Shown here: positions 1 to 64,000 of the stretch, one piece after another | Layout of the letters: each line of letters begins with the position of its first letter | How positions within the stretch are numbered: position 1 is the first letter of the stretch | DNA from: a virus | Length of the DNA: 64,000 nucleotides | Reading direction: 5' to 3' (one strand) | Virus record (IMG/VR): IMGVR_UViG_3300025299_000105 | Notes under the pieces: model-generated | What the model was told of the DNA's origin: nothing | Seen by the model: only the letters and a program-made list of their open reading frames with translations | The model's database searches: none | Made by a program: the position numbers and the translations under genes

Positions 1-1
1 C

Positions 2-196
2 GGCCCCATCATCGACCGCGAGGGCATCCAGGTCGCGCCGATGCCGGCCAAGGGCGGCACCTGGTGCGCAGTGTCCACTGGCCGCCTGCCGAACCGTGCC
101 AGCAACTCCAACGGAGCATGGATGGAGGGGCCGACGCCGCTCATCGCCGCCATGCGGGCCTACGTGCGCGCGCGGTTCGGGCCAGAGGTCGAATAA
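2..196 (+). CDS. Partial phage NinX/DUF2591-like protein (5' end outside window)
   Basis: Frame 2 reads GPIIDREGIQ...EGPTPLIAAMRAYVRARFG, stop at 194-196; GPII and GPTPLIAAMR are motifs I recognise for this family. Confidence 0.65.
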   Translation, partial: GPIIDREGIQVAPMPAKGGTWCAVSTGRLPNRASNSNGAWMEGPTPLIAAMRAYVRARFGPEVE

Positions 197-269
197 CGGG
201 GCCCGGCCCAGGTAGGCGAGCCTCAGAGCGGCAGTTACATTGCTCTCTTTGGTTTCACTGGAGAGATCA

Positions 270-590
270 ATGAGCCTTACGCTGCCCACCCATTCGCCAG
301 GCCCGTGGATTTCATGCGACCTAGGAGACTACGGCGACTACGGCGGAAACTGTCGCGTCATTCTTGGCGATGACAGGCGCGTGGCTGTCGTACTCGGCAC
401 ACAGGAAGAGGACGCGGCAAATGCGGCATTGATCGCTGCGGCTCCGGATCTGCTCGCCGCAGCGCGATCCTCACTCCAACAAATTGAAGCAAAACTAGGC
501 TCTGATCACCCAGCGTGCTCCGCACTGCGCGTTGCAATCGAAACAGCCCTCACGATTCAAGCGCCTGACGAAGATGGCGATGCGAGCTGA
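270..590 (+). CDS. Phage hypothetical protein (HxPGPW...ANAxLIAAAPDL family)
   Basis: Motifs HSPGPW and ANAALIAAAPDLL; same family as 46144-46485. Confidence 0.75.
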   Translation: MSLTLPTHSPGPWISCDLGDYGDYGGNCRVILGDDRRVAVVLGTQEEDAANAALIAAAPDLLAAARSSLQQIEAKLGSDHPACSALRVAIETALTIQAPDEDGDAS

Positions 591-1331
591 TCAGGTTTCA
601 TCAGCCACTTCAGCTTCACCTTCGTCCACCTCTTGCGCCGGGCCTGCGTCGATCACGTCCATGGCGGGCAGCGTCAGCATGTCGCGCGCCTCTTCCACGG
701 TGCAGGTCAGCCAGCGGTCGAAGTCGTGCTCCTCGAGCGGCACCACTGAGCGCTTGTCGAAGATCTCCAGCCCCGTCGCCCGGTCGATCTCGATCTTGTG
801 CATGCGTGACATCAGCGGGTGCAGGTTCGCGTTGATGGTCAGCATGGTGTAGCTGTCCCAGACCTCGCCGGTCTTGATGTCCGTCCAGGTGTCCCACAAG
901 CCCGCGATGCCCCAGGGCCTGCCGTCCGCGCGCTTGAAGCGCCACCACTGGTTCTTCCCAGACTCCCAGTTCGGTTCGTCGAAGCTGCTGGCCGGGATGA
1001 TGCAGCGCTGGCTCTTCTTCCAGGCGTTGCTGTAGGTCGGCGACTTTTCCATCCGGTCGGTGCGCGAGTTGACGGTGCTCAGGCGCTTGCCCTTCACCTC
1101 ACCCTTGCGCGGCTTCGTCTGCGGGATGTTCGAGGTCGACCAGGGCGGAATCATCCCCCACTGCCCCACCACCAGCTCGCGCTCGTACTCGGTGAAGTCT
1201 CGCGCGCGGCGCATGAAGGGCCCCTTGCGCAGGGGATTCAGGCTCCGGAGCCACTTCTCCGCAGTACGGGCGCCGATGTACCAGGCCGCCTCGATCTCGC
1301 GGGCTTCGGGAGAGATGTAACGGGTGCACAT
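591..1331 (-). CDS. SOS response-associated peptidase (SRAP/YedK/HMCES family, abasic-site crosslinking)
   Basis: N-terminal MCTRY (catalytic Cys2), WGMIPPW, NSRTD, RCIIPASSFDEP, IAGLW, MSRMH motifs. Confidence 0.9.
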   Translation of the reverse strand: MCTRYISPEAREIEAAWYIGARTAEKWLRSLNPLRKGPFMRRARDFTEYERELVVGQWGMIPPWSTSNIPQTKPRKGEVKGKRLSTVNSRTDRMEKSPTYSNAWKKSQRCIIPASSFDEPNWESGKNQWWRFKRADGRPWGIAGLWDTWTDIKTGEVWDSYTMLTINANLHPLMSRMHKIEIDRATGLEIFDKRSVVPLEEHDFDRWLTCTVEEARDMLTLPAMDVIDAGPAQEVDEGEAEVADET

Positions 1332-1360
1332 GGTGTCCAGATTCTGCGCTCAAGAACCTG

Positions 1361-1405
1361 TTGACGGCCAGATACCCGAGGCAGATACTGTATTTTCATA
1401 CAGTT
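1361..1405 (+). promoter_or_regulatory. Sigma70 promoter overlapped by a LexA (SOS) box
   Basis: TTGACG (1361-1366), 17 nt, GATACT (1384-1389); CTGTATTTTCATACAG at 1388-1403 fits CTGT-N8-ACAG. Confidence 0.85.
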
Positions 1406-1420
1406 ATTTCGGAGCCCATC

Positions 1421-1888
1421 ATGGAATCCTCACTCGCCTCGACTCACCTCCCCGTCGCCAAACTTGCCCCAGAAATCTCCCTTGTTCCACCTACCCTCAA
1501 GCGATCCGGGAGGAAGGAGTGGATCGCCCGCTACATCGAGGAATCGCATGCCATCACGCACGGCGAAATCGACATAGAAATCACGTCGATAGAGGGCGAC
1601 GCACTTCAGCGCGTGGTCGGTCATCGGCTGCCCGAAGAGGTGGCCCGCCAGCACTACAGCGCCTGCATCGGCGATGACACCGAATTCATCCGCGCGGAGG
1701 AGAAGTTCCAGGCGCTCGCCGCCAGGGTCGGGCTCACGAAAGACAACCAGCGGCTGTCGAAGGAGATGCTGGACTTTGCCTACGGCGTGGCCACGCTCTG
1801 CGCTTGTGCTGCGGATCGCTTCCGTGATCCCCGTGAAGGCAGCGCCGGCGATCACATCCGTGGGCTGTACGGCCCGGTTCCGTTTTGA
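1421..1888 (+). CDS. Hypothetical protein, first gene behind the SOS box
   Basis: ATG at 1421 after GGAG; C-terminus resembles 2194-2430 (AGDHIR motif). Confidence 0.7.
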   Translation: MESSLASTHLPVAKLAPEISLVPPTLKRSGRKEWIARYIEESHAITHGEIDIEITSIEGDALQRVVGHRLPEEVARQHYSACIGDDTEFIRAEEKFQALAARVGLTKDNQRLSKEMLDFAYGVATLCACAADRFRDPREGSAGDHIRGLYGPVPF

Positions 1889-1903
1889 GCGCGGCTGGTC
1901 GCC

Positions 1904-2197
1904 ATGAAAGACGTCGAGTACTTCTACTTCATGCTGCCGCCAAGCATCTGGAAGAAGAAGCCCCACAGGTCATCGTTCAAGATGGACGCTGAGCACGCCG
2001 CCAAGGCCTACCCTGGCGCAACTCCAATTCTCGACACGCGCGAGATTCGAACGCTTCCAGATACTGAAGAAGAGATCCGTGCCGCGATGTTGGTAACCCA
2101 ACCCGGGTACAGCGGCTTCGACAGCACAGAAGAGGCCATCGGCCGACGCATTCAGGCCGGCAACAAGCGGACGAAGGAACAGGGCAAGCTGCCATGA
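1904..2197 (+). CDS. Hypothetical protein
   Basis: 97-aa ORF, ATGA-coupled to the next gene. Confidence 0.65.
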   Translation: MKDVEYFYFMLPPSIWKKKPHRSSFKMDAEHAAKAYPGATPILDTREIRTLPDTEEEIRAAMLVTQPGYSGFDSTEEAIGRRIQAGNKRTKEQGKLP

Positions 2198-2430
2198 GCA
2201 TTCGGGACGAGTTCGAGCAGATGGCTCGAAGCGTCGGCGAACTCGAAGCAGCCGAACCCATCCGAGAATCACTGGTCGAGTTTGCCGAACTCGTCACCGC
2301 GCGATGCGCTCGGATCGGAGACCAGTACGGCGACTGGGATCGGAACGCAGGAGATCACATCCGCGCCGAGCTGTACGACCTCCCTGGCCTCCTACCGACG
2401 ACGCGACAATCAGACCATGAGCCAAACTGA
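2194..2430 (+). CDS. Hypothetical protein, paralog of the 1421-1888 C-terminus
   Basis: IRDEFEQMARSVG...EFAELVTARCARIGD...NAGDHIRAELY aligns with AEEKFQALAARVG...DFAYGVATLCACAAD...SAGDHIRGLY. Confidence 0.7.
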   Translation: MSIRDEFEQMARSVGELEAAEPIRESLVEFAELVTARCARIGDQYGDWDRNAGDHIRAELYDLPGLLPTTRQSDHEPN

Positions 2431-2644
2431 CATCTTCCCCACCGAATCGACCACTCTCTACACGCCAGCCTGGTACAGCAGCACGGCCCGAGAAGAACGC
2501 CCTCTTCCGCTGGCGCCGGGCGACTACAAGGTCACGCCCGGGTACGGCGCCGAGCGCTGGACGGTCACGTCGCTGAAGGATGGCAGCCTGGTGTACAACG
2601 GCATCGGACCGGTAGAGATTCGACGGGCTGCGGGCCTCGATTGA
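2417..2644 (+). CDS. Hypothetical protein
   Basis: 75-aa ORF overlapping the previous gene end, operon-like. Confidence 0.55.
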   Translation: MSQTDIFPTESTTLYTPAWYSSTAREERPLPLAPGDYKVTPGYGAERWTVTSLKDGSLVYNGIGPVEIRRAAGLD

Positions 2645-2646
2645 TC

Positions 2647-2910
2647 TCACGCCTCTTCAGCTGCCGACCGACTCTCGTTGCCGCGAAGACCCTCTCGCTG
2701 CTCGATCCAGTCCACGCACTTTTTCTTCAGCATCTCATCTCCCACTTGCCGAGAGAGACAGGGACTGGCCAGCACCAGCTTACATTGGTGCCTTCCCTGA
2801 AAGCTGATGTCGGCTGCACCGGAGTAGCCCCCCTCCGGCGCAGCCGTGTGAGAAATTGAGAAAGCCCAGTCACCGGTCTTCCCTGCTGGAACGTAGGCCG
2901 CACGGTCCAT
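2647..2910 (-). CDS. Hypothetical protein
   Basis: Protein-like 87-aa ORF (MDRAAYV...KKKCVDWI) filling the gap, convergent with the SOS operon. Confidence 0.6.
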   Translation of the reverse strand: MDRAAYVPAGKTGDWAFSISHTAAPEGGYSGAADISFQGRHQCKLVLASPCLSRQVGDEMLKKKCVDWIEQREGLRGNESRSAAEEA

Positions 2911-3010
2911 GCGCAACTCCGAGCCCTTGCACGCGCGACACCCCTATTGATGATTGGCACGCGCAGCGGCGGCACTACCTTACGCGCGTCTCTGAGGGAA
3001 GTTGTGAAAA

Positions 3011-3331
3011 ATGACGGCTCTGGGGTCTTTTGACAACCGCCAAAGGCTTGACACGAAAACCAATGACTACCTTAAAACGATGGCCACCCTCTACCTGCAG
3101 ATGACCGACAAGCTGATTGCCCACTGGAAGGGCAACGGCAACGCCTACCCGAAAAAGTTCGTTCTGTCGCCGGCCCTGCGCGACGAGTACGTGCGCTGCC
3201 TGAACCTCATGACCATCCCGGGCGACCGCGACATGAGCGCCACCAAGCACATGGGCGTGCCCATCGAGATCGACGAGGCATCGCCAGGCGTGATGGTGGC
3301 AGCCGACGGCGCCGAGGTGGCGCTGCAATGA
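3011..3331 (+). CDS. Hypothetical protein (start uncertain, possibly MATLYL)
   Basis: ORF ATGA-coupled to the thermonuclease. Confidence 0.65.
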   Translation: MTALGSFDNRQRLDTKTNDYLKTMATLYLQMTDKLIAHWKGNGNAYPKKFVLSPALRDEYVRCLNLMTIPGDRDMSATKHMGVPIEIDEASPGVMVAADGAEVALQ

Positions 3332-3864
3332 GGGGCGCCCGCGCACTGCTGCTCGGCGCCCTGCTCGCCCTTCCCCTGATCGCTGCGGCCGACGTCCGCA
3401 CCTGCCTCGTGGTCGGCGTCAGCGATGGGGACACCCTCACCGCGCGCTGCGGCACCGCCGGCGCCTACGAGCAGGTCAAGGTGCGCTTCAACGGCATCGA
3501 CGCCCCCGAGAAAAAGCAGCCCTTTGGCCAGCGCGCGAAGGAGGCGATGTCGGATCTTGTCTACATGAAGGAGGTCGACCTCGACTGCCGCAAGACCGAC
3601 CGCTACGGCCGCAGCGTCTGCCGCGTCCGCGTCGCACCGAGCTCAGCACCCAGCGGCCCAAAGACCTTGGATGCCGGCCTGGCCATGATCACCATCGGCA
3701 TGGCCTGGTGGTATCGGGACTACGCGCGTGAGCAGACCGCAGAGGAGCGTGGGCAGTACGAGTTCGCCGAGAAGGAGGCGGCAGCGAAGGGCGCCGGCCT
3801 CTGGGGCGACAAGCGTGCGATGGCGCCATGGGAATGGCGCAAAGAGAAGCGTGCACAGCCCTGA
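3328..3864 (+). CDS. Thermonuclease (SNase family), probably secreted
   Basis: Signal peptide, then VSDGDTL, VRFNGIDAPE, DRYGR and GLW motifs. Confidence 0.92.
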   Translation: MRGARALLLGALLALPLIAAADVRTCLVVGVSDGDTLTARCGTAGAYEQVKVRFNGIDAPEKKQPFGQRAKEAMSDLVYMKEVDLDCRKTDRYGRSVCRVRVAPSSAPSGPKTLDAGLAMITIGMAWWYRDYAREQTAEERGQYEFAEKEAAAKGAGLWGDKRAMAPWEWRKEKRAQP

Positions 3865-3876
3865 TACATTCCGCCC

Positions 3877-4020
3877 ATGACCTTTACCACCTACCAGATC
3901 GGCAAGCTCGTCGTCTTCGGCTTGGCCGCGCTGGTATGGGGCATCTACTGCGGGCTCACTGGTCGCGATTTGAGAGGGCGACCGGTGCGCCGCGACCAAT
4001 CGCAAGACGGGCAGCAGTGA
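3877..4020 (+). CDS. 47-aa single-TM protein (absent from ORF track)
   Basis: MTFTTYQIGKLVVFGLAALVWGIYCGLTGRDLRGRPVRRDQSQDGQQ*; overlaps the 3' end of 3956-5629 on the opposite strand. Confidence 0.55.
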   Translation: MTFTTYQIGKLVVFGLAALVWGIYCGLTGRDLRGRPVRRDQSQDGQQ

Positions 4021-5629
4021 CGCCGAGCGCGGGCTGAGTCGAAGCTGCTGGAGCCGCAGCAAGCGCGCGCTGAATCGGACCCGACAATGCTGCAGCACGT
4101 GCGAGCGGTCGAGCACCGAGCCCGATCAACGAGAGTGGGCTGCCGCCCGTTGCTGCCCCGAGGCCACCAGCCAGCGCCCAATCGAGCGGCGACGACTGCG
4201 GCCTGCTGCCCACCTTCTCCGTGACCTGTGCGGCCGTCGGAAATGCCGTGGCGAACTCCCCAGCCTGCCGAAGTTCATTGGCCAGCGGCTTCCCGCGCTT
4301 GAGCTGCGCGGCAAGATCCTTCGCAGACACACTCCCTGTGGTCGGATTCAATGCGCGCTCGACGCTGTACGTGCGCGCGATCAACTGGCGGGCATTTCGG
4401 AAGTCATCGAGCATGGCCAGCGGGAACCCGTTCGTCGCGAGATGCTGCTCGATCACGTTCTCGAGTGCACCGGCGCCGTCCTTGTACGCCTTGCCCATGT
4501 CCTTCTCGCCGCGTCGATACGCTGCGTCTGCCATGCCGCGCAACTCGCGGATCTTGTCGATCGCGCTGCGCGCATCGAATGCACCGGATCGCAGGGAGTC
4601 GATCTCGGCGATCACCGGATTCGGCGCCGCATCCGGGAAGCCGGCAGCCGCGCGCCGGTATGGCGCCGTGATCCGATCGAGTGCGCGTTCGTACGCCGCC
4701 GTCGGGGTAATCGTGCCCGTGCTACCGACAGCCTCATAGGCGGCGCCGGCGCGCTGCCGGATGCTCTGCAGCAGCTCGGGAGTCAACTGCTCGGAGTCGG
4801 CGACGCCAAGGGCACGCTTCGCGAGCGAGGTCGTGACCTCCTGATTGCGCGCGCTGGCGTTCTGCGCTGTGCTGATCTTGCCGGCGAGGCCTTCGATGAT
4901 GCGATTGCCAAGCGTCGGAGACACCTGGGTCGGCGGGATGACATATCCGACGTCCTGCGCGGCCTGTGCGGCTTGGCGCACACCGAGCGGCACCTCGGGC
5001 CCGCGCAGCGTGCTGCCGATAGCTTGGCCAGCAACGCCGAGGCCGCGCACCACGCCCGGCAGCGCAGCGCCGAGCACAGCACCGGTGCCGGCCTGTTCTG
5101 GATCTGCGAGCCCTGCCGTCAGACCTCCTGAGATCGCGCCACCTGCCGAGCGCACACCGAGGCCGGCCCCTTGCGCGCTGAGACCTCCCGACGCGATCGC
5201 TTCGCCCAGCGGCACCAGAACGCTCGGAGCGACGCCACCAGCGGCACCCACTGCGCGGACGCCGGCACCTACGGCCCCGCCGACCGGCAGCGTCGCCAGG
5301 ACCTGGCCGCCGACACGGCCGACGTCCGCTGCGGTGCTGCTGCCGAACTCCTGCTTGAACTGGTCGGTGCCGACCTTGTTCATCGCGGCGACGCGCTCAC
5401 CTTCCTTGGTACCGGCGACCTTGTCGAAACCGCTGGCCAGCAGCTGTGCACCGGTGTCGATGACGTCCTTGGCGCCGCGGCCGAGACCGGCCACGAAGCC
5501 CGCCACGGGATTCACCGCTGGGGCCGCGGGGGTCGCAGCATCAAGCTGCCCGGTGAAGGGCTGCAGCGCGGGTGCTGCAGGTGCCGGCGCCGGATCGAGC
5601 TGGCCAGTGAATGGTTGAAGTTGTGCCAC
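3956..5629 (-). CDS. Putative DNA ejection (internal virion) protein
   Basis: 557 aa, Gly/Ala-rich, last gene of the late region; N-terminal LQPFTGQLD duplicated. Confidence 0.65.
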   Translation of the reverse strand: MAQLQPFTGQLDPAPAPAAPALQPFTGQLDAATPAAPAVNPVAGFVAGLGRGAKDVIDTGAQLLASGFDKVAGTKEGERVAAMNKVGTDQFKQEFGSSTAADVGRVGGQVLATLPVGGAVGAGVRAVGAAGGVAPSVLVPLGEAIASGGLSAQGAGLGVRSAGGAISGGLTAGLADPEQAGTGAVLGAALPGVVRGLGVAGQAIGSTLRGPEVPLGVRQAAQAAQDVGYVIPPTQVSPTLGNRIIEGLAGKISTAQNASARNQEVTTSLAKRALGVADSEQLTPELLQSIRQRAGAAYEAVGSTGTITPTAAYERALDRITAPYRRAAAGFPDAAPNPVIAEIDSLRSGAFDARSAIDKIRELRGMADAAYRRGEKDMGKAYKDGAGALENVIEQHLATNGFPLAMLDDFRNARQLIARTYSVERALNPTTGSVSAKDLAAQLKRGKPLANELRQAGEFATAFPTAAQVTEKVGSRPQSSPLDWALAGGLGAATGGSPLSLIGLGARPLARAAALSGPIQRALAAAPAASTQPALGVTAARLAIGRGAPVALSNRDQ

Positions 5630-5633
5630 GGGG

Positions 5634-8339
5634 TCAACCTCCGATGAAGCGCTGGCCCTGCGCGTCTTCGTAAACCGGCCGGCCGCCGGACGTGCCGACC
5701 TGGCGCGTCATGCCAGGCGGCAGGCTGCCAGGGCCCGGGGCTGCGGCAGGTGCGCTGACCTGAGCGAGACGGCGCTCCGACTCCGGCACCTCGGCCAAGA
5801 TGCCGCGGGTGGCGAGCTCGCGATTGCGCCGCTTCTGTTCGATGACCTGTGCGCTGTCGCCGGGTTGCGGGAAGTACTGCTGGCGCGCGTTCGCAAATTC
5901 CGAATCGGCGATCGCGGCACCAGACTCACGCCGCAGCGCCGCGTTGATGAAGTCGCGCTGCGCCTGCTCGACCTGCTGTTGCGCTGGACTCTGCGTCCAG
6001 TTCGCGGCCGCCCCCATTCCAACCGCATCTGCAGCGCGCTTGATGAGCCCGGGCTGATTGACGCCCGAGGCGGCCATGCGGTTCAGGATGTCTTCGGAGG
6101 CCAGCATACGGCTGCCGAACTGCAGCGCCTTCGCCTGGGTGTCGTTGAGCGTGTTCTTGCCCTTCGGGGTGTTCGGGTCCTGCGGACCGCCGGGTATCGG
6201 CTCAAGGCCGGTCCCGTCCGCCTTGACGCGGTAGCCCGTGGGCACGCCGGTATTGCCTGCACGGATTGCCTCGATGCCGAGACGTGCACGGTCGATGGCG
6301 TTGGATTCCGCCTGTTGTGCGACCTGAGCCTTGGTGCGAGCCTCGGTCGCGCGCTCCTGGATTAGCGAGCGCTGCGTCTCAGCTGCATCCTTCGCTGCCT
6401 GCGCAGCAGCGGCTACGCGCTGCTGAATCGGTGTCTGAGCGCCCTCGACCTGTTGCGCGAAGACCTGCGCTCCATTGCGGCCTGGAGGAGCGCCACGCGC
6501 CAGAGTCGTGCGCAGTGCAGCTCCATCGAACATTGCCTGGGCGGCGGCTGGACCCGGGTTCTCGATGATTGCAAGGCCGCCTTGCGGAACTGCAGCGTTC
6601 GATGCCTGCAGACGCGCCAGCCGCGCGTTGGTATCTTCCAGGCCGCCGAGTGCACCCGGGCCAGCTCCAGGCGCCGAACCAATGTTCGTTCCCGAGAAGT
6701 TGTTGCCGTCGCGGGTCACACCCAGCGGCAAGTTCGAAGCCGGTGCTGCCACGCCGGGCGGCACTGCGCCGAGGCCCGTCATGGCGTCGACAAGCGGTTC
6801 GCCCACAGGCGGCGCAGCGGGAGCCGCCGGCGCCGCGCCGCCCTGAAATTCGAGACTGCGTGGGTCGGTCAGGTTGTTCATGCGCTGCGGCGCTACTGGG
6901 GGCGGCGCAACAGCGGCGGCGGCCGGCACGAAGGTCGAAGGTCCCGTAGCCTGCACACCGCGCTGTAGCGCCGCGTCGTTCGCGTTGGTGCTGCGCGAGC
7001 TGCTTGGACGCGGGTAGATGCCGAAGACCGCGCCACCGCTTTCCGTCGGGGCCAGAGGCGCGGCGGCAACCGCTGGCGCTTCAGCCGCGAATCGCTCAGC
7101 AGGAGAACGAGGATCGGAGCCGGTCATCGAGCGGCCGGCGGCGATGGCGCGATCTGCGCCGAAGTACCCGAGACCACCTCCCACGATGCCGCCAACCACG
7201 GCGCCGGGCGGCCCGAGTACGGAGCCTGCAGCTGCGCCCATTCCGGCACCAGCACCTGCTGCACTCAGCCGGCCGACTCCTTGCGCAGCCTGGGCGGCGA
7301 CATCGAGCCCCGTGGCGTTGGGATTCGTCGCAACGTCATAGACCTGCTTTCCTTCCAGACCTACACCGAGTGCGGCACCAGCGCCGCCGAGCGCTCGCGC
7401 CACCGGAATGCGAGCACCAGCAGCCTCGGCGGCCGGCAGAGCTGCAGGTGCTGCCGCAGCCGGAACTCGCGTCGGCTGGACCACGTCGACCGGCCCCATG
7501 TTGATGGTCGGCCTGCGCCCAATGATCTCGCTGCCTGGCCCAGGTGGCGTGGTCGTCGTCACCGCCGTATTCGGAGTGGTCGCCGGCAGAGCGCTGGATG
7601 GTTGCGGCGCAGGCAGCGCCGGAGTGCGCGCAGCAGCTTGTGCACGGCGACGAAGTTCTTCTTCCGTCACCAATCCGCCGTCAGCAAAGGCAGGATGGCC
7701 GGCGCGCGTCGGCGGTGCCCCGCTGGGCCGATGGGTCGCAGCGATCATCGCCTGCACTTTGCGAGCTCCAAGCGCATGCACAGTGTCAGCTGGCAGCACG
7801 GCCTCACCATTCGACAGCATCGCCGGGACCGAATCGCTAGTCCCTGTACCTGGACCATGCACCAGACCTCCATGTGCGAACCCAACAGGTCCGGCAGCGA
7901 AGAACTGCTGCTGTGGCGCCCCAGCAAACGGCGGCGGGGCTGACGCCGCAGCGAGGGCTTGCCCTGCGACTGGCGCCGGGAGCACTGGCTTCGGAAAAAT
8001 GGGCGTCATCGCTGCAGGTGCACCGAGCGGCGGTTGCGACGGAACCGGTGGCGGCGGCCTGTAGCTGTCGATGGAGCTGACCGTACCTCCTGCCGCCTGT
8101 CCGTTGATAGCAACATTCCCGCTCACATTGCCACCCGAGTAGCTGTTGCCTACTCGGCTCACGACTCCAAGCTGCGGCGTCGAAGGAGCTGCTACCGAGG
8201 CGGGCCGATACGCACCGAGACCTGCCGCAGGCTGGGCGGCAGGTGCAGCGATCTGCGTCACACCAGGCGACTGGGCGGCAGCAGCGGCGTCTCCGAAGCT
8301 ATTCGAGCGCGGGCGCTGAGGGTCGAGGAGAGTAGCCAT
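5634..8339 (-). CDS. Putative large DNA ejection protein
   Basis: About 900 aa; C-terminal LEPIPGGP and QAQRDFINAALRRESGAAI typical of podovirus ejection proteins; AGAAAGG SD before ATG at 8339. Confidence 0.65.
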   Translation of the reverse strand: MATLLDPQRPRSNSFGDAAAAAQSPGVTQIAAPAAQPAAGLGAYRPASVAAPSTPQLGVVSRVGNSYSGGNVSGNVAINGQAAGGTVSSIDSYRPPPPVPSQPPLGAPAAMTPIFPKPVLPAPVAGQALAAASAPPPFAGAPQQQFFAAGPVGFAHGGLVHGPGTGTSDSVPAMLSNGEAVLPADTVHALGARKVQAMIAATHRPSGAPPTRAGHPAFADGGLVTEEELRRRAQAAARTPALPAPQPSSALPATTPNTAVTTTTPPGPGSEIIGRRPTINMGPVDVVQPTRVPAAAAPAALPAAEAAGARIPVARALGGAGAALGVGLEGKQVYDVATNPNATGLDVAAQAAQGVGRLSAAGAGAGMGAAAGSVLGPPGAVVGGIVGGGLGYFGADRAIAAGRSMTGSDPRSPAERFAAEAPAVAAAPLAPTESGGAVFGIYPRPSSSRSTNANDAALQRGVQATGPSTFVPAAAAVAPPPVAPQRMNNLTDPRSLEFQGGAAPAAPAAPPVGEPLVDAMTGLGAVPPGVAAPASNLPLGVTRDGNNFSGTNIGSAPGAGPGALGGLEDTNARLARLQASNAAVPQGGLAIIENPGPAAAQAMFDGAALRTTLARGAPPGRNGAQVFAQQVEGAQTPIQQRVAAAAQAAKDAAETQRSLIQERATEARTKAQVAQQAESNAIDRARLGIEAIRAGNTGVPTGYRVKADGTGLEPIPGGPQDPNTPKGKNTLNDTQAKALQFGSRMLASEDILNRMAASGVNQPGLIKRAADAVGMGAAANWTQSPAQQQVEQAQRDFINAALRRESGAAIADSEFANARQQYFPQPGDSAQVIEQKRRNRELATRGILAEVPESERRLAQVSAPAAAPGPGSLPPGMTRQVGTSGGRPVYEDAQGQRFIGG

Positions 8340-8364
8340 GGGGACCTTTCTGATGATCCCCGGC

Positions 8365-8407
8365 ATTCTTCGCGCGCGCGGCGTGTGGTGCGAACCCTAC
8401 TGGGTGG
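8365..8407 (-). promoter_or_regulatory. Late-promoter motif copy 1 plus -10
   Basis: CGAACCCTACTGGGTGG at 8391-8407; minus-strand -10 AAGAAT at 8365-8370. Confidence 0.7.
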
Positions 8408-8762
8408 CGCGCGGCATCACGCTGATGTCGAGATACGGGCCGTCGGCGCCCTTGTTCGTCAGGTGGATCGACCAGGACAGTCGCCCGTGTGGCTTCTTCG
8501 TGATGTGGCTGTCGGTTAGCAGGTGATCGAACTCGTGATGCACGTAGACGCCCTGCACCGCCGTCTTCATCTCATCGACCATAGGCCCCGGCTCGCCGGC
8601 CTCGGCAGTCCACGGCACTGCGATGAGATCGAAATCCCGAGCCATGCTGCCGTGCACGGCCAGCGCGTAGCCGTGCTTGCGGGCGATGACGACGAGTGCC
8701 GGGTAGAGCACCGCGTACATGGGCGGCGGCGCGGTCATTGCTGCAGGAGCGTCGAACGGCAC
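8397..8762 (-). CDS. Hypothetical protein with minimal nucleotidyltransferase-like motif
   Basis: LAVHGSMARDFDLIAV fits hGS-x-DxD. Confidence 0.6.
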   Translation of the reverse strand: MPFDAPAAMTAPPPMYAVLYPALVVIARKHGYALAVHGSMARDFDLIAVPWTAEAGEPGPMVDEMKTAVQGVYVHHEFDHLLTDSHITKKPHGRLSWSIHLTNKGADGPYLDISVMPRATQ

Positions 8763-9256
8763 GACGCATAGGCTGCGCTCATGGTCTCGATCTCGGTCAG
8801 GGCGTCTGCAAGGCGTCGAGCAACAACTTCCGGAAGTACCCCACTGGCCGCGCCGGCGTCTTCTGCACCAACTCCGGAGGCGGCGGCGGCACCACCTGGG
8901 GCGCTTCCACCACTGCGCCCGGCATCGCGGGTGCAGTCGCGCACCCTGACAACCACAGGAGCGCTGCGCTGGCGCTGATCGTCATCAGAGATCTGGGTGA
9001 CAGCTTTCTCATCGGTCTTCTCCTGCGCCTTGGCGCGTTTGTCGAGTTCGGCCTGCTTGGCGTCGCGTTCCTTGGTCCGCTGCTCGAGCAGCCTCTGGGC
9101 CGCGGTGTTCGTGGCCACCACGGCTGCGTTCTGGACCTGCAGCGCCAGGCCCGTGGTCTTGGCCAAGGCGCGGTAGTGCCACGTCGCGAGGCCCAGCACC
9201 ACCAGCAGTACAGCGAGCACGTAGATGACTGGCGTCTTGAGGTCGGGCACCATCAC
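8735..9256 (-). CDS. i-spanin (Rz-like)
   Basis: N-terminal TM helix, coiled coil, follows the endolysin. Confidence 0.8.
   Translation of the reverse strand: MMVPDLKTPVIYVLAVLLVVLGLATWHYRALAKTTGLALQVQNAAVVATNTAAQRLLEQRTKERDAKQAELDKRAKAQEKTDEKAVTQISDDDQRQRSAPVVVRVRDCTRDAGRSGGSAPGGAAAASGVGAEDAGAASGVLPEVVARRLADALTEIETMSAAYASCRSTLLQQ
8797..9012 (-). CDS. o-spanin lipoprotein (Rz1-like), embedded in Rz
   Basis: Lipobox LSGC, Pro-rich body, alternate frame inside the i-spanin. Confidence 0.8.
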   Translation of the reverse strand: MRKLSPRSLMTISASAALLWLSGCATAPAMPGAVVEAPQVVPPPPPELVQKTPARPVGYFRKLLLDALQTP

Positions 9257-9813
9257 AGCACCTCAGCACAGGTCTGCGCCTCGTCGGCGCGCCGGTTGGC
9301 GAGGCCGTGCACGAAGGTGCATTGCCGCTGGCCGGCCACCGTCTTGCAGGTGTACGACCACACCAGCGTGCCGTCGTCGCCGCGCGCGATGCGCTGGCAG
9401 CCCAGGGCCCACTGCCCGCGATTCCATGCCGCCATTGCACCGCTGCCGCATGTCGCCGATGGGCCGAGATTCCAGGCGTGCGATGTCGCCATGTCGAACA
9501 CCATCTGCGATGGCGGCCGCTTGAAGCACGTTGCCAGTCGCTGCTGCACCGCGACGACGGCAGAGCGCTCCTCGGCTTCGCACTTCTCATCGGTCCAGCG
9601 CTCGCCCACGACGATCGGCGTCTTGGTGACGTGGGGCGTGAGGCCGTTGCAGACCGTGGGAAGGCCGCCGGCCAGCCGGTCCGCGTAGACCACCAGCACG
9701 CGGGCCTTGCCGCTCTCCCACTTCTGGAGGAATCCCATTAGGAACGGGCTGCCGGCCACCAGCGTCGCGCCAGCGACGACGATGGTGCTGATGACTTTGG
9801 TCTTGGCGCTCAT
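9253..9813 (-). CDS. SAR-type endolysin (GH24 lysozyme)
   Basis: Weakly hydrophobic N-terminus, then WE...YADRLAGGLPTVCNG (Glu, Asp, Thr catalytic-type residues). Confidence 0.88.
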   Translation of the reverse strand: MSAKTKVISTIVVAGATLVAGSPFLMGFLQKWESGKARVLVVYADRLAGGLPTVCNGLTPHVTKTPIVVGERWTDEKCEAEERSAVVAVQQRLATCFKRPPSQMVFDMATSHAWNLGPSATCGSGAMAAWNRGQWALGCQRIARGDDGTLVWSYTCKTVAGQRQCTFVHGLANRRADEAQTCAEVL

Positions 9814-10127
9814 TTCGGGGTCGCTCCGGTGCGCCACGCGGTGTATGCCGCCGCGATGGCGACGCCAAGGCCCACGATGGCGGCCAGCGGCTTCGCCAGC
9901 TTGCCCAAGGCCTCGAGCACCTTGAAGGCGCCCTTGCCGTTCGCGAACCACTCGATCAGCTCGCCCACACTGGACTCGACGCGCTGGGTGGACTCGGTGT
10001 TCGCCTTGAGATTCGCCTCGATGCGGCTCATGCGGGCGTCGCCTTCATCGAGCCGCGCGTGGATGGCCACGATCTCGGGGTGTGGCTGGTCAGCTGGCGC
10101 GCCGTCCGTTGTGTTGGAGTCGGTCAT
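9810..10127 (-). CDS. Putative holin
   Basis: Coiled coil plus C-terminal TM helix, directly upstream of the endolysin. Confidence 0.6.
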   Translation of the reverse strand: MTDSNTTDGAPADQPHPEIVAIHARLDEGDARMSRIEANLKANTESTQRVESSVGELIEWFANGKGAFKVLEALGKLAKPLAAIVGLGVAIAAAYTAWRTGATPK

Positions 10128-10462
10128 CGTTCGACGATCCTCAAGAAAATGGACCGGTCATCGATCCGTGGCGGGGTGTTGTTGGTGGTGATGCGGCAGG
10201 TCACGCGCAGCTTGTTCGGGCCCGTCGCCAGCTTCGTGCCGCCGGAGAGCCAGACGGTGGCCGTGGTGCCGTCGAAGGCCTGGTCCACGATGGTCAGCGA
10301 GGGGTCAACAACGAACTCCGCGCTCGCGATCTGGTCGTCACCGTTCAGGGCAAGCCAAGCGCTCCAGTCGAAGGGGTAGTCGAGCACCGCATCGGGGTCT
10401 TTCTCGATCACGGAATCACCGTTCCGATCGATCTCGTAGGTGGTGGGCTTGGGCGTGGCCAT
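10124..10462 (-). CDS. Fibre-tail adaptor-like protein
   Basis: KDPDAVLDYPFDWSAWL...TVWLSGGT...RITT motif family, follows the fibre gene. Confidence 0.7.
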   Translation of the reverse strand: MATPKPTTYEIDRNGDSVIEKDPDAVLDYPFDWSAWLALNGDDQIASAEFVVDPSLTIVDQAFDGTTATVWLSGGTKLATGPNKLRVTCRITTNNTPPRIDDRSIFLRIVER

Positions 10463-10471
10463 GCTGGTCTT

Positions 10472-11914
10472 TCAGTCGGTGAAGGCGATGCGGCGGTCCT
10501 CGCCAACGACAGCCACGGCACGGCCTTCCGGTACTGCTGCGAAGGCTCGGTCCTCGGGGACGATGCCGAGTACACGGCGCTCGGCGCGCACATCGATCGT
10601 GCGCTCGTTGCGCTCAAAGATGTACTCGTGCCGTAGGCGGGCTGTCTGCGAGACTGCTGCGAGGACCTGGGCTGCGACGAAGGCGCGCACCGTGTCGGTC
10701 ACGATGCCGGTGGCGGTCTGGGAAACCCCCTGCAGCAACTGCGTTGCAGCGAATGCATCTCTCGCCTGAGCCACTGCACTCTGAGAAACGCCTCCCAAAG
10801 CTTGAGAAGCAGAGGCTTTGATGCCCGCATGGGCGACACTCAGTTGAGTGACGCCTGCGAGCGTATTTGCTGCACTTGTTTTGGCCGTGACCGTGGCGCC
10901 CGCAGCCTGAGAAACGCTCGCAAGAGTCTGAACTGCAGAAGCGGTTCGATCTGCGCCACCAGTGGTCCCGGTAGCGGACTGGGCGACGCTGAAGAGAGTT
11001 TGAGCCGCAGAGGCGCTGCCAGCTATGGAAGCACTCGCAGCCTGTCCAACAACGGCCAAGGTCTGGGCAGCAGCAGCAGACACTTTCACAGCGGCAGTTG
11101 TTGAAGAGGTCACTCCATCCAAAGTCTGGTCCGCAGCGAAGGACCGATCAGCGCCAGTCGAGACTGTTCCAGTCGCGATCTGCGAAACCCCGTCAAGCAC
11201 CTGCTGGAGCACGACAGGCGTATCGTCAAACGGGGCAGTTGGCGGTGTGAAGTTCGTGACGTATCGAGCGACGCCCTTGGTGATCCTCACCTCGTCAATG
11301 TTCCCGTTCCAGTCATACGTGGGATTGCGGGTATTGACCTGGGCTCCGATTGAGAATCGGAGGAGAGAGATTGTGTAGTCGCGGGTATCGGTTACGCTGG
11401 CTTTAAGCACGCCATTGACATAGATCGCCAGCGCAGTAAGGACGCGGCAAACCGCGACATGCACCCAATCTCCGGTGTTGATGGGAGCGCCACTCGCTCC
11501 TAGAACCAAAACGCCGCTGCCGCCGTCGGTGGACCACCATTGCGGATTGCCGGAGCTGTCCATATACAGCTCCCAGCAATTGATCTGGGAGGTCTGGTAG
11601 TAGTCGAACAGCACCCGGTCGGTGACAAGCGGCGACACCTTCACCCATGCTTCTACGGTGAAATCGCCGGTGCCAAACTGGAAGTCCGTGAGATTGCTCG
11701 TTGTCGAGATGTAGTCGCCAACCCCATCACACAGCATTGAGGCGCTGCCGAATTTCGGAGAGCCCGAGCTGAGCTTCGCGTCTCCGTTGACGGTGTAAGT
11801 CTTCCCCTTCTGATCCGTGAACGTTGTCGATCCGTCTGCACCGTCGAAGTGCAGATGCGTGACGACGCTGCCATACGCTGCGTCGCTGTTGCTCGGGATG
11901 TTGCGATCGGCCAC
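10472..11914 (-). CDS. LamG/concanavalin-domain tail fibre or receptor-binding protein with repeats
   Basis: LHFDG, DFTVEAWVK, WVHVAVCR, IYVNG, GNIDEVRITKGVARY, then about nine QTLxxVxQxA repeats. Confidence 0.85.
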   Translation of the reverse strand: MADRNIPSNSDAAYGSVVTHLHFDGADGSTTFTDQKGKTYTVNGDAKLSSGSPKFGSASMLCDGVGDYISTTSNLTDFQFGTGDFTVEAWVKVSPLVTDRVLFDYYQTSQINCWELYMDSSGNPQWWSTDGGSGVLVLGASGAPINTGDWVHVAVCRVLTALAIYVNGVLKASVTDTRDYTISLLRFSIGAQVNTRNPTYDWNGNIDEVRITKGVARYVTNFTPPTAPFDDTPVVLQQVLDGVSQIATGTVSTGADRSFAADQTLDGVTSSTTAAVKVSAAAAQTLAVVGQAASASIAGSASAAQTLFSVAQSATGTTGGADRTASAVQTLASVSQAAGATVTAKTSAANTLAGVTQLSVAHAGIKASASQALGGVSQSAVAQARDAFAATQLLQGVSQTATGIVTDTVRAFVAAQVLAAVSQTARLRHEYIFERNERTIDVRAERRVLGIVPEDRAFAAVPEGRAVAVVGEDRRIAFTD

Positions 11915-11926
11915 GGTTCCTCAGGC

Positions 11927-12331
11927 TCAGGGGTTGCCTTCGGTGATCGTCCAGCCAGTGATCTGCACGGACTGGCCCGACGCGATGCTGGTGTTGTCCA
12001 CCGTCATGTCGCCGCCGCCACCGGTTGCGGTCACGCTGCCCTGCATGTGGCACGTGGTGCCGGCGCTGTCCTTGATGCGGTAGTGGCCTGCGGTGCCGGT
12101 GCCCGAGGCGGTGGCGCTCAACGGCACACCGCTGAAGGTGAGAACGCCGCTGGCCTGCGTCGACCAGTCCGACGCCAAGGTGAACTCGGCAAGCAGCGTG
12201 CCGCTGTCGACCGCTGCGCAGTTAGCCGGCTGCGCGCCGGTGCGGATCTGCACCTTCGGGGTGGTGCCGATGGTGGTTTCGATCTGTGCGCTGCGCGCGT
12301 TGCGCAGCGTCGTGCCCATCTGGATGGTCAT
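11927..12331 (-). CDS. Virion structural protein of the fibre module
   Basis: AAGGAG SD before ATG at 12331; similar to 17912-18346. Confidence 0.7.
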   Translation of the reverse strand: MTIQMGTTLRNARSAQIETTIGTTPKVQIRTGAQPANCAAVDSGTLLAEFTLASDWSTQASGVLTFSGVPLSATASGTGTAGHYRIKDSAGTTCHMQGSVTATGGGGDMTVDNTSIASGQSVQITGWTITEGNP

Positions 12332-12353
12332 GGGAAGCTCCTTGAATGCCGAC

Positions 12354-12396
12354 ATGGTGTCGGCCGAAGAGGCCCCGCGCGAACCTTACTGGGGTG
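12354..12396 (-). promoter_or_regulatory. Late-promoter motif copy 2 plus -10
   Basis: CGAACCTTACTGGGGTG at 12380-12396; -10 CACCAT at 12354-12359. Confidence 0.7.
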
Positions 12397-12456
12397 CCAG
12401 CTAGACTTCTCGTTCAGCCGAGAGGCGCTTCCTCAACACTCTTCGAAAGACCCGAG

Positions 12457-12807
12457 ATGTCCGTGCTACAGCCCATGCAAGAATTCACTTTCCACTTCGC
12501 AGATGGCCGCGTGGCATTTGCCCACCTCTATCAACATCCGGACTTGAGTTGGTTTGCATCCCAGACGGAGCTACTTGCCGGCGACAGCGTCAGCGCAGGG
12601 CAGTTCTATGCGTCAGTTCCTTGCCCTCGCGGGGCCACGGCGGAACAAGCGTTCGAAATGCTCGTCCAGCGCGCTGTTGGCGGATCAACGGTGGCCGGAA
12701 CCACCCTGACCGCAATCGACAACCCGAACAACGATGAATTCGTGAAGATCGCTGCGCAACGCCAGCTCGCCCCAGGAGTTGAGATCCGGCGAAACGGGCA
12801 GGCCTGA
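12457..12807 (+). CDS. Accessory (moron) hypothetical protein
   Basis: Opposite strand inside the late region, 116 aa. Confidence 0.65.
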   Translation: MSVLQPMQEFTFHFADGRVAFAHLYQHPDLSWFASQTELLAGDSVSAGQFYASVPCPRGATAEQAFEMLVQRAVGGSTVAGTTLTAIDNPNNDEFVKIAAQRQLAPGVEIRRNGQA

Positions 12808-12847
12808 GTGGTCGCCAAGACTCGCCTCGCCCTCGAATCCCGCTGAA

Positions 12848-13882
12848 CTACAGCGAAGTCGAATCGCTGCCGCTGATGCTGGCGCCGGCGTTGATGCCGT
12901 TCAGCGAGGCTGCGGCGACCTGGGTGGTCGAGGTCAGGGCTGCGATGGCGGCCTGCACCCGGTCGCTCAGCGTCTGGTTCTTCGAACGCAGGTTCGCTTC
13001 GTTGCCGGACTGCTTGATCTGCGCGTCGGCGATCGCCAGGCGCACGCGCGGCTCCAGCGCAGCGCTCTCGGCTTGGTAGAGGGCCACCAGGTTGCGCGCC
13101 AGATCGCTGCGCACGCTCACCATCGCGGTGGCGAGGCCTGCGGCGACCTGATCGCCCTGCAGAAGCGTCCGGATGTACTCGCCGGCGCTGGCCACTGCCT
13201 TCATCCACATGTCCAGCGCTTGGCCGACCGCGAACCGAGCGTTCTCCAGCTCGGCGCGGAAGGCCTCGATGCTGATGTCGCGGCTCTGCTCGGCCAGCTT
13301 GTTGCGCATGTCCTGGCGGATGAGCTGCACCTGGTGCACGAGCGCGCCCGGCGGCAGCGGGAAGCCCCGGTTGGCGAAGGCCTGCATGGCATCGTTCTCG
13401 GCGCGCATCGCCTCGGTGTTGAGCCGGGCACGGCCGCGCTCGTAGATCTGCGCCTCCACCGCCGCATTCACGCCGGTGCCGCCGGTGGTCAGCGCGCGGT
13501 TGATCCATGCGATGGCGTTGTCGAAGTACGAGCGGTCCGGGAAGTAGGTCTGCAGGTAGTCGACGTAGCCCATCGTGATCTCGTCGTGGATCTCGGCGCG
13601 GGCGTCGTCGAAGATCGCTTTCGCGTCGGCCGGGTTGTTGTCCGGCAGCACGGGCTTGATCGGCATCACGTAGCTGGTGTCGAGGTCGACCAGCGGCACC
13701 TGAGGCGCCGGGTCGGTGATCTCAATGGCGCCATCAGCGCGCGCCGACGCGGCATTGAGCAGCAGCACGGCGTTGCGCCACTTGCCGTTCATGACCTGCG
13801 AGACGATGACCGGCGCACCGGCACCTCCGGTGCTGGGATCTGGCACGGAAACGAGGTCGCCAGGGTTGATAGGAGTCGTCAT
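12848..13882 (-). CDS. Putative virion/ejection protein
   Basis: 344 aa, Ala-rich and helical, within the tail operon. Confidence 0.6.
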   Translation of the reverse strand: MTTPINPGDLVSVPDPSTGGAGAPVIVSQVMNGKWRNAVLLLNAASARADGAIEITDPAPQVPLVDLDTSYVMPIKPVLPDNNPADAKAIFDDARAEIHDEITMGYVDYLQTYFPDRSYFDNAIAWINRALTTGGTGVNAAVEAQIYERGRARLNTEAMRAENDAMQAFANRGFPLPPGALVHQVQLIRQDMRNKLAEQSRDISIEAFRAELENARFAVGQALDMWMKAVASAGEYIRTLLQGDQVAAGLATAMVSVRSDLARNLVALYQAESAALEPRVRLAIADAQIKQSGNEANLRSKNQTLSDRVQAAIAALTSTTQVAAASLNGINAGASISGSDSTSL

Positions 13883-15699
13883 GCTCTGGTCTTTCTGGAG
13901 AGGTCGGCGACGATGAACTCGAGGCTGTCGATCTCGAAGTCGGCACCGTCCTGGTTGTAGAAAACGGGGATCAGGTAGTTAGTCTTCAGGCCTTTCCCGA
14001 GCTTGAAGCGGTGCTGTTGCAGCTCTTCCGAGTAGCCCTGCGCCTGGTACTCGAACGAGCCGGCCGGGCCGGAGACCTTGAGCACCAGCGGGGACTCCGA
14101 CGCGGCGCCGATGAAAACCTCAGCCACCGTCTTCTGCTGTGAGTTGCCGAAATCCAGCTTCCCGGGGCAGATCGCGGCCTGAATCGGAGCACCGGCATCG
14201 CTGTCGCCTTCCAGCAGGAACAGGCCGCCCAGCTTGGCGCCGTAGTAGCGGTCGCCGATGCGCGCGAAGCTGTTGAAGCCGTAGTTGGCGTAGCTGGTGC
14301 TGCCGTAGCCGGCCATGTTGACGGCGTGCACCTCCAGGTCGGAGCCGGGCGTGGTCAGCGGCACGTCGAAGGTGAAGCCGTCGCGGATGTCCACGATCTC
14401 GACACCGCCGGCGATGCTCATCGGGATGTCGAACCCGAAGGCGTCGCGGATGTCGGCGACGTCGATGCTGGTGCCCGTCATCGGCACATCGAACCCGAAG
14501 ATGTCGCGGGCGTCGGCCTGGTCTATCGCGGTCGCCAGCATCGGCACGTCGAACACGATGCCGTCGAGCAGGTAGCGCATGGTCGCCGACTCGACGCCGA
14601 GCGTGCCCACCGCGGCCGGCGCGATGCCAAGGATCTGGCCGCCGTCATGGTCGGACAGGAAGCCGCTCGGCGCCGGCGCAGCGGCCGTGCTGGTGAAGAC
14701 CTGCCCCGAGAGCATGTTCATGGCGCCCGCGGCGGCGGCCATGGTGCCGATGATCTTGTTGTTGGAGTCGATCACCGGCGTGCCGCCGTACATCGCGCCT
14801 TCCAGCGGCGGCATCTCGCCAGCGATCTGCGCGGTGTCGGCGTCGGCCAGGAAGCCAGTCAGCGCCGGCATGTTGGCGCGGATGCCGTTGCCCACGCCCA
14901 GGAAGCCCACGGCGGCCGGCATCTCGGTCACGAACTGGGCCGTAGTGCTGGTCTCGCTGAGCAGGCCCTGCGCGCCCGGCATGGTTCCGACGATGCCGCC
15001 CGAGCTGTAGACCGCGATGGAGGGCTCGTCGATGCTGTCGCCGGAGCTGAAGAGCGCCGCCGCCATGAAGAGGTCGGCGCCCGGCGGCACGGCCGAGGCC
15101 TCAGACGCGAAGGGCGTGCCGTTCTTGCGGTACGTGGCCAGGCCGCCGGCGGCGACATCCATCTGGAACTCGTCGCTGGAAAGGTACGAGGTCAGGAAGG
15201 TGCCCGTGAGCGACTTCACCGAGCCGGTGTTGAAAAGCAGGCCGTGCAGGATGTGCCCGTAGCTGGCCGGCGGCGCGCTGGCCTCGCGGGTGACGCCGAC
15301 CACCGCGCCCATGACGGCCTGCGGCACCTTGTAGGTGATGCGGGCCCCGCCGTGCGCCGCCTCGATGGAATGCGCGAAGGAGGTCCAGCCCTGCGGCGGC
15401 ACGTCGACGGCGAAGGCCGGCGAGCCAATCACCTCGGCCGTGGCCGGATGGAAGACCTCCACGGTGTAGGTGTACGGGGTCAGCGGCGACAGGTTCACCG
15501 GGTAGTTCGGATCCCAGACCGTGCTGGTGCGGCCCGTCACCGGGTCGGTCGTCGTGACCCAGGCGCCCTTCGAGGTATTCGGCGGCCCCACGCGCACGGC
15601 GGTGCGGGACTCGGTGCTCCAGTAGGCCGGGCGCGCCGGCTGGTACGGCACCTCGGGCACCGTGTAGCTGTAGCCGTTTCGGATCAGTTGGTTCGTCAT
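13879..15699 (-). CDS. Tail/virion structural protein
   Basis: 606 aa, operon context, four DxRDxFxFDxP-like repeats. Confidence 0.65.
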   Translation of the reverse strand: MTNQLIRNGYSYTVPEVPYQPARPAYWSTESRTAVRVGPPNTSKGAWVTTTDPVTGRTSTVWDPNYPVNLSPLTPYTYTVEVFHPATAEVIGSPAFAVDVPPQGWTSFAHSIEAAHGGARITYKVPQAVMGAVVGVTREASAPPASYGHILHGLLFNTGSVKSLTGTFLTSYLSSDEFQMDVAAGGLATYRKNGTPFASEASAVPPGADLFMAAALFSSGDSIDEPSIAVYSSGGIVGTMPGAQGLLSETSTTAQFVTEMPAAVGFLGVGNGIRANMPALTGFLADADTAQIAGEMPPLEGAMYGGTPVIDSNNKIIGTMAAAAGAMNMLSGQVFTSTAAAPAPSGFLSDHDGGQILGIAPAAVGTLGVESATMRYLLDGIVFDVPMLATAIDQADARDIFGFDVPMTGTSIDVADIRDAFGFDIPMSIAGGVEIVDIRDGFTFDVPLTTPGSDLEVHAVNMAGYGSTSYANYGFNSFARIGDRYYGAKLGGLFLLEGDSDAGAPIQAAICPGKLDFGNSQQKTVAEVFIGAASESPLVLKVSGPAGSFEYQAQGYSEELQQHRFKLGKGLKTNYLIPVFYNQDGADFEIDSLEFIVADLSRKTRA

Positions 15700-15709
15700 G
15701 GGCGAGGCC

Positions 15710-17245
15710 TCAAATCGGTGGGGCGATGCGGCTGTCCGATGCCCAGGGCGTGCCCGGTGTCGCGCCCGCGGGCTGGCCGTTGCGGCGCAGGAAGGTCAGC
15801 GCGGCGAAGTCCTCGAGCTGGAACTTGCCGACATCGCTCACGGGCGCCGCGGCGCGGTCGGTGAGCACCGCCCTCTTCTGCCACGTCGCGCCGCGGTCGC
15901 GCGACTCGAAGAGCGAGTGGGCACCGTCGTACATCGGCGCGACGATGATCCCGGGCGCGATGGCGGACACGATACCGGTGCGGTAGTTCGGCTGCGGCGC
16001 CGGCGGCATGGTGGCGATCGAGACGCCATCGGGCGTGAACAGCAGCACCGGCGGCTCGTTCTGGATGTTGGTGTAGACCGTGGCCAGCGGCCGGGTAACG
16101 ACGACGGCGCCGCCCTCGACACCAACGCAGCCGCCGCTCCAGAACGCCAGGGCGGCATTCACCTCACCGTCGAACAGCGTCATGGTGCCCAGCAGCGTGC
16201 GGGCGTTGGCGTCGATGATGCCGAGCTTGACCTTGGCCTTCAGCACGAAGTCGGCGCCCGGGTTCGGCGCGTAGGGCACCACCACGTAGGCCAGCGCGCG
16301 CGAGGCGTTCAGCGGCGCCGCGTAGAAGCCGCAGGCGTTGACCGCGGTGTTGAACATCGTGGCATACGACGGCACCGGCAGCGTCTGGATGGTGTCGAAG
16401 AACTCCCGGAACAGCTCGGTGCTGCTGGCCTCGGCCCAGGTCGCGCCGGCGTCATCGGTGAACTGGAAGACTAGGCCCGGGCACGCCGCGGCATCGACGC
16501 TGGAGCCGCTGTAGTGCGGCCGGAGGTAGGCGCCCATGAACACGTGCCGACCGGGGGCGATGCGCGCCGGCGCTGCGTAGGTCGCCAGCTGGTTCGGCAT
16601 GTAGAGGGTGTCGCCGAGCACGCGCGTGGTCCCGTCGTCGCGCAGGAAGGCGTGGTAGTGCTGGCCGCTGGGGTCCAGGCTCTGGTAGACGTAGGCGGAC
16701 TGAAATTTCCGCGCCCCGGGCGGCCCGTAGACCTCTCCGGGCACGAACGTGAACTGGGTGCCGTACTCGAAGGGCGCGAAGGCCGTGAAGTCGTAGAACG
16801 CCACGAAGCGGCGGCCATCGCGGGTGCGGTAGGTCTGCAGCTTGTAGGCGTTGCAGGGCTTGCCGTCGAAGTCGGTCGCCGTGCCCAGCAGCGTCGACGT
16901 GGTGTCCAGGCCCAGCCCGCGGCCGTAGTAGCGGATGCGATCGACGCCCAGCAGACCGTCGTCGGCGATGAAGGTGCCGCGGTCCGTGAAGCGCCCGCGC
17001 GCGGTGGCGGAGCCCACCACCCGCTTCTCGCCGTCGATCATGCCGATGCTGTAGAAGCCGTCCTCGAGCGTGCCCTCGCGCGTGACTTCCAGGAAGTCGC
17101 CGCGCTTGTGGGCGACGACCTGGCCGCCGGTCTCGGGATCAAAGCGGCGCTTCTTCAGGTAGGGCACCGTCGACGAGGTGTCGAGGAAGGTGGCGTCCTT
17201 CCCGCCCTGACCGCTGAAGCCGTCGCGGTACTTGACGGGCTTCAT
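15710..17245 (-). CDS. Tail protein, probably beta-propeller/BNR-repeat
   Basis: FTDDAGATW and ESRDRGATW Asp-box motifs. Confidence 0.65.
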   Translation of the reverse strand: MKPVKYRDGFSGQGGKDATFLDTSSTVPYLKKRRFDPETGGQVVAHKRGDFLEVTREGTLEDGFYSIGMIDGEKRVVGSATARGRFTDRGTFIADDGLLGVDRIRYYGRGLGLDTTSTLLGTATDFDGKPCNAYKLQTYRTRDGRRFVAFYDFTAFAPFEYGTQFTFVPGEVYGPPGARKFQSAYVYQSLDPSGQHYHAFLRDDGTTRVLGDTLYMPNQLATYAAPARIAPGRHVFMGAYLRPHYSGSSVDAAACPGLVFQFTDDAGATWAEASSTELFREFFDTIQTLPVPSYATMFNTAVNACGFYAAPLNASRALAYVVVPYAPNPGADFVLKAKVKLGIIDANARTLLGTMTLFDGEVNAALAFWSGGCVGVEGGAVVVTRPLATVYTNIQNEPPVLLFTPDGVSIATMPPAPQPNYRTGIVSAIAPGIIVAPMYDGAHSLFESRDRGATWQKRAVLTDRAAAPVSDVGKFQLEDFAALTFLRRNGQPAGATPGTPWASDSRIAPPI

Positions 17246-17907
17246 GCGACCTCGCGGGTGTTGACGAAGTTGGTCCAGAAATCAGGGGTTGCCGGCGGCG
17301 GGCCTGCGGTGTCGATGCGCATGTGCAGCACGGCACCGCCGTCGATCCCGGTGTTGGAGCGCTGGATGTCGATACTCGGGATCAGCTTGGCGACGGTCGG
17401 CGCCTGCGGGATGGTGCCGCGCAGCACGCCAGCGGTCCAGACCTCGACCTCGCCAGCGACCTGGTCGACGCGCATCTCGAAGGCGCAGACCGTGCCGACA
17501 CCGCCGGGCTGCGTCCAGTCCACGGTCTGGATGCTGCCGCTGATGCTGCACAGGAACTGCACGAAGTACTGCGAGCCGGAGCCTGGCGTCAGCGTAAGGC
17601 CGATGTAGTCGCCCGACGACCCGCTGCTGGACGTGAAGACCTTCAGCCGCAGGAAGTTCTGCGACGAGAACGCCGAGGCCGTGTTCTTGATCGAGCCGCT
17701 GAATGTGAAATCGTCCGTGGACAGGATGTCCGTGAGCAGGTGGATGCCCTCGTCGGCTGCGTTGGCCGACACCACGCAGGCGCCACCACCATCGAGCTCG
17801 CACTCTCCGGCCGGCGAAAGGCTCGCTCCCCAGGCGCCGCCGGTCGTGACGCGGCCCGCGATGGAGCCCGCCGCACCAACGAAGTCATCCTCGAAGAGCA
17901 GAGCCAT
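17242..17907 (-). CDS. Tail protein, beta-rich (lectin-like)
   Basis: 221 aa coupled ORF, FEDDF start, beta-strand-rich. Confidence 0.6.
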   Translation of the reverse strand: MALLFEDDFVGAAGSIAGRVTTGGAWGASLSPAGECELDGGGACVVSANAADEGIHLLTDILSTDDFTFSGSIKNTASAFSSQNFLRLKVFTSSSGSSGDYIGLTLTPGSGSQYFVQFLCSISGSIQTVDWTQPGGVGTVCAFEMRVDQVAGEVEVWTAGVLRGTIPQAPTVAKLIPSIDIQRSNTGIDGGAVLHMRIDTAGPPPATPDFWTNFVNTREVA

Positions 17908-17911
17908 GGCT

Positions 17912-18346
17912 TCAGCCGCTCGGCAGCGCCGTCGTGTAGAAGTCCACCGCCTGCGGCGCGCCGCTCACCAGCGCCACGCTGGTCAGGACGCCATCGGTGC
18001 CGCCGGTGCCCAGAGTGCCCTGGATTCGGACCTGACTGGTCGACAGCGTGCCGTCATCGGCCGAGAGCACGTGGCGGAAGAACGTGGCGGTGCCGGTCGC
18101 GGCGTTGGTGCCGCTCCAGGTCTCGCCGGGCGCCTTGGCCAGCACGCCGCCCGCGGCCGTGGTGTCGTAGTTGATGCCGGCGCCACCGTTCTTGATGGTC
18201 ACCAGCAGCGTGTTGCCGGAAAGCGCGGCGTCGGCCGTGGCCGGCACCGGGCCCGAGTAGATGCGGATCTCGCCGCCGGCCATCGCTGCCTTGAGCGAGC
18301 CGGAGTCGAGCATGTAGTTGCGCAGGCCAGTGGAGAGTTTGAGCAC
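17912..18346 (-). CDS. Virion structural protein
   Basis: STGLRN...EIRIYSGPVPATADAA...LLVTI...GTATFFR; similar to 11927-12331. Confidence 0.7.
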   Translation of the reverse strand: MLKLSTGLRNYMLDSGSLKAAMAGGEIRIYSGPVPATADAALSGNTLLVTIKNGGAGINYDTTAAGGVLAKAPGETWSGTNAATGTATFFRHVLSADDGTLSTSQVRIQGTLGTGGTDGVLTSVALVSGAPQAVDFYTTALPSG

Positions 18347-18357
18347 GGCGGTTCCTT

Positions 18358-18858
18358 TCAGGGGGTGGGGGTTGCGGTCGGGCCCGCGAAGATCTGCAGC
18401 TTCGAGCCATTGGCCTGCACCTTGGGCGATGCGAAGCGCACCACGCTGAGCAGCACGCCCGCGGTGCTGCCCTTGGCCGAGGCCGACACCATGAAGGCGC
18501 CCATCACCGTCTTGTCGGCGGTGAAGACGAATTCCGACAAGCTGGCCGCGTTGCTGACCGAGCCGCCGGATACGGCGCCCTCGTCAAATTCCTTGCGGGA
18601 GCCGGTGTAGGCCGTGCACTCGGTGGCGAGGCCGGCGATGGTCGCCGCGGTCTCGCCGCCGTCGGGCGTGTAGTCGCCCTCGTAGAGGCCGATGTACCAG
18701 GTCGGCACCTGGGTCACACTCTTGAAGGCCAGGCCCAGCAGGAAGTTGAGCCCTTCCATGGGGACGCGGTTCAGGCGCGGCGGATCTTCAGCGAGCAGCC
18801 GGCCATCCGGGCTCCACGACAGCGCGCGGTAGAGCACGCCAGCTTTCTGGTGGTTCAT
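18358..18858 (-). CDS. Virion structural protein
   Basis: WYIGLYEGDYTP...GAFMVS...LLSVVRF, tail operon context. Confidence 0.65.
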   Translation of the reverse strand: MNHQKAGVLYRALSWSPDGRLLAEDPPRLNRVPMEGLNFLLGLAFKSVTQVPTWYIGLYEGDYTPDGGETAATIAGLATECTAYTGSRKEFDEGAVSGGSVSNAASLSEFVFTADKTVMGAFMVSASAKGSTAGVLLSVVRFASPKVQANGSKLQIFAGPTATPTP

Positions 18859-20096
18859 AGGTCGGTTTCCTTGACGATGGTTTCGACTGCGAAAGACCCC
18901 TGCGCCGCGCCGATGGGCCGGGCCGGCTCCTGGCGGGCGCAGAGGATGTGGTGGGCGCCGTCCTGCTCGCGGAACAGCGTGGCGCCGGCGCGCGCGGGCC
19001 CGAACTTCAGGGCGTTCTCCTGCACATTGGTGGCCGAGCCATCGGGTGTGCCGATCACGAGGCCGCGCGGCGACAGCCAGAACGCCTGCTGCGTGCCCTG
19101 CCCGTCCGGCGTCGGCACCTCGCCGCCGGAGCCCTGCAGGCCGCCATAGGGCAGCACCACGACGGGCGCGGTGTCGAGCAGCCCACCGGCGAGCCAGTAG
19201 GTGCGGTCGGCACAGACGAAGACGCCGGTTTCGCAGGGCTGCACCACGGTGATCGGCGCCGGGAACGGAATAAACCCCTTCGAGGGGGAAAACTGGCCGT
19301 AGTAGTACGGCTCGGAGATCAGCAGCGCGGTGCCGGCGGCCACCAGCAGCGAGCCCTTGTAGTGCCGCACGATCGAGCCCGGCGGCATGTCGGCCAGCAG
19401 CAGCGAGCGCAGCTCGGGCCCGGTGTTGGTCAGCGCCACGATGTCGCCACCGTCCGTGGCCGTGGCGTTGAAGACCTCGCCGTTGGGCCCGGTCATGTAG
19501 ACCACGGTGTCGGCACCGAGGCCGGTGATGCGGATGCCGCTGTTCGCCGGCAGTGTCAGCGCCACGGGCGGCGTCGAGCCGGACTCGCCCAGCGGGCCCG
19601 ACTCGGTGAAGGCGACCTGATAGCGCCCGGCCGGCAGCGCGCCGGCGATGGCGGACACCGTGGGCACGACGACAGGCCGCGGCGTGGCCAGGAGCAGTGC
19701 GGTGGTGCCGCGCAGCCGCCCGATGCGCTGGCCGTTCGACCAGACCACGTCGCCGTCGGGCATGCGCTGGTAGCTGATGGGCGCCATCTCGGGCAAGCCG
19801 GACAGCACGCTGGTGGGCGTCAGGCCGGATGGCGTGGGCGCCAGATGCAGCAGGTCATTGCCGATCGCGCAGTAGCCCTCGGTGTCATCGCCCCATACCG
19901 AGTGCGCGGAGGCGCCGGAGAGCGCGAGCGTGGTGCCGCGGCGGCGCTGCAGGTATCCGCGCCCGTTGAGGTCGATGTTCTCCCCAGCCGACAGGAACGT
20001 CGCCTTCGAGCGATCCGGCAGCGTGCGCCCGAGCTGCGTTGGCGGCAGCCGATTGTTCACGCCGGGGGCCAAGGAGCCGAGATTGATGGAGCGCAT
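18855..20096 (-). CDS. Tail stopper/nozzle-like protein (P22 gp10-like position)
   Basis: GVNNR, ENIDLNGRGYLQRRRG, beta-propeller-like; follows the adaptor. Confidence 0.65.
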   Translation of the reverse strand: MRSINLGSLAPGVNNRLPPTQLGRTLPDRSKATFLSAGENIDLNGRGYLQRRRGTTLALSGASAHSVWGDDTEGYCAIGNDLLHLAPTPSGLTPTSVLSGLPEMAPISYQRMPDGDVVWSNGQRIGRLRGTTALLLATPRPVVVPTVSAIAGALPAGRYQVAFTESGPLGESGSTPPVALTLPANSGIRITGLGADTVVYMTGPNGEVFNATATDGGDIVALTNTGPELRSLLLADMPPGSIVRHYKGSLLVAAGTALLISEPYYYGQFSPSKGFIPFPAPITVVQPCETGVFVCADRTYWLAGGLLDTAPVVVLPYGGLQGSGGEVPTPDGQGTQQAFWLSPRGLVIGTPDGSATNVQENALKFGPARAGATLFREQDGAHHILCARQEPARPIGAAQGSFAVETIVKETDL

Positions 20097-20103
20097 GGCC
20101 GGG

Positions 20104-20146
20104 AGTGTTCCCGGCGCTCCCACATGCGTCGAACCTTAGTGGGTGG
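20104..20146 (-). promoter_or_regulatory. Late-promoter motif copy 3 plus -10
   Basis: CGAACCTTAGTGGGTGG at 20130-20146; -10 AACACT at 20104-20109. Confidence 0.7.
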
Positions 20147-20173
20147 TCCATCGCGCCCCGCGCAGGCGTGGGC

Positions 20174-20875
20174 TCACCACCAGGCGAAGTTGTGATGCGG
20201 TCGATCCGCGCGCTCGTCCCTGCGCAGATCAGCGTCTGGGCGAAGTCCGAAGTACTGCTCGAACGCAGCGAGCGCCGTGACTGCCTTCTGGGGGTTGTAG
20301 ACCTCGCTGTCGGGCTTGCTGTAGGCGCGATGAAGCACCCAGTGCACGAGGAACCGGTGGTGCACGGCAGCGATCTCCGGCGTCGTGCTCTCGGGATCGC
20401 TGTCGGCCGTGATGGGTATCAGCGGGGTGCGGAACCCTTCCAGCTGGAGCGTGTAGGCCCGATCGACGATACCGGGCAGCACGATGCGGGTGGGGTCCTG
20501 GATGAAGAATCCCGGCTGCCTGCGCTGATCTCGCCACCGCGGGCACCGCTGGTCCAGCGCATCCCTCGCCGTGATGTAGAGGTCCTCGATGAACTCGCCG
20601 GTCGAGGCATCCAGCAGGCGTGCCTTCGTCACTTCGAACATGCGGGGATCGAGCGGGTAGGAGCTGACGCCCTCCAGCACGTTGATCCTCACGATCGCCA
20701 CGGTGTAGTCGTCGAAGAGGAGGCGCTTGCGGACGGCCGCCTCCTCTTCGGCCTCGCCGAACCAGCGCGCCAGATCCTCGTCGGCCCACAGCAGATCGCC
20801 ATGCGACCCGTTGCGGTCGTTCGGCTGATCGTCGGCATCGACGCGGAACGAACAGATGAGGTCGTCGAGCGTCAT
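20174..20875 (-). CDS. Head-tail adaptor (DUF6682-like)
   Basis: MTLDDLICSFRVDADD...LWADEDLARWFGEAEEEA...HRFLVHWVLHRAYSKPDSE. Confidence 0.7.
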   Translation of the reverse strand: MTLDDLICSFRVDADDQPNDRNGSHGDLLWADEDLARWFGEAEEEAAVRKRLLFDDYTVAIVRINVLEGVSSYPLDPRMFEVTKARLLDASTGEFIEDLYITARDALDQRCPRWRDQRRQPGFFIQDPTRIVLPGIVDRAYTLQLEGFRTPLIPITADSDPESTTPEIAAVHHRFLVHWVLHRAYSKPDSEVYNPQKAVTALAAFEQYFGLRPDADLRRDERADRPHHNFAWW

Positions 20876-20877
20876 GG

Positions 20878-21264
20878 TCAGGCCTGGCCGATCGCCTCTT
20901 CGTGCAGGCGCTGCTTGAGCGCGTAGCCCATCAGCGGCCAGATCTTCTGCACCGCGTTCTCGCGCGCAATCTTGCGGCCGATTTCCGCGTCGAAGTTCTC
21001 CGGGCTGGCGCAGGCAGACTCACCGGTGACGGTGAAGCCGTTGCGCAGCACCAGCACGCAGAAGGTCAGCAGGCCCAGCGTGGCCGGCGGCGTGGAGTCC
21101 CCGACTACCACCAGTCCGGTGCGCAAGCTGGCCTCGCCCGCAACGCCCTCGGCGGCCGTGAAGTAGTGCTCGCTGGCGATGTTCGCGGCGATGTCGGCCG
21201 GCGTGATGCGCGGTGCGGTCTTTCCCTTGGCCAAGATCAATGCCTCGGTAGTTTGGTCGCTCAT
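20878..21264 (-). CDS. Phage Gp49/Gp66-family protein
   Basis: APRITPADI, LTFCVLVLRNGFTVTGESACASPENFDAEIGRKIA, IWPLMGY. Confidence 0.85.
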   Translation of the reverse strand: MSDQTTEALILAKGKTAPRITPADIAANIASEHYFTAAEGVAGEASLRTGLVVVGDSTPPATLGLLTFCVLVLRNGFTVTGESACASPENFDAEIGRKIARENAVQKIWPLMGYALKQRLHEEAIGQA

Positions 21265-21289
21265 GAGATGGTCCTTGAAGTTGAGGGAA

Positions 21290-22063
21290 TCAGCCGGCGC
21301 CGAAGCGATCGACCAGCAGGGTGAGGTGCGCGCGGGTGTCGGTCAGCGACATGCGCCCGTCGACCTTGACGCGGTAGCGCGTCATCGCCAGCTCCTTGAG
21401 CGCCGCCTTGTCCATGTTCTGGATCTGGTCGCGCAGATCTTGCGTCTGCTCGTCAGGCGTCTCGCCGGGCTTGGCCGGCTGGACGATCGCCTCCAGAGCT
21501 GCAGGCGATTCGAGCTGGGCCTCTTCGAACATGTCGCGGTGCTTAAGCAGCTGGCGGCTCAGCGCGGCCGTCACCGCCTTCACCTGGCCCTGTGCCCACA
21601 CGCCGGAGCCGTACAGCGTCTCGTGGTGGGTGTCGCGGCGGCCGATGTACTTCACGCCCACGGCCGCGACCGTCAGGCCCGGCGGAAGCGGCTGATTCGC
21701 CGGAGGCGTTGGGGCTGCAGGAAGGGCTGCCAGTGCGTGCACGACGCCGCGGAACAGGTAGTCCTTGGCGCGCTGCTCGGGCGGCAGTTCCTCGTAGGGC
21801 CGCATGCAGGGATGCTCCTTCTTCTCCGGGTCCTTGACGTCACCGTAGACCCAGCCGTCGGCGAGCTTCTGCTCGTACCAGCTGAGGTGGCTCTCTTCAG
21901 GCGTTGCCTCGGGCTTGGCCAGGTGCATATCGACGCCAGCCAGCGCGCTCGCCCGCTGCCATTCCGGCGCGTCGGCCCAGGCCGGCTGGCTGGTGTCGCC
22001 CAGCGAAGCGCAGTAGGCGCGGTTCACCTCGTGAGCCACCTGCGCGATCTGTTCTCGGTTCAT
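21290..22063 (-). CDS. RyR-domain protein fused to a C-terminal phage domain
   Basis: ESHLSWYEQKLADGWVYGDVKDPEKKEHPCMRPYEELPPEQRAKD is a RyR repeat signature. Confidence 0.8.
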   Translation of the reverse strand: MNREQIAQVAHEVNRAYCASLGDTSQPAWADAPEWQRASALAGVDMHLAKPEATPEESHLSWYEQKLADGWVYGDVKDPEKKEHPCMRPYEELPPEQRAKDYLFRGVVHALAALPAAPTPPANQPLPPGLTVAAVGVKYIGRRDTHHETLYGSGVWAQGQVKAVTAALSRQLLKHRDMFEEAQLESPAALEAIVQPAKPGETPDEQTQDLRDQIQNMDKAALKELAMTRYRVKVDGRMSLTDTRAHLTLLVDRFGAG

Positions 22064-22084
22064 CGGATTTCTCTCCTGTAGATG

Positions 22085-22112
22085 AAAAAAGGGGCGGACC
22101 GGAGCCCGCCCC
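22085..22112 (-). terminator. Rho-independent terminator after the capsid genes
   Basis: Minus strand GGGGCGG-8 nt loop-CCGCCCC followed by T6. Confidence 0.8.
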
Positions 22113-22136
22113 GAACGGGGGTCAAGGAGGAGTCGG

Positions 22137-22610
22137 TTACAGCGGGCCGCGGTCTTCGCCGTCGATGTAGAAGTCGGCGCGGCCGACCGAAGCGTGCGCC
22201 GCGACCTGGTTGGTCCAGATCAGATAGGCATCCTTCGGCAGCGTGACCGGCTTGTTCGCCAGCGTCATGCGCGTGCGGCCGGTGGCTGCAGCGTTGAGGT
22301 CGGCGAAGAAGTAGTCGGCGTCCTGCGGCACCGTGGCGTCGTCGACGCCGTCCACGTACTCGAAGCCGAGGTCACCGGTGATGGTGGCCGTGAAGGCATC
22401 CGAGATGATGGCCAGCGCGTCGTCCAGGCGGAAGCCCTGCGGCAGCAGCCCGAGACGAACCTTGTCGGTGGCGCCGATCGCGGCGGTGCTGTCGCTGTTG
22501 ACGAGGGCGCCGGCGGCGTTCGTCTCCAGCACGAAGTGATGCGAGGTCTTGTTGCCGTACGGCGTGCCGCCGAACTGCTGCGACGAGAACTTGCGGGTGA
22601 TGGTTGCCAT
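22137..22610 (-). CDS. Capsid-associated (decoration/cement-like) protein
   Basis: 157 aa directly after the major capsid gene. Confidence 0.6.
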   Translation of the reverse strand: MATITRKFSSQQFGGTPYGNKTSHHFVLETNAAGALVNSDSTAAIGATDKVRLGLLPQGFRLDDALAIISDAFTATITGDLGFEYVDGVDDATVPQDADYFFADLNAAATGRTRMTLANKPVTLPKDAYLIWTNQVAAHASVGRADFYIDGEDRGPL

Positions 22611-22674
22611 GATGAGGCTCCTGATTCAGTTGATGGAGAGCGTCAGGAGGGCCAGCCTGGGCCGGCCCTGCCGA

Positions 22675-23955
22675 TCACTGGCCGGCGATGGCGACCGCGG
22701 TGTCGATCGCGATCACGCCGTTGTCCGTCGGCTGGAAGCCGTCGCCGTAGTTCACGTCGAATCGGACCTTGCTCTTGCCGCCCACGGAGCCGATGAGCAC
22801 TTCCAGCTTGTCGCCGTGGTCGAGTTCCTTCTCGCTCCAGAAGAACGGGTTGCCGGAGCGGCTGTTCTTGCCCCAGGCCTCGGCCAGCGCCTGGCCGCCG
22901 AGCAGGATGGCGCGGTCCACCGCGAAGTTGGTCCCGAAGCTCGCCGGCACCACGTCGGTCGCCGTTTCGGCCTCGTCGGTGAGGCTGGCGCACCAGCGCA
23001 GCACGTTGCCGGCGTAGAAGCGGATCGGCTTCGGCATCTTGACGAGCAAGATGTTGTTCCAGAGGCCGGCATCGCCGGTGAAGAGCGGGTTGCCCTTCGC
23101 CTGCTGTGCGCGCGCCATCGCAGATGCCTGCAGGACGCGGAAATTGCCCGACTTCACGAACGACGTGTACTGCTCGGCGGAAACCAGCAGCACGCGCAGC
23201 GGCGCATCGTCGGCCATGGCATCGCCCTCGAACTTCACGGGCGGCGGCGGCAGCGGGATCGAAGCGATCACCGTCGCAATCGAGTCGACGACGTCCATGT
23301 TCATGACGTCGGTCGTGGCGATCGCGATCTCGCCGGCGGATGCCGAGACGCGCTCGATGCCGGTACCGGTCGAGAGGTAGTGCCGGTTGCGGGTCGGGGC
23401 CTTCACCGGGTTCACCATGATCTCGGCGTAGTCGGCGTCGGTCTCCAGCGGCACCGCCCACTCGATGTTGTTGTGGAAGCCGCGCGCGCCGGCCATGTGT
23501 ACCAGCGTGCGCTGATCTTCCAGGCGCAGCATGTAGCCCTGGCCAGCGGCGCGGGCGAGCTGGCGCAGCTGATGGGGCGTGCGCTGCTGCGTCATCGTGT
23601 CGCCGGCCGAGATCGGCTTGCGGGACTGGTTGATGCGCAGCTTGTCCTGTTGGAGGTCGAGGCGTTCGCCGCGCCCTTCGGCCATGCGGCCACCCATGAT
23701 CGGCTTGCCGCCGATCGGGTTGACCAGGTCGAAGGTCACTTCGTCGCCGGCAACCTTCGTCAGGTCCATGCATCGCACGATGGGCATGTCCGTGCTGGAC
23801 TGCACGCGCAGCTTGCTCTCGGCGTCAGCCTGGGTGGGCATCTGGCCGGTGAGGCGGTTCAGGTTGGTGAGACGCTGCATCGTGGCAGCGAATAGGCCAA
23901 CCGACTGCGCCTTGAGCGCAAGTGGCGAGCCGTAGGGGATGTTGGTCGTAGACAT
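22675..23955 (-). CDS. Major capsid protein (N4-gp56/DUF4043-like)
   Basis: 426 aa, MPIVRCMDLTKVAGDEVTFDL, LHMAGARG-like, AILLGGQALAEAWG; follows scaffold. Confidence 0.88.
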   Translation of the reverse strand: MSTTNIPYGSPLALKAQSVGLFAATMQRLTNLNRLTGQMPTQADAESKLRVQSSTDMPIVRCMDLTKVAGDEVTFDLVNPIGGKPIMGGRMAEGRGERLDLQQDKLRINQSRKPISAGDTMTQQRTPHQLRQLARAAGQGYMLRLEDQRTLVHMAGARGFHNNIEWAVPLETDADYAEIMVNPVKAPTRNRHYLSTGTGIERVSASAGEIAIATTDVMNMDVVDSIATVIASIPLPPPPVKFEGDAMADDAPLRVLLVSAEQYTSFVKSGNFRVLQASAMARAQQAKGNPLFTGDAGLWNNILLVKMPKPIRFYAGNVLRWCASLTDEAETATDVVPASFGTNFAVDRAILLGGQALAEAWGKNSRSGNPFFWSEKELDHGDKLEVLIGSVGGKSKVRFDVNYGDGFQPTDNGVIAIDTAVAIAGQ

Positions 23956-23981
23956 TCAAGACTCCGAAATGGCGGGATGGG

Positions 23982-25088
23982 TCACACCAGCTTTCGCATC
24001 AGGGCTTCGATCTGCGCGGGCGTCTTGCCCTCGAACTTCGCCATGAGGTCAAGCGGGCTCATCTCGGCCATCGCTGCGGCTTCGTCGTGGTGGGCTTGCG
24101 AGCCGGCCGGAACATCCGACAGGCTGGCAGGCGTCTTCGGCTTCACTGCGGCGACGACCTCTTCGGCCTTCTTCTGCGGGTCCACTGCCGGTGCCGCCGC
24201 AGGAGCTGCGACGGGTGCGGGTGCGGGGGCAGGCGCCGGCGCGGGCGCTGTGGCGGCTCGAGCGGCCTTGTAGGTGTCCAGCATCTCGACCACCTGCGAC
24301 GCGGTCCCCTTCTCCAGCACGGTCTGGTACGTCTGGCGCACCAGCGACGGCTGCGCGTTGAGCCATTGCTGGTACTCCGCGCTGTCGACGATGGAATCCG
24401 TGTCGGGGTGCTTCGTGTAGATGGTCCGGAAGTGCGCTTCGGCAGCCGTTTCGGCGGCTTGCCGCTTGACCGGCTCCAGCTCGGCCGTGACTTCGGACTT
24501 GAGCTTGCCCATCGCTTCCGCGACGAGCGCGTTCACGCCCTTTGCCACTGCCTCGTCGGAGTAGTCGCCGAACAGGCCATTCGACGGAGCCGGGGCTGAC
24601 GCAGGCTGTGCCGCCGGTGCAGAGGCCGGAGCCGGTGCACCCGAGGCGAGCTTTGCGCGCAGTTCCTCGATCTCCGCTTTGGCCAGACGCGCTTCCTCCC
24701 GCGCATCCACCAGCTTCTGGTAGGGGATGGTGTGCTTTCCATCCTTGGCTAGGATCACCGAGTCGGCGCCCTCGGCAGCCGGAGCTGCTGCGGGTGCCGG
24801 TGCCGGTGCCGGTGCCGGCGTCGGTGCTGGTGCTGGTGCTGCTGCCGGTGCCTCCACCGGCGCGGGAGCCGGTTCGGCCGCGGCAGGCGCGGGGGCTGGT
24901 GCAGCCGGAGCAGCTGCAGGTGCGTCGGTCGGTGCTTCGGTGCCGGCGGCGGGCGCGCCGGATTCCTCTGCACCAGGTGCAGCGGTATCGCCCTCGAGGC
25001 CGCCCGTCAGAAGGCGCGCCATCGCTTCCTCGCTCACGTTGCCGTCGGCATCCGCGTGCTTTTCCAAAAACTGCTCGATGTTTGCCAT
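23982..25088 (-). CDS. Scaffold protein
   Basis: Acidic and Pro/Ala-rich, KDGKHTIPYQKL, between portal and capsid genes. Confidence 0.75.
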   Translation of the reverse strand: MANIEQFLEKHADADGNVSEEAMARLLTGGLEGDTAAPGAEESGAPAAGTEAPTDAPAAAPAAPAPAPAAAEPAPAPVEAPAAAPAPAPTPAPAPAPAPAAAPAAEGADSVILAKDGKHTIPYQKLVDAREEARLAKAEIEELRAKLASGAPAPASAPAAQPASAPAPSNGLFGDYSDEAVAKGVNALVAEAMGKLKSEVTAELEPVKRQAAETAAEAHFRTIYTKHPDTDSIVDSAEYQQWLNAQPSLVRQTYQTVLEKGTASQVVEMLDTYKAARAATAPAPAPAPAPAPVAAPAAAPAVDPQKKAEEVVAAVKPKTPASLSDVPAGSQAHHDEAAAMAEMSPLDLMAKFEGKTPAQIEALMRKLV

Positions 25089-25171
25089 GTTCTCCAGTTC
25101 CTTGCCACATCTCGCCGTGGCCGCCAAAGGTCTTGGGTGGTGCTTCGCCGGGATGGCGTTGCTGGAGCGTG

Positions 25172-25214
25172 ATCGTGTCGAGGAAGGAACAGGCGGGCGA
25201 ACCCTAGTGGGGGG
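25172..25214 (-). promoter_or_regulatory. Late-promoter motif copy 4 plus -10
   Basis: CGAACCCTAGTGGGGGG at 25198-25214; -10 CACGAT at 25172-25177. Confidence 0.7.
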
Positions 25215-25257
25215 TGGGTTCGCCTACGATTGCGTGCGACAACCGCCTGGAGGGCCC

Positions 25258-25806
25258 ATGAACTTCTCACCCGCAACCACAGCAGCCTTGGCAACCTTGT
25301 TCGCAGCTGGGCTGGCAGCTACCGTCTCGCTTGTGGTGTCGGTACTCTCGAAAGAGCAGAAGACGTCTGAATTTCGCCAGCAGTGGATCGATGCCCTTCG
25401 GAATGACGTCGCGGAATGGCTGGCGGAAGTCGCCATCGTCTACGCGACGTTTGACAACTTGACTTCCTCCGGGCGCAAGCCGACCCTCGCTGAGACAGAG
25501 CAGCGGTATGAGAACTTCCTGCGGCTGCGCATGCTCCGCCTTCGGATAGACCTCCGGCTGAATCCAACGGAGCATGCAGAAATGACCCAAGCGATGAATC
25601 AGGTGCGCGACAGCATGAAGGCAAGCTCTGCCGAGAGGATCGTCGCGGCCGACGCCGTCCTCGCGGCGACACAGAAGGTGCTTAGGGCCGAGTGGCGCCG
25701 TGTGAAGCGCGGTGAACGCGCTTTCGTCCTGACGAAAATCATCGCCGGAGCAATGGTTTCCGCCGCCATCGTTGTGGCAACTGTGGTGGCTATCAGATCT
25801 CTTTAG
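25258..25806 (+). CDS. Accessory two-TM membrane protein (moron)
   Basis: TM helices at both termini, opposite strand between portal and scaffold. Confidence 0.75.
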   Translation: MNFSPATTAALATLFAAGLAATVSLVVSVLSKEQKTSEFRQQWIDALRNDVAEWLAEVAIVYATFDNLTSSGRKPTLAETEQRYENFLRLRMLRLRIDLRLNPTEHAEMTQAMNQVRDSMKASSAERIVAADAVLAATQKVLRAEWRRVKRGERAFVLTKIIAGAMVSAAIVVATVVAIRSL

Positions 25807-28109
25807 CCGACGGGCACATTGTCGGTCGTGCGCTGGGTTTCGATCCCGCGGCCGCTGCCATCCATCGGAGAGCCCGGCCCAGGCACAACGGGCGGCAACG
25901 CAGGACTGGTGTTCTCCCTGCTGCCTGGCGTGCCCGTGACGTCGTTGACAGCAGCGGGCGGCGGCAGCGCGCCGGGCCCGGGCAGCTGCGGATCGACGCC
26001 ACCAGCACTTGGCGGCCGGTACCCGGCAGCCTCGGCGACCGCGTCCGCCACCGGCGCCACAGCCGGATTCATGACGATGGTCGCACCGGTCTGGTTGGCC
26101 GAGTAGAGGCCCTCGACGTAGGTCTTGAAAGAGTCGGCCAGGATCTTTCCGATCTCGGCGTCCAACTTCTCCTTCGGGTACCGCATCGACAGCTCCTGCA
26201 GCTTCAGGTCGCGGGCGTCGGCCATGCGGGCCTGATTCACCGCCTCGTCGATGCGCTGCTGGATCTGGTCCGGCGTCATCTGCTTGGCGGCCTCGCGCAC
26301 GGCCTTGATGATGTCCTCGCGGTTCGGCAGGTCCATGAGCGCGATCAGGTACGGCATCGCGACCTGCTGGAACTGCGGCGGCATCGCCTTGAAGGCTTCC
26401 GACATCGCTGACAGCTGCTGGCTGCGGTAGCTCGGCGTGCTGGGCACATCGTTGAGGGCAACCTTCAACTTGGTGCGCTCGACATCGTTGTCGAGGTACG
26501 AGAAGCCGTCGGCGTCCTGCGTGGGCACATTGAGGCGCACATCGAACTCCGGCTTCAGCGGATCCCCCTTGACGCGCACCGTGGTTTCGCGGCCGATCAT
26601 GTCTTCGACGATCAGCGACAGCAGCAGGTCGCCGACTTCGGCGCGGCTGGTGGCGAAGTTGTCATTGATCTCGGCCAGGGCCTGCGTGCTCTGCTCGAGC
26701 TGCGTGGCCTCCTGCAGACCCGAGTTAGCACCGCTTTGCGCGCCCTGCAGGCTGGGCGAGATCCCGCTGACGCGCTGGATGCCGGCGCGCGAGTCCTGCA
26801 ACATCTGGTACTGCTGCTGGTTCAGTTGGAAGTCGCGCTCCACCTTGAAGGTGGCGCCCGGCTTGGCCATGTGCTCCTGGTTCAGGATGATGTCGGCGTC
26901 GACGCGCCCGATCTCACGGCGGAACTGCTCGTCGGTGCCCTTCACGGCGTCCTTGGTGCGGGTCGTGCGCACCGCGGCAAGGCCCCATCGCAGCTTGCTG
27001 TTCGTCGCGTTGACGTTGTCCTGCATGTACATCATGCCGCGCACCAGACCATACGGCACGCCGGTGCGGTCTTCCTTCTTCCCCCAGAACGGCACGTAGG
27101 GGAACTTCTGGTGCCGGTACCGCGAAGGCTCGTCCGACAGCCGGTGCGGGCCCATCCACATCGCCATACGCATCTTCGGCACGACGGCCCACTCCGGCAC
27201 CGTGGCGCCGATGGCCACGAACTGCACGTGCATCGGGTTTTGGCGGTCGTACTCGACGACGCGCCCGTCCGGCAGCTTCAGCACCAGCATGCGGTTCCAG
27301 CGCCGATACCAGACCTCGAAGAGGCAGACCCGCTTGCCCGTCATGTCGCGCCACTGCTGCTCCTCCACACTCCACCCGCGCTGATCGTCCCATGCGCTGA
27401 GCAGGTTGGTGGACGTGCCGCCCTCGGTGGTGCCCAGGCCCTCGTAGATCGGCCAGCCGCTGACCACCTGCCCGATGAGTTCCTTCTGACCAGGGAACAT
27501 CAGCTTCGCCTGCGCCGTCGGCGTCCAGCGGCGGCGGATCAGGTAGCGGGCATCGCTGAGATCGTCCTCGGTGGCCAGCATGTCCCACCAGATCTCGTTG
27601 CGGTGGATCGCCTTGCAGCGGTACGGGAACTTGAAGGGATCGGGGTTACGGCTGACCTCGACCCAGCCGATGCCCGCGGCGACCTGCGTCTTGAAAGCAT
27701 CGGAGCATGCCTTGTCGGCCTTGCTGTGGCGCTCTGCCTGGTTCAGCTTGTAGTTGAGCGCTGTCGCGACCTGGTCGCCGCTGTCGCCCTCTCCTTCACC
27801 GTCGGGCAGCACACGCCAATCCGCGCGCGTCTTCGCCTCCAGGCCGAGCACCGCATCGATGGCCGGGCCGATGAGAGGCTCGATGGCCGGCGGCATTCCG
27901 ATCTGCTGCTGGCGCTGCAGGATCTCGGAGCTGAGCTGGTTCCCGTCGTAGTATTCCATTTCCCGGTCGGCCTTGGCGCGCCAGGCCGGCTGTTCCTCGA
28001 CCTCGTGGAAGAAGTCTGTGAACTCCGAGAGCGTGAGCGCACCGGTGTTGAGATCGGTGTCGGGCGTGCTCGGGCTGGGGCCGTTGAGTGCGGTGGTCGG
28101 TTCAGTCAT
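25803..28109 (-). CDS. Portal protein (P22-like)
   Basis: About 768 aa after terL; WRAKADREMEYYDGNQ, FPYVPFWG, YGLVRGM. Confidence 0.9.
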   Translation of the reverse strand: MTEPTTALNGPSPSTPDTDLNTGALTLSEFTDFFHEVEEQPAWRAKADREMEYYDGNQLSSEILQRQQQIGMPPAIEPLIGPAIDAVLGLEAKTRADWRVLPDGEGEGDSGDQVATALNYKLNQAERHSKADKACSDAFKTQVAAGIGWVEVSRNPDPFKFPYRCKAIHRNEIWWDMLATEDDLSDARYLIRRRWTPTAQAKLMFPGQKELIGQVVSGWPIYEGLGTTEGGTSTNLLSAWDDQRGWSVEEQQWRDMTGKRVCLFEVWYRRWNRMLVLKLPDGRVVEYDRQNPMHVQFVAIGATVPEWAVVPKMRMAMWMGPHRLSDEPSRYRHQKFPYVPFWGKKEDRTGVPYGLVRGMMYMQDNVNATNSKLRWGLAAVRTTRTKDAVKGTDEQFRREIGRVDADIILNQEHMAKPGATFKVERDFQLNQQQYQMLQDSRAGIQRVSGISPSLQGAQSGANSGLQEATQLEQSTQALAEINDNFATSRAEVGDLLLSLIVEDMIGRETTVRVKGDPLKPEFDVRLNVPTQDADGFSYLDNDVERTKLKVALNDVPSTPSYRSQQLSAMSEAFKAMPPQFQQVAMPYLIALMDLPNREDIIKAVREAAKQMTPDQIQQRIDEAVNQARMADARDLKLQELSMRYPKEKLDAEIGKILADSFKTYVEGLYSANQTGATIVMNPAVAPVADAVAEAAGYRPPSAGGVDPQLPGPGALPPPAAVNDVTGTPGSRENTSPALPPVVPGPGSPMDGSGRGIETQRTTDNVPVG

Positions 28110-28117
28110 GGTGGCTC

Positions 28118-29653
28118 TCAATAGCGCCAGTCCGGCGCCTCACGTGGCGAGGTCTCCTGCAGGGCGACGACCTCGGGGATGTCAGAAAGGAAGGTTTGGG
28201 CGACGCTGTCTCCCTTGTCGGGAGAACGGCCGAGCTCTTCTCGGATCTCGTCCTTGTCGCGGATCAGGACTGCGGCGAAGCGGCCGAGTTGCACGACCTT
28301 GTAGCGAATGGCGCAGAGATCCGCGAGCAGCTCGTCGTCGGGCGGCAGAGCGACCGGATCCTCAGCGGTCGGGTCGAGCGCCTCGCGCAGCAGCCAGTAC
28401 ATCTCGGCGCGCTTGTTGCGAAAGCGCAGATTGCCGGTCTTGTCCATGGCGTCGCTCTTCTCCGAGCCGACTACAGGCACGCAGAGCACATTGATGCCCT
28501 TCAGGAAGTCGAGCACTGAGACGCCGACACCGATGGCGTCGATCGCGACCGGCGCACCGTTGCGGATCAGCGGGATCACGAAAGCAGCGCCGGTGGGCCC
28601 GTCCTTGGTGACGACCCCGGGCACCGTCACCAGCTCGTCGAACCAGCTGCCGTGACGGCGCGCCGCCGAGGACTTGTCGATGCCGCCGCGGGCGACGTCG
28701 TAGCCCACGACCGTCATCGGCCCCTTGTTGTCTTTCGGCTTCCAACGCGCCTGCGCCGCCTTGATCCACTCCGTGGGGATCAGCTGCCAGACCGGATCGG
28801 TGCGCCCGGCCATGAAGTCGCCGCGCAGCATCTGCGAGCGCAGCGGCTCCGGTAGCGCCTGCAGCGTGGCCTTGTAGCCTGTCAGGCTGAGGTAGAGGTT
28901 GTCGTCGACGCTGGAAGGGATGAAGGTCCGGCTCTTCGGCTTCATCAGCTCCTTGCCGACCATCACGGGCTCGGGCCCGGGGACCTCCTGGTCCTTGCCG
29001 TTGGTGTCCGTCACGAACCACCGCAACTCGCCCGACTTCGCGGGATTCGGGTGCTTCGGGTCGAGCCACGGCGCCCAGAACCGGATGACCCATTCGCCCT
29101 CGGAGCTGGTCGGCGGGTTGCCGGCGCAGATCACGCGCTGGCGCACCTTCGGGTTGTCGGTGCGCATCCAGCCGATGAGCGTGCGGAACTGCAGCTCCAG
29201 GAAGTGGGTGATCTCGTCGAAGAGCTTGGCGTCATGCGGCCGGCCCTGATACTTCATCCAGTCGTCGGCCTCGCGCACGCTGCCGAGCTCGAGCACGCGC
29301 TTGCCAGGCAGGCGCCAGACGCCGTCCTGGCTGTTGTAGCCCTTTCGGGTGCCGAGGATCTTGCCCATGCGCTCCTCGATGCCGACGAGCTGAACGGCCT
29401 CGCGCCGGAAGATGATGCTGTGTTCCTGCTCGGTGAGCGCTGCGCCGAGCAGCAGATCGGTCTTGCCGCCGCCCGCGGAGCCGCCATAGAACAGGATGTC
29501 GGCCTCGGACTGCAGCGCCGCCATCTGCGGCCCGACTTGCGGCATCCACAGCGGCAATCCCTCGGTGAGCAGCAGATCGAGCTCGGCGCGCTCGCCGTCC
29601 GAAAGGAACGGCATCAGCTTCACCAACTCCGGGACGTCGATGTCATGCGCCAT
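28118..29653 (-). CDS. terL: Terminase large subunit
   Basis: Walker A YGGSAGGGKT, Walker B FDEIT, AGNPP, nuclease GYDVARGG and SPDKGDS. Confidence 0.95.
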   Translation of the reverse strand: MAHDIDVPELVKLMPFLSDGERAELDLLLTEGLPLWMPQVGPQMAALQSEADILFYGGSAGGGKTDLLLGAALTEQEHSIIFRREAVQLVGIEERMGKILGTRKGYNSQDGVWRLPGKRVLELGSVREADDWMKYQGRPHDAKLFDEITHFLELQFRTLIGWMRTDNPKVRQRVICAGNPPTSSEGEWVIRFWAPWLDPKHPNPAKSGELRWFVTDTNGKDQEVPGPEPVMVGKELMKPKSRTFIPSSVDDNLYLSLTGYKATLQALPEPLRSQMLRGDFMAGRTDPVWQLIPTEWIKAAQARWKPKDNKGPMTVVGYDVARGGIDKSSAARRHGSWFDELVTVPGVVTKDGPTGAAFVIPLIRNGAPVAIDAIGVGVSVLDFLKGINVLCVPVVGSEKSDAMDKTGNLRFRNKRAEMYWLLREALDPTAEDPVALPPDDELLADLCAIRYKVVQLGRFAAVLIRDKDEIREELGRSPDKGDSVAQTFLSDIPEVVALQETSPREAPDWRY

Positions 29654-30290
29654 CGGCCGCCCTCTTCCGCGCGATCTCGAACAGCGCAGCCAGCCGGCTG
29701 GCACGCTCCGCGTCGGTCAGCTTGCTGACGATGCCGCCCTCGTCCGGCGCGATCTTGTCGATGCCGTAGGCCTCGCGCTCGCCCTTGCGCAACTTCTCAT
29801 CGATCTCGGTCAGCTGCTTCAGCAGTCCGACGCGGGCGGCGAGCGCCATCTGCGTCGGGGCCTCCTGGGATTCGGATGCGGCCTGGTCAGCCGTCGCTTT
29901 CCCTACGGGCTTCGCCGCGCTCTCCAGCTCGACCAGTTGGGCGTCTCGCAGCGCAGACAGCCTCGTCAGGCCGGCGCGGTGCGCGATCTGCACGCGATAG
30001 ATGGCGTTCGCGTTGGCGTCGATGACGTCCTTGTCGGGGATTCGGTTCGCATTGCGCACCTCAGTGCGAACCGCCTCATTGCGTACCAGTTCGTCGGCCT
30101 TGGCCTGAATGGCTGCGGAGAGGTCCCGAGACCAGTTCTCGCGGTTGGCGCGCTTGCGGATCGCTGCTTCGGAGAGACCATGCTCCCGGGCGATCTGGCG
30201 CACGCTTTTCACGCCGGCGCGGTAGTCGGCCTCGATGGTTGGCCAGTGGGCTGTCGGCTTGTCGGAATCTGGTTCGCGCGCGTCTGTCAT
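29643..30290 (-). CDS. terS: Terminase small subunit
   Basis: HTH WPTIEADYRAGVKSVRQIAREHGLSEAAIRKRANRENW, upstream of terL. Confidence 0.85.
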   Translation of the reverse strand: MTDAREPDSDKPTAHWPTIEADYRAGVKSVRQIAREHGLSEAAIRKRANRENWSRDLSAAIQAKADELVRNEAVRTEVRNANRIPDKDVIDANANAIYRVQIAHRAGLTRLSALRDAQLVELESAAKPVGKATADQAASESQEAPTQMALAARVGLLKQLTEIDEKLRKGEREAYGIDKIAPDEGGIVSKLTDAERASRLAALFEIARKRAADGA

Positions 30291-30298
30291 GGACCGGG

Positions 30299-30341
30299 AT
30301 GATTCCGGGTGCGCACGGCTCGTGCGAACCCTACCGGGGGG
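30299..30341 (-). promoter_or_regulatory. Late-promoter motif copy 5 plus -10
   Basis: CGAACCCTACCGGGGGG at 30325-30341; -10 AATCAT at 30299-30304. Confidence 0.7.
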
Positions 30342-30418
30342 ACAACGCAACTGCATTTACCCGACCATGCTGGGCAGAGCCGAAGTGGCAAACTTGAGAA
30401 AACTATCGAGGAGGGCCA

Positions 30419-31279
30419 ATGGCCACGTTTTCCCAGCGAGTCGGTCTAAAACCCTTAGAGAAAGCCATTCAACTGCAGGCTATAGACCAAGACCTGCGAA
30501 ATGCGCTTTGGAACGTCATGGACATCTACGCTTGGTCGGCGTACCGCCCGTATGACGGGTACCAATATGAGGACGCCACCGACAGGGTTGAGCGACTGGT
30601 GGTCGGGATCTTCCTAAGGCTATACAAGATGGCGCACGACGCCATGCCCAAACTCAAAGATGCGAAATACGGAGAGCAGAAGGCCTTCCCGTGGTTGCGC
30701 CAAGTGGTGATGAATGGCGAGTGGCACGAGGTCTACGACCTAGTCGACTTCATTGCCCGTGAGGCACACCCATCACTACAAAAAACACTCGTCCCGGCTT
30801 TCAACTCGGCTCTGACTCGAGAAAACGCAGCCTACCGGTTCGTCAGCGGTGAGTTGGTGGAAATCACCGAACGTTCCGAGATTGAAGCGATTGAGTCAGC
30901 CATCAGCAAGGGCTCACGAGACTCGAAGGCTCACCTGGAACGCGCACTACAACTGCTGGCCGATAGAAAAGCGCCGGACTATAGGAACTCAATCAAAGAG
31001 TCGATTTCGGCGGTGGAGAGTGTCTGCAAAGCGATCGCGGGAAATCCGGCAGCAACGCTGGGAGATGCCATGAAACAGCTCAAGAAGACCCGCACTGTGC
31101 ATCCCCTGCTGGAGCAGGCGTTGATCAAACTCTATGGATACACGAACGATGCTGGCGGCATTCGACACGCCCTGACCGAAGCCTCTGTCGACGTGACCAG
31201 CGAAGACGCCAGGTTCATGCTTGTGGTCTGCTCGAGTTTCTGTAGCTATCTTTGGGCTCTTTCGGCCACGTCGTCCTAA
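30419..31279 (+). CDS. AbiJ-NTD4-like domain protein with HEPN/Abi-like C-terminus (putative anti-phage moron)
   Basis: FSQRVG...LRNALWN, YDLVDFI, NSIKESISAVE, LYGYTNDAGGIRH (RH motif); visibly more AT-rich; opposite strand. Confidence 0.75.
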   Translation: MATFSQRVGLKPLEKAIQLQAIDQDLRNALWNVMDIYAWSAYRPYDGYQYEDATDRVERLVVGIFLRLYKMAHDAMPKLKDAKYGEQKAFPWLRQVVMNGEWHEVYDLVDFIAREAHPSLQKTLVPAFNSALTRENAAYRFVSGELVEITERSEIEAIESAISKGSRDSKAHLERALQLLADRKAPDYRNSIKESISAVESVCKAIAGNPAATLGDAMKQLKKTRTVHPLLEQALIKLYGYTNDAGGIRHALTEASVDVTSEDARFMLVVCSSFCSYLWALSATSS

Positions 31280-31357
31280 GAATTCTGGGCACAAGCCGAA
31301 TGTGCCGGTTGCCTCCGGCGCTGCTCTCGCGGCAGCGGCTTCAGCCCATAGGGCGAA

Positions 31358-31642
31358 TCAGGTCGACGGGCACATACGCCAGCCCGGCATCATGCGGGGG
31401 CGTTCCCGCTTGGCCAAGCGCAGGGCGTAGGCACAGAACTGCAGCAGTTCGACCGGTCGCGCCACCAGCTGCAGTGCCGGCTGTTCGAACGCGGCCGGCA
31501 CGCTGGCCACGAAGTCGCAGGTGAAGCGGTAGACCGCAGTGCAGACCGTGGTGACGCGATCGACCACGGCGGCGGCACCGCTGGCCATTACCGCCAGCGC
31601 GGCGACAGCGAGATGGAGGAAGCGGGATCGGGAGAAGTGCAT
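31358..31642 (-). CDS. Phage hypothetical protein ending KRERP...WRMCPST
   Basis: GAGGA SD, 94 aa, behind a late-motif promoter. Confidence 0.7.
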   Translation of the reverse strand: MHFSRSRFLHLAVAALAVMASGAAAVVDRVTTVCTAVYRFTCDFVASVPAAFEQPALQLVARPVELLQFCAYALRLAKRERPRMMPGWRMCPST

Positions 31643-31708
31643 GGGAGTCCTCGAAGGTTGATGCCGCGGCTACCGGCGGGAGCCCCTTGCCATGACGGGG
31701 ACGGCCGC

Positions 31709-31751
31709 ATCTTCTGACCGCCCCGCTGGACGGGCCAACCCTACTGGGGTG
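31709..31751 (-). promoter_or_regulatory. Late-promoter motif copy 6 plus -10
   Basis: CCAACCCTACTGGGGTG at 31735-31751; -10 GAAGAT at 31709-31714. Confidence 0.7.
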
Positions 31752-31765
31752 CGCCAGCGCCTCTG

Positions 31766-32083
31766 CTACAGGATGCGAGCTTTCATCATCGACTCGGCCT
31801 TGACGTAGCGGATGCGGGCCTCGGCATCGCACCACCACTGCATGGCTGCGGTGGGGCCGGCCTCCCAGTCCGGCGGGTCCTCGAACATCACGGCCTTGGC
31901 GCTGGCCGTGGAGATATTGCCGTTGGCGTCACGACCGATGGCGGCCGTGGTGGCGAAGTGGTCGCGCAGCGCGGCGTCGCGCGTGGCGGCATCGATGTGA
32001 CTGCCGATCCACTGCAGAGCCTGGTCTTGCGTGCACTCGCCCTTGGCAAGCATGGCGAGGATTTCTTCGATGCTGGGAATCAT
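31766..32083 (-). CDS. Phage hypothetical protein (LRDxFA...AxxMxxAR family)
   Basis: LRDHFA...RYVKAESMMKAR; related to 46748-47074. Confidence 0.65.
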   Translation of the reverse strand: MIPSIEEILAMLAKGECTQDQALQWIGSHIDAATRDAALRDHFATTAAIGRDANGNISTASAKAVMFEDPPDWEAGPTAAMQWWCDAEARIRYVKAESMMKARIL

Positions 32084-32139
32084 GATGCTTGACTTCTCGG
32101 TTGATGGGCTCTCGCCCGGGGTTGTGGCCTCTCGGCCGA

Positions 32140-32649
32140 TTACAAGAACTGGATCTCGGCCTGCTTCGGCAGGCGCTGCAGGCGGCGAATGACTTCGTCC
32201 TGCTGGTCGACGCGGTGCTGGGCCAGGGCGAGCTGGCGCCTGAGATCCGCGATGGCGTCGGTGAGCTCTCGCGCACCCTGCAGGCTGGTCATCTCCTCCG
32301 AACTGCCGCGGAACAGGCTGCCAATGCGGCGGCAGTCGGCGGGGTTCAGGTCGAGGCAGGCGTCGCCGACCTCCAGCTTGGCCATGCCGCTGGGCAGTAC
32401 GGTCAGCGAGATCGCTTGGGCCGCCGGCAGCTCCTCGACGGGCTCGAAGACGCCGGGCGAGACCCTGCGCAGACGACCGTCCTCCAGCATCCGCTTCACG
32501 TGGTCGTCGACCACGCTGTAGCTCTGGCCCGTCATCTCCTTGACGACGGAGCGCGTGGCGATGCGGCCGGCGTTGTGCAGGTCCTGGATGGTCTGGAACA
32601 CCAGCTCGCCGACACCACGGCGCACGGGCTGAGACGGCTTCTGGATCAT
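32140..32649 (-). CDS. Winged-HTH protein with C-terminal coiled coil (candidate late activator)
   Basis: VFQTIQDLHNAGRIATRSVVKEMTGQSYSVVDDHVKRMLEDGRLRRVSPGVF is a wHTH pattern. Confidence 0.7.
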   Translation of the reverse strand: MIQKPSQPVRRGVGELVFQTIQDLHNAGRIATRSVVKEMTGQSYSVVDDHVKRMLEDGRLRRVSPGVFEPVEELPAAQAISLTVLPSGMAKLEVGDACLDLNPADCRRIGSLFRGSSEEMTSLQGARELTDAIADLRRQLALAQHRVDQQDEVIRRLQRLPKQAEIQFL

Positions 32650-33119
32650 TGAACTCCTGATTGCTGAGGAACGGCGCGGCTGCGCACGCTGCGCTCCCGG
32701 TCGATCGCTTTCTGGACGGCGCGCTGGTAGGTAGACAGGTCCACGCTGGTGCGCTGCAGGTCGTGGTACTCGTAGAGGTCGCGCACGGCCTGCAGGTCGG
32801 GGCCCGTGGCACCGAGTCGCCCTGTCGCCGCATGCCGCTGCGCGGCCGACTGAAGGAAGCGTTCGACCAGTTCGATGGTCGGCAGGACCTCGGGCCCGAC
32901 ACCGAACTCGACGAGCACGCGGGCGGGCTGCACCACGGCCTGGATCGTCGACCAGTGGTCCCACGTCGCGCGGCCGAACTGAAATGCATCGAGAGCAGCG
33001 TTTTCGAGCTTGCGCAGGAGCGCGAGCCGCTGATCGTCGATGGTGCAGGCGCCGGCGATCGCGACCTGGGTGGCCAGCGGGTCTATTCCCCAGTGCTTGC
33101 GGCGGCAGCGCTTGCGCAT
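32646..33119 (-). CDS. Phage hypothetical protein
   Basis: 157 aa coupled ORF in the nin-like region. Confidence 0.7.
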   Translation of the reverse strand: MRKRCRRKHWGIDPLATQVAIAGACTIDDQRLALLRKLENAALDAFQFGRATWDHWSTIQAVVQPARVLVEFGVGPEVLPTIELVERFLQSAAQRHAATGRLGATGPDLQAVRDLYEYHDLQRTSVDLSTYQRAVQKAIDRERSVRSRAVPQQSGVQ

Positions 33120-33337
33120 GCTGTGCTCCTCGTGAAACGGAAGCCGACCTGCCCTTCCAGGCGCTCCAGCCGGCCGGCGCGCACCAGCGCCTGAACGTGG
33201 TCGTTCGCCGCGTTCGGGCTGGCATAGCCGAAGTGGCGCGCAATCGTCGGCATGGTGGGCATGTTGTCGTTCGCGGCCTCGTACTCGACCATGAAGGCGA
33301 GGATCTCCTCCTGCTTGGCGGTGAGCTTTGTCGTCAT
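33083..33337 (-). CDS. Stand-alone LexA-type DNA-binding domain
   Basis: LTAKQEEILAFM...PTMPTIARHFGYASPNAANDHVQALVRAGRLER matches the LexA N-terminal wHTH; no peptidase domain. Confidence 0.8.
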   Translation of the reverse strand: MTTKLTAKQEEILAFMVEYEAANDNMPTMPTIARHFGYASPNAANDHVQALVRAGRLERLEGQVGFRFTRSTACASAAAASTGE

Positions 33338-33654
33338 GCCGGCATCCTTTCGCGAATGAGTTCGGGCTGGATCACGGGCAGCGGCACCGGCTTGCGCAGC
33401 ACCATCTCGTCGACGGCGTCGTCGCCGGGATCGCGGATAGGCCGCAGGTAGGCGTCGCCGATGACCATCGGCAGCCTGTCGTCGTGGCCGTCCACCAGCC
33501 AGCAGTCCTGGCCGCGGTCGTGGCTGATGCAGCCGTTCTTGGCGCGCACGGCGCCGCCGCGATGCGCTTCGATGACGGTGACCGGGAGCCCTCGCATGGA
33601 GCGGTCTCGATACGGCGCCACGATGTGGGCCAGATCTCCGGGGCGGCAGTTCAT
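33334..33654 (-). CDS. Phage hypothetical protein (MNCRPGDLA family)
   Basis: MNCRPGDLAHIV...DAYLRPIRDPGDDAVDEM. Confidence 0.7.
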   Translation of the reverse strand: MNCRPGDLAHIVAPYRDRSMRGLPVTVIEAHRGGAVRAKNGCISHDRGQDCWLVDGHDDRLPMVIGDAYLRPIRDPGDDAVDEMVLRKPVPLPVIQPELIRERMPA

Positions 33655-34142
33655 GGCAAATCTCCTGTTTCGGGTTCGGCCCAGCGCGGCAGGTTCGCCG
33701 GCCACAGGCCCAAGGCTTCAATCTGGCGGCGGGTATCGGCGCCCCAGGCGGGTTCGATGAGGCGTCGAGCAGCCTTGGTCATCAGCGCGTGCTGGTCGAA
33801 CCGCAGGTGACAGCCCCGAACACCAGGCCGGTCGCAACACAGCGGAAAGCAGAGCCGGTCGTCGGTCTTCGTGCCGGCGCCCTTGTCGGTGTTGGGGTGG
33901 GCGGCCTGGCTGTAGCCGTCGATTCCGCAGACCTTGCAGGGCAGCAGCGCGACGAGCCGACGGTACTTCTCGCTCTCGACGGGCACGACCTTCGGCACTG
34001 GCGCCGCTGGCGCTGGTGCCGCGTAGGTGCCGCGCCGGATCGCTGCCGTGAGCGTGCGGGCGCCGAGCGCAACCCGAGATGGGCGCGCTGGAGGCAGCCG
34101 GCGCTTGAAGCCCTTGCCGCGTGGCATCGGAGCGCGTCTCAC
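33651..34142 (-). CDS. HNH/His-Me finger nuclease (Ref/DUF968-like)
   Basis: LPCKVCG...QAAH...KTDDRLCFPLC...CHLRFD. Confidence 0.75.
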   Translation of the reverse strand: MRRAPMPRGKGFKRRLPPARPSRVALGARTLTAAIRRGTYAAPAPAAPVPKVVPVESEKYRRLVALLPCKVCGIDGYSQAAHPNTDKGAGTKTDDRLCFPLCCDRPGVRGCHLRFDQHALMTKAARRLIEPAWGADTRRQIEALGLWPANLPRWAEPETGDLP

Positions 34143-34687
34143 GGCTGGCCTCCGTCGTCATCCCGGCGGGCCAGCACCGACTCCAGCATCTCGGCGCGCT
34201 TCGCTGGCGACAGGTGCGGCCAAAGCCGGCGCTGCGCGAACGGGGTCCGCAGGAAGGCCAGCATCGCGGCGTGGACCTCGCGCATCTCGTCGTCGCTGCA
34301 CTGGTCGTAGGAGGTGCTGCGCGGCACGAAGCGCAGCGCGCCACGGGGCCCGACCTGGTAGTCGCCCCACGCGGCGCCGACCTTGAGCCAGTCCCGGAAG
34401 GGCTCGAGCTGCGCCCAGCGCTCCTGGCTCTCGAAGAGGCGCTGTTCCATGCCCATGTGCATGCGGTGGTAGGGCCCGGAGCGCTCGACCACGTTGTCGA
34501 ACTGGAAGACCTGGCCGACCTCGGCCTTCATGATCCGCGACCAGAACCGCCGCCAGCGGGTGTTGTGCTGCTCGTTGAGACCCCGGATGCCGTCGAAGAT
34601 GAACCGGCGCACGATCGAGAGTTCGTGCTCGGACCAGCCGGCCAGCGGGTGGGCCTTCATGATGAGGATCGAGGATGGTTTCGTCAT
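34139..34687 (-). CDS. DUF1367/NinB-like protein
   Basis: RSGPYHRMHM...FRDWLKVGAAW...PRSTSYDQCSDDEM. Confidence 0.7.
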   Translation of the reverse strand: MTKPSSILIMKAHPLAGWSEHELSIVRRFIFDGIRGLNEQHNTRWRRFWSRIMKAEVGQVFQFDNVVERSGPYHRMHMGMEQRLFESQERWAQLEPFRDWLKVGAAWGDYQVGPRGALRFVPRSTSYDQCSDDEMREVHAAMLAFLRTPFAQRRLWPHLSPAKRAEMLESVLARRDDDGGQP

Positions 34688-34836
34688 GCCGTCACTTTCG
34701 AGACGCGGAAGAGGACGCCGCCGAGCGGGATGCGGTCGCCGATGCGCACGAGCAGGGGCGATGCGCGATCGCCGGAGACCTGCAGGACGACGGTGCGCCA
34801 GCGGCCGCGGCCGGTAGGAACGAGGTGCAAAGTCAT
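34684..34836 (-). CDS. Small hypothetical protein
   Basis: 50 aa, ATGA-type coupling at both ends. Confidence 0.6.
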   Translation of the reverse strand: MTLHLVPTGRGRWRTVVLQVSGDRASPLLVRIGDRIPLGGVLFRVSKVTA

Positions 34837-35603
34837 CGCGCCGGCACCTCCATGGGGATCGCGGCCTGGCACGGCAGCGCGGCGGCGCTCTCCTCCCGAA
34901 CCTTTGCCAGGACCTGCGCGTAGACGTCGGGGTGCTGGCGGTCGAAGTCGAGCCCGGGCCCGCGCGTGAACTGCCCGGGCTGAGCGGAGGGAACGAGCCA
35001 GCCGCCGGGCCCAGTCCAGCGCCGGGGATCGATCCGCTGGGCCTTGAAGTCCGCGCGCGTTACGAAGCCGCGCAGCTCCAGCGTGGCCACGATGCGCAGC
35101 GCCGCGATCTTCCACTTCGTGAGCTGCACCGGGGCGCTGGCGCCGGCGACGACATCGGGCACGAACTCCGGCACCTCGCAGCGCTGGCGCGGCGACCAGT
35201 AGTGCCAGCCCCCGTTCCAGTGCTCCATGCCAAGCTCAGGGGTGAACGAAGTCCGAATGGCGCCGCGCAGGGGACGGATCACCATCAGGCCGAGCGCGGC
35301 ACAGATTCCGTCGTATGTGGAATCCGAGTCCGGCACCAGCACCGCGCGATAGTCAGGCCCACGGTCGTGCCAGCACTCCCACGCTTCGGGGATGCATTGC
35401 GCCAGCACCTTCAGGTTCGCCTTCAGCTTGGCCTGCACGCCGATTTGCGTGCCGTCCTCGGCCACCAGCAGGATGTCCCAGCCTGCGGTCTCCGCGTAGG
35501 CAGTCCAGCGCGGGCCGCGCGCGCAAGCCGACTCAGCTGCGACCCAGCGGATGAAGTCGGCGCAGAGATCCGACTCGAGCGCGTAGAGCGGAGTCTTTTT
35601 CAT
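34833..35603 (-). CDS. PD-(D/E)XK-like fold protein with probable C-terminal wHTH
   Basis: ETAGWDILLV...IGVQAKL motif. Confidence 0.6.
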   Translation of the reverse strand: MKKTPLYALESDLCADFIRWVAAESACARGPRWTAYAETAGWDILLVAEDGTQIGVQAKLKANLKVLAQCIPEAWECWHDRGPDYRAVLVPDSDSTYDGICAALGLMVIRPLRGAIRTSFTPELGMEHWNGGWHYWSPRQRCEVPEFVPDVVAGASAPVQLTKWKIAALRIVATLELRGFVTRADFKAQRIDPRRWTGPGGWLVPSAQPGQFTRGPGLDFDRQHPDVYAQVLAKVREESAAALPCQAAIPMEVPAR

Positions 35604-35824
35604 CGAGCTGCCCTCCGGCGCCGGGACGCCCATTGCCAGCTCCAGATCCGCGCGTCGGGCTCGATGTGCTCGGGGCCAGGCAGCACGATGCAGTGCAGCG
35701 TGCGGGTCCCTCCGACGCGCAGGACCTGGTAGAGCCTGCCGGTGGCCATGCAGAGCACATCGCTCGGGCTTGGCACGTCGCCGAAGGCAACGCGCAGCTT
35801 CACAGGATCCCAAGCCTGCTTCAT
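35600..35824 (-). CDS. Small hypothetical protein
   Basis: 74 aa, coupled at both ends. Confidence 0.55.
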   Translation of the reverse strand: MKQAWDPVKLRVAFGDVPSPSDVLCMATGRLYQVLRVGGTRTLHCIVLPGPEHIEPDARIWSWQWASRRRRAAR

Positions 35825-36141
35825 GCCGGGATGCCCTCGTTCGGCGCCGCGGCGTTGAGGTAGATCACCCGCATCTCCAGCCGCTGGGCGATGTGGTGCT
35901 CCAGCGATGCGCCCCTGCTCCACTCCCAGCCGGGCAGCATCAGGATGGCGTCGCAATCGACGAGCTGCTTGATGTCGGCGCGCATGCAGGGCAGCCAGCC
36001 AGCGGTCGGGTCGGCGTTGATCTCGGCCGGGTTCACCACCTCCAGGCCCTCGGCGCGAAGGCGCGCTGCCTCGCGGTGGAACAGCGGGAAGTTCAAGTCC
36101 GGCTTTCCGGTCATGGGCCCGGCGATGTAGATGCGCTTCAT
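35821..36141 (-). CDS. DUF4406 family (nucleoside 2-deoxyribosyltransferase-like)
   Basis: RIYIAGPMTG...NF..F...VVNPAE...CDAILMLPGWEWSRGASLEH. Confidence 0.88.
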   Translation of the reverse strand: MKRIYIAGPMTGKPDLNFPLFHREAARLRAEGLEVVNPAEINADPTAGWLPCMRADIKQLVDCDAILMLPGWEWSRGASLEHHIAQRLEMRVIYLNAAAPNEGIPA

Positions 36142-36605
36142 GCCGTGGCTCCCAGCAAGTCGCCCTGCTCCTGGGCCGGCGGGGCCGGATCGAGCAGTTC
36201 GACACGCACTGCGACGCCCGGCACCATGCTGTAGCGCTTCGAAACCGCGAGTTCGACGGCCTGCACGTCATCCTTCCAGACGACACCGTTCATCGCGTCG
36301 AAGATCGCCTTGATGACGTTGTCGGCGTCAGGCTTGGTGGTCGGCCGAATCTCGCCCGCGGCAGCCGCGCGTTGCTTCTTCTGCGACCAGCTCGCGGGGA
36401 TCTGGCAATCGATGCGCAGCTTCACCTCGCAGGCGCCTTCCAGCAGCGCCGCGCCGGCCATCGCCTGCTGCGCGGCCAGCGCCACGAGGCCTTCGTAGTT
36501 CACTGTCTTCTCGGGGGTGAACATGCGGGCGTGCGCACCCACCTTGCCGATGCGAGGACGCCCCTTGCCAACAGGCTGGCCGGGAACATGGAAATGCAGA
36601 ATCAC
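36138..36605 (-). CDS. rusA: Holliday junction resolvase RusA
   Basis: GQPVGKGRPR, TKPDADNVIKAIFDAMNG, WKDDVQ. Confidence 0.9.
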   Translation of the reverse strand: MILHFHVPGQPVGKGRPRIGKVGAHARMFTPEKTVNYEGLVALAAQQAMAGAALLEGACEVKLRIDCQIPASWSQKKQRAAAAGEIRPTTKPDADNVIKAIFDAMNGVVWKDDVQAVELAVSKRYSMVPGVAVRVELLDPAPPAQEQGDLLGATA

Positions 36606-37984
36606 AGTTCGGTCCCTTTCGTGCGCACGAGCGAAGTCGGACGGTCTCCCATCCAGTTGCAGAATTTCACGGTGTCTCCTGTGTATTGCGCGTCGACGAT
36701 GCCGGTCTGACCGTCACGCTGTTTGCCGACGATGATTTCGGCGTAGTGCTTCCACTCCGGGCCCAGGTCGGGCTTCGCGTGCGCGGGCCGATGGACGAAA
36801 GCAATGATGTCGGCGTCCTGCTCGATGTCGCCGCACTCCCTCAGGTCGGCCATGATCGGCCGCATGTTGGGACGCTTCTCGACCTCGCGGTTGAGCTGCG
36901 CCAGCAGCAGGACGGTGCAGTCCAACTCCTTCGCTAGCGCCTTGATGCCGCGGCTGACCTCCCCGAGCTGCGTGGCCCGGTTGGCCTTGCGGTCGGTGCC
37001 CTCCATGAGCCCGATGTAGTCCACCACCAGTAGGCGCAGACCGTGGCGGCGCTTCAGCGAGCGGGCCTTCGAGCGGAGCTGGTTGATGTTCAGCGCGGTC
37101 TGGTCGTCGATGAACATCGGCAGCTGGCGCAGATGCTCGACGGTGCGCGTCATCTCGCCCCAGTCGTAGTCGGTCAGCCGCTCCGGGCGCTTCAGCTTGT
37201 GCAGGGGGATGCCGGAACGCATCGACACCACGCGGGTGGTCAGCTGCGCTTTCGGCATTTCCATCGACAGCACACCCACCGGCTGGCATATGCCGCAGAT
37301 GTGGTCCGCGATCGACATCGCCAGCGCGGTCTTGCCCATGCCGGGCCGGCCAGCGATCACCACGACCTCGCCCTTGCGGACGCCACCGTCGAGGCGGTCG
37401 TCGAGATCCTTGATCCCGGTGGAGAGGAAGTCCTCTTCGCCATCGGCGCGGCGCTGGATGCCGTCGAGGAACTCCACCATGCCGGTGTCCATGCCCTGCC
37501 AGGCATCGCTCTTGTTGACCTCGAACAGCGGCGTCAGCAGCGCGGTGGCCTGGTCCAGCGTCTCCTCGAACCCGACGCTGCGCTGGCAGGCCAAGGCATG
37601 GATCTCGGTGCTGACGCCCATCAGCTTGCGGCGCAGCGAGAAATCGCGCACCGTCAGCGCGTACTGCCGGGCGCTGGACGCGCTGGGCACGTACTGCGCC
37701 AGCGCGTTCAGGTATGGCAGGCCGACGACATCGTCCTTGCGGATGCGCTGCAGCTGGTCGAAGACGGTGAAGACGTCAACCGGCTTGGAGGCGTTGAGCA
37801 GGCTGCTGATGGCCTGGAAGACCAGCCGGTGCTCCTGCCGGAAGAAGTCGGCTTCCTCCACCAGGTCTCCGACGCGGTCCCACATTCCGTTGTCGAGCAG
37901 CAGCGCGCCGAGCAGCGTGGACTCCGATTCCGGGCTCCACAGCACGGCCGGCGACAGTAGGGTGTCATCGACGCGGTCGTTCAT
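36602..37984 (-). CDS. dnaB: Replicative DNA helicase DnaB-like
   Basis: AGRPGMGKT, SMEM, VVDYIGLM, LLAQLNREVEKR, DLRECGDIEQDAD. Confidence 0.95.
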   Translation of the reverse strand: MNDRVDDTLLSPAVLWSPESESTLLGALLLDNGMWDRVGDLVEEADFFRQEHRLVFQAISSLLNASKPVDVFTVFDQLQRIRKDDVVGLPYLNALAQYVPSASSARQYALTVRDFSLRRKLMGVSTEIHALACQRSVGFEETLDQATALLTPLFEVNKSDAWQGMDTGMVEFLDGIQRRADGEEDFLSTGIKDLDDRLDGGVRKGEVVVIAGRPGMGKTALAMSIADHICGICQPVGVLSMEMPKAQLTTRVVSMRSGIPLHKLKRPERLTDYDWGEMTRTVEHLRQLPMFIDDQTALNINQLRSKARSLKRRHGLRLLVVDYIGLMEGTDRKANRATQLGEVSRGIKALAKELDCTVLLLAQLNREVEKRPNMRPIMADLRECGDIEQDADIIAFVHRPAHAKPDLGPEWKHYAEIIVGKQRDGQTGIVDAQYTGDTVKFCNWMGDRPTSLVRTKGTEL

Positions 37985-39003
37985 GGCTGATCCGCCGTTT
38001 CTTCGATGACCTTCTTCATGCCGCGGCTCGAAAGCAGGTACTCGATGCTGCAGCGCCAGTTCTGGTGGTCAGGCGAGCGCGGTCCCCGGCCCATGATGAA
38101 GTCGTTGTTGCGGGCACGGCCGAAGTACTCGCGCGCCCAGTCCAGCACCTCGGCGTCGTTGGTCGCCCGTGGCGTTCCGTCCTGCCGCTTCGAGGTCAGC
38201 ACCCATTCGCGGAAGTCGCGCAGCGCCTGGTCGCGGGCCTTGTCCATGACCCGGACACCCGGCAGTTCGGGCAGCACCTCGTGGTAGAGGTCGACCAGCC
38301 CGGTCATCCACGTCGGCAGGTTGTCTGCCGACATAGGAGCTTTAGCTCCTTTTCTTTTCTTCTCTACTCTTCTCTTCTCTGTGGTGACGGCGTCACGTGA
38401 CGCGTCACGATTTCCGTCACGCTGCGTGACGTCACGCTTTGTGGCGCCGTTTTCGCCTTCTTCAGCACTCTTTTTCTTCTGCCGCTCCCGATACTCACGC
38501 GAGCGATCGGCCCCGGTTTTGGCGCCGGTCGAGCGCTCCTTGCCGACGGTGTTGTGCTCATTGAAATTGGCGAACCTGAGGCCTTCTCCATTGGGAAGAA
38601 GTTCAATCCAGCCGACGGCTTGCATCGCTCGTCCGAGGCCGGGCACGCCCGACATCGAATCGATCTCGAACAGCCCTGCGCCCTCCAAAAAGCCATCCTC
38701 GCCGGCGCAGTCGTTGGCTTGAGACCAAAGCGGAACTGACGCACCAACAACGATCCGCGTGACGATTCCAACGTCAATGGCGTGACGTAGAGCGTGACGG
38801 TCCGTGACGTTCGGCGTGACGGAAAGAACGCCGTTTTCGTCACGCTCCGTCACGCTCTGTGACGCGTGACGCGATGGTCCGTTACGCAGGGTGATGCCGA
38901 ACCATTCCTGAAACTCGGCATCCTCCAGCAGCGCGCGCGCCGTCCTGATGACCTTCGGATTTGTCAGCAGGCTGGCCCGCATCTTGATCCAGCTCTCAGC
39001 CAC
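37981..39003 (-). CDS. Phage replication initiator protein
   Basis: WIKMRASLLTNPKV...FANFNEHN...KRRVEK pattern, upstream of DnaB. Confidence 0.75.
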   Translation of the reverse strand: MAESWIKMRASLLTNPKVIRTARALLEDAEFQEWFGITLRNGPSRHASQSVTERDENGVLSVTPNVTDRHALRHAIDVGIVTRIVVGASVPLWSQANDCAGEDGFLEGAGLFEIDSMSGVPGLGRAMQAVGWIELLPNGEGLRFANFNEHNTVGKERSTGAKTGADRSREYRERQKKKSAEEGENGATKRDVTQRDGNRDASRDAVTTEKRRVEKKRKGAKAPMSADNLPTWMTGLVDLYHEVLPELPGVRVMDKARDQALRDFREWVLTSKRQDGTPRATNDAEVLDWAREYFGRARNNDFIMGRGPRSPDHQNWRCSIEYLLSSRGMKKVIEETADQP

Positions 39004-39247
39004 CAACGACCTCCCTGGCCTCGCCCTGGATGCGCGCGGCGGCGCCGGCGGCGGCGAAGTAGCTGTCGCCCTCATCCTCGGCCTGCAGGATCGCGGCTTC
39101 GCGTGCGGCGATCAGCGCCTCCATCTCGCGCCGGTGGCGGTGCGCGCCGGGCAGGTCTCCCAGCGCCATGCAGATCTCGATGCCGAGACCTTCGGCCTGG
39201 ATGAGGTGGGCACGCTGGCGATGCACCAGCTCCTGTAGCCTGGTCAT
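38996..39247 (-). CDS. Hypothetical protein
   Basis: 83 aa coupled ORF. Confidence 0.6.
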   Translation of the reverse strand: MTRLQELVHRQRAHLIQAEGLGIEICMALGDLPGAHRHRREMEALIAAREAAILQAEDEGDSYFAAAGAAARIQGEAREVVGG

Positions 39248-41868
39248 GCTGTGAGCTCCTCCAGGTCGAAGAGGCTGGGTGTGCTCATCTCTCGAGCCAT
39301 GGCCTCGCAGAACATGACGCCATCAGCGAAGTAGCTGGGGCTGAGCTCGCAGCCGCGGCCGCGCCGGCCGGCCTTGATGGCTCGGTAGGGCACCGTCATC
39401 AGGCCGCCGAAGGGGTCGTAGACCTCGTCGCCAGGGTTCGAGTACTGCGCGATCGCGCGGTCGGCGATGTCGAACTGCATCGGGCAGAGGTGCATCTCGC
39501 GGCCGGCGGCGGACTGCGCGTTGTTGAGGGTCTGCATCCGCGTTACGTCGGTCCAGACCTCGTCGTGCCAGGACTGCGGCTGCAGGAGCATGAACGAGGG
39601 CGGCAGCATGCCCTTCGCGGCCAGGGCCTCGCCCAGCGCGACGTCGTGCTCGAAGTCGAAGACCTCACTCAGCGAGTGCGCCTTGAAGAGCTTGAAGATC
39701 TGGTCCGCGGGCAGGCCGACAAGGTCCTCGGGCTGCAGCAGCCGATTGCCGCTGGAGCGCGTGAAGCCGTGGGCATCGAGCTGCCACCGGGCCCGGGAGT
39801 ACTTGGCCTTGTCCTTGACCACCGGGACATCCGCGTAGCCGCGGCTGGCGTCGGTCGGCGCCTTGCGGAACAGCAGCAGGTACTCGTTCATGCCGAAGCC
39901 CATGCGGGAGCCGTCCTTGCATTGCTCCGTCCAGCCCAGGCGGTAGGTCTGCGAGTTCTCGCGCACCACATCGGTGACGATGGTCTTGCGGCCAATGAAG
40001 TGGAAGCCGTGCTTGCGGAAGCACGCCACGGTGTCGAGGTCGAAGGGGTACTCGGTCTGGAAGCCGACGCCGGGCACCATGCCGCTGGGCACGATCCGGT
40101 TCTTCACGTGGATGGCGGCCACCCGACCGGGCTGCAGCACCCGCAGCAGCTCCGGCACCAGGAAGTCCATCTGCTGGAAGAAGTGCTCGTTGTTGTCGGT
40201 GTGGCCGAAATCGGCGTAGTTCGGCGAGTACTCGTACTGCGTACTGAACGGGATCGAGGTCAGGATTAGGCCCACGCTGTCGCTGGCCATGCGCCGGGTC
40301 TCCTGCACGCAGTCCTCGTTCACGACGGTATAGCCGGGCCCAGTGACTTCCACGCGGGGGACACCCATGGCGCGCGCCAGGGTCTGGGCCATCGCGATTC
40401 GCGACAGGCCGTAGGTGCGGATGATTTCGCTCATCTTTTGCCTCAGTTCGATGTCTTGTTGCCACTTCCGCTCGAGGTTGCGGCGCACCTCCCGCTCGGC
40501 TTCCGTGTAGATCAGGTCGACGCGCACCGTGTGCTCCTGCAGGAAGCGCTGCACGCGGTGGATCGCCTGGATGAAGTCCTTGAACTTGTGGCCGATGCCC
40601 AGGAACACCTCCCAGTGGCAGTGCCGCTGGAAGTTGCAGCCCGAGCCCAGCATCACCGGCTTGCCGGCGAGTTCCTGGATGCGGCCGTCGGCGAAGGCGA
40701 TGACCGAGGCCTCGCGCTCGTCAAGGTCCTGGGAGCCGTAGACGGTCACCACCTCGGGCATGGCGCGCTCGATCGCGTGCCGCTCGGCCTCCAGGTCGTG
40801 CCAGATCACGCGGTGTGCGGTGGGGTCCTCGGCGCGGATTTCCTGCAGCTTGGCCAAACGCTGCGGCAGGCTGTCGCGCTTCTCGCGGGCAGCATCGACG
40901 ACGCCGATGGCCTGGTGCTTGAACATCAGGCTCTGGCCGCGGGAGTCGGCGCCGGCCTCGGTGTGATCGCTCGGGATCTCGTGCCAGCGGACATCCAGGT
41001 CCGGCAGGACGTAGCCCTCGTCCGAGAAGCTGGGATCAAGGTCCGACGGCAGCTGCACGAACAGGGCCCAGCTCGCCATCCAGAGCCAGAACTCGCGCTC
41101 CTTGTGCGGGTGGATGGTGAGCTGGTCTGCCTTCTCGCTGTTGCGCTTGAAGAAGCGCGTCTTTGCCTGGCCGACGTCCATCACGCCGAGGTAGGCACAG
41201 TAGGCCAGCAGCTCGACGTACTCGTTCGGGCTTGGCGTCGCCGTGGCCACGAAGCGATACGGGACACCGCGGCTGCGGACGCGCACCTTCATGCTGCGAC
41301 GGTCGTCACCGGCGAAGAGCGCCATGAACTCCCGGAAGGTCTTGCTGCCGCCGAAGCCGCGCAGGCAGTCGGCCTCGTCAAGGCTGACCACGGTGAAGGC
41401 CTCGGGGTCGAGCTTTCCATCACGCACGGTCTCGTAGTTCGTGATGTAGATGCCCTCGGGGTCGTCGCACTCCTCGATGGAACGGATGAACTTCAGCTCC
41501 GGCACCCTGCCCGGGCCGAGCGCCTGCCAGGCCTTGAGCTCGGCGCGCTGGGCGCCGGAGAACTTCGGGTCGTCACCGGTGGCCAGCTTCAGGGCGTCGC
41601 GGATGAACTCCTGGCGTACGCCCAGGGGCAGCACGATGAGCCCCATGCCGCCGGCGCGGGCGCGGACGATGCGCACGATCTCGATCTGGCCGAAGGTCTT
41701 GCCGAGGCCGAAGCGCGCGAAGATGGCGCGCCGGCCACCAGCAACGGCCCAGCGCACGATCGCCTTTTGGAACGGCGCCAGCAGCGGGTTGATCTCGGAG
41801 TCATCGATCTCGAAGCCGAGCGACGGCGCCAACTGCATCTTCGAGCGCAGGAAGTCGGCGTAGTCCAT
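39244..41868 (-). CDS. SF2/SNF2-like helicase fused to an amino (N6-A/N4-C) DNA methyltransferase
   Basis: FGLGKT, LDEAD, ATATPSPN, QAIHRVQR; C-terminal LTSIPF (motif IV) and YDPFGG (motif I), beta-class order. Confidence 0.88.
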   Translation of the reverse strand: MDYADFLRSKMQLAPSLGFEIDDSEINPLLAPFQKAIVRWAVAGGRRAIFARFGLGKTFGQIEIVRIVRARAGGMGLIVLPLGVRQEFIRDALKLATGDDPKFSGAQRAELKAWQALGPGRVPELKFIRSIEECDDPEGIYITNYETVRDGKLDPEAFTVVSLDEADCLRGFGGSKTFREFMALFAGDDRRSMKVRVRSRGVPYRFVATATPSPNEYVELLAYCAYLGVMDVGQAKTRFFKRNSEKADQLTIHPHKEREFWLWMASWALFVQLPSDLDPSFSDEGYVLPDLDVRWHEIPSDHTEAGADSRGQSLMFKHQAIGVVDAAREKRDSLPQRLAKLQEIRAEDPTAHRVIWHDLEAERHAIERAMPEVVTVYGSQDLDEREASVIAFADGRIQELAGKPVMLGSGCNFQRHCHWEVFLGIGHKFKDFIQAIHRVQRFLQEHTVRVDLIYTEAEREVRRNLERKWQQDIELRQKMSEIIRTYGLSRIAMAQTLARAMGVPRVEVTGPGYTVVNEDCVQETRRMASDSVGLILTSIPFSTQYEYSPNYADFGHTDNNEHFFQQMDFLVPELLRVLQPGRVAAIHVKNRIVPSGMVPGVGFQTEYPFDLDTVACFRKHGFHFIGRKTIVTDVVRENSQTYRLGWTEQCKDGSRMGFGMNEYLLLFRKAPTDASRGYADVPVVKDKAKYSRARWQLDAHGFTRSSGNRLLQPEDLVGLPADQIFKLFKAHSLSEVFDFEHDVALGEALAAKGMLPPSFMLLQPQSWHDEVWTDVTRMQTLNNAQSAAGREMHLCPMQFDIADRAIAQYSNPGDEVYDPFGGLMTVPYRAIKAGRRGRGCELSPSYFADGVMFCEAMAREMSTPSLFDLEELTA

Positions 41869-42197
41869 CAAACCCCCGCCCATGCCGTGGCCAGGGCCGG
41901 CCGCATGCGGATGGCGCGCTGCACCGATGTCTCCGCGGGGATGAAGTCGTCGTTGGGCGGAAACAGCGCCGCCCGGCCCTTGGCGGTGGGCACGAAGCGC
42001 GCGATGTCGCGCCGCGATGCCGTCGGATTCGCGCGCTCGATGAGCCCACGCGCCTTCAGGTGGGAGGCCTTCCCCATCAGCAGGTGCGTCTCGATGCCGG
42101 TGGCGGCCTCGATCTGGGAGTAGCTGGCGCCGTCGCTGTTTGCCGCGGCCAGATCGTGGATCACGCGCAGCATGATCTGGAGCTGGGTGTCTCTCAT
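41868..42197 (-). CDS. Winged-HTH protein
   Basis: ASYSQIEAATGIETHLLMGKASHLKARGLIER. Confidence 0.7.
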   Translation of the reverse strand: MRDTQLQIMLRVIHDLAAANSDGASYSQIEAATGIETHLLMGKASHLKARGLIERANPTASRRDIARFVPTAKGRAALFPPNDDFIPAETSVQRAIRMRPALATAWAGV

Positions 42198-42583
42198 GCC
42201 GCGACTCCACGCAGGGCTTCGGTGAGCACGCGCTTGTCATGGCGCAGTTGAGCGTTCTCCTCGCGCGCGATGCGCAGCTCACGCTCGAGCTCTGTCTCGC
42301 GCCGGCGCAGGCTGGAGAGGTCGTAGCCGCGCGCCATGTTCATCCACAGCAGCGGCGCGTCGTTGCCGCAGTAGTCCATCACCGCGCACAGCTTTGGGAA
42401 GATGACGCCCTCCTGCCCGGACTCCCAGCGCGACCACTGCGCCTTGTCCATCTTCAGTTCGGCGATGACCTCTTTGGGCTCGTAGCCAGCAGCCTTGATG
42501 CAGAGCCCGATGGCTCCGCCCAATGTCTTCTCCCGCGCGATCTCCTGAACGGTCACGGCGGAGGGGAAACCGAGTTGGTTCAC
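42194..42583 (-). CDS. CII-like HTH regulator
   Basis: KEVIAELKMDKAQWSRWESG, C-terminal coiled coil, downstream of cro. Confidence 0.65.
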   Translation of the reverse strand: MNQLGFPSAVTVQEIAREKTLGGAIGLCIKAAGYEPKEVIAELKMDKAQWSRWESGQEGVIFPKLCAVMDYCGNDAPLLWMNMARGYDLSSLRRRETELERELRIAREENAQLRHDKRVLTEALRGVAA

Positions 42584-42829
42584 AACGCTCCTCGAATCTG
42601 TTGAGTGGTGTTGAGAGGCTTGCCGGGCCAAAACTGAAGGCCATGCAAGACGCAAATTTCGAAAGCGGCCGCGAGGGCTGGCACCACATTCACGACCTGG
42701 CGCTGGAGCTGCTGGTGCAACTGGCCGCGCTGCGCGTTGACGCGACGGCCGGCAGCGCCGATGAGGGGTGCCCGCCCGCTCGCGGGGTAGAGTCCGGTCA
42801 CCACAACACGGACCCCGCGAGGGGCGAAC

Positions 42830-43042
42830 ATGAAAACCTTCAGCATCGACATCGAAGCGGCAAGTGCAGCCTCGTACGAAGCGGGAATGACGCGGGTCAT
42901 TGCCCAGGTGACGGTGAGAGCCGGCGAGCCTTCCCCGGAGAGCTTCAGCGACCTGCACATGTCGGAGAAGACGATGCGACGGCTGCACGAGATATTCGGC
43001 AAGATCATTCGCAACCTCGACGAGCACTCGGCGACCAGATAG
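42830..43042 (+). CDS. Small antisense-oriented hypothetical protein
   Basis: GAGG SD, protein-like 70 aa in a gap of the leftward operon. Confidence 0.5.
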   Translation: MKTFSIDIEAASAASYEAGMTRVIAQVTVRAGEPSPESFSDLHMSEKTMRRLHEIFGKIIRNLDEHSATR

Positions 43043-43421
43043 CCCGAAGCACCGAGGCTTCGTCGCTGCTCAAAGAGAGCGCCACATGCCCAACCTCCAG
43101 GCATGCGGCACCGCCGGCAAGCCAGGTCAACGTGATGGGGCGAGCGGCACCACCAGCAGGTGCCAGCGGTTTCTTCGGGGTGCTCTGGGTCGCGGGCTCC
43201 GGCTCGGGTGGCTCGCGGAATCCGGCGGCACGCGCGATCGCGTCTGAGGCCGCGCCGTGGGCGTCGAAGCTGCTGTTGAACAGCTCGATCCCATTGGCCC
43301 ACTTCGAATTGATGATTTGCGCCGCGCGCATCGCGGCGAGTGCGGCCTCGACGCGACCGACAGAGCGCTTCGCCCGGATCAGCGCTGGCGTGCGCGGGCC
43401 CTTCTTCTGGGTGCTGCGCAT
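43005..43421 (-). CDS. Hypothetical protein
   Basis: ATG directly after the cro stop; C-terminal part uncertain. Confidence 0.45.
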   Translation of the reverse strand: MRSTQKKGPRTPALIRAKRSVGRVEAALAAMRAAQIINSKWANGIELFNSSFDAHGAASDAIARAAGFREPPEPEPATQSTPKKPLAPAGGAARPITLTWLAGGAACLEVGHVALSLSSDEASVLRAIWSPSARRGCE

Positions 43422-43422
43422 G

Positions 43423-43665
43423 TCAGGCGGCCTTCGGTGTGGCGTCGGTTGGAAGGACCGGCAGATCCGCGTTGCCGTAGATGTGGTCGAAGGTGATCGA
43501 CCGTCCGCGGCTCTCCGCATAGACGATCAAGGCCTTGGCGTTCGGGGGCGGTACGGTTTGACCCTTCTCGTATGCGGCGATGTTGCTTTGCGAGCATCCG
43601 ATCCCCTTGGCCAGTTCAGCCTGGGTGACACCGAGCCATTCGCGAATTGCTTTGATGGGATTCAT
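43423..43665 (-). CDS. Cro-like XRE repressor
   Basis: IREWLGVTQAELAKGIGCSQSNIAAYEKG HTH, divergent from cI. Confidence 0.85.
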   Translation of the reverse strand: MNPIKAIREWLGVTQAELAKGIGCSQSNIAAYEKGQTVPPPNAKALIVYAESRGRSITFDHIYGNADLPVLPTDATPKAA

Positions 43666-43673
43666 GGGCTCAA

Positions 43674-43740
43674 AGTATCAGCGCCGCTGATTCTCTTGTC
43701 AATCAGCGGCGCTGATTTCAAGGTAACAGCGTCGCTGATC
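43674..43740 (-). promoter_or_regulatory. pR promoter with three operators (OR)
   Basis: Minus strand TTGACA-17-GATACT; palindromes ATCAGCGnCGCTGAT at 43677 and 43702, variant AACAGCGTCGCTGAT at 43726. Confidence 0.9.
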
Positions 43741-43748
43741 CTTGGTGC

Positions 43749-44465
43749 ATGAGTGCAGACAAGGAAAAGGACCCCAGAAAGGCGCAGGTCACGGAAGAAC
43801 ATCGCGCTGAGGCGCGCGCATTGAAGGCGATCTGGGATCGCGTCAAGCCTTCTAGCCAGGGTGAGTTCGGAAAGGAATTTGGGATTGGCGGTCAAAGTGC
43901 CGTGGCCAACTTCCTGACGGGTCAGTCAGCCCTGAGCCTGAAGGCAGCCGTTGGTTTCGCCAATGGGCTCGGCTGCAAGATCCGCGACTTCAGCAAACGC
44001 CTCGCGGTTGAGGCGCACCGCACCGCTGATGCCGCCGGCCTAGTCAGCGACGAAGACAGCTACCTCATCCCCCGACTTGACGTCTTAGTTGGTGCTGGAG
44101 ATGGGCGTATGACGAGTTCAGAGGACGAAATCGGAGGGCTTTCTTTCCGACGCGACTTTCTTCGTGAATGCGGTATCTACACGCCGCACGAGGGGGTCAT
44201 CGTGAACGTCAGGGGCGAGAGCATGGGCGACACCATTGCCGATGGAGCTGTCATCCTTATCAACAAGAAGGTCAAGTCCCCCGAGCACAGGAAGATCTTC
44301 GTCTTCGTCAAGGACGAGGGGCCCGTAGTGAAACGGGTGATCCATGAGGGTGATCGTTGGATCGCCCGTTCCGACAACGAGAACAAGCGTCGCTACCCAG
44401 ACTTCCCGTTCGAGGCCGGTCAAACGCTCGTTGGGAAGGCAGTCTGGATGGGCACCAAACTATGA
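43749..44465 (+). CDS. CI-like repressor (HTH plus S24 peptidase)
   Basis: HTH QGEFGKEFGIGGQSAVANFL; VGAG cleavage site, VRGESMGD (Ser) and VVKRV (Lys). Confidence 0.92.
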   Translation: MSADKEKDPRKAQVTEEHRAEARALKAIWDRVKPSSQGEFGKEFGIGGQSAVANFLTGQSALSLKAAVGFANGLGCKIRDFSKRLAVEAHRTADAAGLVSDEDSYLIPRLDVLVGAGDGRMTSSEDEIGGLSFRRDFLRECGIYTPHEGVIVNVRGESMGDTIADGAVILINKKVKSPEHRKIFVFVKDEGPVVKRVIHEGDRWIARSDNENKRRYPDFPFEAGQTLVGKAVWMGTKL

Positions 44466-44863
44466 AGACCAGCGGCTATCTTGCAATGGTGCTGACGCTC
44501 GCCACCGCAGTCGGGGCCTTCGCTCAGTCGCCATGGGTGGAGTTCGCGAGTAACGATGGCAGTACGGCCTACTTCGATCAAACCTCAATCAGACCAGACC
44601 TGACGCGCGAGGTTGCCTATTTCGCGTGGTGGCGCTCTGATCTGCGCTCACCATCCGTCGTCGACGGCAAGGCCTACAAGTCCCATTTGGCCAACTATCG
44701 GGTGGATTGCATGAGACGCACACTGCAGCAACAAGAGATATTTTTTCTCTCGGCATCTGGAACGCAGGTCGCACGCGACGGAGGCTCTGCTGAAGCCCTT
44801 CCCATGGCCGACACGCTCGGCGAAACTTTTGTGAAGGTCGTCTGTGCACGCGCCGGCAGGTAA
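44462..44863 (+). CDS. Exported protein, surface-adhesin E-like fold
   Basis: Signal peptide (AFA-Q), YFDQTSI, YRVDCMRRT, final VC. Confidence 0.65.
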   Translation: MKTSGYLAMVLTLATAVGAFAQSPWVEFASNDGSTAYFDQTSIRPDLTREVAYFAWWRSDLRSPSVVDGKAYKSHLANYRVDCMRRTLQQQEIFFLSASGTQVARDGGSAEALPMADTLGETFVKVVCARAGR

Positions 44864-45227
44864 AGCGGCACTCTTCTCGCTGCTGGCATTGCTGGCGGTC
44901 GGGGCCCACGCCCAAGACTGCCAGCGCGCCACGCGAAACTATGAGGTGTCGCGGAACTCGATGCGCCCTGATCAAGCCATGGTTGAGCGCGCCTGGCAGG
45001 AAATGCAAGCTGTCTGTGGCGCGTCGCCAGCGGCTGCGCCGCAGCCCACCTATCAGCCTGCTCCCGCACCGCGCCGCGGGCCTGGTCAACTCGTGAACTG
45101 CGACGCGGCCGGATGCTGGGGAGCGCAGAACGGCGTGCGATACAACCTTGTCGCCGGCGGCAATCTGCAGGGAACGGACGGTTCGTTCTGCACCCGCGGC
45201 GCGGGAAACACGTTCCACTGCAACTAG
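44844..45227 (+). CDS. Small exported Cys-containing protein
   Basis: Signal peptide (AHA-Q), three Cys pairs. Confidence 0.65.
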   Translation: MHAPAGKAALFSLLALLAVGAHAQDCQRATRNYEVSRNSMRPDQAMVERAWQEMQAVCGASPAAAPQPTYQPAPAPRRGPGQLVNCDAAGCWGAQNGVRYNLVAGGNLQGTDGSFCTRGAGNTFHCN

Positions 45228-45251
45228 CCCTCTCCACACCCCGATAGATCC

Positions 45252-45278
45252 AGCCCGCCCAGCGCGGGCTTTTTTTTT
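45252..45278 (+). terminator. Rho-independent terminator of the cI transcript
   Basis: AGCCCGC-CCAGC-GCGGGCT followed by a T run. Confidence 0.85.
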
Positions 45279-45304
45279 GCGTGCCTGTCTGCGGGTCAGA
45301 CATT

Positions 45305-45382
45305 ATCAGCGGCACTGTTACAAAATAGTCAGGAAAATAATCAGCGCCGCTGATTGACAAGAGAATCAGCGGCGCTGATACT
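45305..45382 (+). promoter_or_regulatory. pL-equivalent promoter with three operators (OL)
   Basis: TTGACA (45354)-17-GATACT; operators at 45340 and 45365, variant ATCAGCGGCACTGTT at 45305. Confidence 0.9.
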
Positions 45383-45407
45383 GCGGCTCATCAAACAGGA
45401 GATGGGC

Positions 45408-45620
45408 ATGAACAAAGCAGAACAGCGCGAAGTGCAGAAGGCGGTGAACACCGCCAAGTCGGCACCCCAGTACGCGGCCGCCACGCTCGCAGGCGTGATG
45501 CGCTCGGCCTCGAAGAAGACCTTGGGCGAGCTGGTCGCCGTGATGGATGACCTCGGCCTCCGGGACCACATGGAAGTGGTCAACGGCTGCTACGTCGCCA
45601 AACAACCGGTGGTGGCATAA
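45408..45620 (+). CDS. First early hypothetical protein
   Basis: AGGAGA SD, 70 aa. Confidence 0.7.
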   Translation: MNKAEQREVQKAVNTAKSAPQYAAATLAGVMRSASKKTLGELVAVMDDLGLRDHMEVVNGCYVAKQPVVA

Positions 45621-45935
45621 ATGGCCCGCGCACAGCAGGACTGGGGCGCCGGCGCGACCGTCAAGGTCGGCTTCCTGACCCTCACGGTCATCGCCAAGAT
45701 TCCGACGCCGGGTGACTTCAAGCCCGACGCCTACGTGCTGGCCAGCGCCGCGAAGGGCACGTTCTACGAGTTCGTGCCACACAACGGCCTGAACAAGATT
45801 GACCCCGAAGAGGCCCGCGAGCTGATCGCCGAGGGCAAGCGCATCGCCGAGCAGCGTGCTGCTGCTGCGGTCGCGAAGGCTTCGGCCTCCGCCGCGCACG
45901 CCGCCGTGGTTGCCAAGATGCTCGAGGTGGCGTGA
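45621..45935 (+). CDS. Phage hypothetical protein
   Basis: QDWGAGATVKVGFL...YEFVPHNGL, a motif I recall from phage early regions. Confidence 0.7.
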   Translation: MARAQQDWGAGATVKVGFLTLTVIAKIPTPGDFKPDAYVLASAAKGTFYEFVPHNGLNKIDPEEARELIAEGKRIAEQRAAAAVAKASASAAHAAVVAKMLEVA

Positions 45936-46147
45936 TGAGCCGCTTCACGCAATCCAACCTGTCGCGCCGGCGTGATGCGCGCCGCGAGCGCGCCGAGGGC
46001 AAGCGCCACCCGGAAGAGGTGTTCCAGCCGACCGAAGAGCAGGCCCTGGCGGCTGATCGCGCGCTGAACGCCTCGAAAGCCTCGCCCGAGTACTTCGCCC
46101 CCTCGGACCTCTACACGCTCTCGCAGCAGAACCGAGGTGTGCTGTGA
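45932..46147 (+). CDS. Hypothetical protein
   Basis: Coupled 71-aa ORF. Confidence 0.55.
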   Translation: MMSRFTQSNLSRRRDARRERAEGKRHPEEVFQPTEEQALAADRALNASKASPEYFAPSDLYTLSQQNRGVL

Positions 46148-46485
46148 GCGCCGCGCAGCACACACCAGGGCCGTGGGTGGTTCAGCGTTACGTCGGGAGC
46201 GACGCGTTCCAGGTGCACGCCTGGGGACTAGCGAGCAATGGCTACCAACCCAAGCGGCTTCCCGTCGCTTGGATCCCGAACGGCTGGTACAGGGGCGATG
46301 CAGCTCTGCACCACGAACTGGAGGCGAATGCTCGCCTGATCGCCGCCGCGCCCGAGCTCTTTGATGCCTTGCGGCCTTTCGTCACGCACAACAGTAGCGA
46401 CGAAACGATCACGATCACCGTGCGCACGGCCGACGTGACACGCGCGCGCGCCGCCCTCGCCAAGGCGCAGGAGGCCGCATCGTGA
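46144..46485 (+). CDS. Phage hypothetical protein (HTPGPW family)
   Basis: HTPGPW...EANARLIAAAPEL. Confidence 0.75.
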   Translation: MSAAQHTPGPWVVQRYVGSDAFQVHAWGLASNGYQPKRLPVAWIPNGWYRGDAALHHELEANARLIAAAPELFDALRPFVTHNSSDETITITVRTADVTRARAALAKAQEAAS

Positions 46486-46751
46486 CCCGCCGCAGCATCA
46501 GCCAGCACCTGGACAAGGTCCTTCGAGCCCAGAAGGCCGCGCCGGTCGCCTTCGAGCAGCCGCACTTCCTCTTCGATGATTTGGGCGCACTGCCACAGTT
46601 CGGCGAGCACCAGCTCTGCGTGATCCCCTTCGAGGGGCACCTCGCCGACCTGAAGCTGGTCGAGTGGCGCGAAGTCCTCGCCGAGCTGCTGCGCGACGAC
46701 GGCTCCGACCTCGTCGATACCTCCGATCTGCAGCTGGAGCCGCTGTCATGA
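46482..46751 (+). CDS. Hypothetical protein
   Basis: Coupled 89-aa ORF. Confidence 0.55.
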   Translation: MTRRSISQHLDKVLRAQKAAPVAFEQPHFLFDDLGALPQFGEHQLCVIPFEGHLADLKLVEWREVLAELLRDDGSDLVDTSDLQLEPLS

Positions 46752-47074
46752 GCGCCGCCATCAACACCGGCGGGCCCGCCTTCCCGGTCAACGACTTGCA
46801 GAGCGCGCACGCGACTGCGATGGCCGCTTCCATCGACATCGAGGATCCCGCAGAGCGCGAGCGCGCCTACATCCTGGCCCGCGCTGAGGCCGTGATCGGC
46901 ATGACGATGCGCGACTACTTCGCCAGCCATGCCAGCGAGCACGACGTGCAGTGCGCTCTGGAAGACCTCGGGCGCACCGGCGGGCTCATCGGAGCGCCGA
47001 CCGGTATCGACCGCCACGCGATCGCGCGCTATGCGCACGCGGACGCCATGCTGAGAGCGAGGGCTGCATCGTGA
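46748..47074 (+). CDS. Phage hypothetical protein (TGGPAFP...GMTxRDYFA family)
   Basis: NTGGPAFP, GMTMRDYFA, ADAMLRAR. Confidence 0.75.
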   Translation: MSAAINTGGPAFPVNDLQSAHATAMAASIDIEDPAERERAYILARAEAVIGMTMRDYFASHASEHDVQCALEDLGRTGGLIGAPTGIDRHAIARYAHADAMLRARAAS

Positions 47075-47283
47075 GCGGCAGATCTTCACAAGGGCGATGC
47101 GATCGCGCTGCTGGTCGGTATCGAACGCCACCAAGCCGAGCAGAAGGCTCGGAGAGATGCGAAGAATGGAGCCGCATCGTGAGGACGCGCACGGTCATCG
47201 CCCTGATCGTCAGCTTCCTCGCTGCCGAGCTCGCGCTCTTCGTCGCGATCTTCTGCACCCTGAAGGAAGGGGGTGTGATTTGA
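47071..47283 (+). CDS. Small membrane protein
   Basis: C-terminal hydrophobic helix; coupled GTG start. Confidence 0.45.
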   Translation: MSGRSSQGRCDRAAGRYRTPPSRAEGSERCEEWSRIVRTRTVIALIVSFLAAELALFVAIFCTLKEGGVI

Positions 47284-47546
47284 ACCTCATCCACACCCCT
47301 CTGACCGCCCCGCGTCAGTTCGTCGGCACCGTCGATGCCACGCACGACAGCCGCAGGCCCACCGCGCGCTGCCTAGAGCAGCTGCAGGGCCACCAGCGCA
47401 GCAGCACCGCGGAGATCGTGCCCATGGACACGCCAGAGCGCATGCCGCGCGCTGACTTGATCGTCACGGTGGCCAGCACCTGCGCCGGCGTCGCCGTGGT
47501 CCTTCTTCTCATCGCCGAAAGGGTTGCGCCATGGCTGTTCGTCTAG
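47280..47546 (+). CDS. Small membrane protein
   Basis: C-terminal TM helix; TTG start after GGGGG. Confidence 0.45.
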   Translation: MNLIHTPLTAPRQFVGTVDATHDSRRPTARCLEQLQGHQRSSTAEIVPMDTPERMPRADLIVTVASTCAGVAVVLLLIAERVAPWLFV

Positions 47547-47734
47547 CCGTCGACAACACGCGCAAGGCGCGCCCGCACTACTTCCCAGACGACACGCCAG
47601 AGCCTGTCGCCGAGCCCTACGGCTCCATCGATGCACTGCTGCAGCCGGTGCGCCGCCTCGCGCGCGCCCTGATCTTCATCCTCATGGCCGCTGCAGTGCT
47701 CGGCTACGGGGGCTTCTTCATCTTCACCCGCTGA
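47531..47734 (+). CDS. Small membrane protein
   Basis: C-terminal TM helix. Confidence 0.5.
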   Translation: MAVRLAVDNTRKARPHYFPDDTPEPVAEPYGSIDALLQPVRRLARALIFILMAAAVLGYGGFFIFTR

Positions 47735-47743
47735 AAGACCACC

Positions 47744-48574
47744 ATGGAAGTACTCGACGCTCAACCGCTTGCCACCGTGCGCGCCAGCTCCTGGCCCACG
47801 CTCTTCGACTGCTCGTACAAGTGGTACTGGCAGAACGTCATGGGCCTTCGCAGCCCGTCGGGCGGCGCCGCCCATCTCGGTACCGCCGTGCACGCCGGCA
47901 CCGCGGTCTACGACCAGGCCATCCTCGACGGCAAGTTCATCAGCGTCGGCGAGGCGGTCGACGCCGCGCGGGAGTCCCTGCAGAGCCCGGAAGACGATGT
48001 TGCCTGGGACGAGAACCTTTCCCCCGCCGATGCCGACAGCTTCGCGGTGAAGCTGACGACGAAGTACTGCCTCGACATCGCGCCGACCCGCACCTACACC
48101 GCGGTCGAACTGAAGTGCACGGCGCTCGACATCCAGACCGCGCACGGCGTCGTCCGCCTCACTGGCACCACCGACCGCATCCGCCTGTTGGAAGACGGCC
48201 GCAAGGGTGCCACCGACCTGAAGACCGGCGGGCGCGCCACTGAAAAGACCGAGTCCGGCGCCCGCCGCGCGGTCACCAAGGGCCACCACATCCAGCTCGG
48301 CATCTACACGCTGATGGCCGAGCAGGCCTCGGGCGAACGCATGGATGCCCCCGCCGAAATCATCGGCCTGCAGACCACCAAGGACACGCCCTGCGCCACC
48401 GGCGAACTCGCCGACGTGAAGACGCCGCTCCTCGGCGACGGCAAGTTCCCCGGCCTCATCGAGATCGCCGCCGGGATGCTGAAGAGCGGTGTCTTCCCGC
48501 CGAACCCGAAGTCGAACCTGTGCTCGCGCAAGTTCTGCCCGGCCTACGCCTCGCACTGCAAGTACCACGACTGA
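47744..48574 (+). CDS. PD-(D/E)XK RecB/Cas4-like exonuclease
   Basis: CSYKW, LGTAVH, GTTDRI...TDLKTG, QLGIY, NLCSRKFCPAYASHC. Confidence 0.85.
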   Translation: MEVLDAQPLATVRASSWPTLFDCSYKWYWQNVMGLRSPSGGAAHLGTAVHAGTAVYDQAILDGKFISVGEAVDAARESLQSPEDDVAWDENLSPADADSFAVKLTTKYCLDIAPTRTYTAVELKCTALDIQTAHGVVRLTGTTDRIRLLEDGRKGATDLKTGGRATEKTESGARRAVTKGHHIQLGIYTLMAEQASGERMDAPAEIIGLQTTKDTPCATGELADVKTPLLGDGKFPGLIEIAAGMLKSGVFPPNPKSNLCSRKFCPAYASHCKYHD

Positions 48575-48597
48575 TCACCACACCCACAAGGAAAGCC

Positions 48598-49863
48598 ATG
48601 TCTGCAACTGCCACCGCAGCGGCTCCGGCCGCGAACTCCGCCACCATCCAGCAGCTGCGCCAGCACCAGCTCGCAGCTGCACCGGAGCCCGCCGACCAGG
48701 TCGTGGACCTGTTCTCGTCGCGCGGCTTCGCGCTCGCGCAGCGCATCGCACAGGCGTTCTCCACGTCGAACGCTGTGCCCGTCGCCTTCCGGCAATGGGT
48801 CGAGAAGAAGCTGCCGGGCGGCGGGACGGAGTTGGTGGAGAACACGAACGCCATGGGCAACTGCCTGGTCGCGATCGAAACCGCCCGCGCCGTCGGCATG
48901 AGCATCACCGCGGTGATGCAGAACGCCAACGTGATCGAGGGGCGGCTCACGTGGTCGGGCCAGTACAAGATCGCGGCGATCAACGCCAGCAAGCGCTTCA
49001 CGCCCCTGCGCTTCGACGTCGTCAACAAGGGCGTCATCAAGGCCACCTACAAGGAAAAGCAGGGCTGGAACCGCGAGAACCGGCGCTTCGACTTCAAGGA
49101 CATCACGGTCGAGATCGAGAACCTCGAGTGCGTGGCCTGGGCGCTTCCGGGGAACATGGCGTTTCCGCCGAACGTGCGCACCCTGGCCGACGCGAAGGCT
49201 CTCAAGCTGCCAGTGATCGAGTCGGCGCCGGTCAGCATGAAGCTCGCCGTGGAGGAAGGCTGGTACGGCAAGGCCGGCTCGAAGTGGCAGACCGAAATGA
49301 AGCACCTGATGCTTCAGTACCGGGCCGGCAGCTTCTTCGGGAACATCCACGCGCCCGACATCGTGATGGGCATGGGCCGCACTACCGAGGAGATGCAGGA
49401 CGCCGTCGTCATCGACCTCGACCAAGACTCCGTGCGCGTGACCAGCACCGAGGACCTGCGAACCGGACCTGCGGCGAGCTCGGCCGCCGAGGTCACGCAG
49501 AAGAACGGCATCGACCCGGAACAGGAAGAGCCCGCGGCCGGCGAAGCGGCAGCCGGCGCATCCGGCGCGGGCGCAACCGCCGACAGCGCCACCACCGCCA
49601 CCGCCGCCACGGATGTGAAGAGCAACGGTCTCGACATCGATGCCTTCGCCGAGCGGCTGAGCGCATGCAAGGACCAGGACTCCCTGGATGCCGCGATGGA
49701 CAGCCTGCGCGCGCTCAATCCCACCGAGGAGCAGCGCGCCGTGCTCTCGGATGTCTACCAGCGCCGGGCCACCGAGCTCGAAGGCTCGGCCAGCGCGCCG
49801 CCGGCTCCGGCCGCCGCACCCACCAGCCGCCGCGCCCGCGGCACTACCCCTTCCATCGACTGA
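48598..49863 (+). CDS. Putative single-strand annealing recombinase (RecT/Red-beta-like)
   Basis: Follows the exonuclease; CLVAIETARAVGM...VMQN...IEGRLTW; GSKWQTEMKHLMLQYRA. Confidence 0.6.
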   Translation: MSATATAAAPAANSATIQQLRQHQLAAAPEPADQVVDLFSSRGFALAQRIAQAFSTSNAVPVAFRQWVEKKLPGGGTELVENTNAMGNCLVAIETARAVGMSITAVMQNANVIEGRLTWSGQYKIAAINASKRFTPLRFDVVNKGVIKATYKEKQGWNRENRRFDFKDITVEIENLECVAWALPGNMAFPPNVRTLADAKALKLPVIESAPVSMKLAVEEGWYGKAGSKWQTEMKHLMLQYRAGSFFGNIHAPDIVMGMGRTTEEMQDAVVIDLDQDSVRVTSTEDLRTGPAASSAAEVTQKNGIDPEQEEPAAGEAAAGASGAGATADSATTATAATDVKSNGLDIDAFAERLSACKDQDSLDAAMDSLRALNPTEEQRAVLSDVYQRRATELEGSASAPPAPAAAPTSRRARGTTPSID

Positions 49864-49873
49864 GCCCACCACC

Positions 49874-51631
49874 ATGAAGATCACCCACATCACGGCCGAG
49901 AACTTCCTCGGCGTCCGCCGCGCCGATGTCGCGCTGGACAGGCCCATCACCCTCTTCGGCGGCAGCAACTACGCCGGCAAGAGCAGCCTGCAGGAAGCCA
50001 TCCGCATGGCGCTCACGGGCGAGGCCGTGCGCGTCGGCCTGAAGAAGGAATACGGCGCCTTGGTCAACGAGGGCCAGAAGGTCGGCTTCGCCGAGGTCGC
50101 GATCGCTGGCAGCGGCCCCGAGGTGGAAACCGCGAGCATCGTTTTGCCCACCGGCAAGGCCTCGCAATCCAAGGGCTTCACGGTGCCCGCAGCTCTGCCC
50201 TACGTGCTCGACGCCCAGCGCTTCAGCAGCATGGACGACAAGGCCCGGCGCACGTTCCTGTTCGGCCTCATGGGCATCAGGATCACGCCCGATACGGTGT
50301 CCCAGCGCCTGATCGAAAAGGGCCACGACAAGGCGCGGGTCGATCGCGTCGCGCCGATGCTGCGCGCCGGCTTCGAGGCCGCTTGCACCGAGGCCAAGGC
50401 GAAGGCGACCGAAGCGAAAGGCTCCTGGCGCGCATTGACCGGTGAGACATACGGCGCTGTGAAGGCCGCGAGTTGGAAGGCGCCAGAGGTGTCCACCGAC
50501 CCGGCGGCGCTGACCACGGCCCAGCAGCGCCTCGCCGACATCGACACGCAGATCGCCAGCAGCCATCAGGCGCTGGGCGCCCTGCAGGCTGACATGCGGG
50601 CGCATACCGCCCGGGACGCGCGCATCGAAGCACTGCGCGAGCCCGCCGACCGGCTCGAGCGCGTGACCGCCAAGCTGGCCGCCGACGAGAAGGATCTCGC
50701 CGACTGGGAAGCGCGCGTGCGGGAAACGGAGGCGAAGGCTGCCGGCGCGGCACCGACGCAACCGCTGACCTGCCCGCATTGCAGCGGCCATGTGGAACTC
50801 GTCGGCAAGGAACTGCGGGCCTACGAAGCGCCCGCCGGCGTGCGCGACGAGGAAGCGGCCGCAGCGCTGCCCGCGGTGGTGCGCTCCCGCGACCTGCTGC
50901 GTTCCGCCGTGGCCAACGACAAGCGCGACCTCGAAGCGGCACGCGCTGCGTCGGCTGAGCTCAAGGCCCTCACCGAAGGCGATCAGCCCGCAGCACCGAA
51001 GCAGTCCGACATCGACGCGGCTTCGCAGGCCCTGGCGGCGCTGAAGCAGAAGCGCGCGGGCGCCGCAGCCGAGGTCGAAAAGCTCGAAGCCGTCGCACGC
51101 GCCAACAAGGAAGCGGCCGCGAAGACCAGCACTGCCGCCGGCTACCACGCGGAAGTGGCGGCCTGGGATGCCATCGCGGTGGATCTCGCACCCGACGGCA
51201 TCCCCGGCCAGATGTTGGCCGAGGCACTGGAGCCGATCAACACGCGTCTGCAGCAGAGCGCGGTCGATGCGGAGTGGCTGCGCGTCGGCATCGACGCCGA
51301 CATGTCGATCACCTGCATGACGCCTAGCGGCGGCGCGCGGCCGTACGCACTGCTGAGCGAGTCCGAGCGCTGGCGCGTCGATGCCATGGTGGCCGAGGCC
51401 ATCAGCTTCCAGTCCGGCGTGAAGCTGCTGGTGCTCGATCGCTTCGACGTGCTCGACGCCCAGGGCCGCGGCGACCTGCTGGCCTGGCTCGATGTCCTCG
51501 CCCAGAACGGCGAGATCGAAACCGCCCTCCTCTTCGGCACGCTGAAGGCACTGCCCTCAGATCTGCCGGCCACCGTCGCCGCGGAGTGGATCAACAACGG
51601 CCACGTCGGCCAGCTCAAGGAAGCAGCATGA
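49874..51631 (+). CDS. Rad50/SbcC-like ABC ATPase
   Basis: Walker A GSNYAGKSS, coiled coils, CPHC hook, LSESE signature, LLVLDRFD Walker B variant. Confidence 0.85.
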   Translation: MKITHITAENFLGVRRADVALDRPITLFGGSNYAGKSSLQEAIRMALTGEAVRVGLKKEYGALVNEGQKVGFAEVAIAGSGPEVETASIVLPTGKASQSKGFTVPAALPYVLDAQRFSSMDDKARRTFLFGLMGIRITPDTVSQRLIEKGHDKARVDRVAPMLRAGFEAACTEAKAKATEAKGSWRALTGETYGAVKAASWKAPEVSTDPAALTTAQQRLADIDTQIASSHQALGALQADMRAHTARDARIEALREPADRLERVTAKLAADEKDLADWEARVRETEAKAAGAAPTQPLTCPHCSGHVELVGKELRAYEAPAGVRDEEAAAALPAVVRSRDLLRSAVANDKRDLEAARAASAELKALTEGDQPAAPKQSDIDAASQALAALKQKRAGAAAEVEKLEAVARANKEAAAKTSTAAGYHAEVAAWDAIAVDLAPDGIPGQMLAEALEPINTRLQQSAVDAEWLRVGIDADMSITCMTPSGGARPYALLSESERWRVDAMVAEAISFQSGVKLLVLDRFDVLDAQGRGDLLAWLDVLAQNGEIETALLFGTLKALPSDLPATVAAEWINNGHVGQLKEAA

Positions 51632-52245
51632 AACTCGCCCTCTTCTACGACTTCGAAACCCAGTCGCTGCCGCTCTTCAAGGAACCGAGCGAGCACCCCG
51701 GCCAGCCGCACTTCGTGCAGGTCGGCGCCGAACTAGTCGACCTGGAGACGCGGCGCGTTTTCAGCACGCTCGATGTCGTCGTGAAGCCCGACGGCTGGAC
51801 GATACCCGAGGACACCGCCGCTATCCACGGCATCACCACCGAGATGGCGCTGGACGTCGGCATCCCCGAGCACCTCGCGCTGCGCATGCTGCTCGCGATG
51901 TGGCGCCGCGCCGATGTCCGCATCGGCCACAACGAGAGCTTCGACGCCCGGATCGCGCGCATCGCCTGCATGCGCTTCCTGGACGAGGCCACGGCCGACG
52001 ACTGGAAGGCCGGCAGCGCGGAATGCACGCAGCTGATCAGCACGCCGATCCTGAAGCTGCCGCCCACGGACAAGATGAAGCGCGCCGGCTTCTTCAAGCA
52101 CAAGAGCGCCAACCTGGGCGAGGCCTACGAGTTCTTCACCGGCAAGAAGCTCGAAGGGGCCCACAGCGCCATCGTCGACGTACGGGCTTGCCAGGAGGTC
52201 TATTTCGCGGCCACCAGCCGCAGCACCGAACTCGCGGCGGCCTGA
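51628..52245 (+). CDS. DnaQ-like 3'-5' exonuclease
   Basis: FYDFET, IHGIT, IGHNESFD, AHSAIVDV (DEDDh). Confidence 0.9.
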   Translation: MKLALFYDFETQSLPLFKEPSEHPGQPHFVQVGAELVDLETRRVFSTLDVVVKPDGWTIPEDTAAIHGITTEMALDVGIPEHLALRMLLAMWRRADVRIGHNESFDARIARIACMRFLDEATADDWKAGSAECTQLISTPILKLPPTDKMKRAGFFKHKSANLGEAYEFFTGKKLEGAHSAIVDVRACQEVYFAATSRSTELAAA

Positions 52246-52246
52246 C

Positions 52247-52486
52247 ATGGACAACCTCGAGTTCTGGCTGGTCTGGAATCCGGAGGGTCACCGCCCTCCC
52301 CAGTACCAGCACCACAGCGCGAAGAATGCCGCTGACGAGGCCGAGCGCCTGGCAGCGATCAATCCCGGCCAGTCGTTCTACGTGCTGCAGGCGACGGAAC
52401 TGCGCCGCACCGCTGACGCACCGGTCCAGGCCCTCGTGCTGCTGAAGCGGCCGGAGCCGGACCCCGACGACTACATGCCGTTTTGA
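52247..52486 (+). CDS. Phage hypothetical protein
   Basis: FWLVWNPEG..P...H...A..EAERLA..NPG..FYVL. Confidence 0.7.
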   Translation: MDNLEFWLVWNPEGHRPPQYQHHSAKNAADEAERLAAINPGQSFYVLQATELRRTADAPVQALVLLKRPEPDPDDYMPF

Positions 52487-52602
52487 CCAATTTTCGGGCG
52501 ACACCAGCCGGCCGGGCTCCCTCCCTCCTCCAGACCACGTTTTCCCTGCCGGCCCGCGCAAGCGGCGCCTTCTTTCTTTTCTTCAACCACAGGAGCTACT
52601 CC

Positions 52603-53340
52603 ATGTTTTCTCTCCCCGAGTTCACGAAGGTCAAGGTGCTCGATGTCCACCTGCTGAGCCAGAAGAACCGGCCGCCGGGCGCGAACCCGGGCGTGCGCCT
52701 CAACGTGCAGGCCGACCTTCCGAACTACGCGCTCGCAGCGTTCGATCCCGCACTGCGCACCGCCCTGTTCACGAAGACCGAGGCCGCAGGCGGCAGCGCC
52801 AAGGACAAGCGCCAGACCTTGCCGGGTGTCGAGGAGATCAGCGATCTCCCGCACCTGACCTCCATGGCGCGCCACATCAAGAAGGTGCCGTGGACCGAAA
52901 AGCTCACGGGCTACACCGGCGAGATCGATCACGGCGTCGGCGGCAAGTCGAACCTCCCGATCACGGATGCATCGCTCGAGAACTGGCGCTTCCAGGCCAA
53001 GCAGGGTGGCACTGTGGCGACCTGGTGGAGCATCGAGATGGTCGACGTGCCGAAGCTGGTGCTGGCCGAGCTCGCCATGCTCAAGAGCCGCGAGGTGCCG
53101 CTGAAGCTGCTGGAGCCCGAGGTCCGCCAGCAGCAGCTCGACGACGGCGCAGAACAGCGCCAAGGCGCCGCGACGCCGCCGGCCAGCGCGCCCGCCGCGC
53201 AGCCGCAGGGCGACGGCAATGGCGCATGGCCGTTCCCGAACGACCCGCCTGGCAGCACCGCAGCAGCTCCGGCGAGCCGCCGCAAGGCCAACACCGCGAA
53301 GACCGCCGAAGAAGTCTTCGCCGAAGAGTCGAAGGCCTGA
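52603..53340 (+). CDS. Phage hypothetical protein
   Basis: AGGAG SD, 245 aa. Confidence 0.7.
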   Translation: MFSLPEFTKVKVLDVHLLSQKNRPPGANPGVRLNVQADLPNYALAAFDPALRTALFTKTEAAGGSAKDKRQTLPGVEEISDLPHLTSMARHIKKVPWTEKLTGYTGEIDHGVGGKSNLPITDASLENWRFQAKQGGTVATWWSIEMVDVPKLVLAELAMLKSREVPLKLLEPEVRQQQLDDGAEQRQGAATPPASAPAAQPQGDGNGAWPFPNDPPGSTAAAPASRRKANTAKTAEEVFAEESKA

Positions 53341-53346
53341 GACCCG

Positions 53347-53514
53347 ATGGACTTCGAGATCCTCACCATCGAGAAGATCCAGGGCGCCTTCGAGCGCGCC
53401 CTGGATCTGAGCTCGGATCGGGAACTGGCCATGCGCGCCGCCGCGCAGTCGCTCAACATCCCGGTCGAGTCCGTGCGCGAGGCCCTGGCCATCAGCGAGG
53501 GCACACCGGTATGA
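53347..53514 (+). CDS. Small hypothetical protein
   Basis: 55 aa, ATGA-coupled to the methyltransferase. Confidence 0.55.
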   Translation: MDFEILTIEKIQGAFERALDLSSDRELAMRAAAQSLNIPVESVREALAISEGTPV

Positions 53515-55412
53515 AGACCGTCGAGATCCGGCACTTCCACGCCTTCGTCGGCCTCGGCGGCGGCGCCCGCGGCTTCAACAAGGCGAACCCGCGCGTCGGC
53601 AACCTACAGGCGAAGTTCCGCTGCATCGGCGGGATCGACGTCGACGCCGCGGCCATCCGCGACTTCAACCGGCTGGCCAACGCCACCGGCACGGTGCTGG
53701 ATCTCTTCGATCGCAGCCAGTTCGAGGCCTTCCACGGCCGTCCGCCGCCGGCAGGCTGGACGGAGGCTATGCCAGCCGACATCCATCTCGCCGCCGGCCA
53801 CGAGCGCCCGCACATCGTCTTCCTCTCGGCGCCCTGCAAGGGCTTCAGCGGTCTGCTGTCCGAGGGGAAGAGCAAGACCGACAAGTACCAGGCCCTGAAC
53901 CGCCTCACGCTGCGCGGCGTCTGGCTGATGCTGGAGGCCTGGAGGGACGATCCGCCGGAGTTGTTCGTCTTCGAGAACGTGCCTCGCATCGCCACGCGCG
54001 GCCGGCACCTGCTCGACCAGATCGTCGACCTGCTGCGCAGCTACGGCTACGCGGTGGCCGAGACGACGCACGATTGCGGCGAACTCGGTGGCCTGGCACA
54101 GAGCCGCAAGCGCTTCCTCCTGGTGGCCCGGCACATCGAGAAGGTGCCGCCGTTCCTGTACGAGCCCGAGAAGCGCTCGCTGCGCGCCGTCGGCGATGTG
54201 CTCGGCAAGATGCTGATGCCCGGCGACATGCGCGCAGGCCCTATGCACCGCATTCCCGCACTCCAGTGGAAGACGTGGGTTCGCCTCGCCTTCGTGGAAG
54301 CCGGCAGCGACTGGCGCAGCCTGAACAAGCTGGCCGTGGAGAACGGGCACCTGCGGGACTACCTGATCGTGCCCGACATGCACCACGGCGTGCTGGGCGT
54401 GCGCGAGTGGGGTCAGCCTGCTGGTGCAGTGGCTGGCGCCAGCCGCCCGCAGAACGGATCCTTCGCGATCGCCGACCCGCGCCAGCAGCTCTATGCGGCC
54501 GGCTACGGTGTGACCGAGTGGGACGCGCCCAGCGGCGCGGTGGCTGGCGAGTCACTGCCGTCGAACGGGATGTTCGCCATCGCCGACCCTCGTTTCGAGC
54601 AGTCGACGAAATGGACAGACGGCCAGGCCTACGGCGTGCGCCGGTGGGACGCGCCCATGGGCACGATCGGGGGGCAGCAGAATCCCGGCCAGGGCAGCTA
54701 CACGATTGCCGACCCTCGGCACCAAGGGCCCGCGAAGCACAGCAACGAATTCCGCATCGTGCCCTGGGCCAGCGCCAGCTGCGCCGTCACCAGCGCGCAC
54801 GGGAGCGGGCAGGCTGTAGCCGACCCTCGGCCCGAGTGGGACGGTCGCCATGGGCATCTGCATGTCGCCGACTGGGAGCGCACGAGCCGCACCGTGACGG
54901 CAGGCGGGAAAGGGGTCCAGGGCGGCTACCTGTCCGTTGCAGATCCGCGCAGCGGCATGGCGCGCGGCAAGGGCGACGCCTACCTCTCAGGCGGCCACTA
55001 TGGGGTGACGTCATGGACGGGGCAGGCTGGTGCCGTCAGCGCGTCAGCGTGCCACGACAACGGCCGTTGGAGTGTCGCGGACCCTCGGCCGATGCCGGCA
55101 CCTGCCGACAAGCTGGTGTGCCGCATCCAGTCGCTGGACGGTACATGGCACCGCCCGTTCACGACTCTGGAGCTGGCCGCCTTGCAGTCGTTGTTCGATC
55201 CCGAGGAGCGCTTCGAGCTTGACGGTCTCAGCGATCAGGCCTGGCGCGAGCGCATCGGCAATGCCGTCCCCAGCGACGCGGCGTGCGCGATCGCCGAGGT
55301 GATGGGCACCACGCTGCTGCTGGCCATGTCCGGTGAAACCTTCATGCTGTCGGCCCAGCCGATCTGGGTGCGGGACGTGGCCATGGCTCTCACGATGCCG
55401 GGGGTGTCATGA
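53511..55412 (+). CDS. C5-cytosine DNA methyltransferase with tandem-repeat variable region
   Basis: FVGLGG (I), SAPCKGFS (IV, catalytic Cys), FENV (VI), QSRKR (VIII), ERIGNAVP (X); six ...ADPR repeats. Confidence 0.92.
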   Translation: MKTVEIRHFHAFVGLGGGARGFNKANPRVGNLQAKFRCIGGIDVDAAAIRDFNRLANATGTVLDLFDRSQFEAFHGRPPPAGWTEAMPADIHLAAGHERPHIVFLSAPCKGFSGLLSEGKSKTDKYQALNRLTLRGVWLMLEAWRDDPPELFVFENVPRIATRGRHLLDQIVDLLRSYGYAVAETTHDCGELGGLAQSRKRFLLVARHIEKVPPFLYEPEKRSLRAVGDVLGKMLMPGDMRAGPMHRIPALQWKTWVRLAFVEAGSDWRSLNKLAVENGHLRDYLIVPDMHHGVLGVREWGQPAGAVAGASRPQNGSFAIADPRQQLYAAGYGVTEWDAPSGAVAGESLPSNGMFAIADPRFEQSTKWTDGQAYGVRRWDAPMGTIGGQQNPGQGSYTIADPRHQGPAKHSNEFRIVPWASASCAVTSAHGSGQAVADPRPEWDGRHGHLHVADWERTSRTVTAGGKGVQGGYLSVADPRSGMARGKGDAYLSGGHYGVTSWTGQAGAVSASACHDNGRWSVADPRPMPAPADKLVCRIQSLDGTWHRPFTTLELAALQSLFDPEERFELDGLSDQAWRERIGNAVPSDAACAIAEVMGTTLLLAMSGETFMLSAQPIWVRDVAMALTMPGVS

Positions 55413-55681
55413 GTGCGAAGCCCTGCACACACCAGAACTTCGATGCCAGCTGCCGCGTGGCGCGGCTGGAAGACACCGGCCGCTTCATGCTGGAAGTGAC
55501 CGTGCATTGCACCGACTGCAAGCGGCCCTTCCAGTTCCTGGGCCTGCAGCCCGGCCTGAACTTCGACGGCGCCACGGTCAGCTTGGATGGTCTGGAAGCC
55601 AACCTCGCGATCTGCCCCCAGGGGCAGCGCCCGAATCCGTTCCAGGTTCTGCAGGGCTACACGATCAGGGGGACGAACTGA
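55409..55681 (+). CDS. Small Cys/His (Zn-binding-like) protein
   Basis: CTH...CTDC; overlaps the MTase stop and the next start. Confidence 0.7.
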   Translation: MSAKPCTHQNFDASCRVARLEDTGRFMLEVTVHCTDCKRPFQFLGLQPGLNFDGATVSLDGLEANLAICPQGQRPNPFQVLQGYTIRGTN

Positions 55682-56427
55682 TGCGGTTCTTCACAGGCCT
55701 GCACCAGCCGAGCGATGCGCGCCACTTCGATGGCGCCTTCGTGAGCGTCAACCGACTGCGCACGCGCAAGTCACCGATGCACGTCGGCGACTGGATCATG
55801 GACAGTGGCGCCTTCACAGAGATCTCGCGCCATGGCCGGTACCGTCACGATGTTTCGAGCTACGCCGCTGAGATCCGGCGCTGGGCGGCGAACGGCTCTG
55901 GCCGGCTGCTCGCAGCTGCCGCGCAGGACTACATGTGCGAGCCGTTCATCATCAAGATCACAGGGCTATCGGTAGCCGAGCACCAGCGCTTGACGATCGA
56001 ACGCTACGACGCGCTCCGCGCCGAAGACACCGGCGGCGTCTACATCCTGCCGGTGCTGCAAGGCTTCGAGCCGACGGACTACTTGCACCACCTGCGCGCC
56101 TATGGTTCCCGCCTCGCGCACGGTGCGTGGGTAGGTGTCGGCTCGGTGTGCAAGCGCAACGGGTCACCTGATCAGGTTGCCGCGGTGCTCATGGCGATCA
56201 AGGCCGAACGTCCCGATCTGCTGCTGCACGGCTTCGGGCTCAAGACCACCGCACTAGCGCACCCCTTCGTGCGCTCAATGCTGCACTCCGCCGACTCCAT
56301 GGCCTGGAGCTTCGCAGCACGCAAGCAGGGTCGGAATGCCAACGACTGGCGCGAGGCCGTGCGCTGGACTGACGCCATCGAAAGCCGCCCTGTGCAGCAC
56401 ATGCTCGACCTGGGAGCGGCACGATGA
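55681..56427 (+). CDS. Minimal TGT-fold (queuine tRNA-ribosyltransferase/DpdA-like) base-exchange enzyme
   Basis: MDSGAF, QDYMCEP, PVLQG, VGVGSVCKR, HGFGLK, SADSMAWS motifs. Confidence 0.8.
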   Translation: MRFFTGLHQPSDARHFDGAFVSVNRLRTRKSPMHVGDWIMDSGAFTEISRHGRYRHDVSSYAAEIRRWAANGSGRLLAAAAQDYMCEPFIIKITGLSVAEHQRLTIERYDALRAEDTGGVYILPVLQGFEPTDYLHHLRAYGSRLAHGAWVGVGSVCKRNGSPDQVAAVLMAIKAERPDLLLHGFGLKTTALAHPFVRSMLHSADSMAWSFAARKQGRNANDWREAVRWTDAIESRPVQHMLDLGAAR

Positions 56428-56435
56428 TGCGCCGC

Positions 56436-56675
56436 TCAATCCTCCAGGTCGAACTGCCCCTGCAGCGTGCGGATGATTTGCGCGATGTCGGCTCGGTGCG
56501 CGCCTCGGTCGGTGACGATGCGCACCGTCCAGTTCGGGCCGCTCTCCTCCGCCGGGATGCCGATGACACCACCTCGGTGAACGTCCGTCTGCTGCCCTCG
56601 AATGCCAGGCAGGTTTTCAATGCGCTGGATCAGCATCTGCTGCAGCTGCTGGGCGGTGCGGGTCGGCTTGGCCAT
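56436..56675 (-). CDS. Small accessory protein (antisense to the early operon)
   Basis: 79 aa, tandem with 56682-56900. Confidence 0.65.
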   Translation of the reverse strand: MAKPTRTAQQLQQMLIQRIENLPGIRGQQTDVHRGGVIGIPAEESGPNWTVRIVTDRGAHRADIAQIIRTLQGQFDLED

Positions 56676-56681
56676 CGCCGC

Positions 56682-56900
56682 TCAGTCCGGAAGCGTGCCG
56701 TACCAGATCTTCGTTCCGGCCTCGATCGCCTTCGGTACGTCCTGGTAGGTGTTGTCGTCGTCGGAGAGCGGCGGCAAGCCCTTTCGCTCGATCGCGGCGA
56801 TGGTGTAAGCGTCTTCGGCGTACTTCTTGAGCACCAGCACAGCGCGGCGGGCGCCCTTCTCCATCTCGATCCGCAGTTCCGTCGGTTCGGGCTTGTCCAT
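56682..56900 (-). CDS. Small accessory protein (antisense to the early operon)
   Basis: GGAGG SD, 72 aa. Confidence 0.65.
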   Translation of the reverse strand: MDKPEPTELRIEMEKGARRAVLVLKKYAEDAYTIAAIERKGLPPLSDDDNTYQDVPKAIEAGTKIWYGTLPD

Positions 56901-56929
56901 GTCTGCCTCCAGTAGTTAGGAGCCGCATT

Positions 56930-57799
56930 TTGACCTCTATCACCATCCAGCCCGTCGAGCCCTGCGGCGCCATCGGCAAGTGCATGGCCAGCCCCTCAAG
57001 CTACGCCTCCCACGTGGGTCGCTATCAGCAAGAGGATCCGCGCGCCGTGGCGGCGCACGCGCTGCGCCAGCTCGAAGAGGCCCGCGCCCGTGACGTAGCC
57101 ACGCACGAGAAGAACCTGCCGGCCATCGAGGCGAACAAGGCCGTGGCTGCGCGCGTCGAGGCACTCATGACCGAGATCGGCATGCCGAAGTCGTACAGCG
57201 AGCGCGACACGAAGTCCAGGGCCCGCTATCCCAAGACGATCACCCACGCTGCAGGCTACATCGGCGACCTGCGGCGGCACTGCCCGACGACAGACAGTTT
57301 TGAGCACGCCACCAGCGCCTACGAGCGCCTGAAGAAGGAATACGACGCCTACGCCGCACGCGCCGAAGAGGAAGCGAAGCAGGCGGATGCAAAGCGCGAG
57401 CGCGAGGCCGCAGCGCTGGTGGAGAAGCGCAAGGCCGACATGGAACTGGCCGCGATGCTGCTGCGCTACCAGCTGCCGCTCGAGTCGACCTGGTCGGACG
57501 TGCTCGACGCTCTGCGCGCCAAGGATCAGCGCCTCAATCTCGCCGCAGCCATGCAGCTCACGCGCGGCGACTGGAGCGAGGGCCCGTACCGCGTGCGCAA
57601 TGCCCTCGACGCCTTCCAGATCGAGACCACCGAGGACAAGGACATCGCGAACGACGTGCTGTCGTGCCTCGATGGCTTCGAAGACGGCCGCGTGTTCCGG
57701 GATACCTCGTGGAGCTACGGCCGCCTGTTCGCCGAAGCCTCCGACCAACAACTCTCGGGCGACGTGCAGAAGGCGCTGCAGCACGCAGGAAACGAATGA
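56930..57799 (+). CDS. Phage hypothetical coiled-coil protein
   Basis: About 289 aa, helical; start uncertain. Confidence 0.7.
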   Translation: MTSITIQPVEPCGAIGKCMASPSSYASHVGRYQQEDPRAVAAHALRQLEEARARDVATHEKNLPAIEANKAVAARVEALMTEIGMPKSYSERDTKSRARYPKTITHAAGYIGDLRRHCPTTDSFEHATSAYERLKKEYDAYAARAEEEAKQADAKREREAAALVEKRKADMELAAMLLRYQLPLESTWSDVLDALRAKDQRLNLAAAMQLTRGDWSEGPYRVRNALDAFQIETTEDKDIANDVLSCLDGFEDGRVFRDTSWSYGRLFAEASDQQLSGDVQKALQHAGNE

Positions 57800-58002
57800 T
57801 GCACACCGACTTCCTCGACACCTCTCCCGACCGAGTGCGCGCCAAAGAGATCCAGGCCGTGCAGATGCACGCCCAGCAGCTGATCGACGTTGCCCGCGCG
57901 CGCGGCCTCGTGGTCACGATCTCGCTGGTCCCACGCATGCCGCCGGCGATGGGCTCCTACGAGATGGTGTTCGACATCCGGGAGGCCCGCCATGGCAGCT
58001 GA
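57796..58002 (+). CDS. Hypothetical protein
   Basis: VVTISLVPRMPPAMGSYEM; coupled. Confidence 0.65.
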   Translation: MMHTDFLDTSPDRVRAKEIQAVQMHAQQLIDVARARGLVVTISLVPRMPPAMGSYEMVFDIREARHGS

Positions 58003-59029
58003 CACCAAGATCGAGTGGACCGACGCCACCTGGAACCCGGTGACCGGCTGCAGCGTGCAAAGCCCGGGCTGCAAGAACTGCTACGCGATGAAGCTCGCCG
58101 GCACGCGCCTGCGTCACCACCCCAGCCGCGCCGGCCTGACGCAGGTGAGCGCCGCGGGCCCGGTGTGGACCGGCGAGACCCGTTTTAACGCCGAGTGGCT
58201 GGAACAGCCGCTGCAGTGGACTCGTGCAAGGATGATCTTCGTCTGCGCGCACGGCGATCTCTTCCACCCTTCGGTACCGGATGAATGGATCGACCAGGTC
58301 TTCGCCGTCATGGCGCTGACCGGGCGCCACACCTTCCAGGTGCTGACGAAACAGGCGAAACGCGCGGCAGAGTACTTCGCGCATCCAGTGCGCGAGGCCT
58401 TGATCGGGCAGCAGGTCGGACAGATCAATCTGCGACGGACCGGCAACCCCGTTGCAGCGTGGTCAGGCCTGCCGCTTCCGAACGTCTGGATCGGAGCGAG
58501 CGCCGAAGATCAGCGCCGGCTCGACGAGCGGCTTCCCCACCTCGTCGGCATCCCGGCCGCGGTGCGCTACCTCAGTCTGGAGCCTCTGCTGGGGGCGGTA
58601 GAGATCGATCGCCGGCTCATCGCGCCGATCGAAGGAACGTCGCAGCACGGCCAGCACTTCATCGACTGGGTGATCGTCGGCGGTGAGAGCGGCCACGGCG
58701 CGCGGCCAATGCATCCCGGCTGGGCGCGCAGTCTTCGAGATCAGTGCGTGGCCGCCGGCGTTGCCTTCTTCTTCAAGCAATGGGGGGAGTGGCGACCGAT
58801 GCAGTCCGAAGAAATCCCGCACGGTGGCGGCAGCTTTGAGTTGGTCAGCGCCGACGAGCGCAGGCCGATCGCCAGCGGCTGCTTCCAGCCAGCACACGCA
58901 ATCGAGTCAATGCTCAACGATCCTGCGTTCTCTTGGCAATGCCCGGTTGTGAAGGTCGGCAAGAAGGCCGCCGGCCGCCGTCTGGACGGCCGCACCTGGG
59001 ACCAGTTCCCCGAGGAGGGCCGGCCGTGA
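57992..59029 (+). CDS. DUF5131 (phage Gp37/Gp68, radical-SAM-like) protein
   Basis: TKIEWTDATWNPVTGC...GCKNCYA, HTFQVLTK, SLEPLLG, WVIVGGESG, FFFKQWG. Confidence 0.9.
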   Translation: MAADTKIEWTDATWNPVTGCSVQSPGCKNCYAMKLAGTRLRHHPSRAGLTQVSAAGPVWTGETRFNAEWLEQPLQWTRARMIFVCAHGDLFHPSVPDEWIDQVFAVMALTGRHTFQVLTKQAKRAAEYFAHPVREALIGQQVGQINLRRTGNPVAAWSGLPLPNVWIGASAEDQRRLDERLPHLVGIPAAVRYLSLEPLLGAVEIDRRLIAPIEGTSQHGQHFIDWVIVGGESGHGARPMHPGWARSLRDQCVAAGVAFFFKQWGEWRPMQSEEIPHGGGSFELVSADERRPIASGCFQPAHAIESMLNDPAFSWQCPVVKVGKKAAGRRLDGRTWDQFPEEGRP

Positions 59030-59406
59030 GAAACATGAGCTTCGCCCTCACTACAGCCCAGATACTTGACGGCACCAAGGACGTGACTCGCCGGCTCGGC
59101 TGGGTGTTCCTGAAGCCCGGCGATCTCATCCGCCCCGTGCGGAAATGCATGGGCCTGCGCCCCGGCGAGAAGTTGGATGTGCTGCGCGACCCGCTCCGCA
59201 TCGTCGACGTGCGCCGAGAGCCGCTACAGATGATGACGGACGACATCGAGTACGGCTTCGAAGAGGTCCGCCGCGAAGGCTTCGCCGGCCACCCGGAGTA
59301 TCACTGGCCCAGCACCTGGGTTGCGATGTTCTGCGCCACGCACAAGGGCTGCACGCCGGCGACCGTCATCACGCGGATCGAGTTCGCGTACGGAGCCGAG
59401 GAATGA
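59026..59406 (+). CDS. ASCH-domain-like protein
   Basis: MSFALTTAQILDGTKDVTRR...EEVRREGF...VITRIEF. Confidence 0.75.
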   Translation: MRNMSFALTTAQILDGTKDVTRRLGWVFLKPGDLIRPVRKCMGLRPGEKLDVLRDPLRIVDVRREPLQMMTDDIEYGFEEVRREGFAGHPEYHWPSTWVAMFCATHKGCTPATVITRIEFAYGAEE

Positions 59407-59627
59407 CCCGCCCCGGCTTCGGCGCCTTCTCCAGCGCGGTCGCGCAGACCAAGGCCGCCATCTTCCGCCAGCACTTCGACCCGAACACCCTTCGTCCCGC
59501 TGCGACGGTGAAGGCATCCATGCGGTGCATTCGCTGCGGCGGGCTCCTCACCTACACCGCCAGCGCGATCGACGGACGGATGACCGGCCGGTGCTCGACG
59601 GTGGACTGCTTGACCTGGAGAGACTGA
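59403..59627 (+). CDS. Zinc-ribbon protein
   Basis: CIRCGG...GRCSTVDCLTW. Confidence 0.65.
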   Translation: MTRPGFGAFSSAVAQTKAAIFRQHFDPNTLRPAATVKASMRCIRCGGLLTYTASAIDGRMTGRCSTVDCLTWRD

Positions 59628-59629
59628 CC

Positions 59630-60871
59630 ATGAGCACCACTTCACCCGAGACCAACTCACGCGACGAGGATGCCTTCGAAATCAGCGCTGTGATTGCCTG
59701 CCTCGAAGACGACGCGGCCGCACTGCGCGAGGACAACGCCGAAAGCGAAGTCGCCGCGAACATGGAGCGTGCCGCCCAGCTGTTGCAGGGCCTGCCGCTC
59801 GCGGCCGAGGCGCCGGATGTACCGAGCTGGAAGTACCTGCTCGGTCACCGTCATGCCCTGCTGTGGGCCTCCCAGGTTGCGGCGGCGGACGACCCGCGCA
59901 CCGGCGACTGGATGTACGACGACCGGCAGGATCTGGCCAACGCCATCCAGCGCGGCCCGGAAGTTCCGGCAGAGTGGCATGCCGCGCTGACGCCGTTCCA
60001 GGCGCGCGTGAAGCCGTGGCTGCTGGAGTGCTTCGGCGAGGCCATCGCCGGCGACCGCGAGGAGCGCAACCACCGCTTCCTCGAAGAGGCGCTGGAGCTG
60101 GTCCAGGCCTGCGGCTGCACCGCGAGCGAAGCGCATCAGCTGGTGGACTACACCTTCGGCCGCCCGGCCGGCGAGAAGGGCCAGGAGGTTGGCGGCGTCA
60201 TGGTCACGCTGGCCGCACTGTGCCTGGCCCAGGACCTCGACATGCACGCCGAGGGCGAAACCGAGCTGGCGCGCATCAGCGTGCCCGAGCTCGTGGCCCG
60301 GATCCGCGCCAAGCAGGCAGCGAAGCCGAAGCACTCGCCGCTTCCAGCGGCGCCAGCTACGAGCACGATCCCTCTGGAGGCCGGCATTGCATGGCAGGCG
60401 GGCGCATTCGACACCGAGCGCAAAGCTGTGACGGTCGAGGGCCGGACGTGGTATCGAGACGATCACCCGAAAGTCACCGTCAGCACGCCCGAGTCTGTGC
60501 GCGGGACTGGGGACATGCAACCCACCTACACGACACAGGCAGGTGAGAGCCTCATGGGCATCGCTTTCCGAGAGCTCGGGAGCGAGCACCGCTGGAAAGA
60601 GATTCGCAACATGAACGCCAGCCTGTTCGGCATGCTGGCTCCGCACGAGTATTACCCGGTGGGGTCCGTTCTGCGGATGCCTGCCGACTATCACAAGGGA
60701 CATGCCGTTCCCATCTCGAACTCGAAAACGACGGAGTGCACCTGCTGCGGGTGCAGCGGCTGCAAGTTCTGCCTCGGCGCTCGCAAGCCGTGCCCAAAAC
60801 ACTCGCCGGCAGCTGCCGCGCCCGAACCCGAAGACGCGCCGCTCGAGACGGGCGAAGGAGACGCACGATGA
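59630..60871 (+). CDS. Multidomain protein: MazG-like all-alpha NTP pyrophosphatase plus LysM-like domain
   Basis: RFLEEALELVQA...QEVGGVMVTLAAL; YTTQAGESLMGIAFRELG..HRWKEI..MN...YPVGSVLRMP; final CTCCGCSGCKFC. Confidence 0.7.
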   Translation: MSTTSPETNSRDEDAFEISAVIACLEDDAAALREDNAESEVAANMERAAQLLQGLPLAAEAPDVPSWKYLLGHRHALLWASQVAAADDPRTGDWMYDDRQDLANAIQRGPEVPAEWHAALTPFQARVKPWLLECFGEAIAGDREERNHRFLEEALELVQACGCTASEAHQLVDYTFGRPAGEKGQEVGGVMVTLAALCLAQDLDMHAEGETELARISVPELVARIRAKQAAKPKHSPLPAAPATSTIPLEAGIAWQAGAFDTERKAVTVEGRTWYRDDHPKVTVSTPESVRGTGDMQPTYTTQAGESLMGIAFRELGSEHRWKEIRNMNASLFGMLAPHEYYPVGSVLRMPADYHKGHAVPISNSKTTECTCCGCSGCKFCLGARKPCPKHSPAAAAPEPEDAPLETGEGDAR

Positions 60872-61365
60872 ACCCCGGCACCTGCATTCACTACAACGGC
60901 TTCATAGGTCGCTTCGGCGAGCCGGAACCGCGGCGCTGCGACGCTGGCGTCTGCTACTCCGAAGCGTTCGGCAGCGAGCCCGGCTTGATGACGCGCGCGC
61001 CTTGCATCGCCTATCTGGTGCAGACCGCGAACGGTAGCACCTTAGGCAAGCCGGGCGACACGCTGTTTCAGCGCCCGTCGCGACTGCCGCGCGCCCCGCA
61101 GCCGATCCCCTGTGGTCGCCGTGTCGAGCCGACCGACGAGCAGGTGCGCGAACACCAGGAAGAGTCGGAGGCCTACTTCCAGAAGACAGTCGCGGCACTG
61201 GAGGTGGCCGCCGCCTGGCGGGTGAAGCCTAAGCCCAAACAGGCCCGCAACGAGGTGGTCGAATGCCCCGTCTGCAAGGGGCGGCTGCACCTTTCGCAGT
61301 CGGCCTACAACGGCCACGTGCACGGCAAGTGCGAGACACCGAAGTGCGTGGAGTGGATGGAATGA
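60868..61365 (+). CDS. Cys-rich zinc-ribbon protein
   Basis: C-terminal CPVCKG...GKCETPKCVEW. Confidence 0.7.
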   Translation: MNPGTCIHYNGFIGRFGEPEPRRCDAGVCYSEAFGSEPGLMTRAPCIAYLVQTANGSTLGKPGDTLFQRPSRLPRAPQPIPCGRRVEPTDEQVREHQEESEAYFQKTVAALEVAAAWRVKPKPKQARNEVVECPVCKGRLHLSQSAYNGHVHGKCETPKCVEWME

Positions 61366-62021
61366 CCATCACGGCCTTTCCCCTCGCTTGGCCGTCCGGA
61401 TGGAAGCGCACCGCCGCTGATGCGCGCACCTTAGGCCGCTTCGGCACCACCAAGCAATCCAAGGTCGGCAGCTGGCGCTCGGTGCAGGACATCTCCATCG
61501 CCGAGGCCACGCAGCGTCTTCGCGAAGTGCTCAGCCGCCTCGGTGTCCGCAGCGATGACCTGGTGCTGAGCACGAACCTGAAGCTGCGGCTGGACGGGCG
61601 GCCGCGCAGCGATCAGGCCCAGCCGGCCGACCCCGGCGCCGCCGTCTACTGGACGGACCGCCACAGCCGCGGGGCACCGCGCTGCATGGCCATCGACCGC
61701 TACACGAAGGTCGAGCAGAACATCGCAGCGCTGGCCGCCACCATCGAGGCCATGCGCGCGATCGAGCGCCACGGCGGCGCCGTCGTGCTGGAGCGGGCCT
61801 TCACCGGCTTCGCTGCCCTGCCCGCACCCATCGTGGCCGGCATGAAGCGCGACTGGTGGCTGGTGCTCCAGCTGGACACGCGCTCCCCGACGGCGGATGA
61901 GATCAATGCTGCATACCGCCGGCTGGCCAGCATGTTCCACCCCGACCGTGCCGGCGGCGATGCAGTGCGCATGGCCGAGCTCAACCAGGCGCGGGATGAG
62001 GCATTGAAGGAGGTCTCATGA
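61362..62021 (+). CDS. Phage J-domain protein
   Basis: C-terminal AYRRLASMFHPDRAGG...ELNQARDEA with HPD motif. Confidence 0.88.
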   Translation: MTITAFPLAWPSGWKRTAADARTLGRFGTTKQSKVGSWRSVQDISIAEATQRLREVLSRLGVRSDDLVLSTNLKLRLDGRPRSDQAQPADPGAAVYWTDRHSRGAPRCMAIDRYTKVEQNIAALAATIEAMRAIERHGGAVVLERAFTGFAALPAPIVAGMKRDWWLVLQLDTRSPTADEINAAYRRLASMFHPDRAGGDAVRMAELNQARDEALKEVS

Positions 62022-62302
62022 GTAGCCTGCCCTTCCTCTCCCAGGCCGAGATCGACGAGATCTGCGAGCCGTTGACGCAGCCGCGCGCGCAGTGCCGCTA
62101 TCTCTCCAAGGTGCTGAAGCTGCAGGTGCACGAGAAACCCAACGGGCGGCCGCTGGTCGCCCGCAGTGAGTTCGAGCGCGTGCTCGGCGCAGAGCGGTTC
62201 GGCACCGCGCCCAGCACGCCGCAGAACACCCCCAACGTCGTCGGGCTGCTGGCCCACATGCAAAAACGAAAGAACCATGGGACGAAAACGCAAGGACGGT
62301 GA
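62018..62302 (+). CDS. Excisionase-like protein (DUF4224-like)
   Basis: FLSQAEIDEIC...Q.RAQCRYL...NGRPLV.R, directly upstream of the integrase. Confidence 0.75.
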   Translation: MSSLPFLSQAEIDEICEPLTQPRAQCRYLSKVLKLQVHEKPNGRPLVARSEFERVLGAERFGTAPSTPQNTPNVVGLLAHMQKRKNHGTKTQGR

Positions 62303-63353
62303 CCCGATGGGTCTGGCCGGTACCAGGCTCAGCTTCAAGAACAACGCCTTCTACTACCGCCACCGAGATGGCCGCTGGGAGCGCGTCGGCACCGACATCA
62401 AGGCGGCCAAGGCGCGGGCAGCGCTGTACAACGACCCATCGGGCGTCTACGGGACAACCGGCTATTGGCTGGACATGTTCCTGGTGGACTGCGAGGCCCG
62501 GGTCAAGGCCAAGACGCTGGCGGCTCGCACCCTCGCCGACTACCGGCACAACGTGGTGCCGCTGAAGATCTTCTTCGGCGCGATGCTGCCGGAGACGATC
62601 ACGCCGAACCTCGTGCAGAACTACCTGAAGATGCAGGCCGACCTCGGCCGGCCAGTGCGCGGCAACCGCGAAAAGGCGTGTCTCAGCAGCATGATGAGCT
62701 GGCTGCTTCGGACGCAGCAGACCGCGCTGCAGATCAACCCCTGCATGCAGAAGTCCGGCACCGTGAGCAACCCGGAGTCGAAGCGGGAGCGCTACGTCAC
62801 GCACGAGGAATATCGGATCGTCCACGAGGGATCGGGCCCGCAGATCCGGCTTCTGATGGACCTCACCTACCGCACGTTGCAGCGCCCCGAGAGCGACATC
62901 CTGAAATGGACGCCGGCGAACATCACCCGAGACGAGAACGGCATGCGAGTCGTGAAACACACCCAGCACAAGACCCATGTCGCGCTCAAGATCGCCCTGA
63001 CTCCCGACCTGGCACGGCTGATCGACCGCGCGATCGGCGAGGTGCCGATCCTGCACCAGCCCATCGTGCACAACCGCAAGGGGAAGGCCTACACCTATTC
63101 CGGCATCCACTCAATGCTGACCGCCCAGATCCGGCGCATCAACGTCAAGCGGGAAAAGAAGGGTCTGCCGCCCATCGAGAGCTTCGGATTCCGGGACTTG
63201 AAGGGCAAGGGCGCCACGGACATGTGGCGGGCCGGCGTTCCCATCGAGCAGATCCAGCTGCTGTGCGGCCATGCCGACAAGGCAACCACGGAGAAATACA
63301 TCAAGGCCCGGTGGTCCGAAACGGCCTCGCCAAACCAGGTCGCCATGGTGTAG
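62277..63353 (+). CDS. int: Tyrosine recombinase (phage integrase)
   Basis: TLQRPESDIL, FRDLKGKGAT, LCGH, TEKYI; next to att. Confidence 0.9.
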   Translation: MGRKRKDGDPMGLAGTRLSFKNNAFYYRHRDGRWERVGTDIKAAKARAALYNDPSGVYGTTGYWLDMFLVDCEARVKAKTLAARTLADYRHNVVPLKIFFGAMLPETITPNLVQNYLKMQADLGRPVRGNREKACLSSMMSWLLRTQQTALQINPCMQKSGTVSNPESKRERYVTHEEYRIVHEGSGPQIRLLMDLTYRTLQRPESDILKWTPANITRDENGMRVVKHTQHKTHVALKIALTPDLARLIDRAIGEVPILHQPIVHNRKGKAYTYSGIHSMLTAQIRRINVKREKKGLPPIESFGFRDLKGKGATDMWRAGVPIEQIQLLCGHADKATTEKYIKARWSETASPNQVAMV

Positions 63354-63354
63354 A

Positions 63355-63374
63355 TACTGTTCTCATATCCAGTA
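63355..63374. promoter_or_regulatory. LexA (SOS) box between integrase and att
   Basis: TACTGTTCTCATATCCAGTA fits TACTG-N10-CAGTA. Confidence 0.7.
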
Positions 63375-63487
63375 CTTTTTCGAAAACGCTCCGAGGGAGA
63401 ACATCCTTGGAGAGAACAGCGAATTTGAGAGGCCACTGGGGAAAAATCCAGCACTGGCGCGGCCTGGCGCCGCGTTGTAGGGTCGGC

Positions 63488-63532
63488 CTCTTAATCCGTA
63501 GGTCGAGTGTTCGAGTCACTCAGGGCCCACCA
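63488..63532 (+). other. att core: 3' half of tRNA-Lys(CTT)
   Basis: CTCTTAA anticodon loop, T-arm GAGTG-TTCGAGT-CACTC, AGGGCCC-A-CCA; the upstream sequence has no D-arm or matching 5' acceptor strand. Confidence 0.85.
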
Positions 63533-63540
63533 CAAACACC

Positions 63541-63568
63541 AAAATAGCGCGGTCTCCGCGCTATTTTT
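63541..63568 (+). terminator. Host tRNA terminator (bidirectional-type hairpin)
   Basis: AAAATAGCGCGG-TCT-CCGCGCTATTTT, 12-bp stem. Confidence 0.85.
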
Positions 63569-63573
63569 TCGTC

Positions 63574-63609
63574 AAAGCCTCCTCAAGACCTTCCCTGAGG
63601 AGGCTTTTT
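63574..63609. terminator. Second hairpin terminator
   Basis: AAAGCCTCCTCA-10 nt-TGAGGAGGCTTT. Confidence 0.75.
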
Positions 63610-63629
63610 CTTTGCTGGCTCGCGCCCGG

Positions 63630-64000
63630 TCACGAACCAGAGCTGGAAGCGGCGCCCTTCCGCGCAACCCAGTCGTCGACGCAGCGCTCCAGCAGATCCT
63701 GTCGCTCGCCCACCTCCGCCGCCAGGTATTGGCGGGCATGCGCCTGCGCCAGTTCGCTCGACAGGAACCACTGCTCGCGATCCGGGCTCCCTTGCGCCGG
63801 CGGCGCTCCCCATGCGGCAGTGCCCAGAAAGGCCTCGGTGACAGGCAATCGCCCATCGGTCTTGCCAAGCTCCGACAACGCATCGCGTGCGCCGCCAAGA
63901 ACAATGCGCACCTGCACGACCTCGTCGTCCGCCTCGATCTGCGCACCGAGGCCGCCAGCCTGATGCACCTGCCAGAGCTGTGCTGCAGAAGCATTGCGAA
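63630..64000 (-). CDS. Host hypothetical protein, 3' part
   Basis: Protein-like minus-strand frame ending at 63630, outside att; start probably beyond the window. Confidence 0.5.
   Translation of the reverse strand, partial: RNASAAQLWQVHQAGGLGAQIEADDEVVQVRIVLGGARDALSELGKTDGRLPVTEAFLGTAAWGAPPAQGSPDREQWFLSSELAQAHARQYLAAEVGERQDLLERCVDDWVARKGAASSSGS

Follow-up and report, generated by a model that had tools for sequence, protein, structure and literature searches.

Six dispersed promoter-like elements and a co-occurring winged-helix protein point to activator-dependent late transcription in a lambdoid phage lacking a Q homologue

Introduction

How does a lambdoid phage with no recognisable Q antiterminator turn on its late genes? 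The question is raised by a virus record in IMG/VR (IMGVR_UViG_3300025299_000105), from which a stretch of 64,000 nucleotides (hereafter, the window) was analysed. It represents a complete 64-kb temperate phage genome, derived from a rhizosphere metagenome and not a prophage within a host contig, whose host is probably Variovorax; no RNA run was found to contain it. The phage is lambdoid—it encodes CI/Cro, O, DnaB, NinB and RusA—and is not transposable. A sequence-only reading of the window had singled out six copies of a 17-bp motif, each with a -10-like hexamer at a fixed distance, and had taken them for activator-dependent late promoters in the style of Mu C/Mor or P2 Ogr, used in place of Q-type antitermination.

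Two negative statements in that reading, that no Q homologue was seen and no description of the motif known, were borne out: six-frame searches of the phage with the Q families PF06530 and PF03589 gave no match, and a literature search covering the motif letters, F116 or Hollowayvirus promoters and the phiC725A paper found no description of the motif. The promoters annotated on the LKA5 record, which are ab initio predictions, do not mark the sites that we describe.

If true, an activator-dependent system would explain late-gene switch-on in an extensive set of Q-less temperate phages, including the classical generalized transducing phage F116 and its Pseudomonas aeruginosa relatives, and would provide a function for a protein family whose annotation says no more than hypothetical or, mistakenly, AbiEi antitoxin. 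The motif would also serve as a precise and easily scanned marker for finding late operons, recognising such prophages and correcting start codons, for example those of the small terminases of F116 and LKA5. As F116-like phages grow on PAO1, the model is directly testable.

Results

The window contains six exact matches to CSAACCYTASYGGGKKG, all on the + strand (Table 1), and none of 100 dinucleotide shuffles of the window gives a match (about zero expected). The entire 64,007-bp virus record holds the same six copies only, and a scan with the core at up to three mismatches added none, the next-best hits carrying at least two mismatches and resembling chance. Read on the minus strand, every copy is followed, after exactly 20 nt (22 nt from the AACC), by one of the hexamers listed in Table 1; the chance of A and T recurring at two hexamer positions in all six copies at a single offset is about 1e-8 on a base-composition estimate. 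The minus-strand genes downstream make up modules for TMP-like/ejection proteins, fibre plus endolysin, connector/tail, scaffold/capsid and terminase, together with a 94-aa gene. What had been claimed of copy number and single orientation is confirmed, as are the nAnnnT hexamer at a fixed distance and the placement of all six copies upstream of leftward late modules; of the partial dyad ACCY-N4-GGGK also claimed for the motif, CCC-N4-GGG is present and nothing beyond it, leaving the dyad weak.

Table 1. Coordinates of the predicted late promoters, their transcription units and the candidate activator in the window.
Feature	Positions	Strand	Remarks
Candidate late activator, 169 aa, phrog_8117	32140..32649	-	last-but-one gene of early rightward operon
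P1, predicted activator box CACCCCAGTAGGGTTGG (minus strand)	31735..31751	-	14 nt past stop of gene 31766-32083
P1, -10-like hexamer GAAGAT	31709..31714	-	94-aa gene 31358-31642, with leader and Shine-Dalgarno sequence
P2, predicted activator box CCCCCCGGTAGGGTTCG	30325..30341	-	
P2, -10-like hexamer AATCAT	30299..30304	-	small-terminase ATG at 30290, 8 nt downstream
P2, predicted unit	TerS 29643-30290, TerL 28118-29704, portal 25803-28121	-	
P3, predicted activator box CCCCCCACTAGGGTTCG	25198..25214	-	
P3, -10-like hexamer CACGAT	25172..25177	-	
P3, predicted unit	353-aa gene 24049-25110, major head protein 22675-23955	-	extends to 20174
P4, predicted activator box CCACCCACTAAGGTTCG	20130..20146	-	
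P4, -10-like hexamer AACACT	20104..20109	-	inside loop of 7-bp hairpin GCCGGGA/TCCCGGC
P5, predicted activator box CACCCCAGTAAGGTTCG	12380..12396	-	
P5, -10-like hexamer CACCAT	12354..12359	-	
P5, predicted unit	structural gene 11927-12331, fibre-like 10472-11914, endolysin 9253-9951	-	start 12331, after AAGGAG
P6, predicted activator box CCACCCAGTAGGGTTCG	8391..8407	-	overlaps stop codon of gene 8397-8762
P6, -10-like hexamer AAGAAT	8365..8370	-	
P6, predicted unit	tape-measure/ejection-like gene 5634-8339 (~900 aa), gene 3956-5629	-	likely start 8339

A scan of part of the late region (12100-32000) detected no consensus sigma70 promoter and a single strong terminator, after the capsid gene. 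Between the early operon and P1 there is no terminator, which means that read-through could supply part of the late expression.

The motif and its hexamer form a bipartite element that recurs without indels at 63 unique sites in about 35 other phage or prophage sequences; F116-like Pseudomonas phages are among these, as are Acidovorax AP1 and Shewanella Y11. On the gene strand it runs CCCC-N2-TAGGGTTCG (the box), 17 nt, cGGaAcacT, 7-8 nt and cAT. Across the 63 sites—picked by the upstream box alone, and not all evolutionarily independent—A stands at +22 (-11) in 60, T at +26 (-7) in 61 and G at -14 in 52, with the spacing between box and -10 fixed. The 17-nt spacer is conserved in neither sequence nor pairing, and a CAT/ATG is conserved 7-9 nt past the -10. 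TTCGNN occupies the place of TTGACA, and A-11 and T-7 are kept (positions counted from the predicted start). The box shows strong asymmetry, with a self-complementary arm of only 3 bp; such asymmetry is unusual for a dimeric winged-helix protein.

Five mosaic relatives (G001-G005), which have few genes in common with the window, carry three to seven copies each, on one strand, and the only non-structural protein family that all of them share with the window is phrog_8117, represented here by the 169-aa protein of Table 1. All element sites lie downstream of the gene for this putative regulator and on its strand. IMG/VR yielded 31 loci with a homologue, about 27 of which have a box; it invariably lies downstream of the homologue, on that gene's strand, and in the closest case 4 nt past the stop codon. 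The pairing extends to isolated phages—F116 (p37), LKA5, Acidovorax AP1 and Shewanella Y11—and to two distant family members (P0150 and P0178), and a protein with the winged-helix domain accompanies the motif in every complete relative examined. Three IMG/VR contigs carry the motif without the regulator, with one match each (G008 and G010) or two (G006); all are incomplete records, and by a rough estimate tens of chance matches are possible in a collection of this size. Frequent matches at random host positions had been named as evidence against the idea; in four host genomes (4.8-7.2 Mb) the core is confined to a prophage, beside the regulator gene, and the box is therefore part of no host regulon.

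From its N-terminus, the 169-aa protein contains a winged helix at residues 13-70, a beta unit of three strands at 80-101 and, spanning 103-158, a long C-terminal helix. It matches the phrog_8117 profile over residues 15-140 (E 2e-37), and a profile search retrieved 552 clusters (50% identity) at E <= 1e-3; the most conserved residues are those of the helix-turn-helix part. The N-terminal domain resembles the winged helix of DtxR/IdeR (Foldseek rmsd 1.4-1.6 A over ~61 residues; VIA-align Z 10.9, rmsd 1.7 A, 64 residues). Structure searches of PDB (Foldseek), VIA-align wide, AFDB clusters and BFVD returned only generic winged helices, with no named match for the beta unit and C-terminal helix. 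Pfam gave nothing above cut-off for the protein, and a profile search run against PDB sequences returned no Mor entry and no match below E 0.2. Prediction of a dimer scored 0.32 (mark 0.42), a value that weighs on neither side of the question of oligomerisation. An ORF of 407 aa (31766-32989) was considered as the regulator and rejected as spurious by codon-position GC, the real genes being 32140-32649 and 31766-32083.

Some homologues carry an automatic AbiEi antitoxin label, which we also rejected: AbiEi_4 reaches 14.4 bits against a cut-off of 25, and where an AbiEii toxin gene would be expected, the flanks hold NinB/NinG-type genes and terminase genes.

At 34 of the 63 sites an ATG 7-9 nt past the -10 T is the first codon of an ORF that is 60 codons or longer. 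With about half of the sites beginning an ORF at the predicted transcription start, leaderless mRNAs are implied, and translation at such sites would be leaderless. An independent gene call for L124 begins the small terminase at exactly the predicted ATG. In the window, the P2 mRNA is predicted to be leaderless because of the position of the small-terminase ATG (Table 1), and the same is predicted for the connector (Hc3-like) gene 18855-20096 under P4, where a hairpin ends 1 nt before the ATG at 20096.

Hairpins of this kind are associated with leaderless sites, where they usually abut the ATG and surround the -10 element. Stems of 5 bp or more are present at 26/35 leaderless sites vs 8/45 leadered sites, with mean folding energies of -9.4 and -3.7 kcal/mol, respectively (Mann-Whitney p 5e-6), and the stems comprise 21 distinct sequences with compensatory changes. 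Within the window a strong hairpin occurs at P4 only, and four of the six copies have none. As such a structure would form only in read-through RNA, it may confine translation of the first gene to transcripts begun at the late promoter, a possible way of tying translation to promoter choice.

Discussion

We consider it probable that each of the six motifs forms the upstream half of a class-II, sigma70-dependent late promoter activated by the 169-aa winged-helix protein. Every computational test that we applied—among them fixed spacing, A-11/T-7, CAT/ATG and the lack of consensus promoters in the scanned part of the late region—agrees with the earlier suggestion of activator-dependent promoters with the site at about -50 to -34. 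According to this model, the protein would be made from the early rightward operon, bind the 16-17-bp box, which would replace a proper -35 element, and recruit or reposition host sigma70 RNA polymerase (class-II activation). A non-conserved spacer of exactly 17 nt would lead to a sigma70 -10 element that is weak and follows the pattern G(-14)...aAcacT, retaining A-11 and T-7, and transcription would start 7-9 nt beyond it, often at the A of the first gene's ATG. With one activator at six promoters, the terminase, head, connector/tail, fibre/lysis and ejection modules would switch on together, without Q-type antitermination.

That this protein binds the box we infer from co-occurrence and position. 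The sites might be late promoters with a different reader of the box: a transcription factor or alternative sigma of the host, or a sigma-like phage factor that escaped detection and reads both halves. The conserved cGGaAcacT has a specificity beyond that of a -10 that is simply weak. Moreover, the core TAGGGTT hardly varies among phages whose hosts are Variovorax, Pseudomonas, Acidovorax and Shewanella, while the candidate activators diverge to 20-30% identity, and no clear pattern of covariation emerged between recognition helix and box variant (CCCCNSTAGGG vs CCNGCATAGGG). One part of the box, GGTTCG (-39 to -34), may therefore be recognised by something conserved in the host, for instance sigma70 region 4, instead of by the phage protein. 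We nevertheless think a wholly different reader unlikely, given the absence of the box from the rest of the four host genomes and of any further non-structural protein common to the six genomes. Sigma region 2 (PF04542) is absent from all six frames of the phage, the only match to region 4 (PF08281) is below cut-off at 14.6 bits and falls within the small terminase gene, and the ~31 bp from box centre to -10 would be too long for a single sigma reading both halves.

A role as module-boundary (linker) sequences for mosaic recombination, or in some other DNA transaction, would suit the location of the boxes at module borders of highly mosaic genomes, and a box-led fibre/lysis cassette does follow the portal gene in G005 and the tail genes in the window. 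It would leave unexplained why the sites face one way relative to genes, keep a fixed 17 nt to the A-11/T-7 hexamer, have a conserved CAT/ATG and lie, without exception, downstream of the regulator gene, and 17 bp is short for homologous exchange; we regard it as quite improbable, and any part in recombination could come second to a promoter role. Least credible is an element acting in RNA—as a processing, put-like antitermination or translation signal of a long late transcript—which the hairpins abutting start codons and their compensatory changes would favour, but the short arm of the box, the unconserved spacer, the lack of a hairpin at most leadered sites and at four window copies, and conservation that tracks DNA positions typical of -35 and -10 elements all speak against it.

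The promoter layout proposed here has precedent in phage Mu, whose promoters for late genes (C-dependent Plys, PI, PP and Pmom) and Mor-dependent Pm have a recognisable -10 and no proper -35, the 16-bp activator site, centred at -43.5, overlapping the -35 region and serving host sigma70 holoenzyme (PMC2582627; 10.1101/2025.05.02.651988). Our putative promoters are similarly dispersed, with a box centred near -42 relative to the predicted start. The candidate activator, however, has no PDB relative, and a six-frame search of the entire phage for the Mor domain (PF08765) found no match at E <= 0.1. Mor/C proteins have an N-terminal dimerisation domain and a C-terminal helix-turn-helix, whereas the candidate begins with its winged helix and ends with the beta unit and long helix; the box, unlike that of Mu, lacks a clear dyad, and the phage is lambdoid.

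P2 Ogr and P4 Delta are small phage activators that serve several late operons from sites upstream of -35, with host sigma70 RNA polymerase, and by analogy the candidate would be a small phage-encoded activator of several late operons. Ogr, however, is a zinc-finger protein acting at TGT-N12-ACA dyads near -55; our box differs in sequence and position, and a six-frame search for the Ogr/Delta zinc finger (PF04606) gave no match at E <= 0.1. Of the Mu C/Mor or P2 Ogr style first proposed, the Mu C-like layout is retained, without a Mor/C or Ogr protein. As with lambda Q and phage 82 Q at PR', the regulator gene maps to the end of the early rightward operon, where it follows the Nin-type genes and closely precedes those for terminase; in contrast to those systems, there is no Q-family protein, and six dispersed promoter-like elements stand in place of one constitutive promoter with read-through.

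We advance tentatively, as a possibility to be taken seriously, that phrog_8117 (F116 gp37) is a new and widespread family of late activators (at least 552 clusters at 50% identity) reading a near-universal box at -42 in the lambdoid phages that infect Beta- and Gammaproteobacteria, and that its leaderless, hairpin-nested promoters would allow the first gene of each late operon to be translated only from late-promoter transcripts.

Two other interpretations of the conserved letters were rejected: GGTTCG does not continue as AATCC, as a tRNA T-loop would, and nothing is conserved 16-17 nt downstream of GGAAC, which excludes an ECF-type -35. The ORF starts listed at 8366 and 12355 overlap the -10 hexamer, and the true starts are likely to be 8339 and 12331, each of which has a Shine-Dalgarno sequence.

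Results and Discussion

A repeated bipartite element

A scan of the window with the pattern CSAACCYTASYGGGKKG returned six matches, all on the + strand; 0 of 100 dinucleotide shuffles matched, and there is no further copy in the 64,007-bp IMG/VR virus record (100% complete), of which the window is essentially the whole. When the core was scanned with up to three mismatches, the remaining matches all carried at least two, and their total was close to chance expectation. On the minus strand, which is that of the genes, each copy reads CMMCCCRSTARGGTTSG, with an nAnnnT hexamer after a further 20 nt (see table). The sequence-only reading had described six copies in one orientation, each with a minus-strand hexamer at a fixed offset; both points hold, the hexamer and its constant gap being found in 6/6 copies.

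Coordinates of the probable late promoters (P1–P6; box position, gene strand and −10 hexamer) and other features
Feature	Position	Strand	Detail
P1	31735	−	GAAGAT
P2	30325	−	AATCAT
P3	25198	−	CACGAT
P4	20130	−	AACACT
P5	12380	−	CACCAT
P6	8391	−	AAGAAT
TerS ATG	30290		at predicted start
Connector gene ATG	20096		at predicted start
Candidate activator gene	32140-32649	−	169 aa
Winged helix	residues 13-70		AlphaFold model
Three strands	residues 80-101		AlphaFold model
Helix	residues 103-158		AlphaFold model
CI-like repressor	43749-44465	+	
Cro-like gene			present
Early operon		−	helicase/methylase, O-like initiator, DnaB, RusA, NinB-like gene
Late genes			after early operon: TerS, TerL, portal, major head protein, Hc3-like connector, structural proteins, fibre-like protein, endolysin, tape-measure-like protein
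F116 p37 (homologue of the candidate activator)	22231-22725		
F116 boxes	about 22726, 28679, 45729		first nucleotide

An exact-pattern scan of IMG/VR identified several contigs of 40–60 kb with multiple matches. Five of these contigs, the mosaic relatives G001–G005, carry 3–7 copies each, confined to one strand in each, and have few genes in common with the window beyond structural ones, most structural matches being below 35% identity. Gap-free alignment of 30 sites gave the consensus CCCCCAGTAGGGTTCG, 17 nt, CGGAACACT, about 7 nt, cAT. We then drew 63 unique sites from the window, the five relatives, 37 other loci and three isolated phages, selecting on the upstream box alone (13 fixed positions, no more than one of them mismatched). 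A occupies +22 in 60/63 sites, T +26 in 61/63 and G +19 in 52/63, and all 63 lie on the strand of the candidate activator gene. If the hexamer is numbered −13 to −8, the box covers about −50 to −34, with TTCGNN at the −35 position and a G at −14 or −15.

In G005, a fibre/lysis cassette with a box at its head directly follows the portal gene (L078/L079, 19829-24659), while its counterpart in the window (12380-8397) is placed after the tail genes; promoter-led cassettes thus seem to travel as intact units among mosaic relatives.

Genome layout

The phage is temperate, with a lambdoid layout. No sigma70 consensus promoter was found in the scanned 12100-32000 region, where the only strong terminator lies 3′ of the capsid gene. 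A strong terminator-like hairpin (22091-22112, minus strand; a 9-bp stem with 8 GC pairs, followed by TTTTTT) sits directly 3′ of gene 22137-22610, which comes next after the major head gene; no box follows the hairpin, which may attenuate transcription, raising head-gene expression relative to downstream genes. Clear intrinsic terminators (GC stem plus T-run) occur a few nucleotides before boxes in two relatives of lower GC (G001 26063-26102; G002 43800-43839 and 57082-57121), whose late units are insulated; the window, the hairpin at 22091-22112 excepted, is without them.

A probable defence moron, a 286-aa gene (30419-31279, +), lies between P1 and P2 on the strand opposite to the late genes. 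It has an AbiJ_NTD4 domain (E 5e-28), and its codon third-position GC of 0.66 is lower than that of the six neighbours checked (0.83-0.91). A 105-aa gene (31766-32083, −) between the candidate activator gene and P1 has no homologue in G001–G005 and no family match.

Predicted start points and leaderless mRNAs

At 34/63 sites, an ATG opening an ORF of at least 60 codons lies 7–9 nt past the −10 T, as it does for TerS and the connector gene in the window; the other four units there have a leader and Shine-Dalgarno sequence. In two late ORFs the first in-frame ATG (8366 and 12355, respectively) overlaps the −10 hexamer (AAGAATG, CACCATG), so that 8339 and 12331, each preceded by a Shine-Dalgarno sequence, are the probable starts. 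Leadered sites still have CAT, CATT or CATC at the predicted start position, which fits initiation at that A. From these sequence patterns we infer leaderless mRNAs at about half of the predicted promoters.

The database gene call for TerS in L124, an unrelated contig, begins at exactly the predicted ATG. The predicted leaderless ATG is in frame and 25 codons upstream of the annotated small-terminase start in F116 (22776-22851), and likewise in frame and upstream in LKA5 (24158-24357); in F116-like phages, TerS has probably been annotated too short.

At many leaderless sites the −10 element lies in the loop of a hairpin (stem 5–11 bp) whose 3′ arm ends 0–4 nt before the ATG or takes it in. Stems of 5 bp or more are present at 26/35 leaderless versus 8/45 leadered sites, and mean folding energies of the 24 nt are −9.4 and −3.7 kcal/mol, respectively (Mann-Whitney p 5e-6, which overstates the contrast because related phages are not independent samples). 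The stems comprise 21 distinct sequences, so pairing has been kept through changes on both arms. Among the window sites, only P4 has a strong hairpin (−14.8 kcal/mol). Such a hairpin might hide the ATG in read-through RNA.

A candidate activator

All-against-all comparison of the six genomes yielded a single non-structural family across G001–G005, a protein of 165–200 aa whose gene immediately precedes the first box. tblastn located the window orthologue, which is 59% identical to the G005 protein; its gene has an ATG at 32649 and a Shine-Dalgarno sequence; a longer ORF (31766-32989) was rejected as spurious. The protein matches phrog_8117 (no known function); we found no Pfam or NCBIfam family and no solved relative. 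Its AlphaFold model (mean pLDDT 80.6) has three parts, of which the winged helix superposes on DtxR/IdeR (Foldseek, rmsd 1.4–1.6 Å over about 61 residues; VIA-align, Z 10.9, rmsd 1.7 Å, 64 residues). The most conserved residues (T32, R33, T40, G41, D48, D49, G66) fall in the helix-turn-helix and wing. Profile searching placed 552 clusters (50% identity) in the family.

Boxes were present at about 27 of 31 IMG/VR loci encoding a homologue, always downstream on the same strand, at distances between 4 nt and a few kb from its stop codon. Isolated phages with a homologue, namely F116, LKA5, Acidovorax phage AP1 and Shewanella phage Y11, likewise have boxes ahead of late genes; those of LKA5 precede TerS, the scaffold gene and two tail genes, and Y11 retains CCCCTGTAAGGTTCG despite a GC content of only 46%. 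Distant members (P0150, P0178 and a Paracidovorax citrulli prophage) have the variant CC-N-GCATAGGGTT, with spacing and −10 unchanged. Conversely, of five additional contigs with the motif, two encode the protein; those that do not are three incomplete records with one or two matches each.

Mu has four late promoters with a −10 but without a −35 element, at which a 16-bp site centred at −43.5 overlaps the −35 region (PMC2582627); its activator C makes contact with the alpha C-terminal domain and the beta flap as well as with sigma70 region 4 (bioRxiv 10.1101/2025.05.02.651988). The layout here likewise matches class-II activation, in line with the earlier suggestion of activator-dependent sigma70 promoters in the style of Mu C/Mor or P2 Ogr, with the box at about −35 to −50. 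The candidate activator differs from C in fold and domain order and so is not a member of the Mu C family. It would bind the box and activate the late promoters in a class-II manner; GGTTCG may be read by this protein or by sigma70. We are highly confident that the six elements are late promoters; that the 169-aa protein is also their activator is likely, with less assurance.

Host genomes and other late-control systems

Six-frame searches of the phage found no Q (PF06530, PF03589), in agreement with the sequence-only reading, and no Mor/C (PF08765), Ogr/Delta (PF04606) or sigma region 2; the one match to sigma region 4 was sub-threshold and inside TerS.

The phage DNA comes from rhizosphere metagenomes and was found in no RNA run. 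Homologues of the candidate activator are annotated in Variovorax genomes, and a Variovorax sp. CAN15 contig holds a copy 98% identical. The relaxed core CCCNSTARGGTTSG was sought in the complete or draft genomes of four hosts (Variovorax sp. CAN15, V. guangxiensis, Xenophilus and Paracidovorax citrulli); it occurred only inside the prophage, adjoining the candidate activator gene, rather than frequently at random host positions, which argues against a host regulon; a reversed control pattern gave 0–2 matches per genome.

Follow-up and report, generated by a model that had tools for sequence, protein, structure and literature searches.

A putative guanine transglycosylase of the DpdA family, with no linked preQ0 genes, in the early operon of a temperate phage

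Through 7-deazaguanine modifications of their DNA, phages evade restriction enzymes as well as some CRISPR nucleases; the modifications are themselves targets of newer defence systems. The phage 7-deazaguanine gene cluster combines DpdA with FolE, QueD, QueE and QueC, while the bacterial Dpd system comprises DpdA, the ATPase DpdB and DpdC-K, the ParB-like DpdB being required for the activity of the bacterial enzyme, bDpdA. Phages with DpdA only form a 'third group' that is the largest, with 76 phages, and the least understood; it includes the gene of Sinorhizobium phage phiLM21, whose dpdA/YhhQ pair is listed there (Hutinet et al. 2019, Nat Commun 10:5442). In E. coli, phage DpdAs expressed on their own put host preQ0 into plasmid DNA, and the DpdA-only phages 7-11 and MED16 carry dADG (PMC6884629, PMC8306585); in the DpdA-only phages that are modified, 0.02-0.13% of G is changed. 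The DpdA of Rosebush, gp2, comes from a phage with 28% dPreQ0, and the DNA of mycobacteriophage Orion, whose host has no preQ0 pathway, contains no 7-deazaguanine.

The window analysed here, a stretch of 64,000 nucleotides, comes from a virus record of 64,007 bp (CheckV 100%). Three consecutive genes on its plus strand encode a C5-cytosine DNA methyltransferase of 633 residues (53511..55412), a 90-residue CxH...CxxC protein (55409..55681) and a 248-residue guanine transglycosylase homologue of the DpdA family (Orion-type, PF23859/phrog_1279; 55681..56427), and all three translations match independent gene calls from metagenome contigs of the same phage. As the initial annotation had reported, the stop and start codons overlap, which can be read directly in the sequence. 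The first junction is tcATGAgtg, with its A at 55409 (stop TGA at 55410-55412, ATG at 55409-55411), and the second is aacTGATGcgg, with the first T of TGATG at 55679 (stop at 55679-55681, ATG at 55681-55683). Such overlaps are frequent across the operon, being present at 11 of the 19 same-strand junctions in the gene calls, nine of them by 4 nt, and so do not mark out a three-gene unit. A tyrosine integrase gene (62166..63353, plus strand; PF00589, 1e-09; phrog_1 integrase, 1.3e-38) closes the same early operon, confirming that the phage is temperate. We regard dpdA as an accessory gene in this early operon, which runs from recombination to integrase.

The 248-residue protein matches the Pfam family PF23859 (DpdA) with a score of 142 bits (cut-off 27; E 2.5e-41) over positions 5-224 of the 291 in the profile, and the range of the match is identical in phiLM21, Rhizobium phage RHph_TM3_3_3 and Orion. 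The TGT catalytic motifs previously read from the translation are all in place, as D41-S-G-A-F45, Q82-D83, Q127-G128, H183-G-F-G186 and S203-A-D205-S206. An alignment of 53 sequences, reaching down to 40% identity, shows D41, D83, D205, Q127-G128, G152/G154 and H183-G-F-G to be invariant, and D41 (in DSGAF), D83 (in QD) and D205 (in ADS) are also kept in Orion. Three invariant Asp residues are essential to TGT and to bDpdA, in the latter D95, D130 and D256 (PMC10164549); the order of the motifs, taken with the published description, suggests that D41, D83 and D205 are their equivalents. The gene might nevertheless be a silent or near-neutral passenger, carried with no detectable modification of the phage, as the unmodified DNA of Orion and the very small fraction of G changed in other DpdA-only phages would allow. 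Strong purifying selection argues against this, with 32 invariant and 47 nearly invariant columns among the 53 sequences and reading frames intact at all 72 viral loci with a related DpdA, as does the spread of the gene between unrelated phage backbones, and we consider a passenger unlikely.

In length and in its metal site the protein departs from TGT. It terminates 43 residues past D205, the Pfam match having stopped at profile position 224, and it contains just two Cys residues, C86 and C157, which makes the structural Zn2+ site (CxCxxC...H) impossible and agrees with the earlier remark that the C-terminal CxCxxC motif is missing. The search of profiles and structures that the initial annotation had proposed favours the TGT fold. 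An AlphaFold model built with the 53-sequence alignment (the single-sequence model, with a pLDDT of 34, was unusable) predicts a minimal TGT-type (beta/alpha)8 TIM barrel, in which about 229 of the 344-plus residues of the tRNA TGTs would have a counterpart. Comparison of this model with solved structures leaves ArcTGT, bTGT and 7UI4 tied, and hence does not separate the DNA from the RNA enzymes. In Pfam, hmmscan with E values up to 1 returns DpdA only for this protein, with no match to TGT (PF01702), which is also unmatched across the complete 64,007-bp record. Searches of all PDB sequences, by phmmer with the protein and by hmmsearch with the alignment, gave nothing meaningful, so that the link to the solved TGT and DpdA structures rests on fold and Pfam and not on sequence; matches to coronavirus proteases in these searches, with E above 0.05, are due to chance.

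A protein of this fold might act on RNA, as a tRNA-guanine transglycosylase of phage origin that modifies the tRNA of the host or of the phage. The Pfam scores oppose this, however, and the predicted structure would be without the Zn subdomain and the other beyond-barrel elements of the tRNA TGTs. The gene sits amid genes for DNA recombination, replication and methylation, and the hosts already have a TGT pathway of their own; an RNA target is in our judgement decidedly unlikely. We conclude that the third gene encodes a Zn-less, minimal protein of the DpdA family, with a predicted TGT fold, an intact catalytic triad and a putative activity.

The Orion-type subfamily (PF23859/PHROG 1279) is widespread, occurring in temperate phages of Proteobacteria, Cyanobacteria and Actinobacteria. 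The Pfam model scores Orion at 413 bits and leaves Rosebush gp2 undetected; BLASTP of the present protein against gp2 (DpdA1) gives a best segment of 51 residues with E 0.015, and the record search gave no Rosebush match. The Pfam name 'DpdA' is centred on the Orion-type subfamily, in which DpdA function is putative.

Gene neighbourhoods indicate that this subfamily moves independently. Clustering of all open reading frames at the 72 loci found no conserved neighbour of dpdA, the best being the DnaB helicase at 8 of 72 (the top clusters were shadow frames within dpdA itself). Around dpdA there are genes for recombination and replication and, in many cases, non-orthologous DNA methylases close by: methylases flank it in phiLM21 and RHph_TM3_3_3, MT-A70 is found at 5 loci, and about 11 of 50 records have a C5-MTase no more than ~5 kb away, a lower bound given that the PF00145 search missed a divergent methylase (at locus L048) that tblastn finds. 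Even a DpdA with 94% identity, at locus L060, has wholly different flanking genes. These comparisons of sequence show that the gene travels alone between unrelated phage backbones.

The two upstream genes have histories of their own. The methylase matches PF00145 (52.9 bits, cut-off 22; E 5e-14), phrog_32684 (3.9e-112) and phrog_116, and its translation contains the FxGxG (AFVGLGGG), PC (SAPCKGFS), ENV, QSRKR and GNAVP motifs, with a variable region filled by six repeats of ~35 residues, each ending in ADPR. The gene has 70-74% nucleotide identity, with the same order of motifs, to genes of Pseudomonas phages H66, Dobby, PP9W and others and of Achromobacter phage CF418P1 (PHROG 116/32684); in these phages the methylase of the query found a match but its DpdA part did not, which shows that the two genes travel separately. 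The 90-residue protein has no match in Pfam, PHROG or NCBIfam, and the ESM Atlas places it in unnamed, virus-rich clusters. It belongs to an unnamed prophage-borne family with 139 homologues, and C6, H8, C34 and C37 are invariant in an alignment of 37 sequences, a pattern suggesting that the family probably binds zinc. No DpdA lies near the homologues in prophages of Variovorax, Pseudomonas, Kaistia and Methylobacterium; one of the Variovorax prophages has the same backbone as the phage described here.

The initial annotation had proposed that the three genes form a coupled operon. A single modification machine, in which for example the 90-residue protein gave a zinc module in trans, would fit the overlapping codons, the four invariant metal-ligand residues and a DpdA with no Zn site of its own. 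Its parts are not found together elsewhere, however. At the 72 related DpdA loci the methylase is present once and the 90-residue protein never; among 301 genomes of a likely host family, about 20 have a match to the methylase part, 3 to the DpdA part and none to both. The flanks of the 94%-identical DpdA, the zinc-protein family in DpdA-free prophages and the ordinariness of overlapping junctions in this operon point the same way. Coupling is thus highly improbable: the three neighbours are not a conserved unit, and DpdA is independent of the two genes upstream.

No preQ0 synthesis genes accompany dpdA. [quoted passage not shown] QueC is also missing from 25 of 27 near-complete related records; weak QueC-like matches (~19 bits) beside dpdA in the closest relatives, L060 and L006, correspond to the PP-loop of a phage protein resembling PAPS reductase rather than to QueC. 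All four genomes examined that are lysogenic for relatives encode QueC, as do 53 of 61 genomes of a likely host family. A gene for a YhhQ/Vut_1 queuosine-precursor transporter occurs in 4 of 50 related records and directly adjoins dpdA in each of the four. The earlier suggestion that a temperate phage may use preQ0 or preQ1 from its host remains, with QueC in the hosts and YhhQ beside dpdA in relatives, a plausible one, as does reliance on preQ0 that is host-made or salvaged.

Our preferred explanation, to which we give a probability of roughly 55%, is that the gene encodes a DpdA-family DNA guanine transglycosylase, self-sufficient as a single gene, that inserts host or salvaged preQ0 (possibly preQ1) into phage DNA. 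The YhhQ/Vut_1 genes, with their link to 7-deazaguanine salvage, point to preQ0, and the position of dpdA amid recombination and replication genes, often near DNA methylases, points to DNA. During lytic growth in a host presumably of the Comamonadaceae type, the enzyme would flip out selected guanines of the phage DNA, with D205 as the nucleophile on C1' and D41 as the general acid/base, and would swap guanine for a 7-deazaguanine base of non-phage origin, preQ0 or possibly preQ1 from the host queuosine pathway or from salvage. The product would probably be low-level, motif-specific dPreQ0, on top of 5mC from the neighbouring methylase, and both may protect against host nucleases.

Several observations count against this explanation. 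The DNA of Orion, whose DpdA is 43% identical and is the sole member of the subfamily examined, lacks 7-deazaguanine, and about 400 mycobacteriophages, with a host devoid of the preQ0 pathway, retain the subfamily with every motif preserved. The PF23859 model misses the DpdA of Rosebush, a phage rich in dPreQ0; the structural comparison ends in a three-way tie; and the protein lacks the Zn site that TGT and bDpdA share. Conservation in the mycobacteriophages hints at a role independent of preQ0, which would in turn explain that conservation. The short, Zn-less Orion-type proteins could be active base-exchange or glycosylase-type DNA enzymes whose natural substrate is neither preQ0 nor preQ1, having evolved towards the insertion of some other base or the removal of one; functional divergence of singleton DpdAs is raised as a question by Hutinet et al. 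2019. Consistent with this, the loop that follows strand 6, by which TGT and DpdA recognise the 7-substituent, has a distinctive sequence, G-V-G-S-V-C-K-R, that is invariant in all 53 sequences. Yet the guanine-recognising residues D83 and Q127-G128 are invariant too, YhhQ-type genes adjoin dpdA in four relatives, and M. smegmatis is merely the laboratory host of the mycobacteriophages. We consider a different substrate doubtful.

Phages of the DpdA-only layout belong to a class described before, of which the present phage is a further example, and the novelty first attached to a DpdA without preQ0 genes was overestimated, since this is the layout of the largest group of Hutinet et al. 2019 and the phiLM21 homologue is listed there. 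With the failure of the coupled-system claim the finding is of modest interest. The window provides a clean DpdA-only case, in a temperate phage whose inferred host family makes preQ0; should the subfamily not be a preQ0 insertase, this phage, with its presumed preQ0-making host, would be a convenient member for finding the true product.

Among the known systems, the phage 7-deazaguanine cluster differs in its synthesis genes, the present phage having the DpdA-like gene alone, and the bacterial Dpd system in its DpdB, which is absent from the present record. The characterised insertases of preQ0 into DNA, Salmonella Montevideo bDpdA (PDB 7UI4) and the DpdA1/DpdA2 proteins of 9g, CAjan, Rosebush, nt-1 and VH7D, share the TGT-type TIM barrel predicted here, with the three Asp residues, the base-recognising Q/H-G and the Gly-rich loop in the same order, although the present protein is ~140-165 residues shorter, lacks the structural Zn site and has neither a DpdB/ParB partner nor linked preQ0 genes. 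The Orion-type singleton DpdAs of cluster B1/K phages, the core of PF23859 and PHROG 1279, have the same short, Zn-less form, 41-43% identity and all of the invariant motifs, again in phages with no preQ0 genes; the host of Orion has no preQ0 pathway, whereas the likely hosts here encode QueC. Closest among the known systems are phiLM21 gp25 (60% identical) and EVB37_081 of RHph_TM3_3_3 (59-60%). Their neighbouring methylases come from other families, and in phiLM21 dpdA is immediately followed by a YhhQ-type transporter gene, of which the present phage has none, but both are temperate phages with a DpdA of ~250-270 residues, without FolE, QueD, QueE or QueC, and in both dpdA lies in the early region beside DNA methyltransferases, as it does here.

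The window covers nearly the entire IMG/VR record (64,007 bp; CheckV completeness 100%). Its early operon, on the + strand, encodes a PD-(D/E)XK exonuclease, a RecT-like protein, an SbcC-like ATPase and a DnaQ-like exonuclease, and then three head-to-tail genes (53511-56427, + strand) with products of 633, 90 and 248 residues; downstream come a DUF5131 protein and, last in the operon, a tyrosine integrase (62166-63353, + strand), from which it follows that the phage is temperate, as the initial annotation had suggested. The overlapping stop and start codons claimed for the three genes can be read directly in the sequence (ATGA at 55409 between genes 1 and 2, TGATG at 55679 between genes 2 and 3), and identical proteins are predicted by gene calls made independently on metagenome contigs from this phage. 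These overlaps carry little meaning, because by the gene calls they are seen at 11 of the operon's 19 same-strand junctions. Directly 3′ of gene 3, the dpdA gene, two small genes without a Pfam family (79 and 72 residues; 56436-56900, - strand) break the + strand operon and look like a moron-type insertion. The DUF5131 protein (Gp37/Gp68, PF07505, 315 bits; 57992-59029) has an N-terminal cluster of cysteines.

The gene 3 protein matches the Pfam DpdA model at 142 bits (cut-off 27) and phrog_1279 at 1.6e-67. Its translation contains the TGT catalytic motifs that had been reported, namely D41-SGAF, Q82-D83, Q127-G128, H183-GFG and SAD205-S, and the lack of a CxCxxC motif is likewise confirmed; with two cysteines only, a CxCxxC...H zinc site is impossible. 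Asp41, Asp83 and Asp205 are invariant in all 53 aligned sequences, down to 40% identity, as are Q127-G128, G152/G154 and H183-x-F-G. Judged by motif order, the three Asp residues probably correspond to the invariant aspartate triad of TGT and DpdA, which is essential in the Salmonella Montevideo enzyme, bDpdA (PMC10164549).

Gene 1 encodes a C5-cytosine DNA methyltransferase (PF00145, 52.9 bits; also phrog_32684 and phrog_116) with the full set of usual catalytic motifs; at the nucleotide level it is 70-74% identical to methylase genes from phages of Pseudomonas and Achromobacter. Its variable region (54390-55095) comprises six repeats of ∼35 residues, ending SFAIADPR, MFAIADPR, SYTIADPR, QAVADPR, LSVADPR and WSVADPR, which may be a reiterated target-recognition module; a comparable run with AD[PVL]R ends is seen in the 54% identical methylase of L048, a related locus. 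Gene 2 has no family match in Pfam, PHROGs or NCBIfam, and the invariance of Cys6, His8, Cys34 and Cys37 in its family (139 homologues) suggests a small zinc-binding protein. Homologues occur in Variovorax, Pseudomonas, Kaistia and Methylobacterium prophages with no DpdA nearby, one of them a Variovorax prophage that shares the operon backbone of the window phage; there the homologue follows the DUF5131 gene, not a methylase.

The proposal that the three genes form a coupled unit is not upheld. Among 72 IMG/VR loci with relatives of the gene 3 DpdA (36-94% identity), a homologue of the gene 1 methylase lies within 6 kb of dpdA in one (L048) and a homologue of the 90-residue protein in none. 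The locus with the 94% identical DpdA has entirely different flanks, and clustering of all ORFs from the 72 loci gave no conserved dpdA neighbour, the best being a DnaB helicase in 8. A search of 301 genomes from the family to which a Hydrogenophaga lysogen belongs matched the query's methylase portion in about 20 and its DpdA portion in 3, and no genome had both. A looser association does exist: at least about 11 of 50 records have a C5 methylase of some family no more than about 5 kb from dpdA, MT-A70 methylases lie near it in 5 loci, and other methylases flank it in phiLM21 and RHph_TM3_3_3, a pattern more consistent with a DNA-modification neighbourhood than with a machine. In L048, a different 93-residue Cys-containing protein and a Zn-ribbon/ASCH-like protein separate methylase and dpdA (5396-6004), and dpdA is the final gene ahead of the excisionase and integrase.

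The reported absence of preQ0 synthesis genes extends to the whole 64,007-bp record, where searches for QueC, QueD/PTPS, GTP cyclohydrolase I, Radical_SAM and QueF, and likewise for TGT, YhhQ/Vut_1 and ParB_N, gave no hit. True QueC is found in 2 of 50 related records and is missing from 25 of the 27 that are ≥90% complete. A gene for a queuosine-precursor transporter of the YhhQ/Vut_1 type is present in 4 of the 50 (phiLM21, as gp26, and the records behind L017, L022 and L073), in each case immediately adjoining dpdA, a salvage-and-insert pair that is absent from the window. All four tested genomes that carry relatives as prophages encode QueC, as do 53 in a sample of 61 genomes from the family to which one of the four belongs. 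The scarcity of QueC in related records, the adjoining YhhQ and the QueC of lysogen genomes support the reading that gene 3 encodes a stand-alone DNA guanine transglycosylase using preQ0, perhaps preQ1, that would come from the host or from salvage; we put its probability at roughly 55%, inferring both substrate and DNA target, and the modelled fold comparison does not separate DNA from RNA enzymes. In the closest relative, L060 with its 94% identical DpdA, the gene immediately 3′ of dpdA (6750-7847) encodes a PAPS-reductase-like PP-loop protein, and in RHph_TM3_3_3 such a protein is found two genes downstream (EVB37_084, L002:7297-8106); its weak QueC matches are false.

The category that had been proposed, the DpdA-only phage, is not new. 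Hutinet et al. 2019 described 76 phages with DpdA and without preQ0 genes, proposed that they depend on host preQ0 or uptake, found 0.02% dADG in Salmonella phage 7-11 and listed phiLM21 gp25 and gp26 as DpdA and YhhQ (Supplementary Data 1); MED16, another such phage, carries dADG. The same study found no 7-deazaguanine in DNA of mycobacteriophage Orion, whose host lacks the pathway. Against the preQ0 reading, the Orion-type subfamily is conserved, motifs intact, among phages whose host has no preQ0, so that it may have a different substrate.

The gene 3 protein shares 59-60% identity with its counterparts in phiLM21 and RHph_TM3_3_3, both temperate phages, about 40% with those of about 400 mycobacteriophages and 43% with that of Orion; its relationship to Rosebush gp2 is undetectable in sequence (E 0.015). 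PF23859, named 'DpdA', scores the Orion gene (L091:1501-2148) at 413 bits and does not match Rosebush gp2 (L089:789-1946), a DpdA from a phage with dPreQ0 at 28%, so that 'DpdA' as used here refers to the singleton subfamily typified by Orion. As the name rests on that subfamily, with its putative activity, annotation by PF23859 should not count as evidence for preQ0 insertion. The remaining interest lies in this Orion-type subfamily, rather than in the three-gene arrangement.
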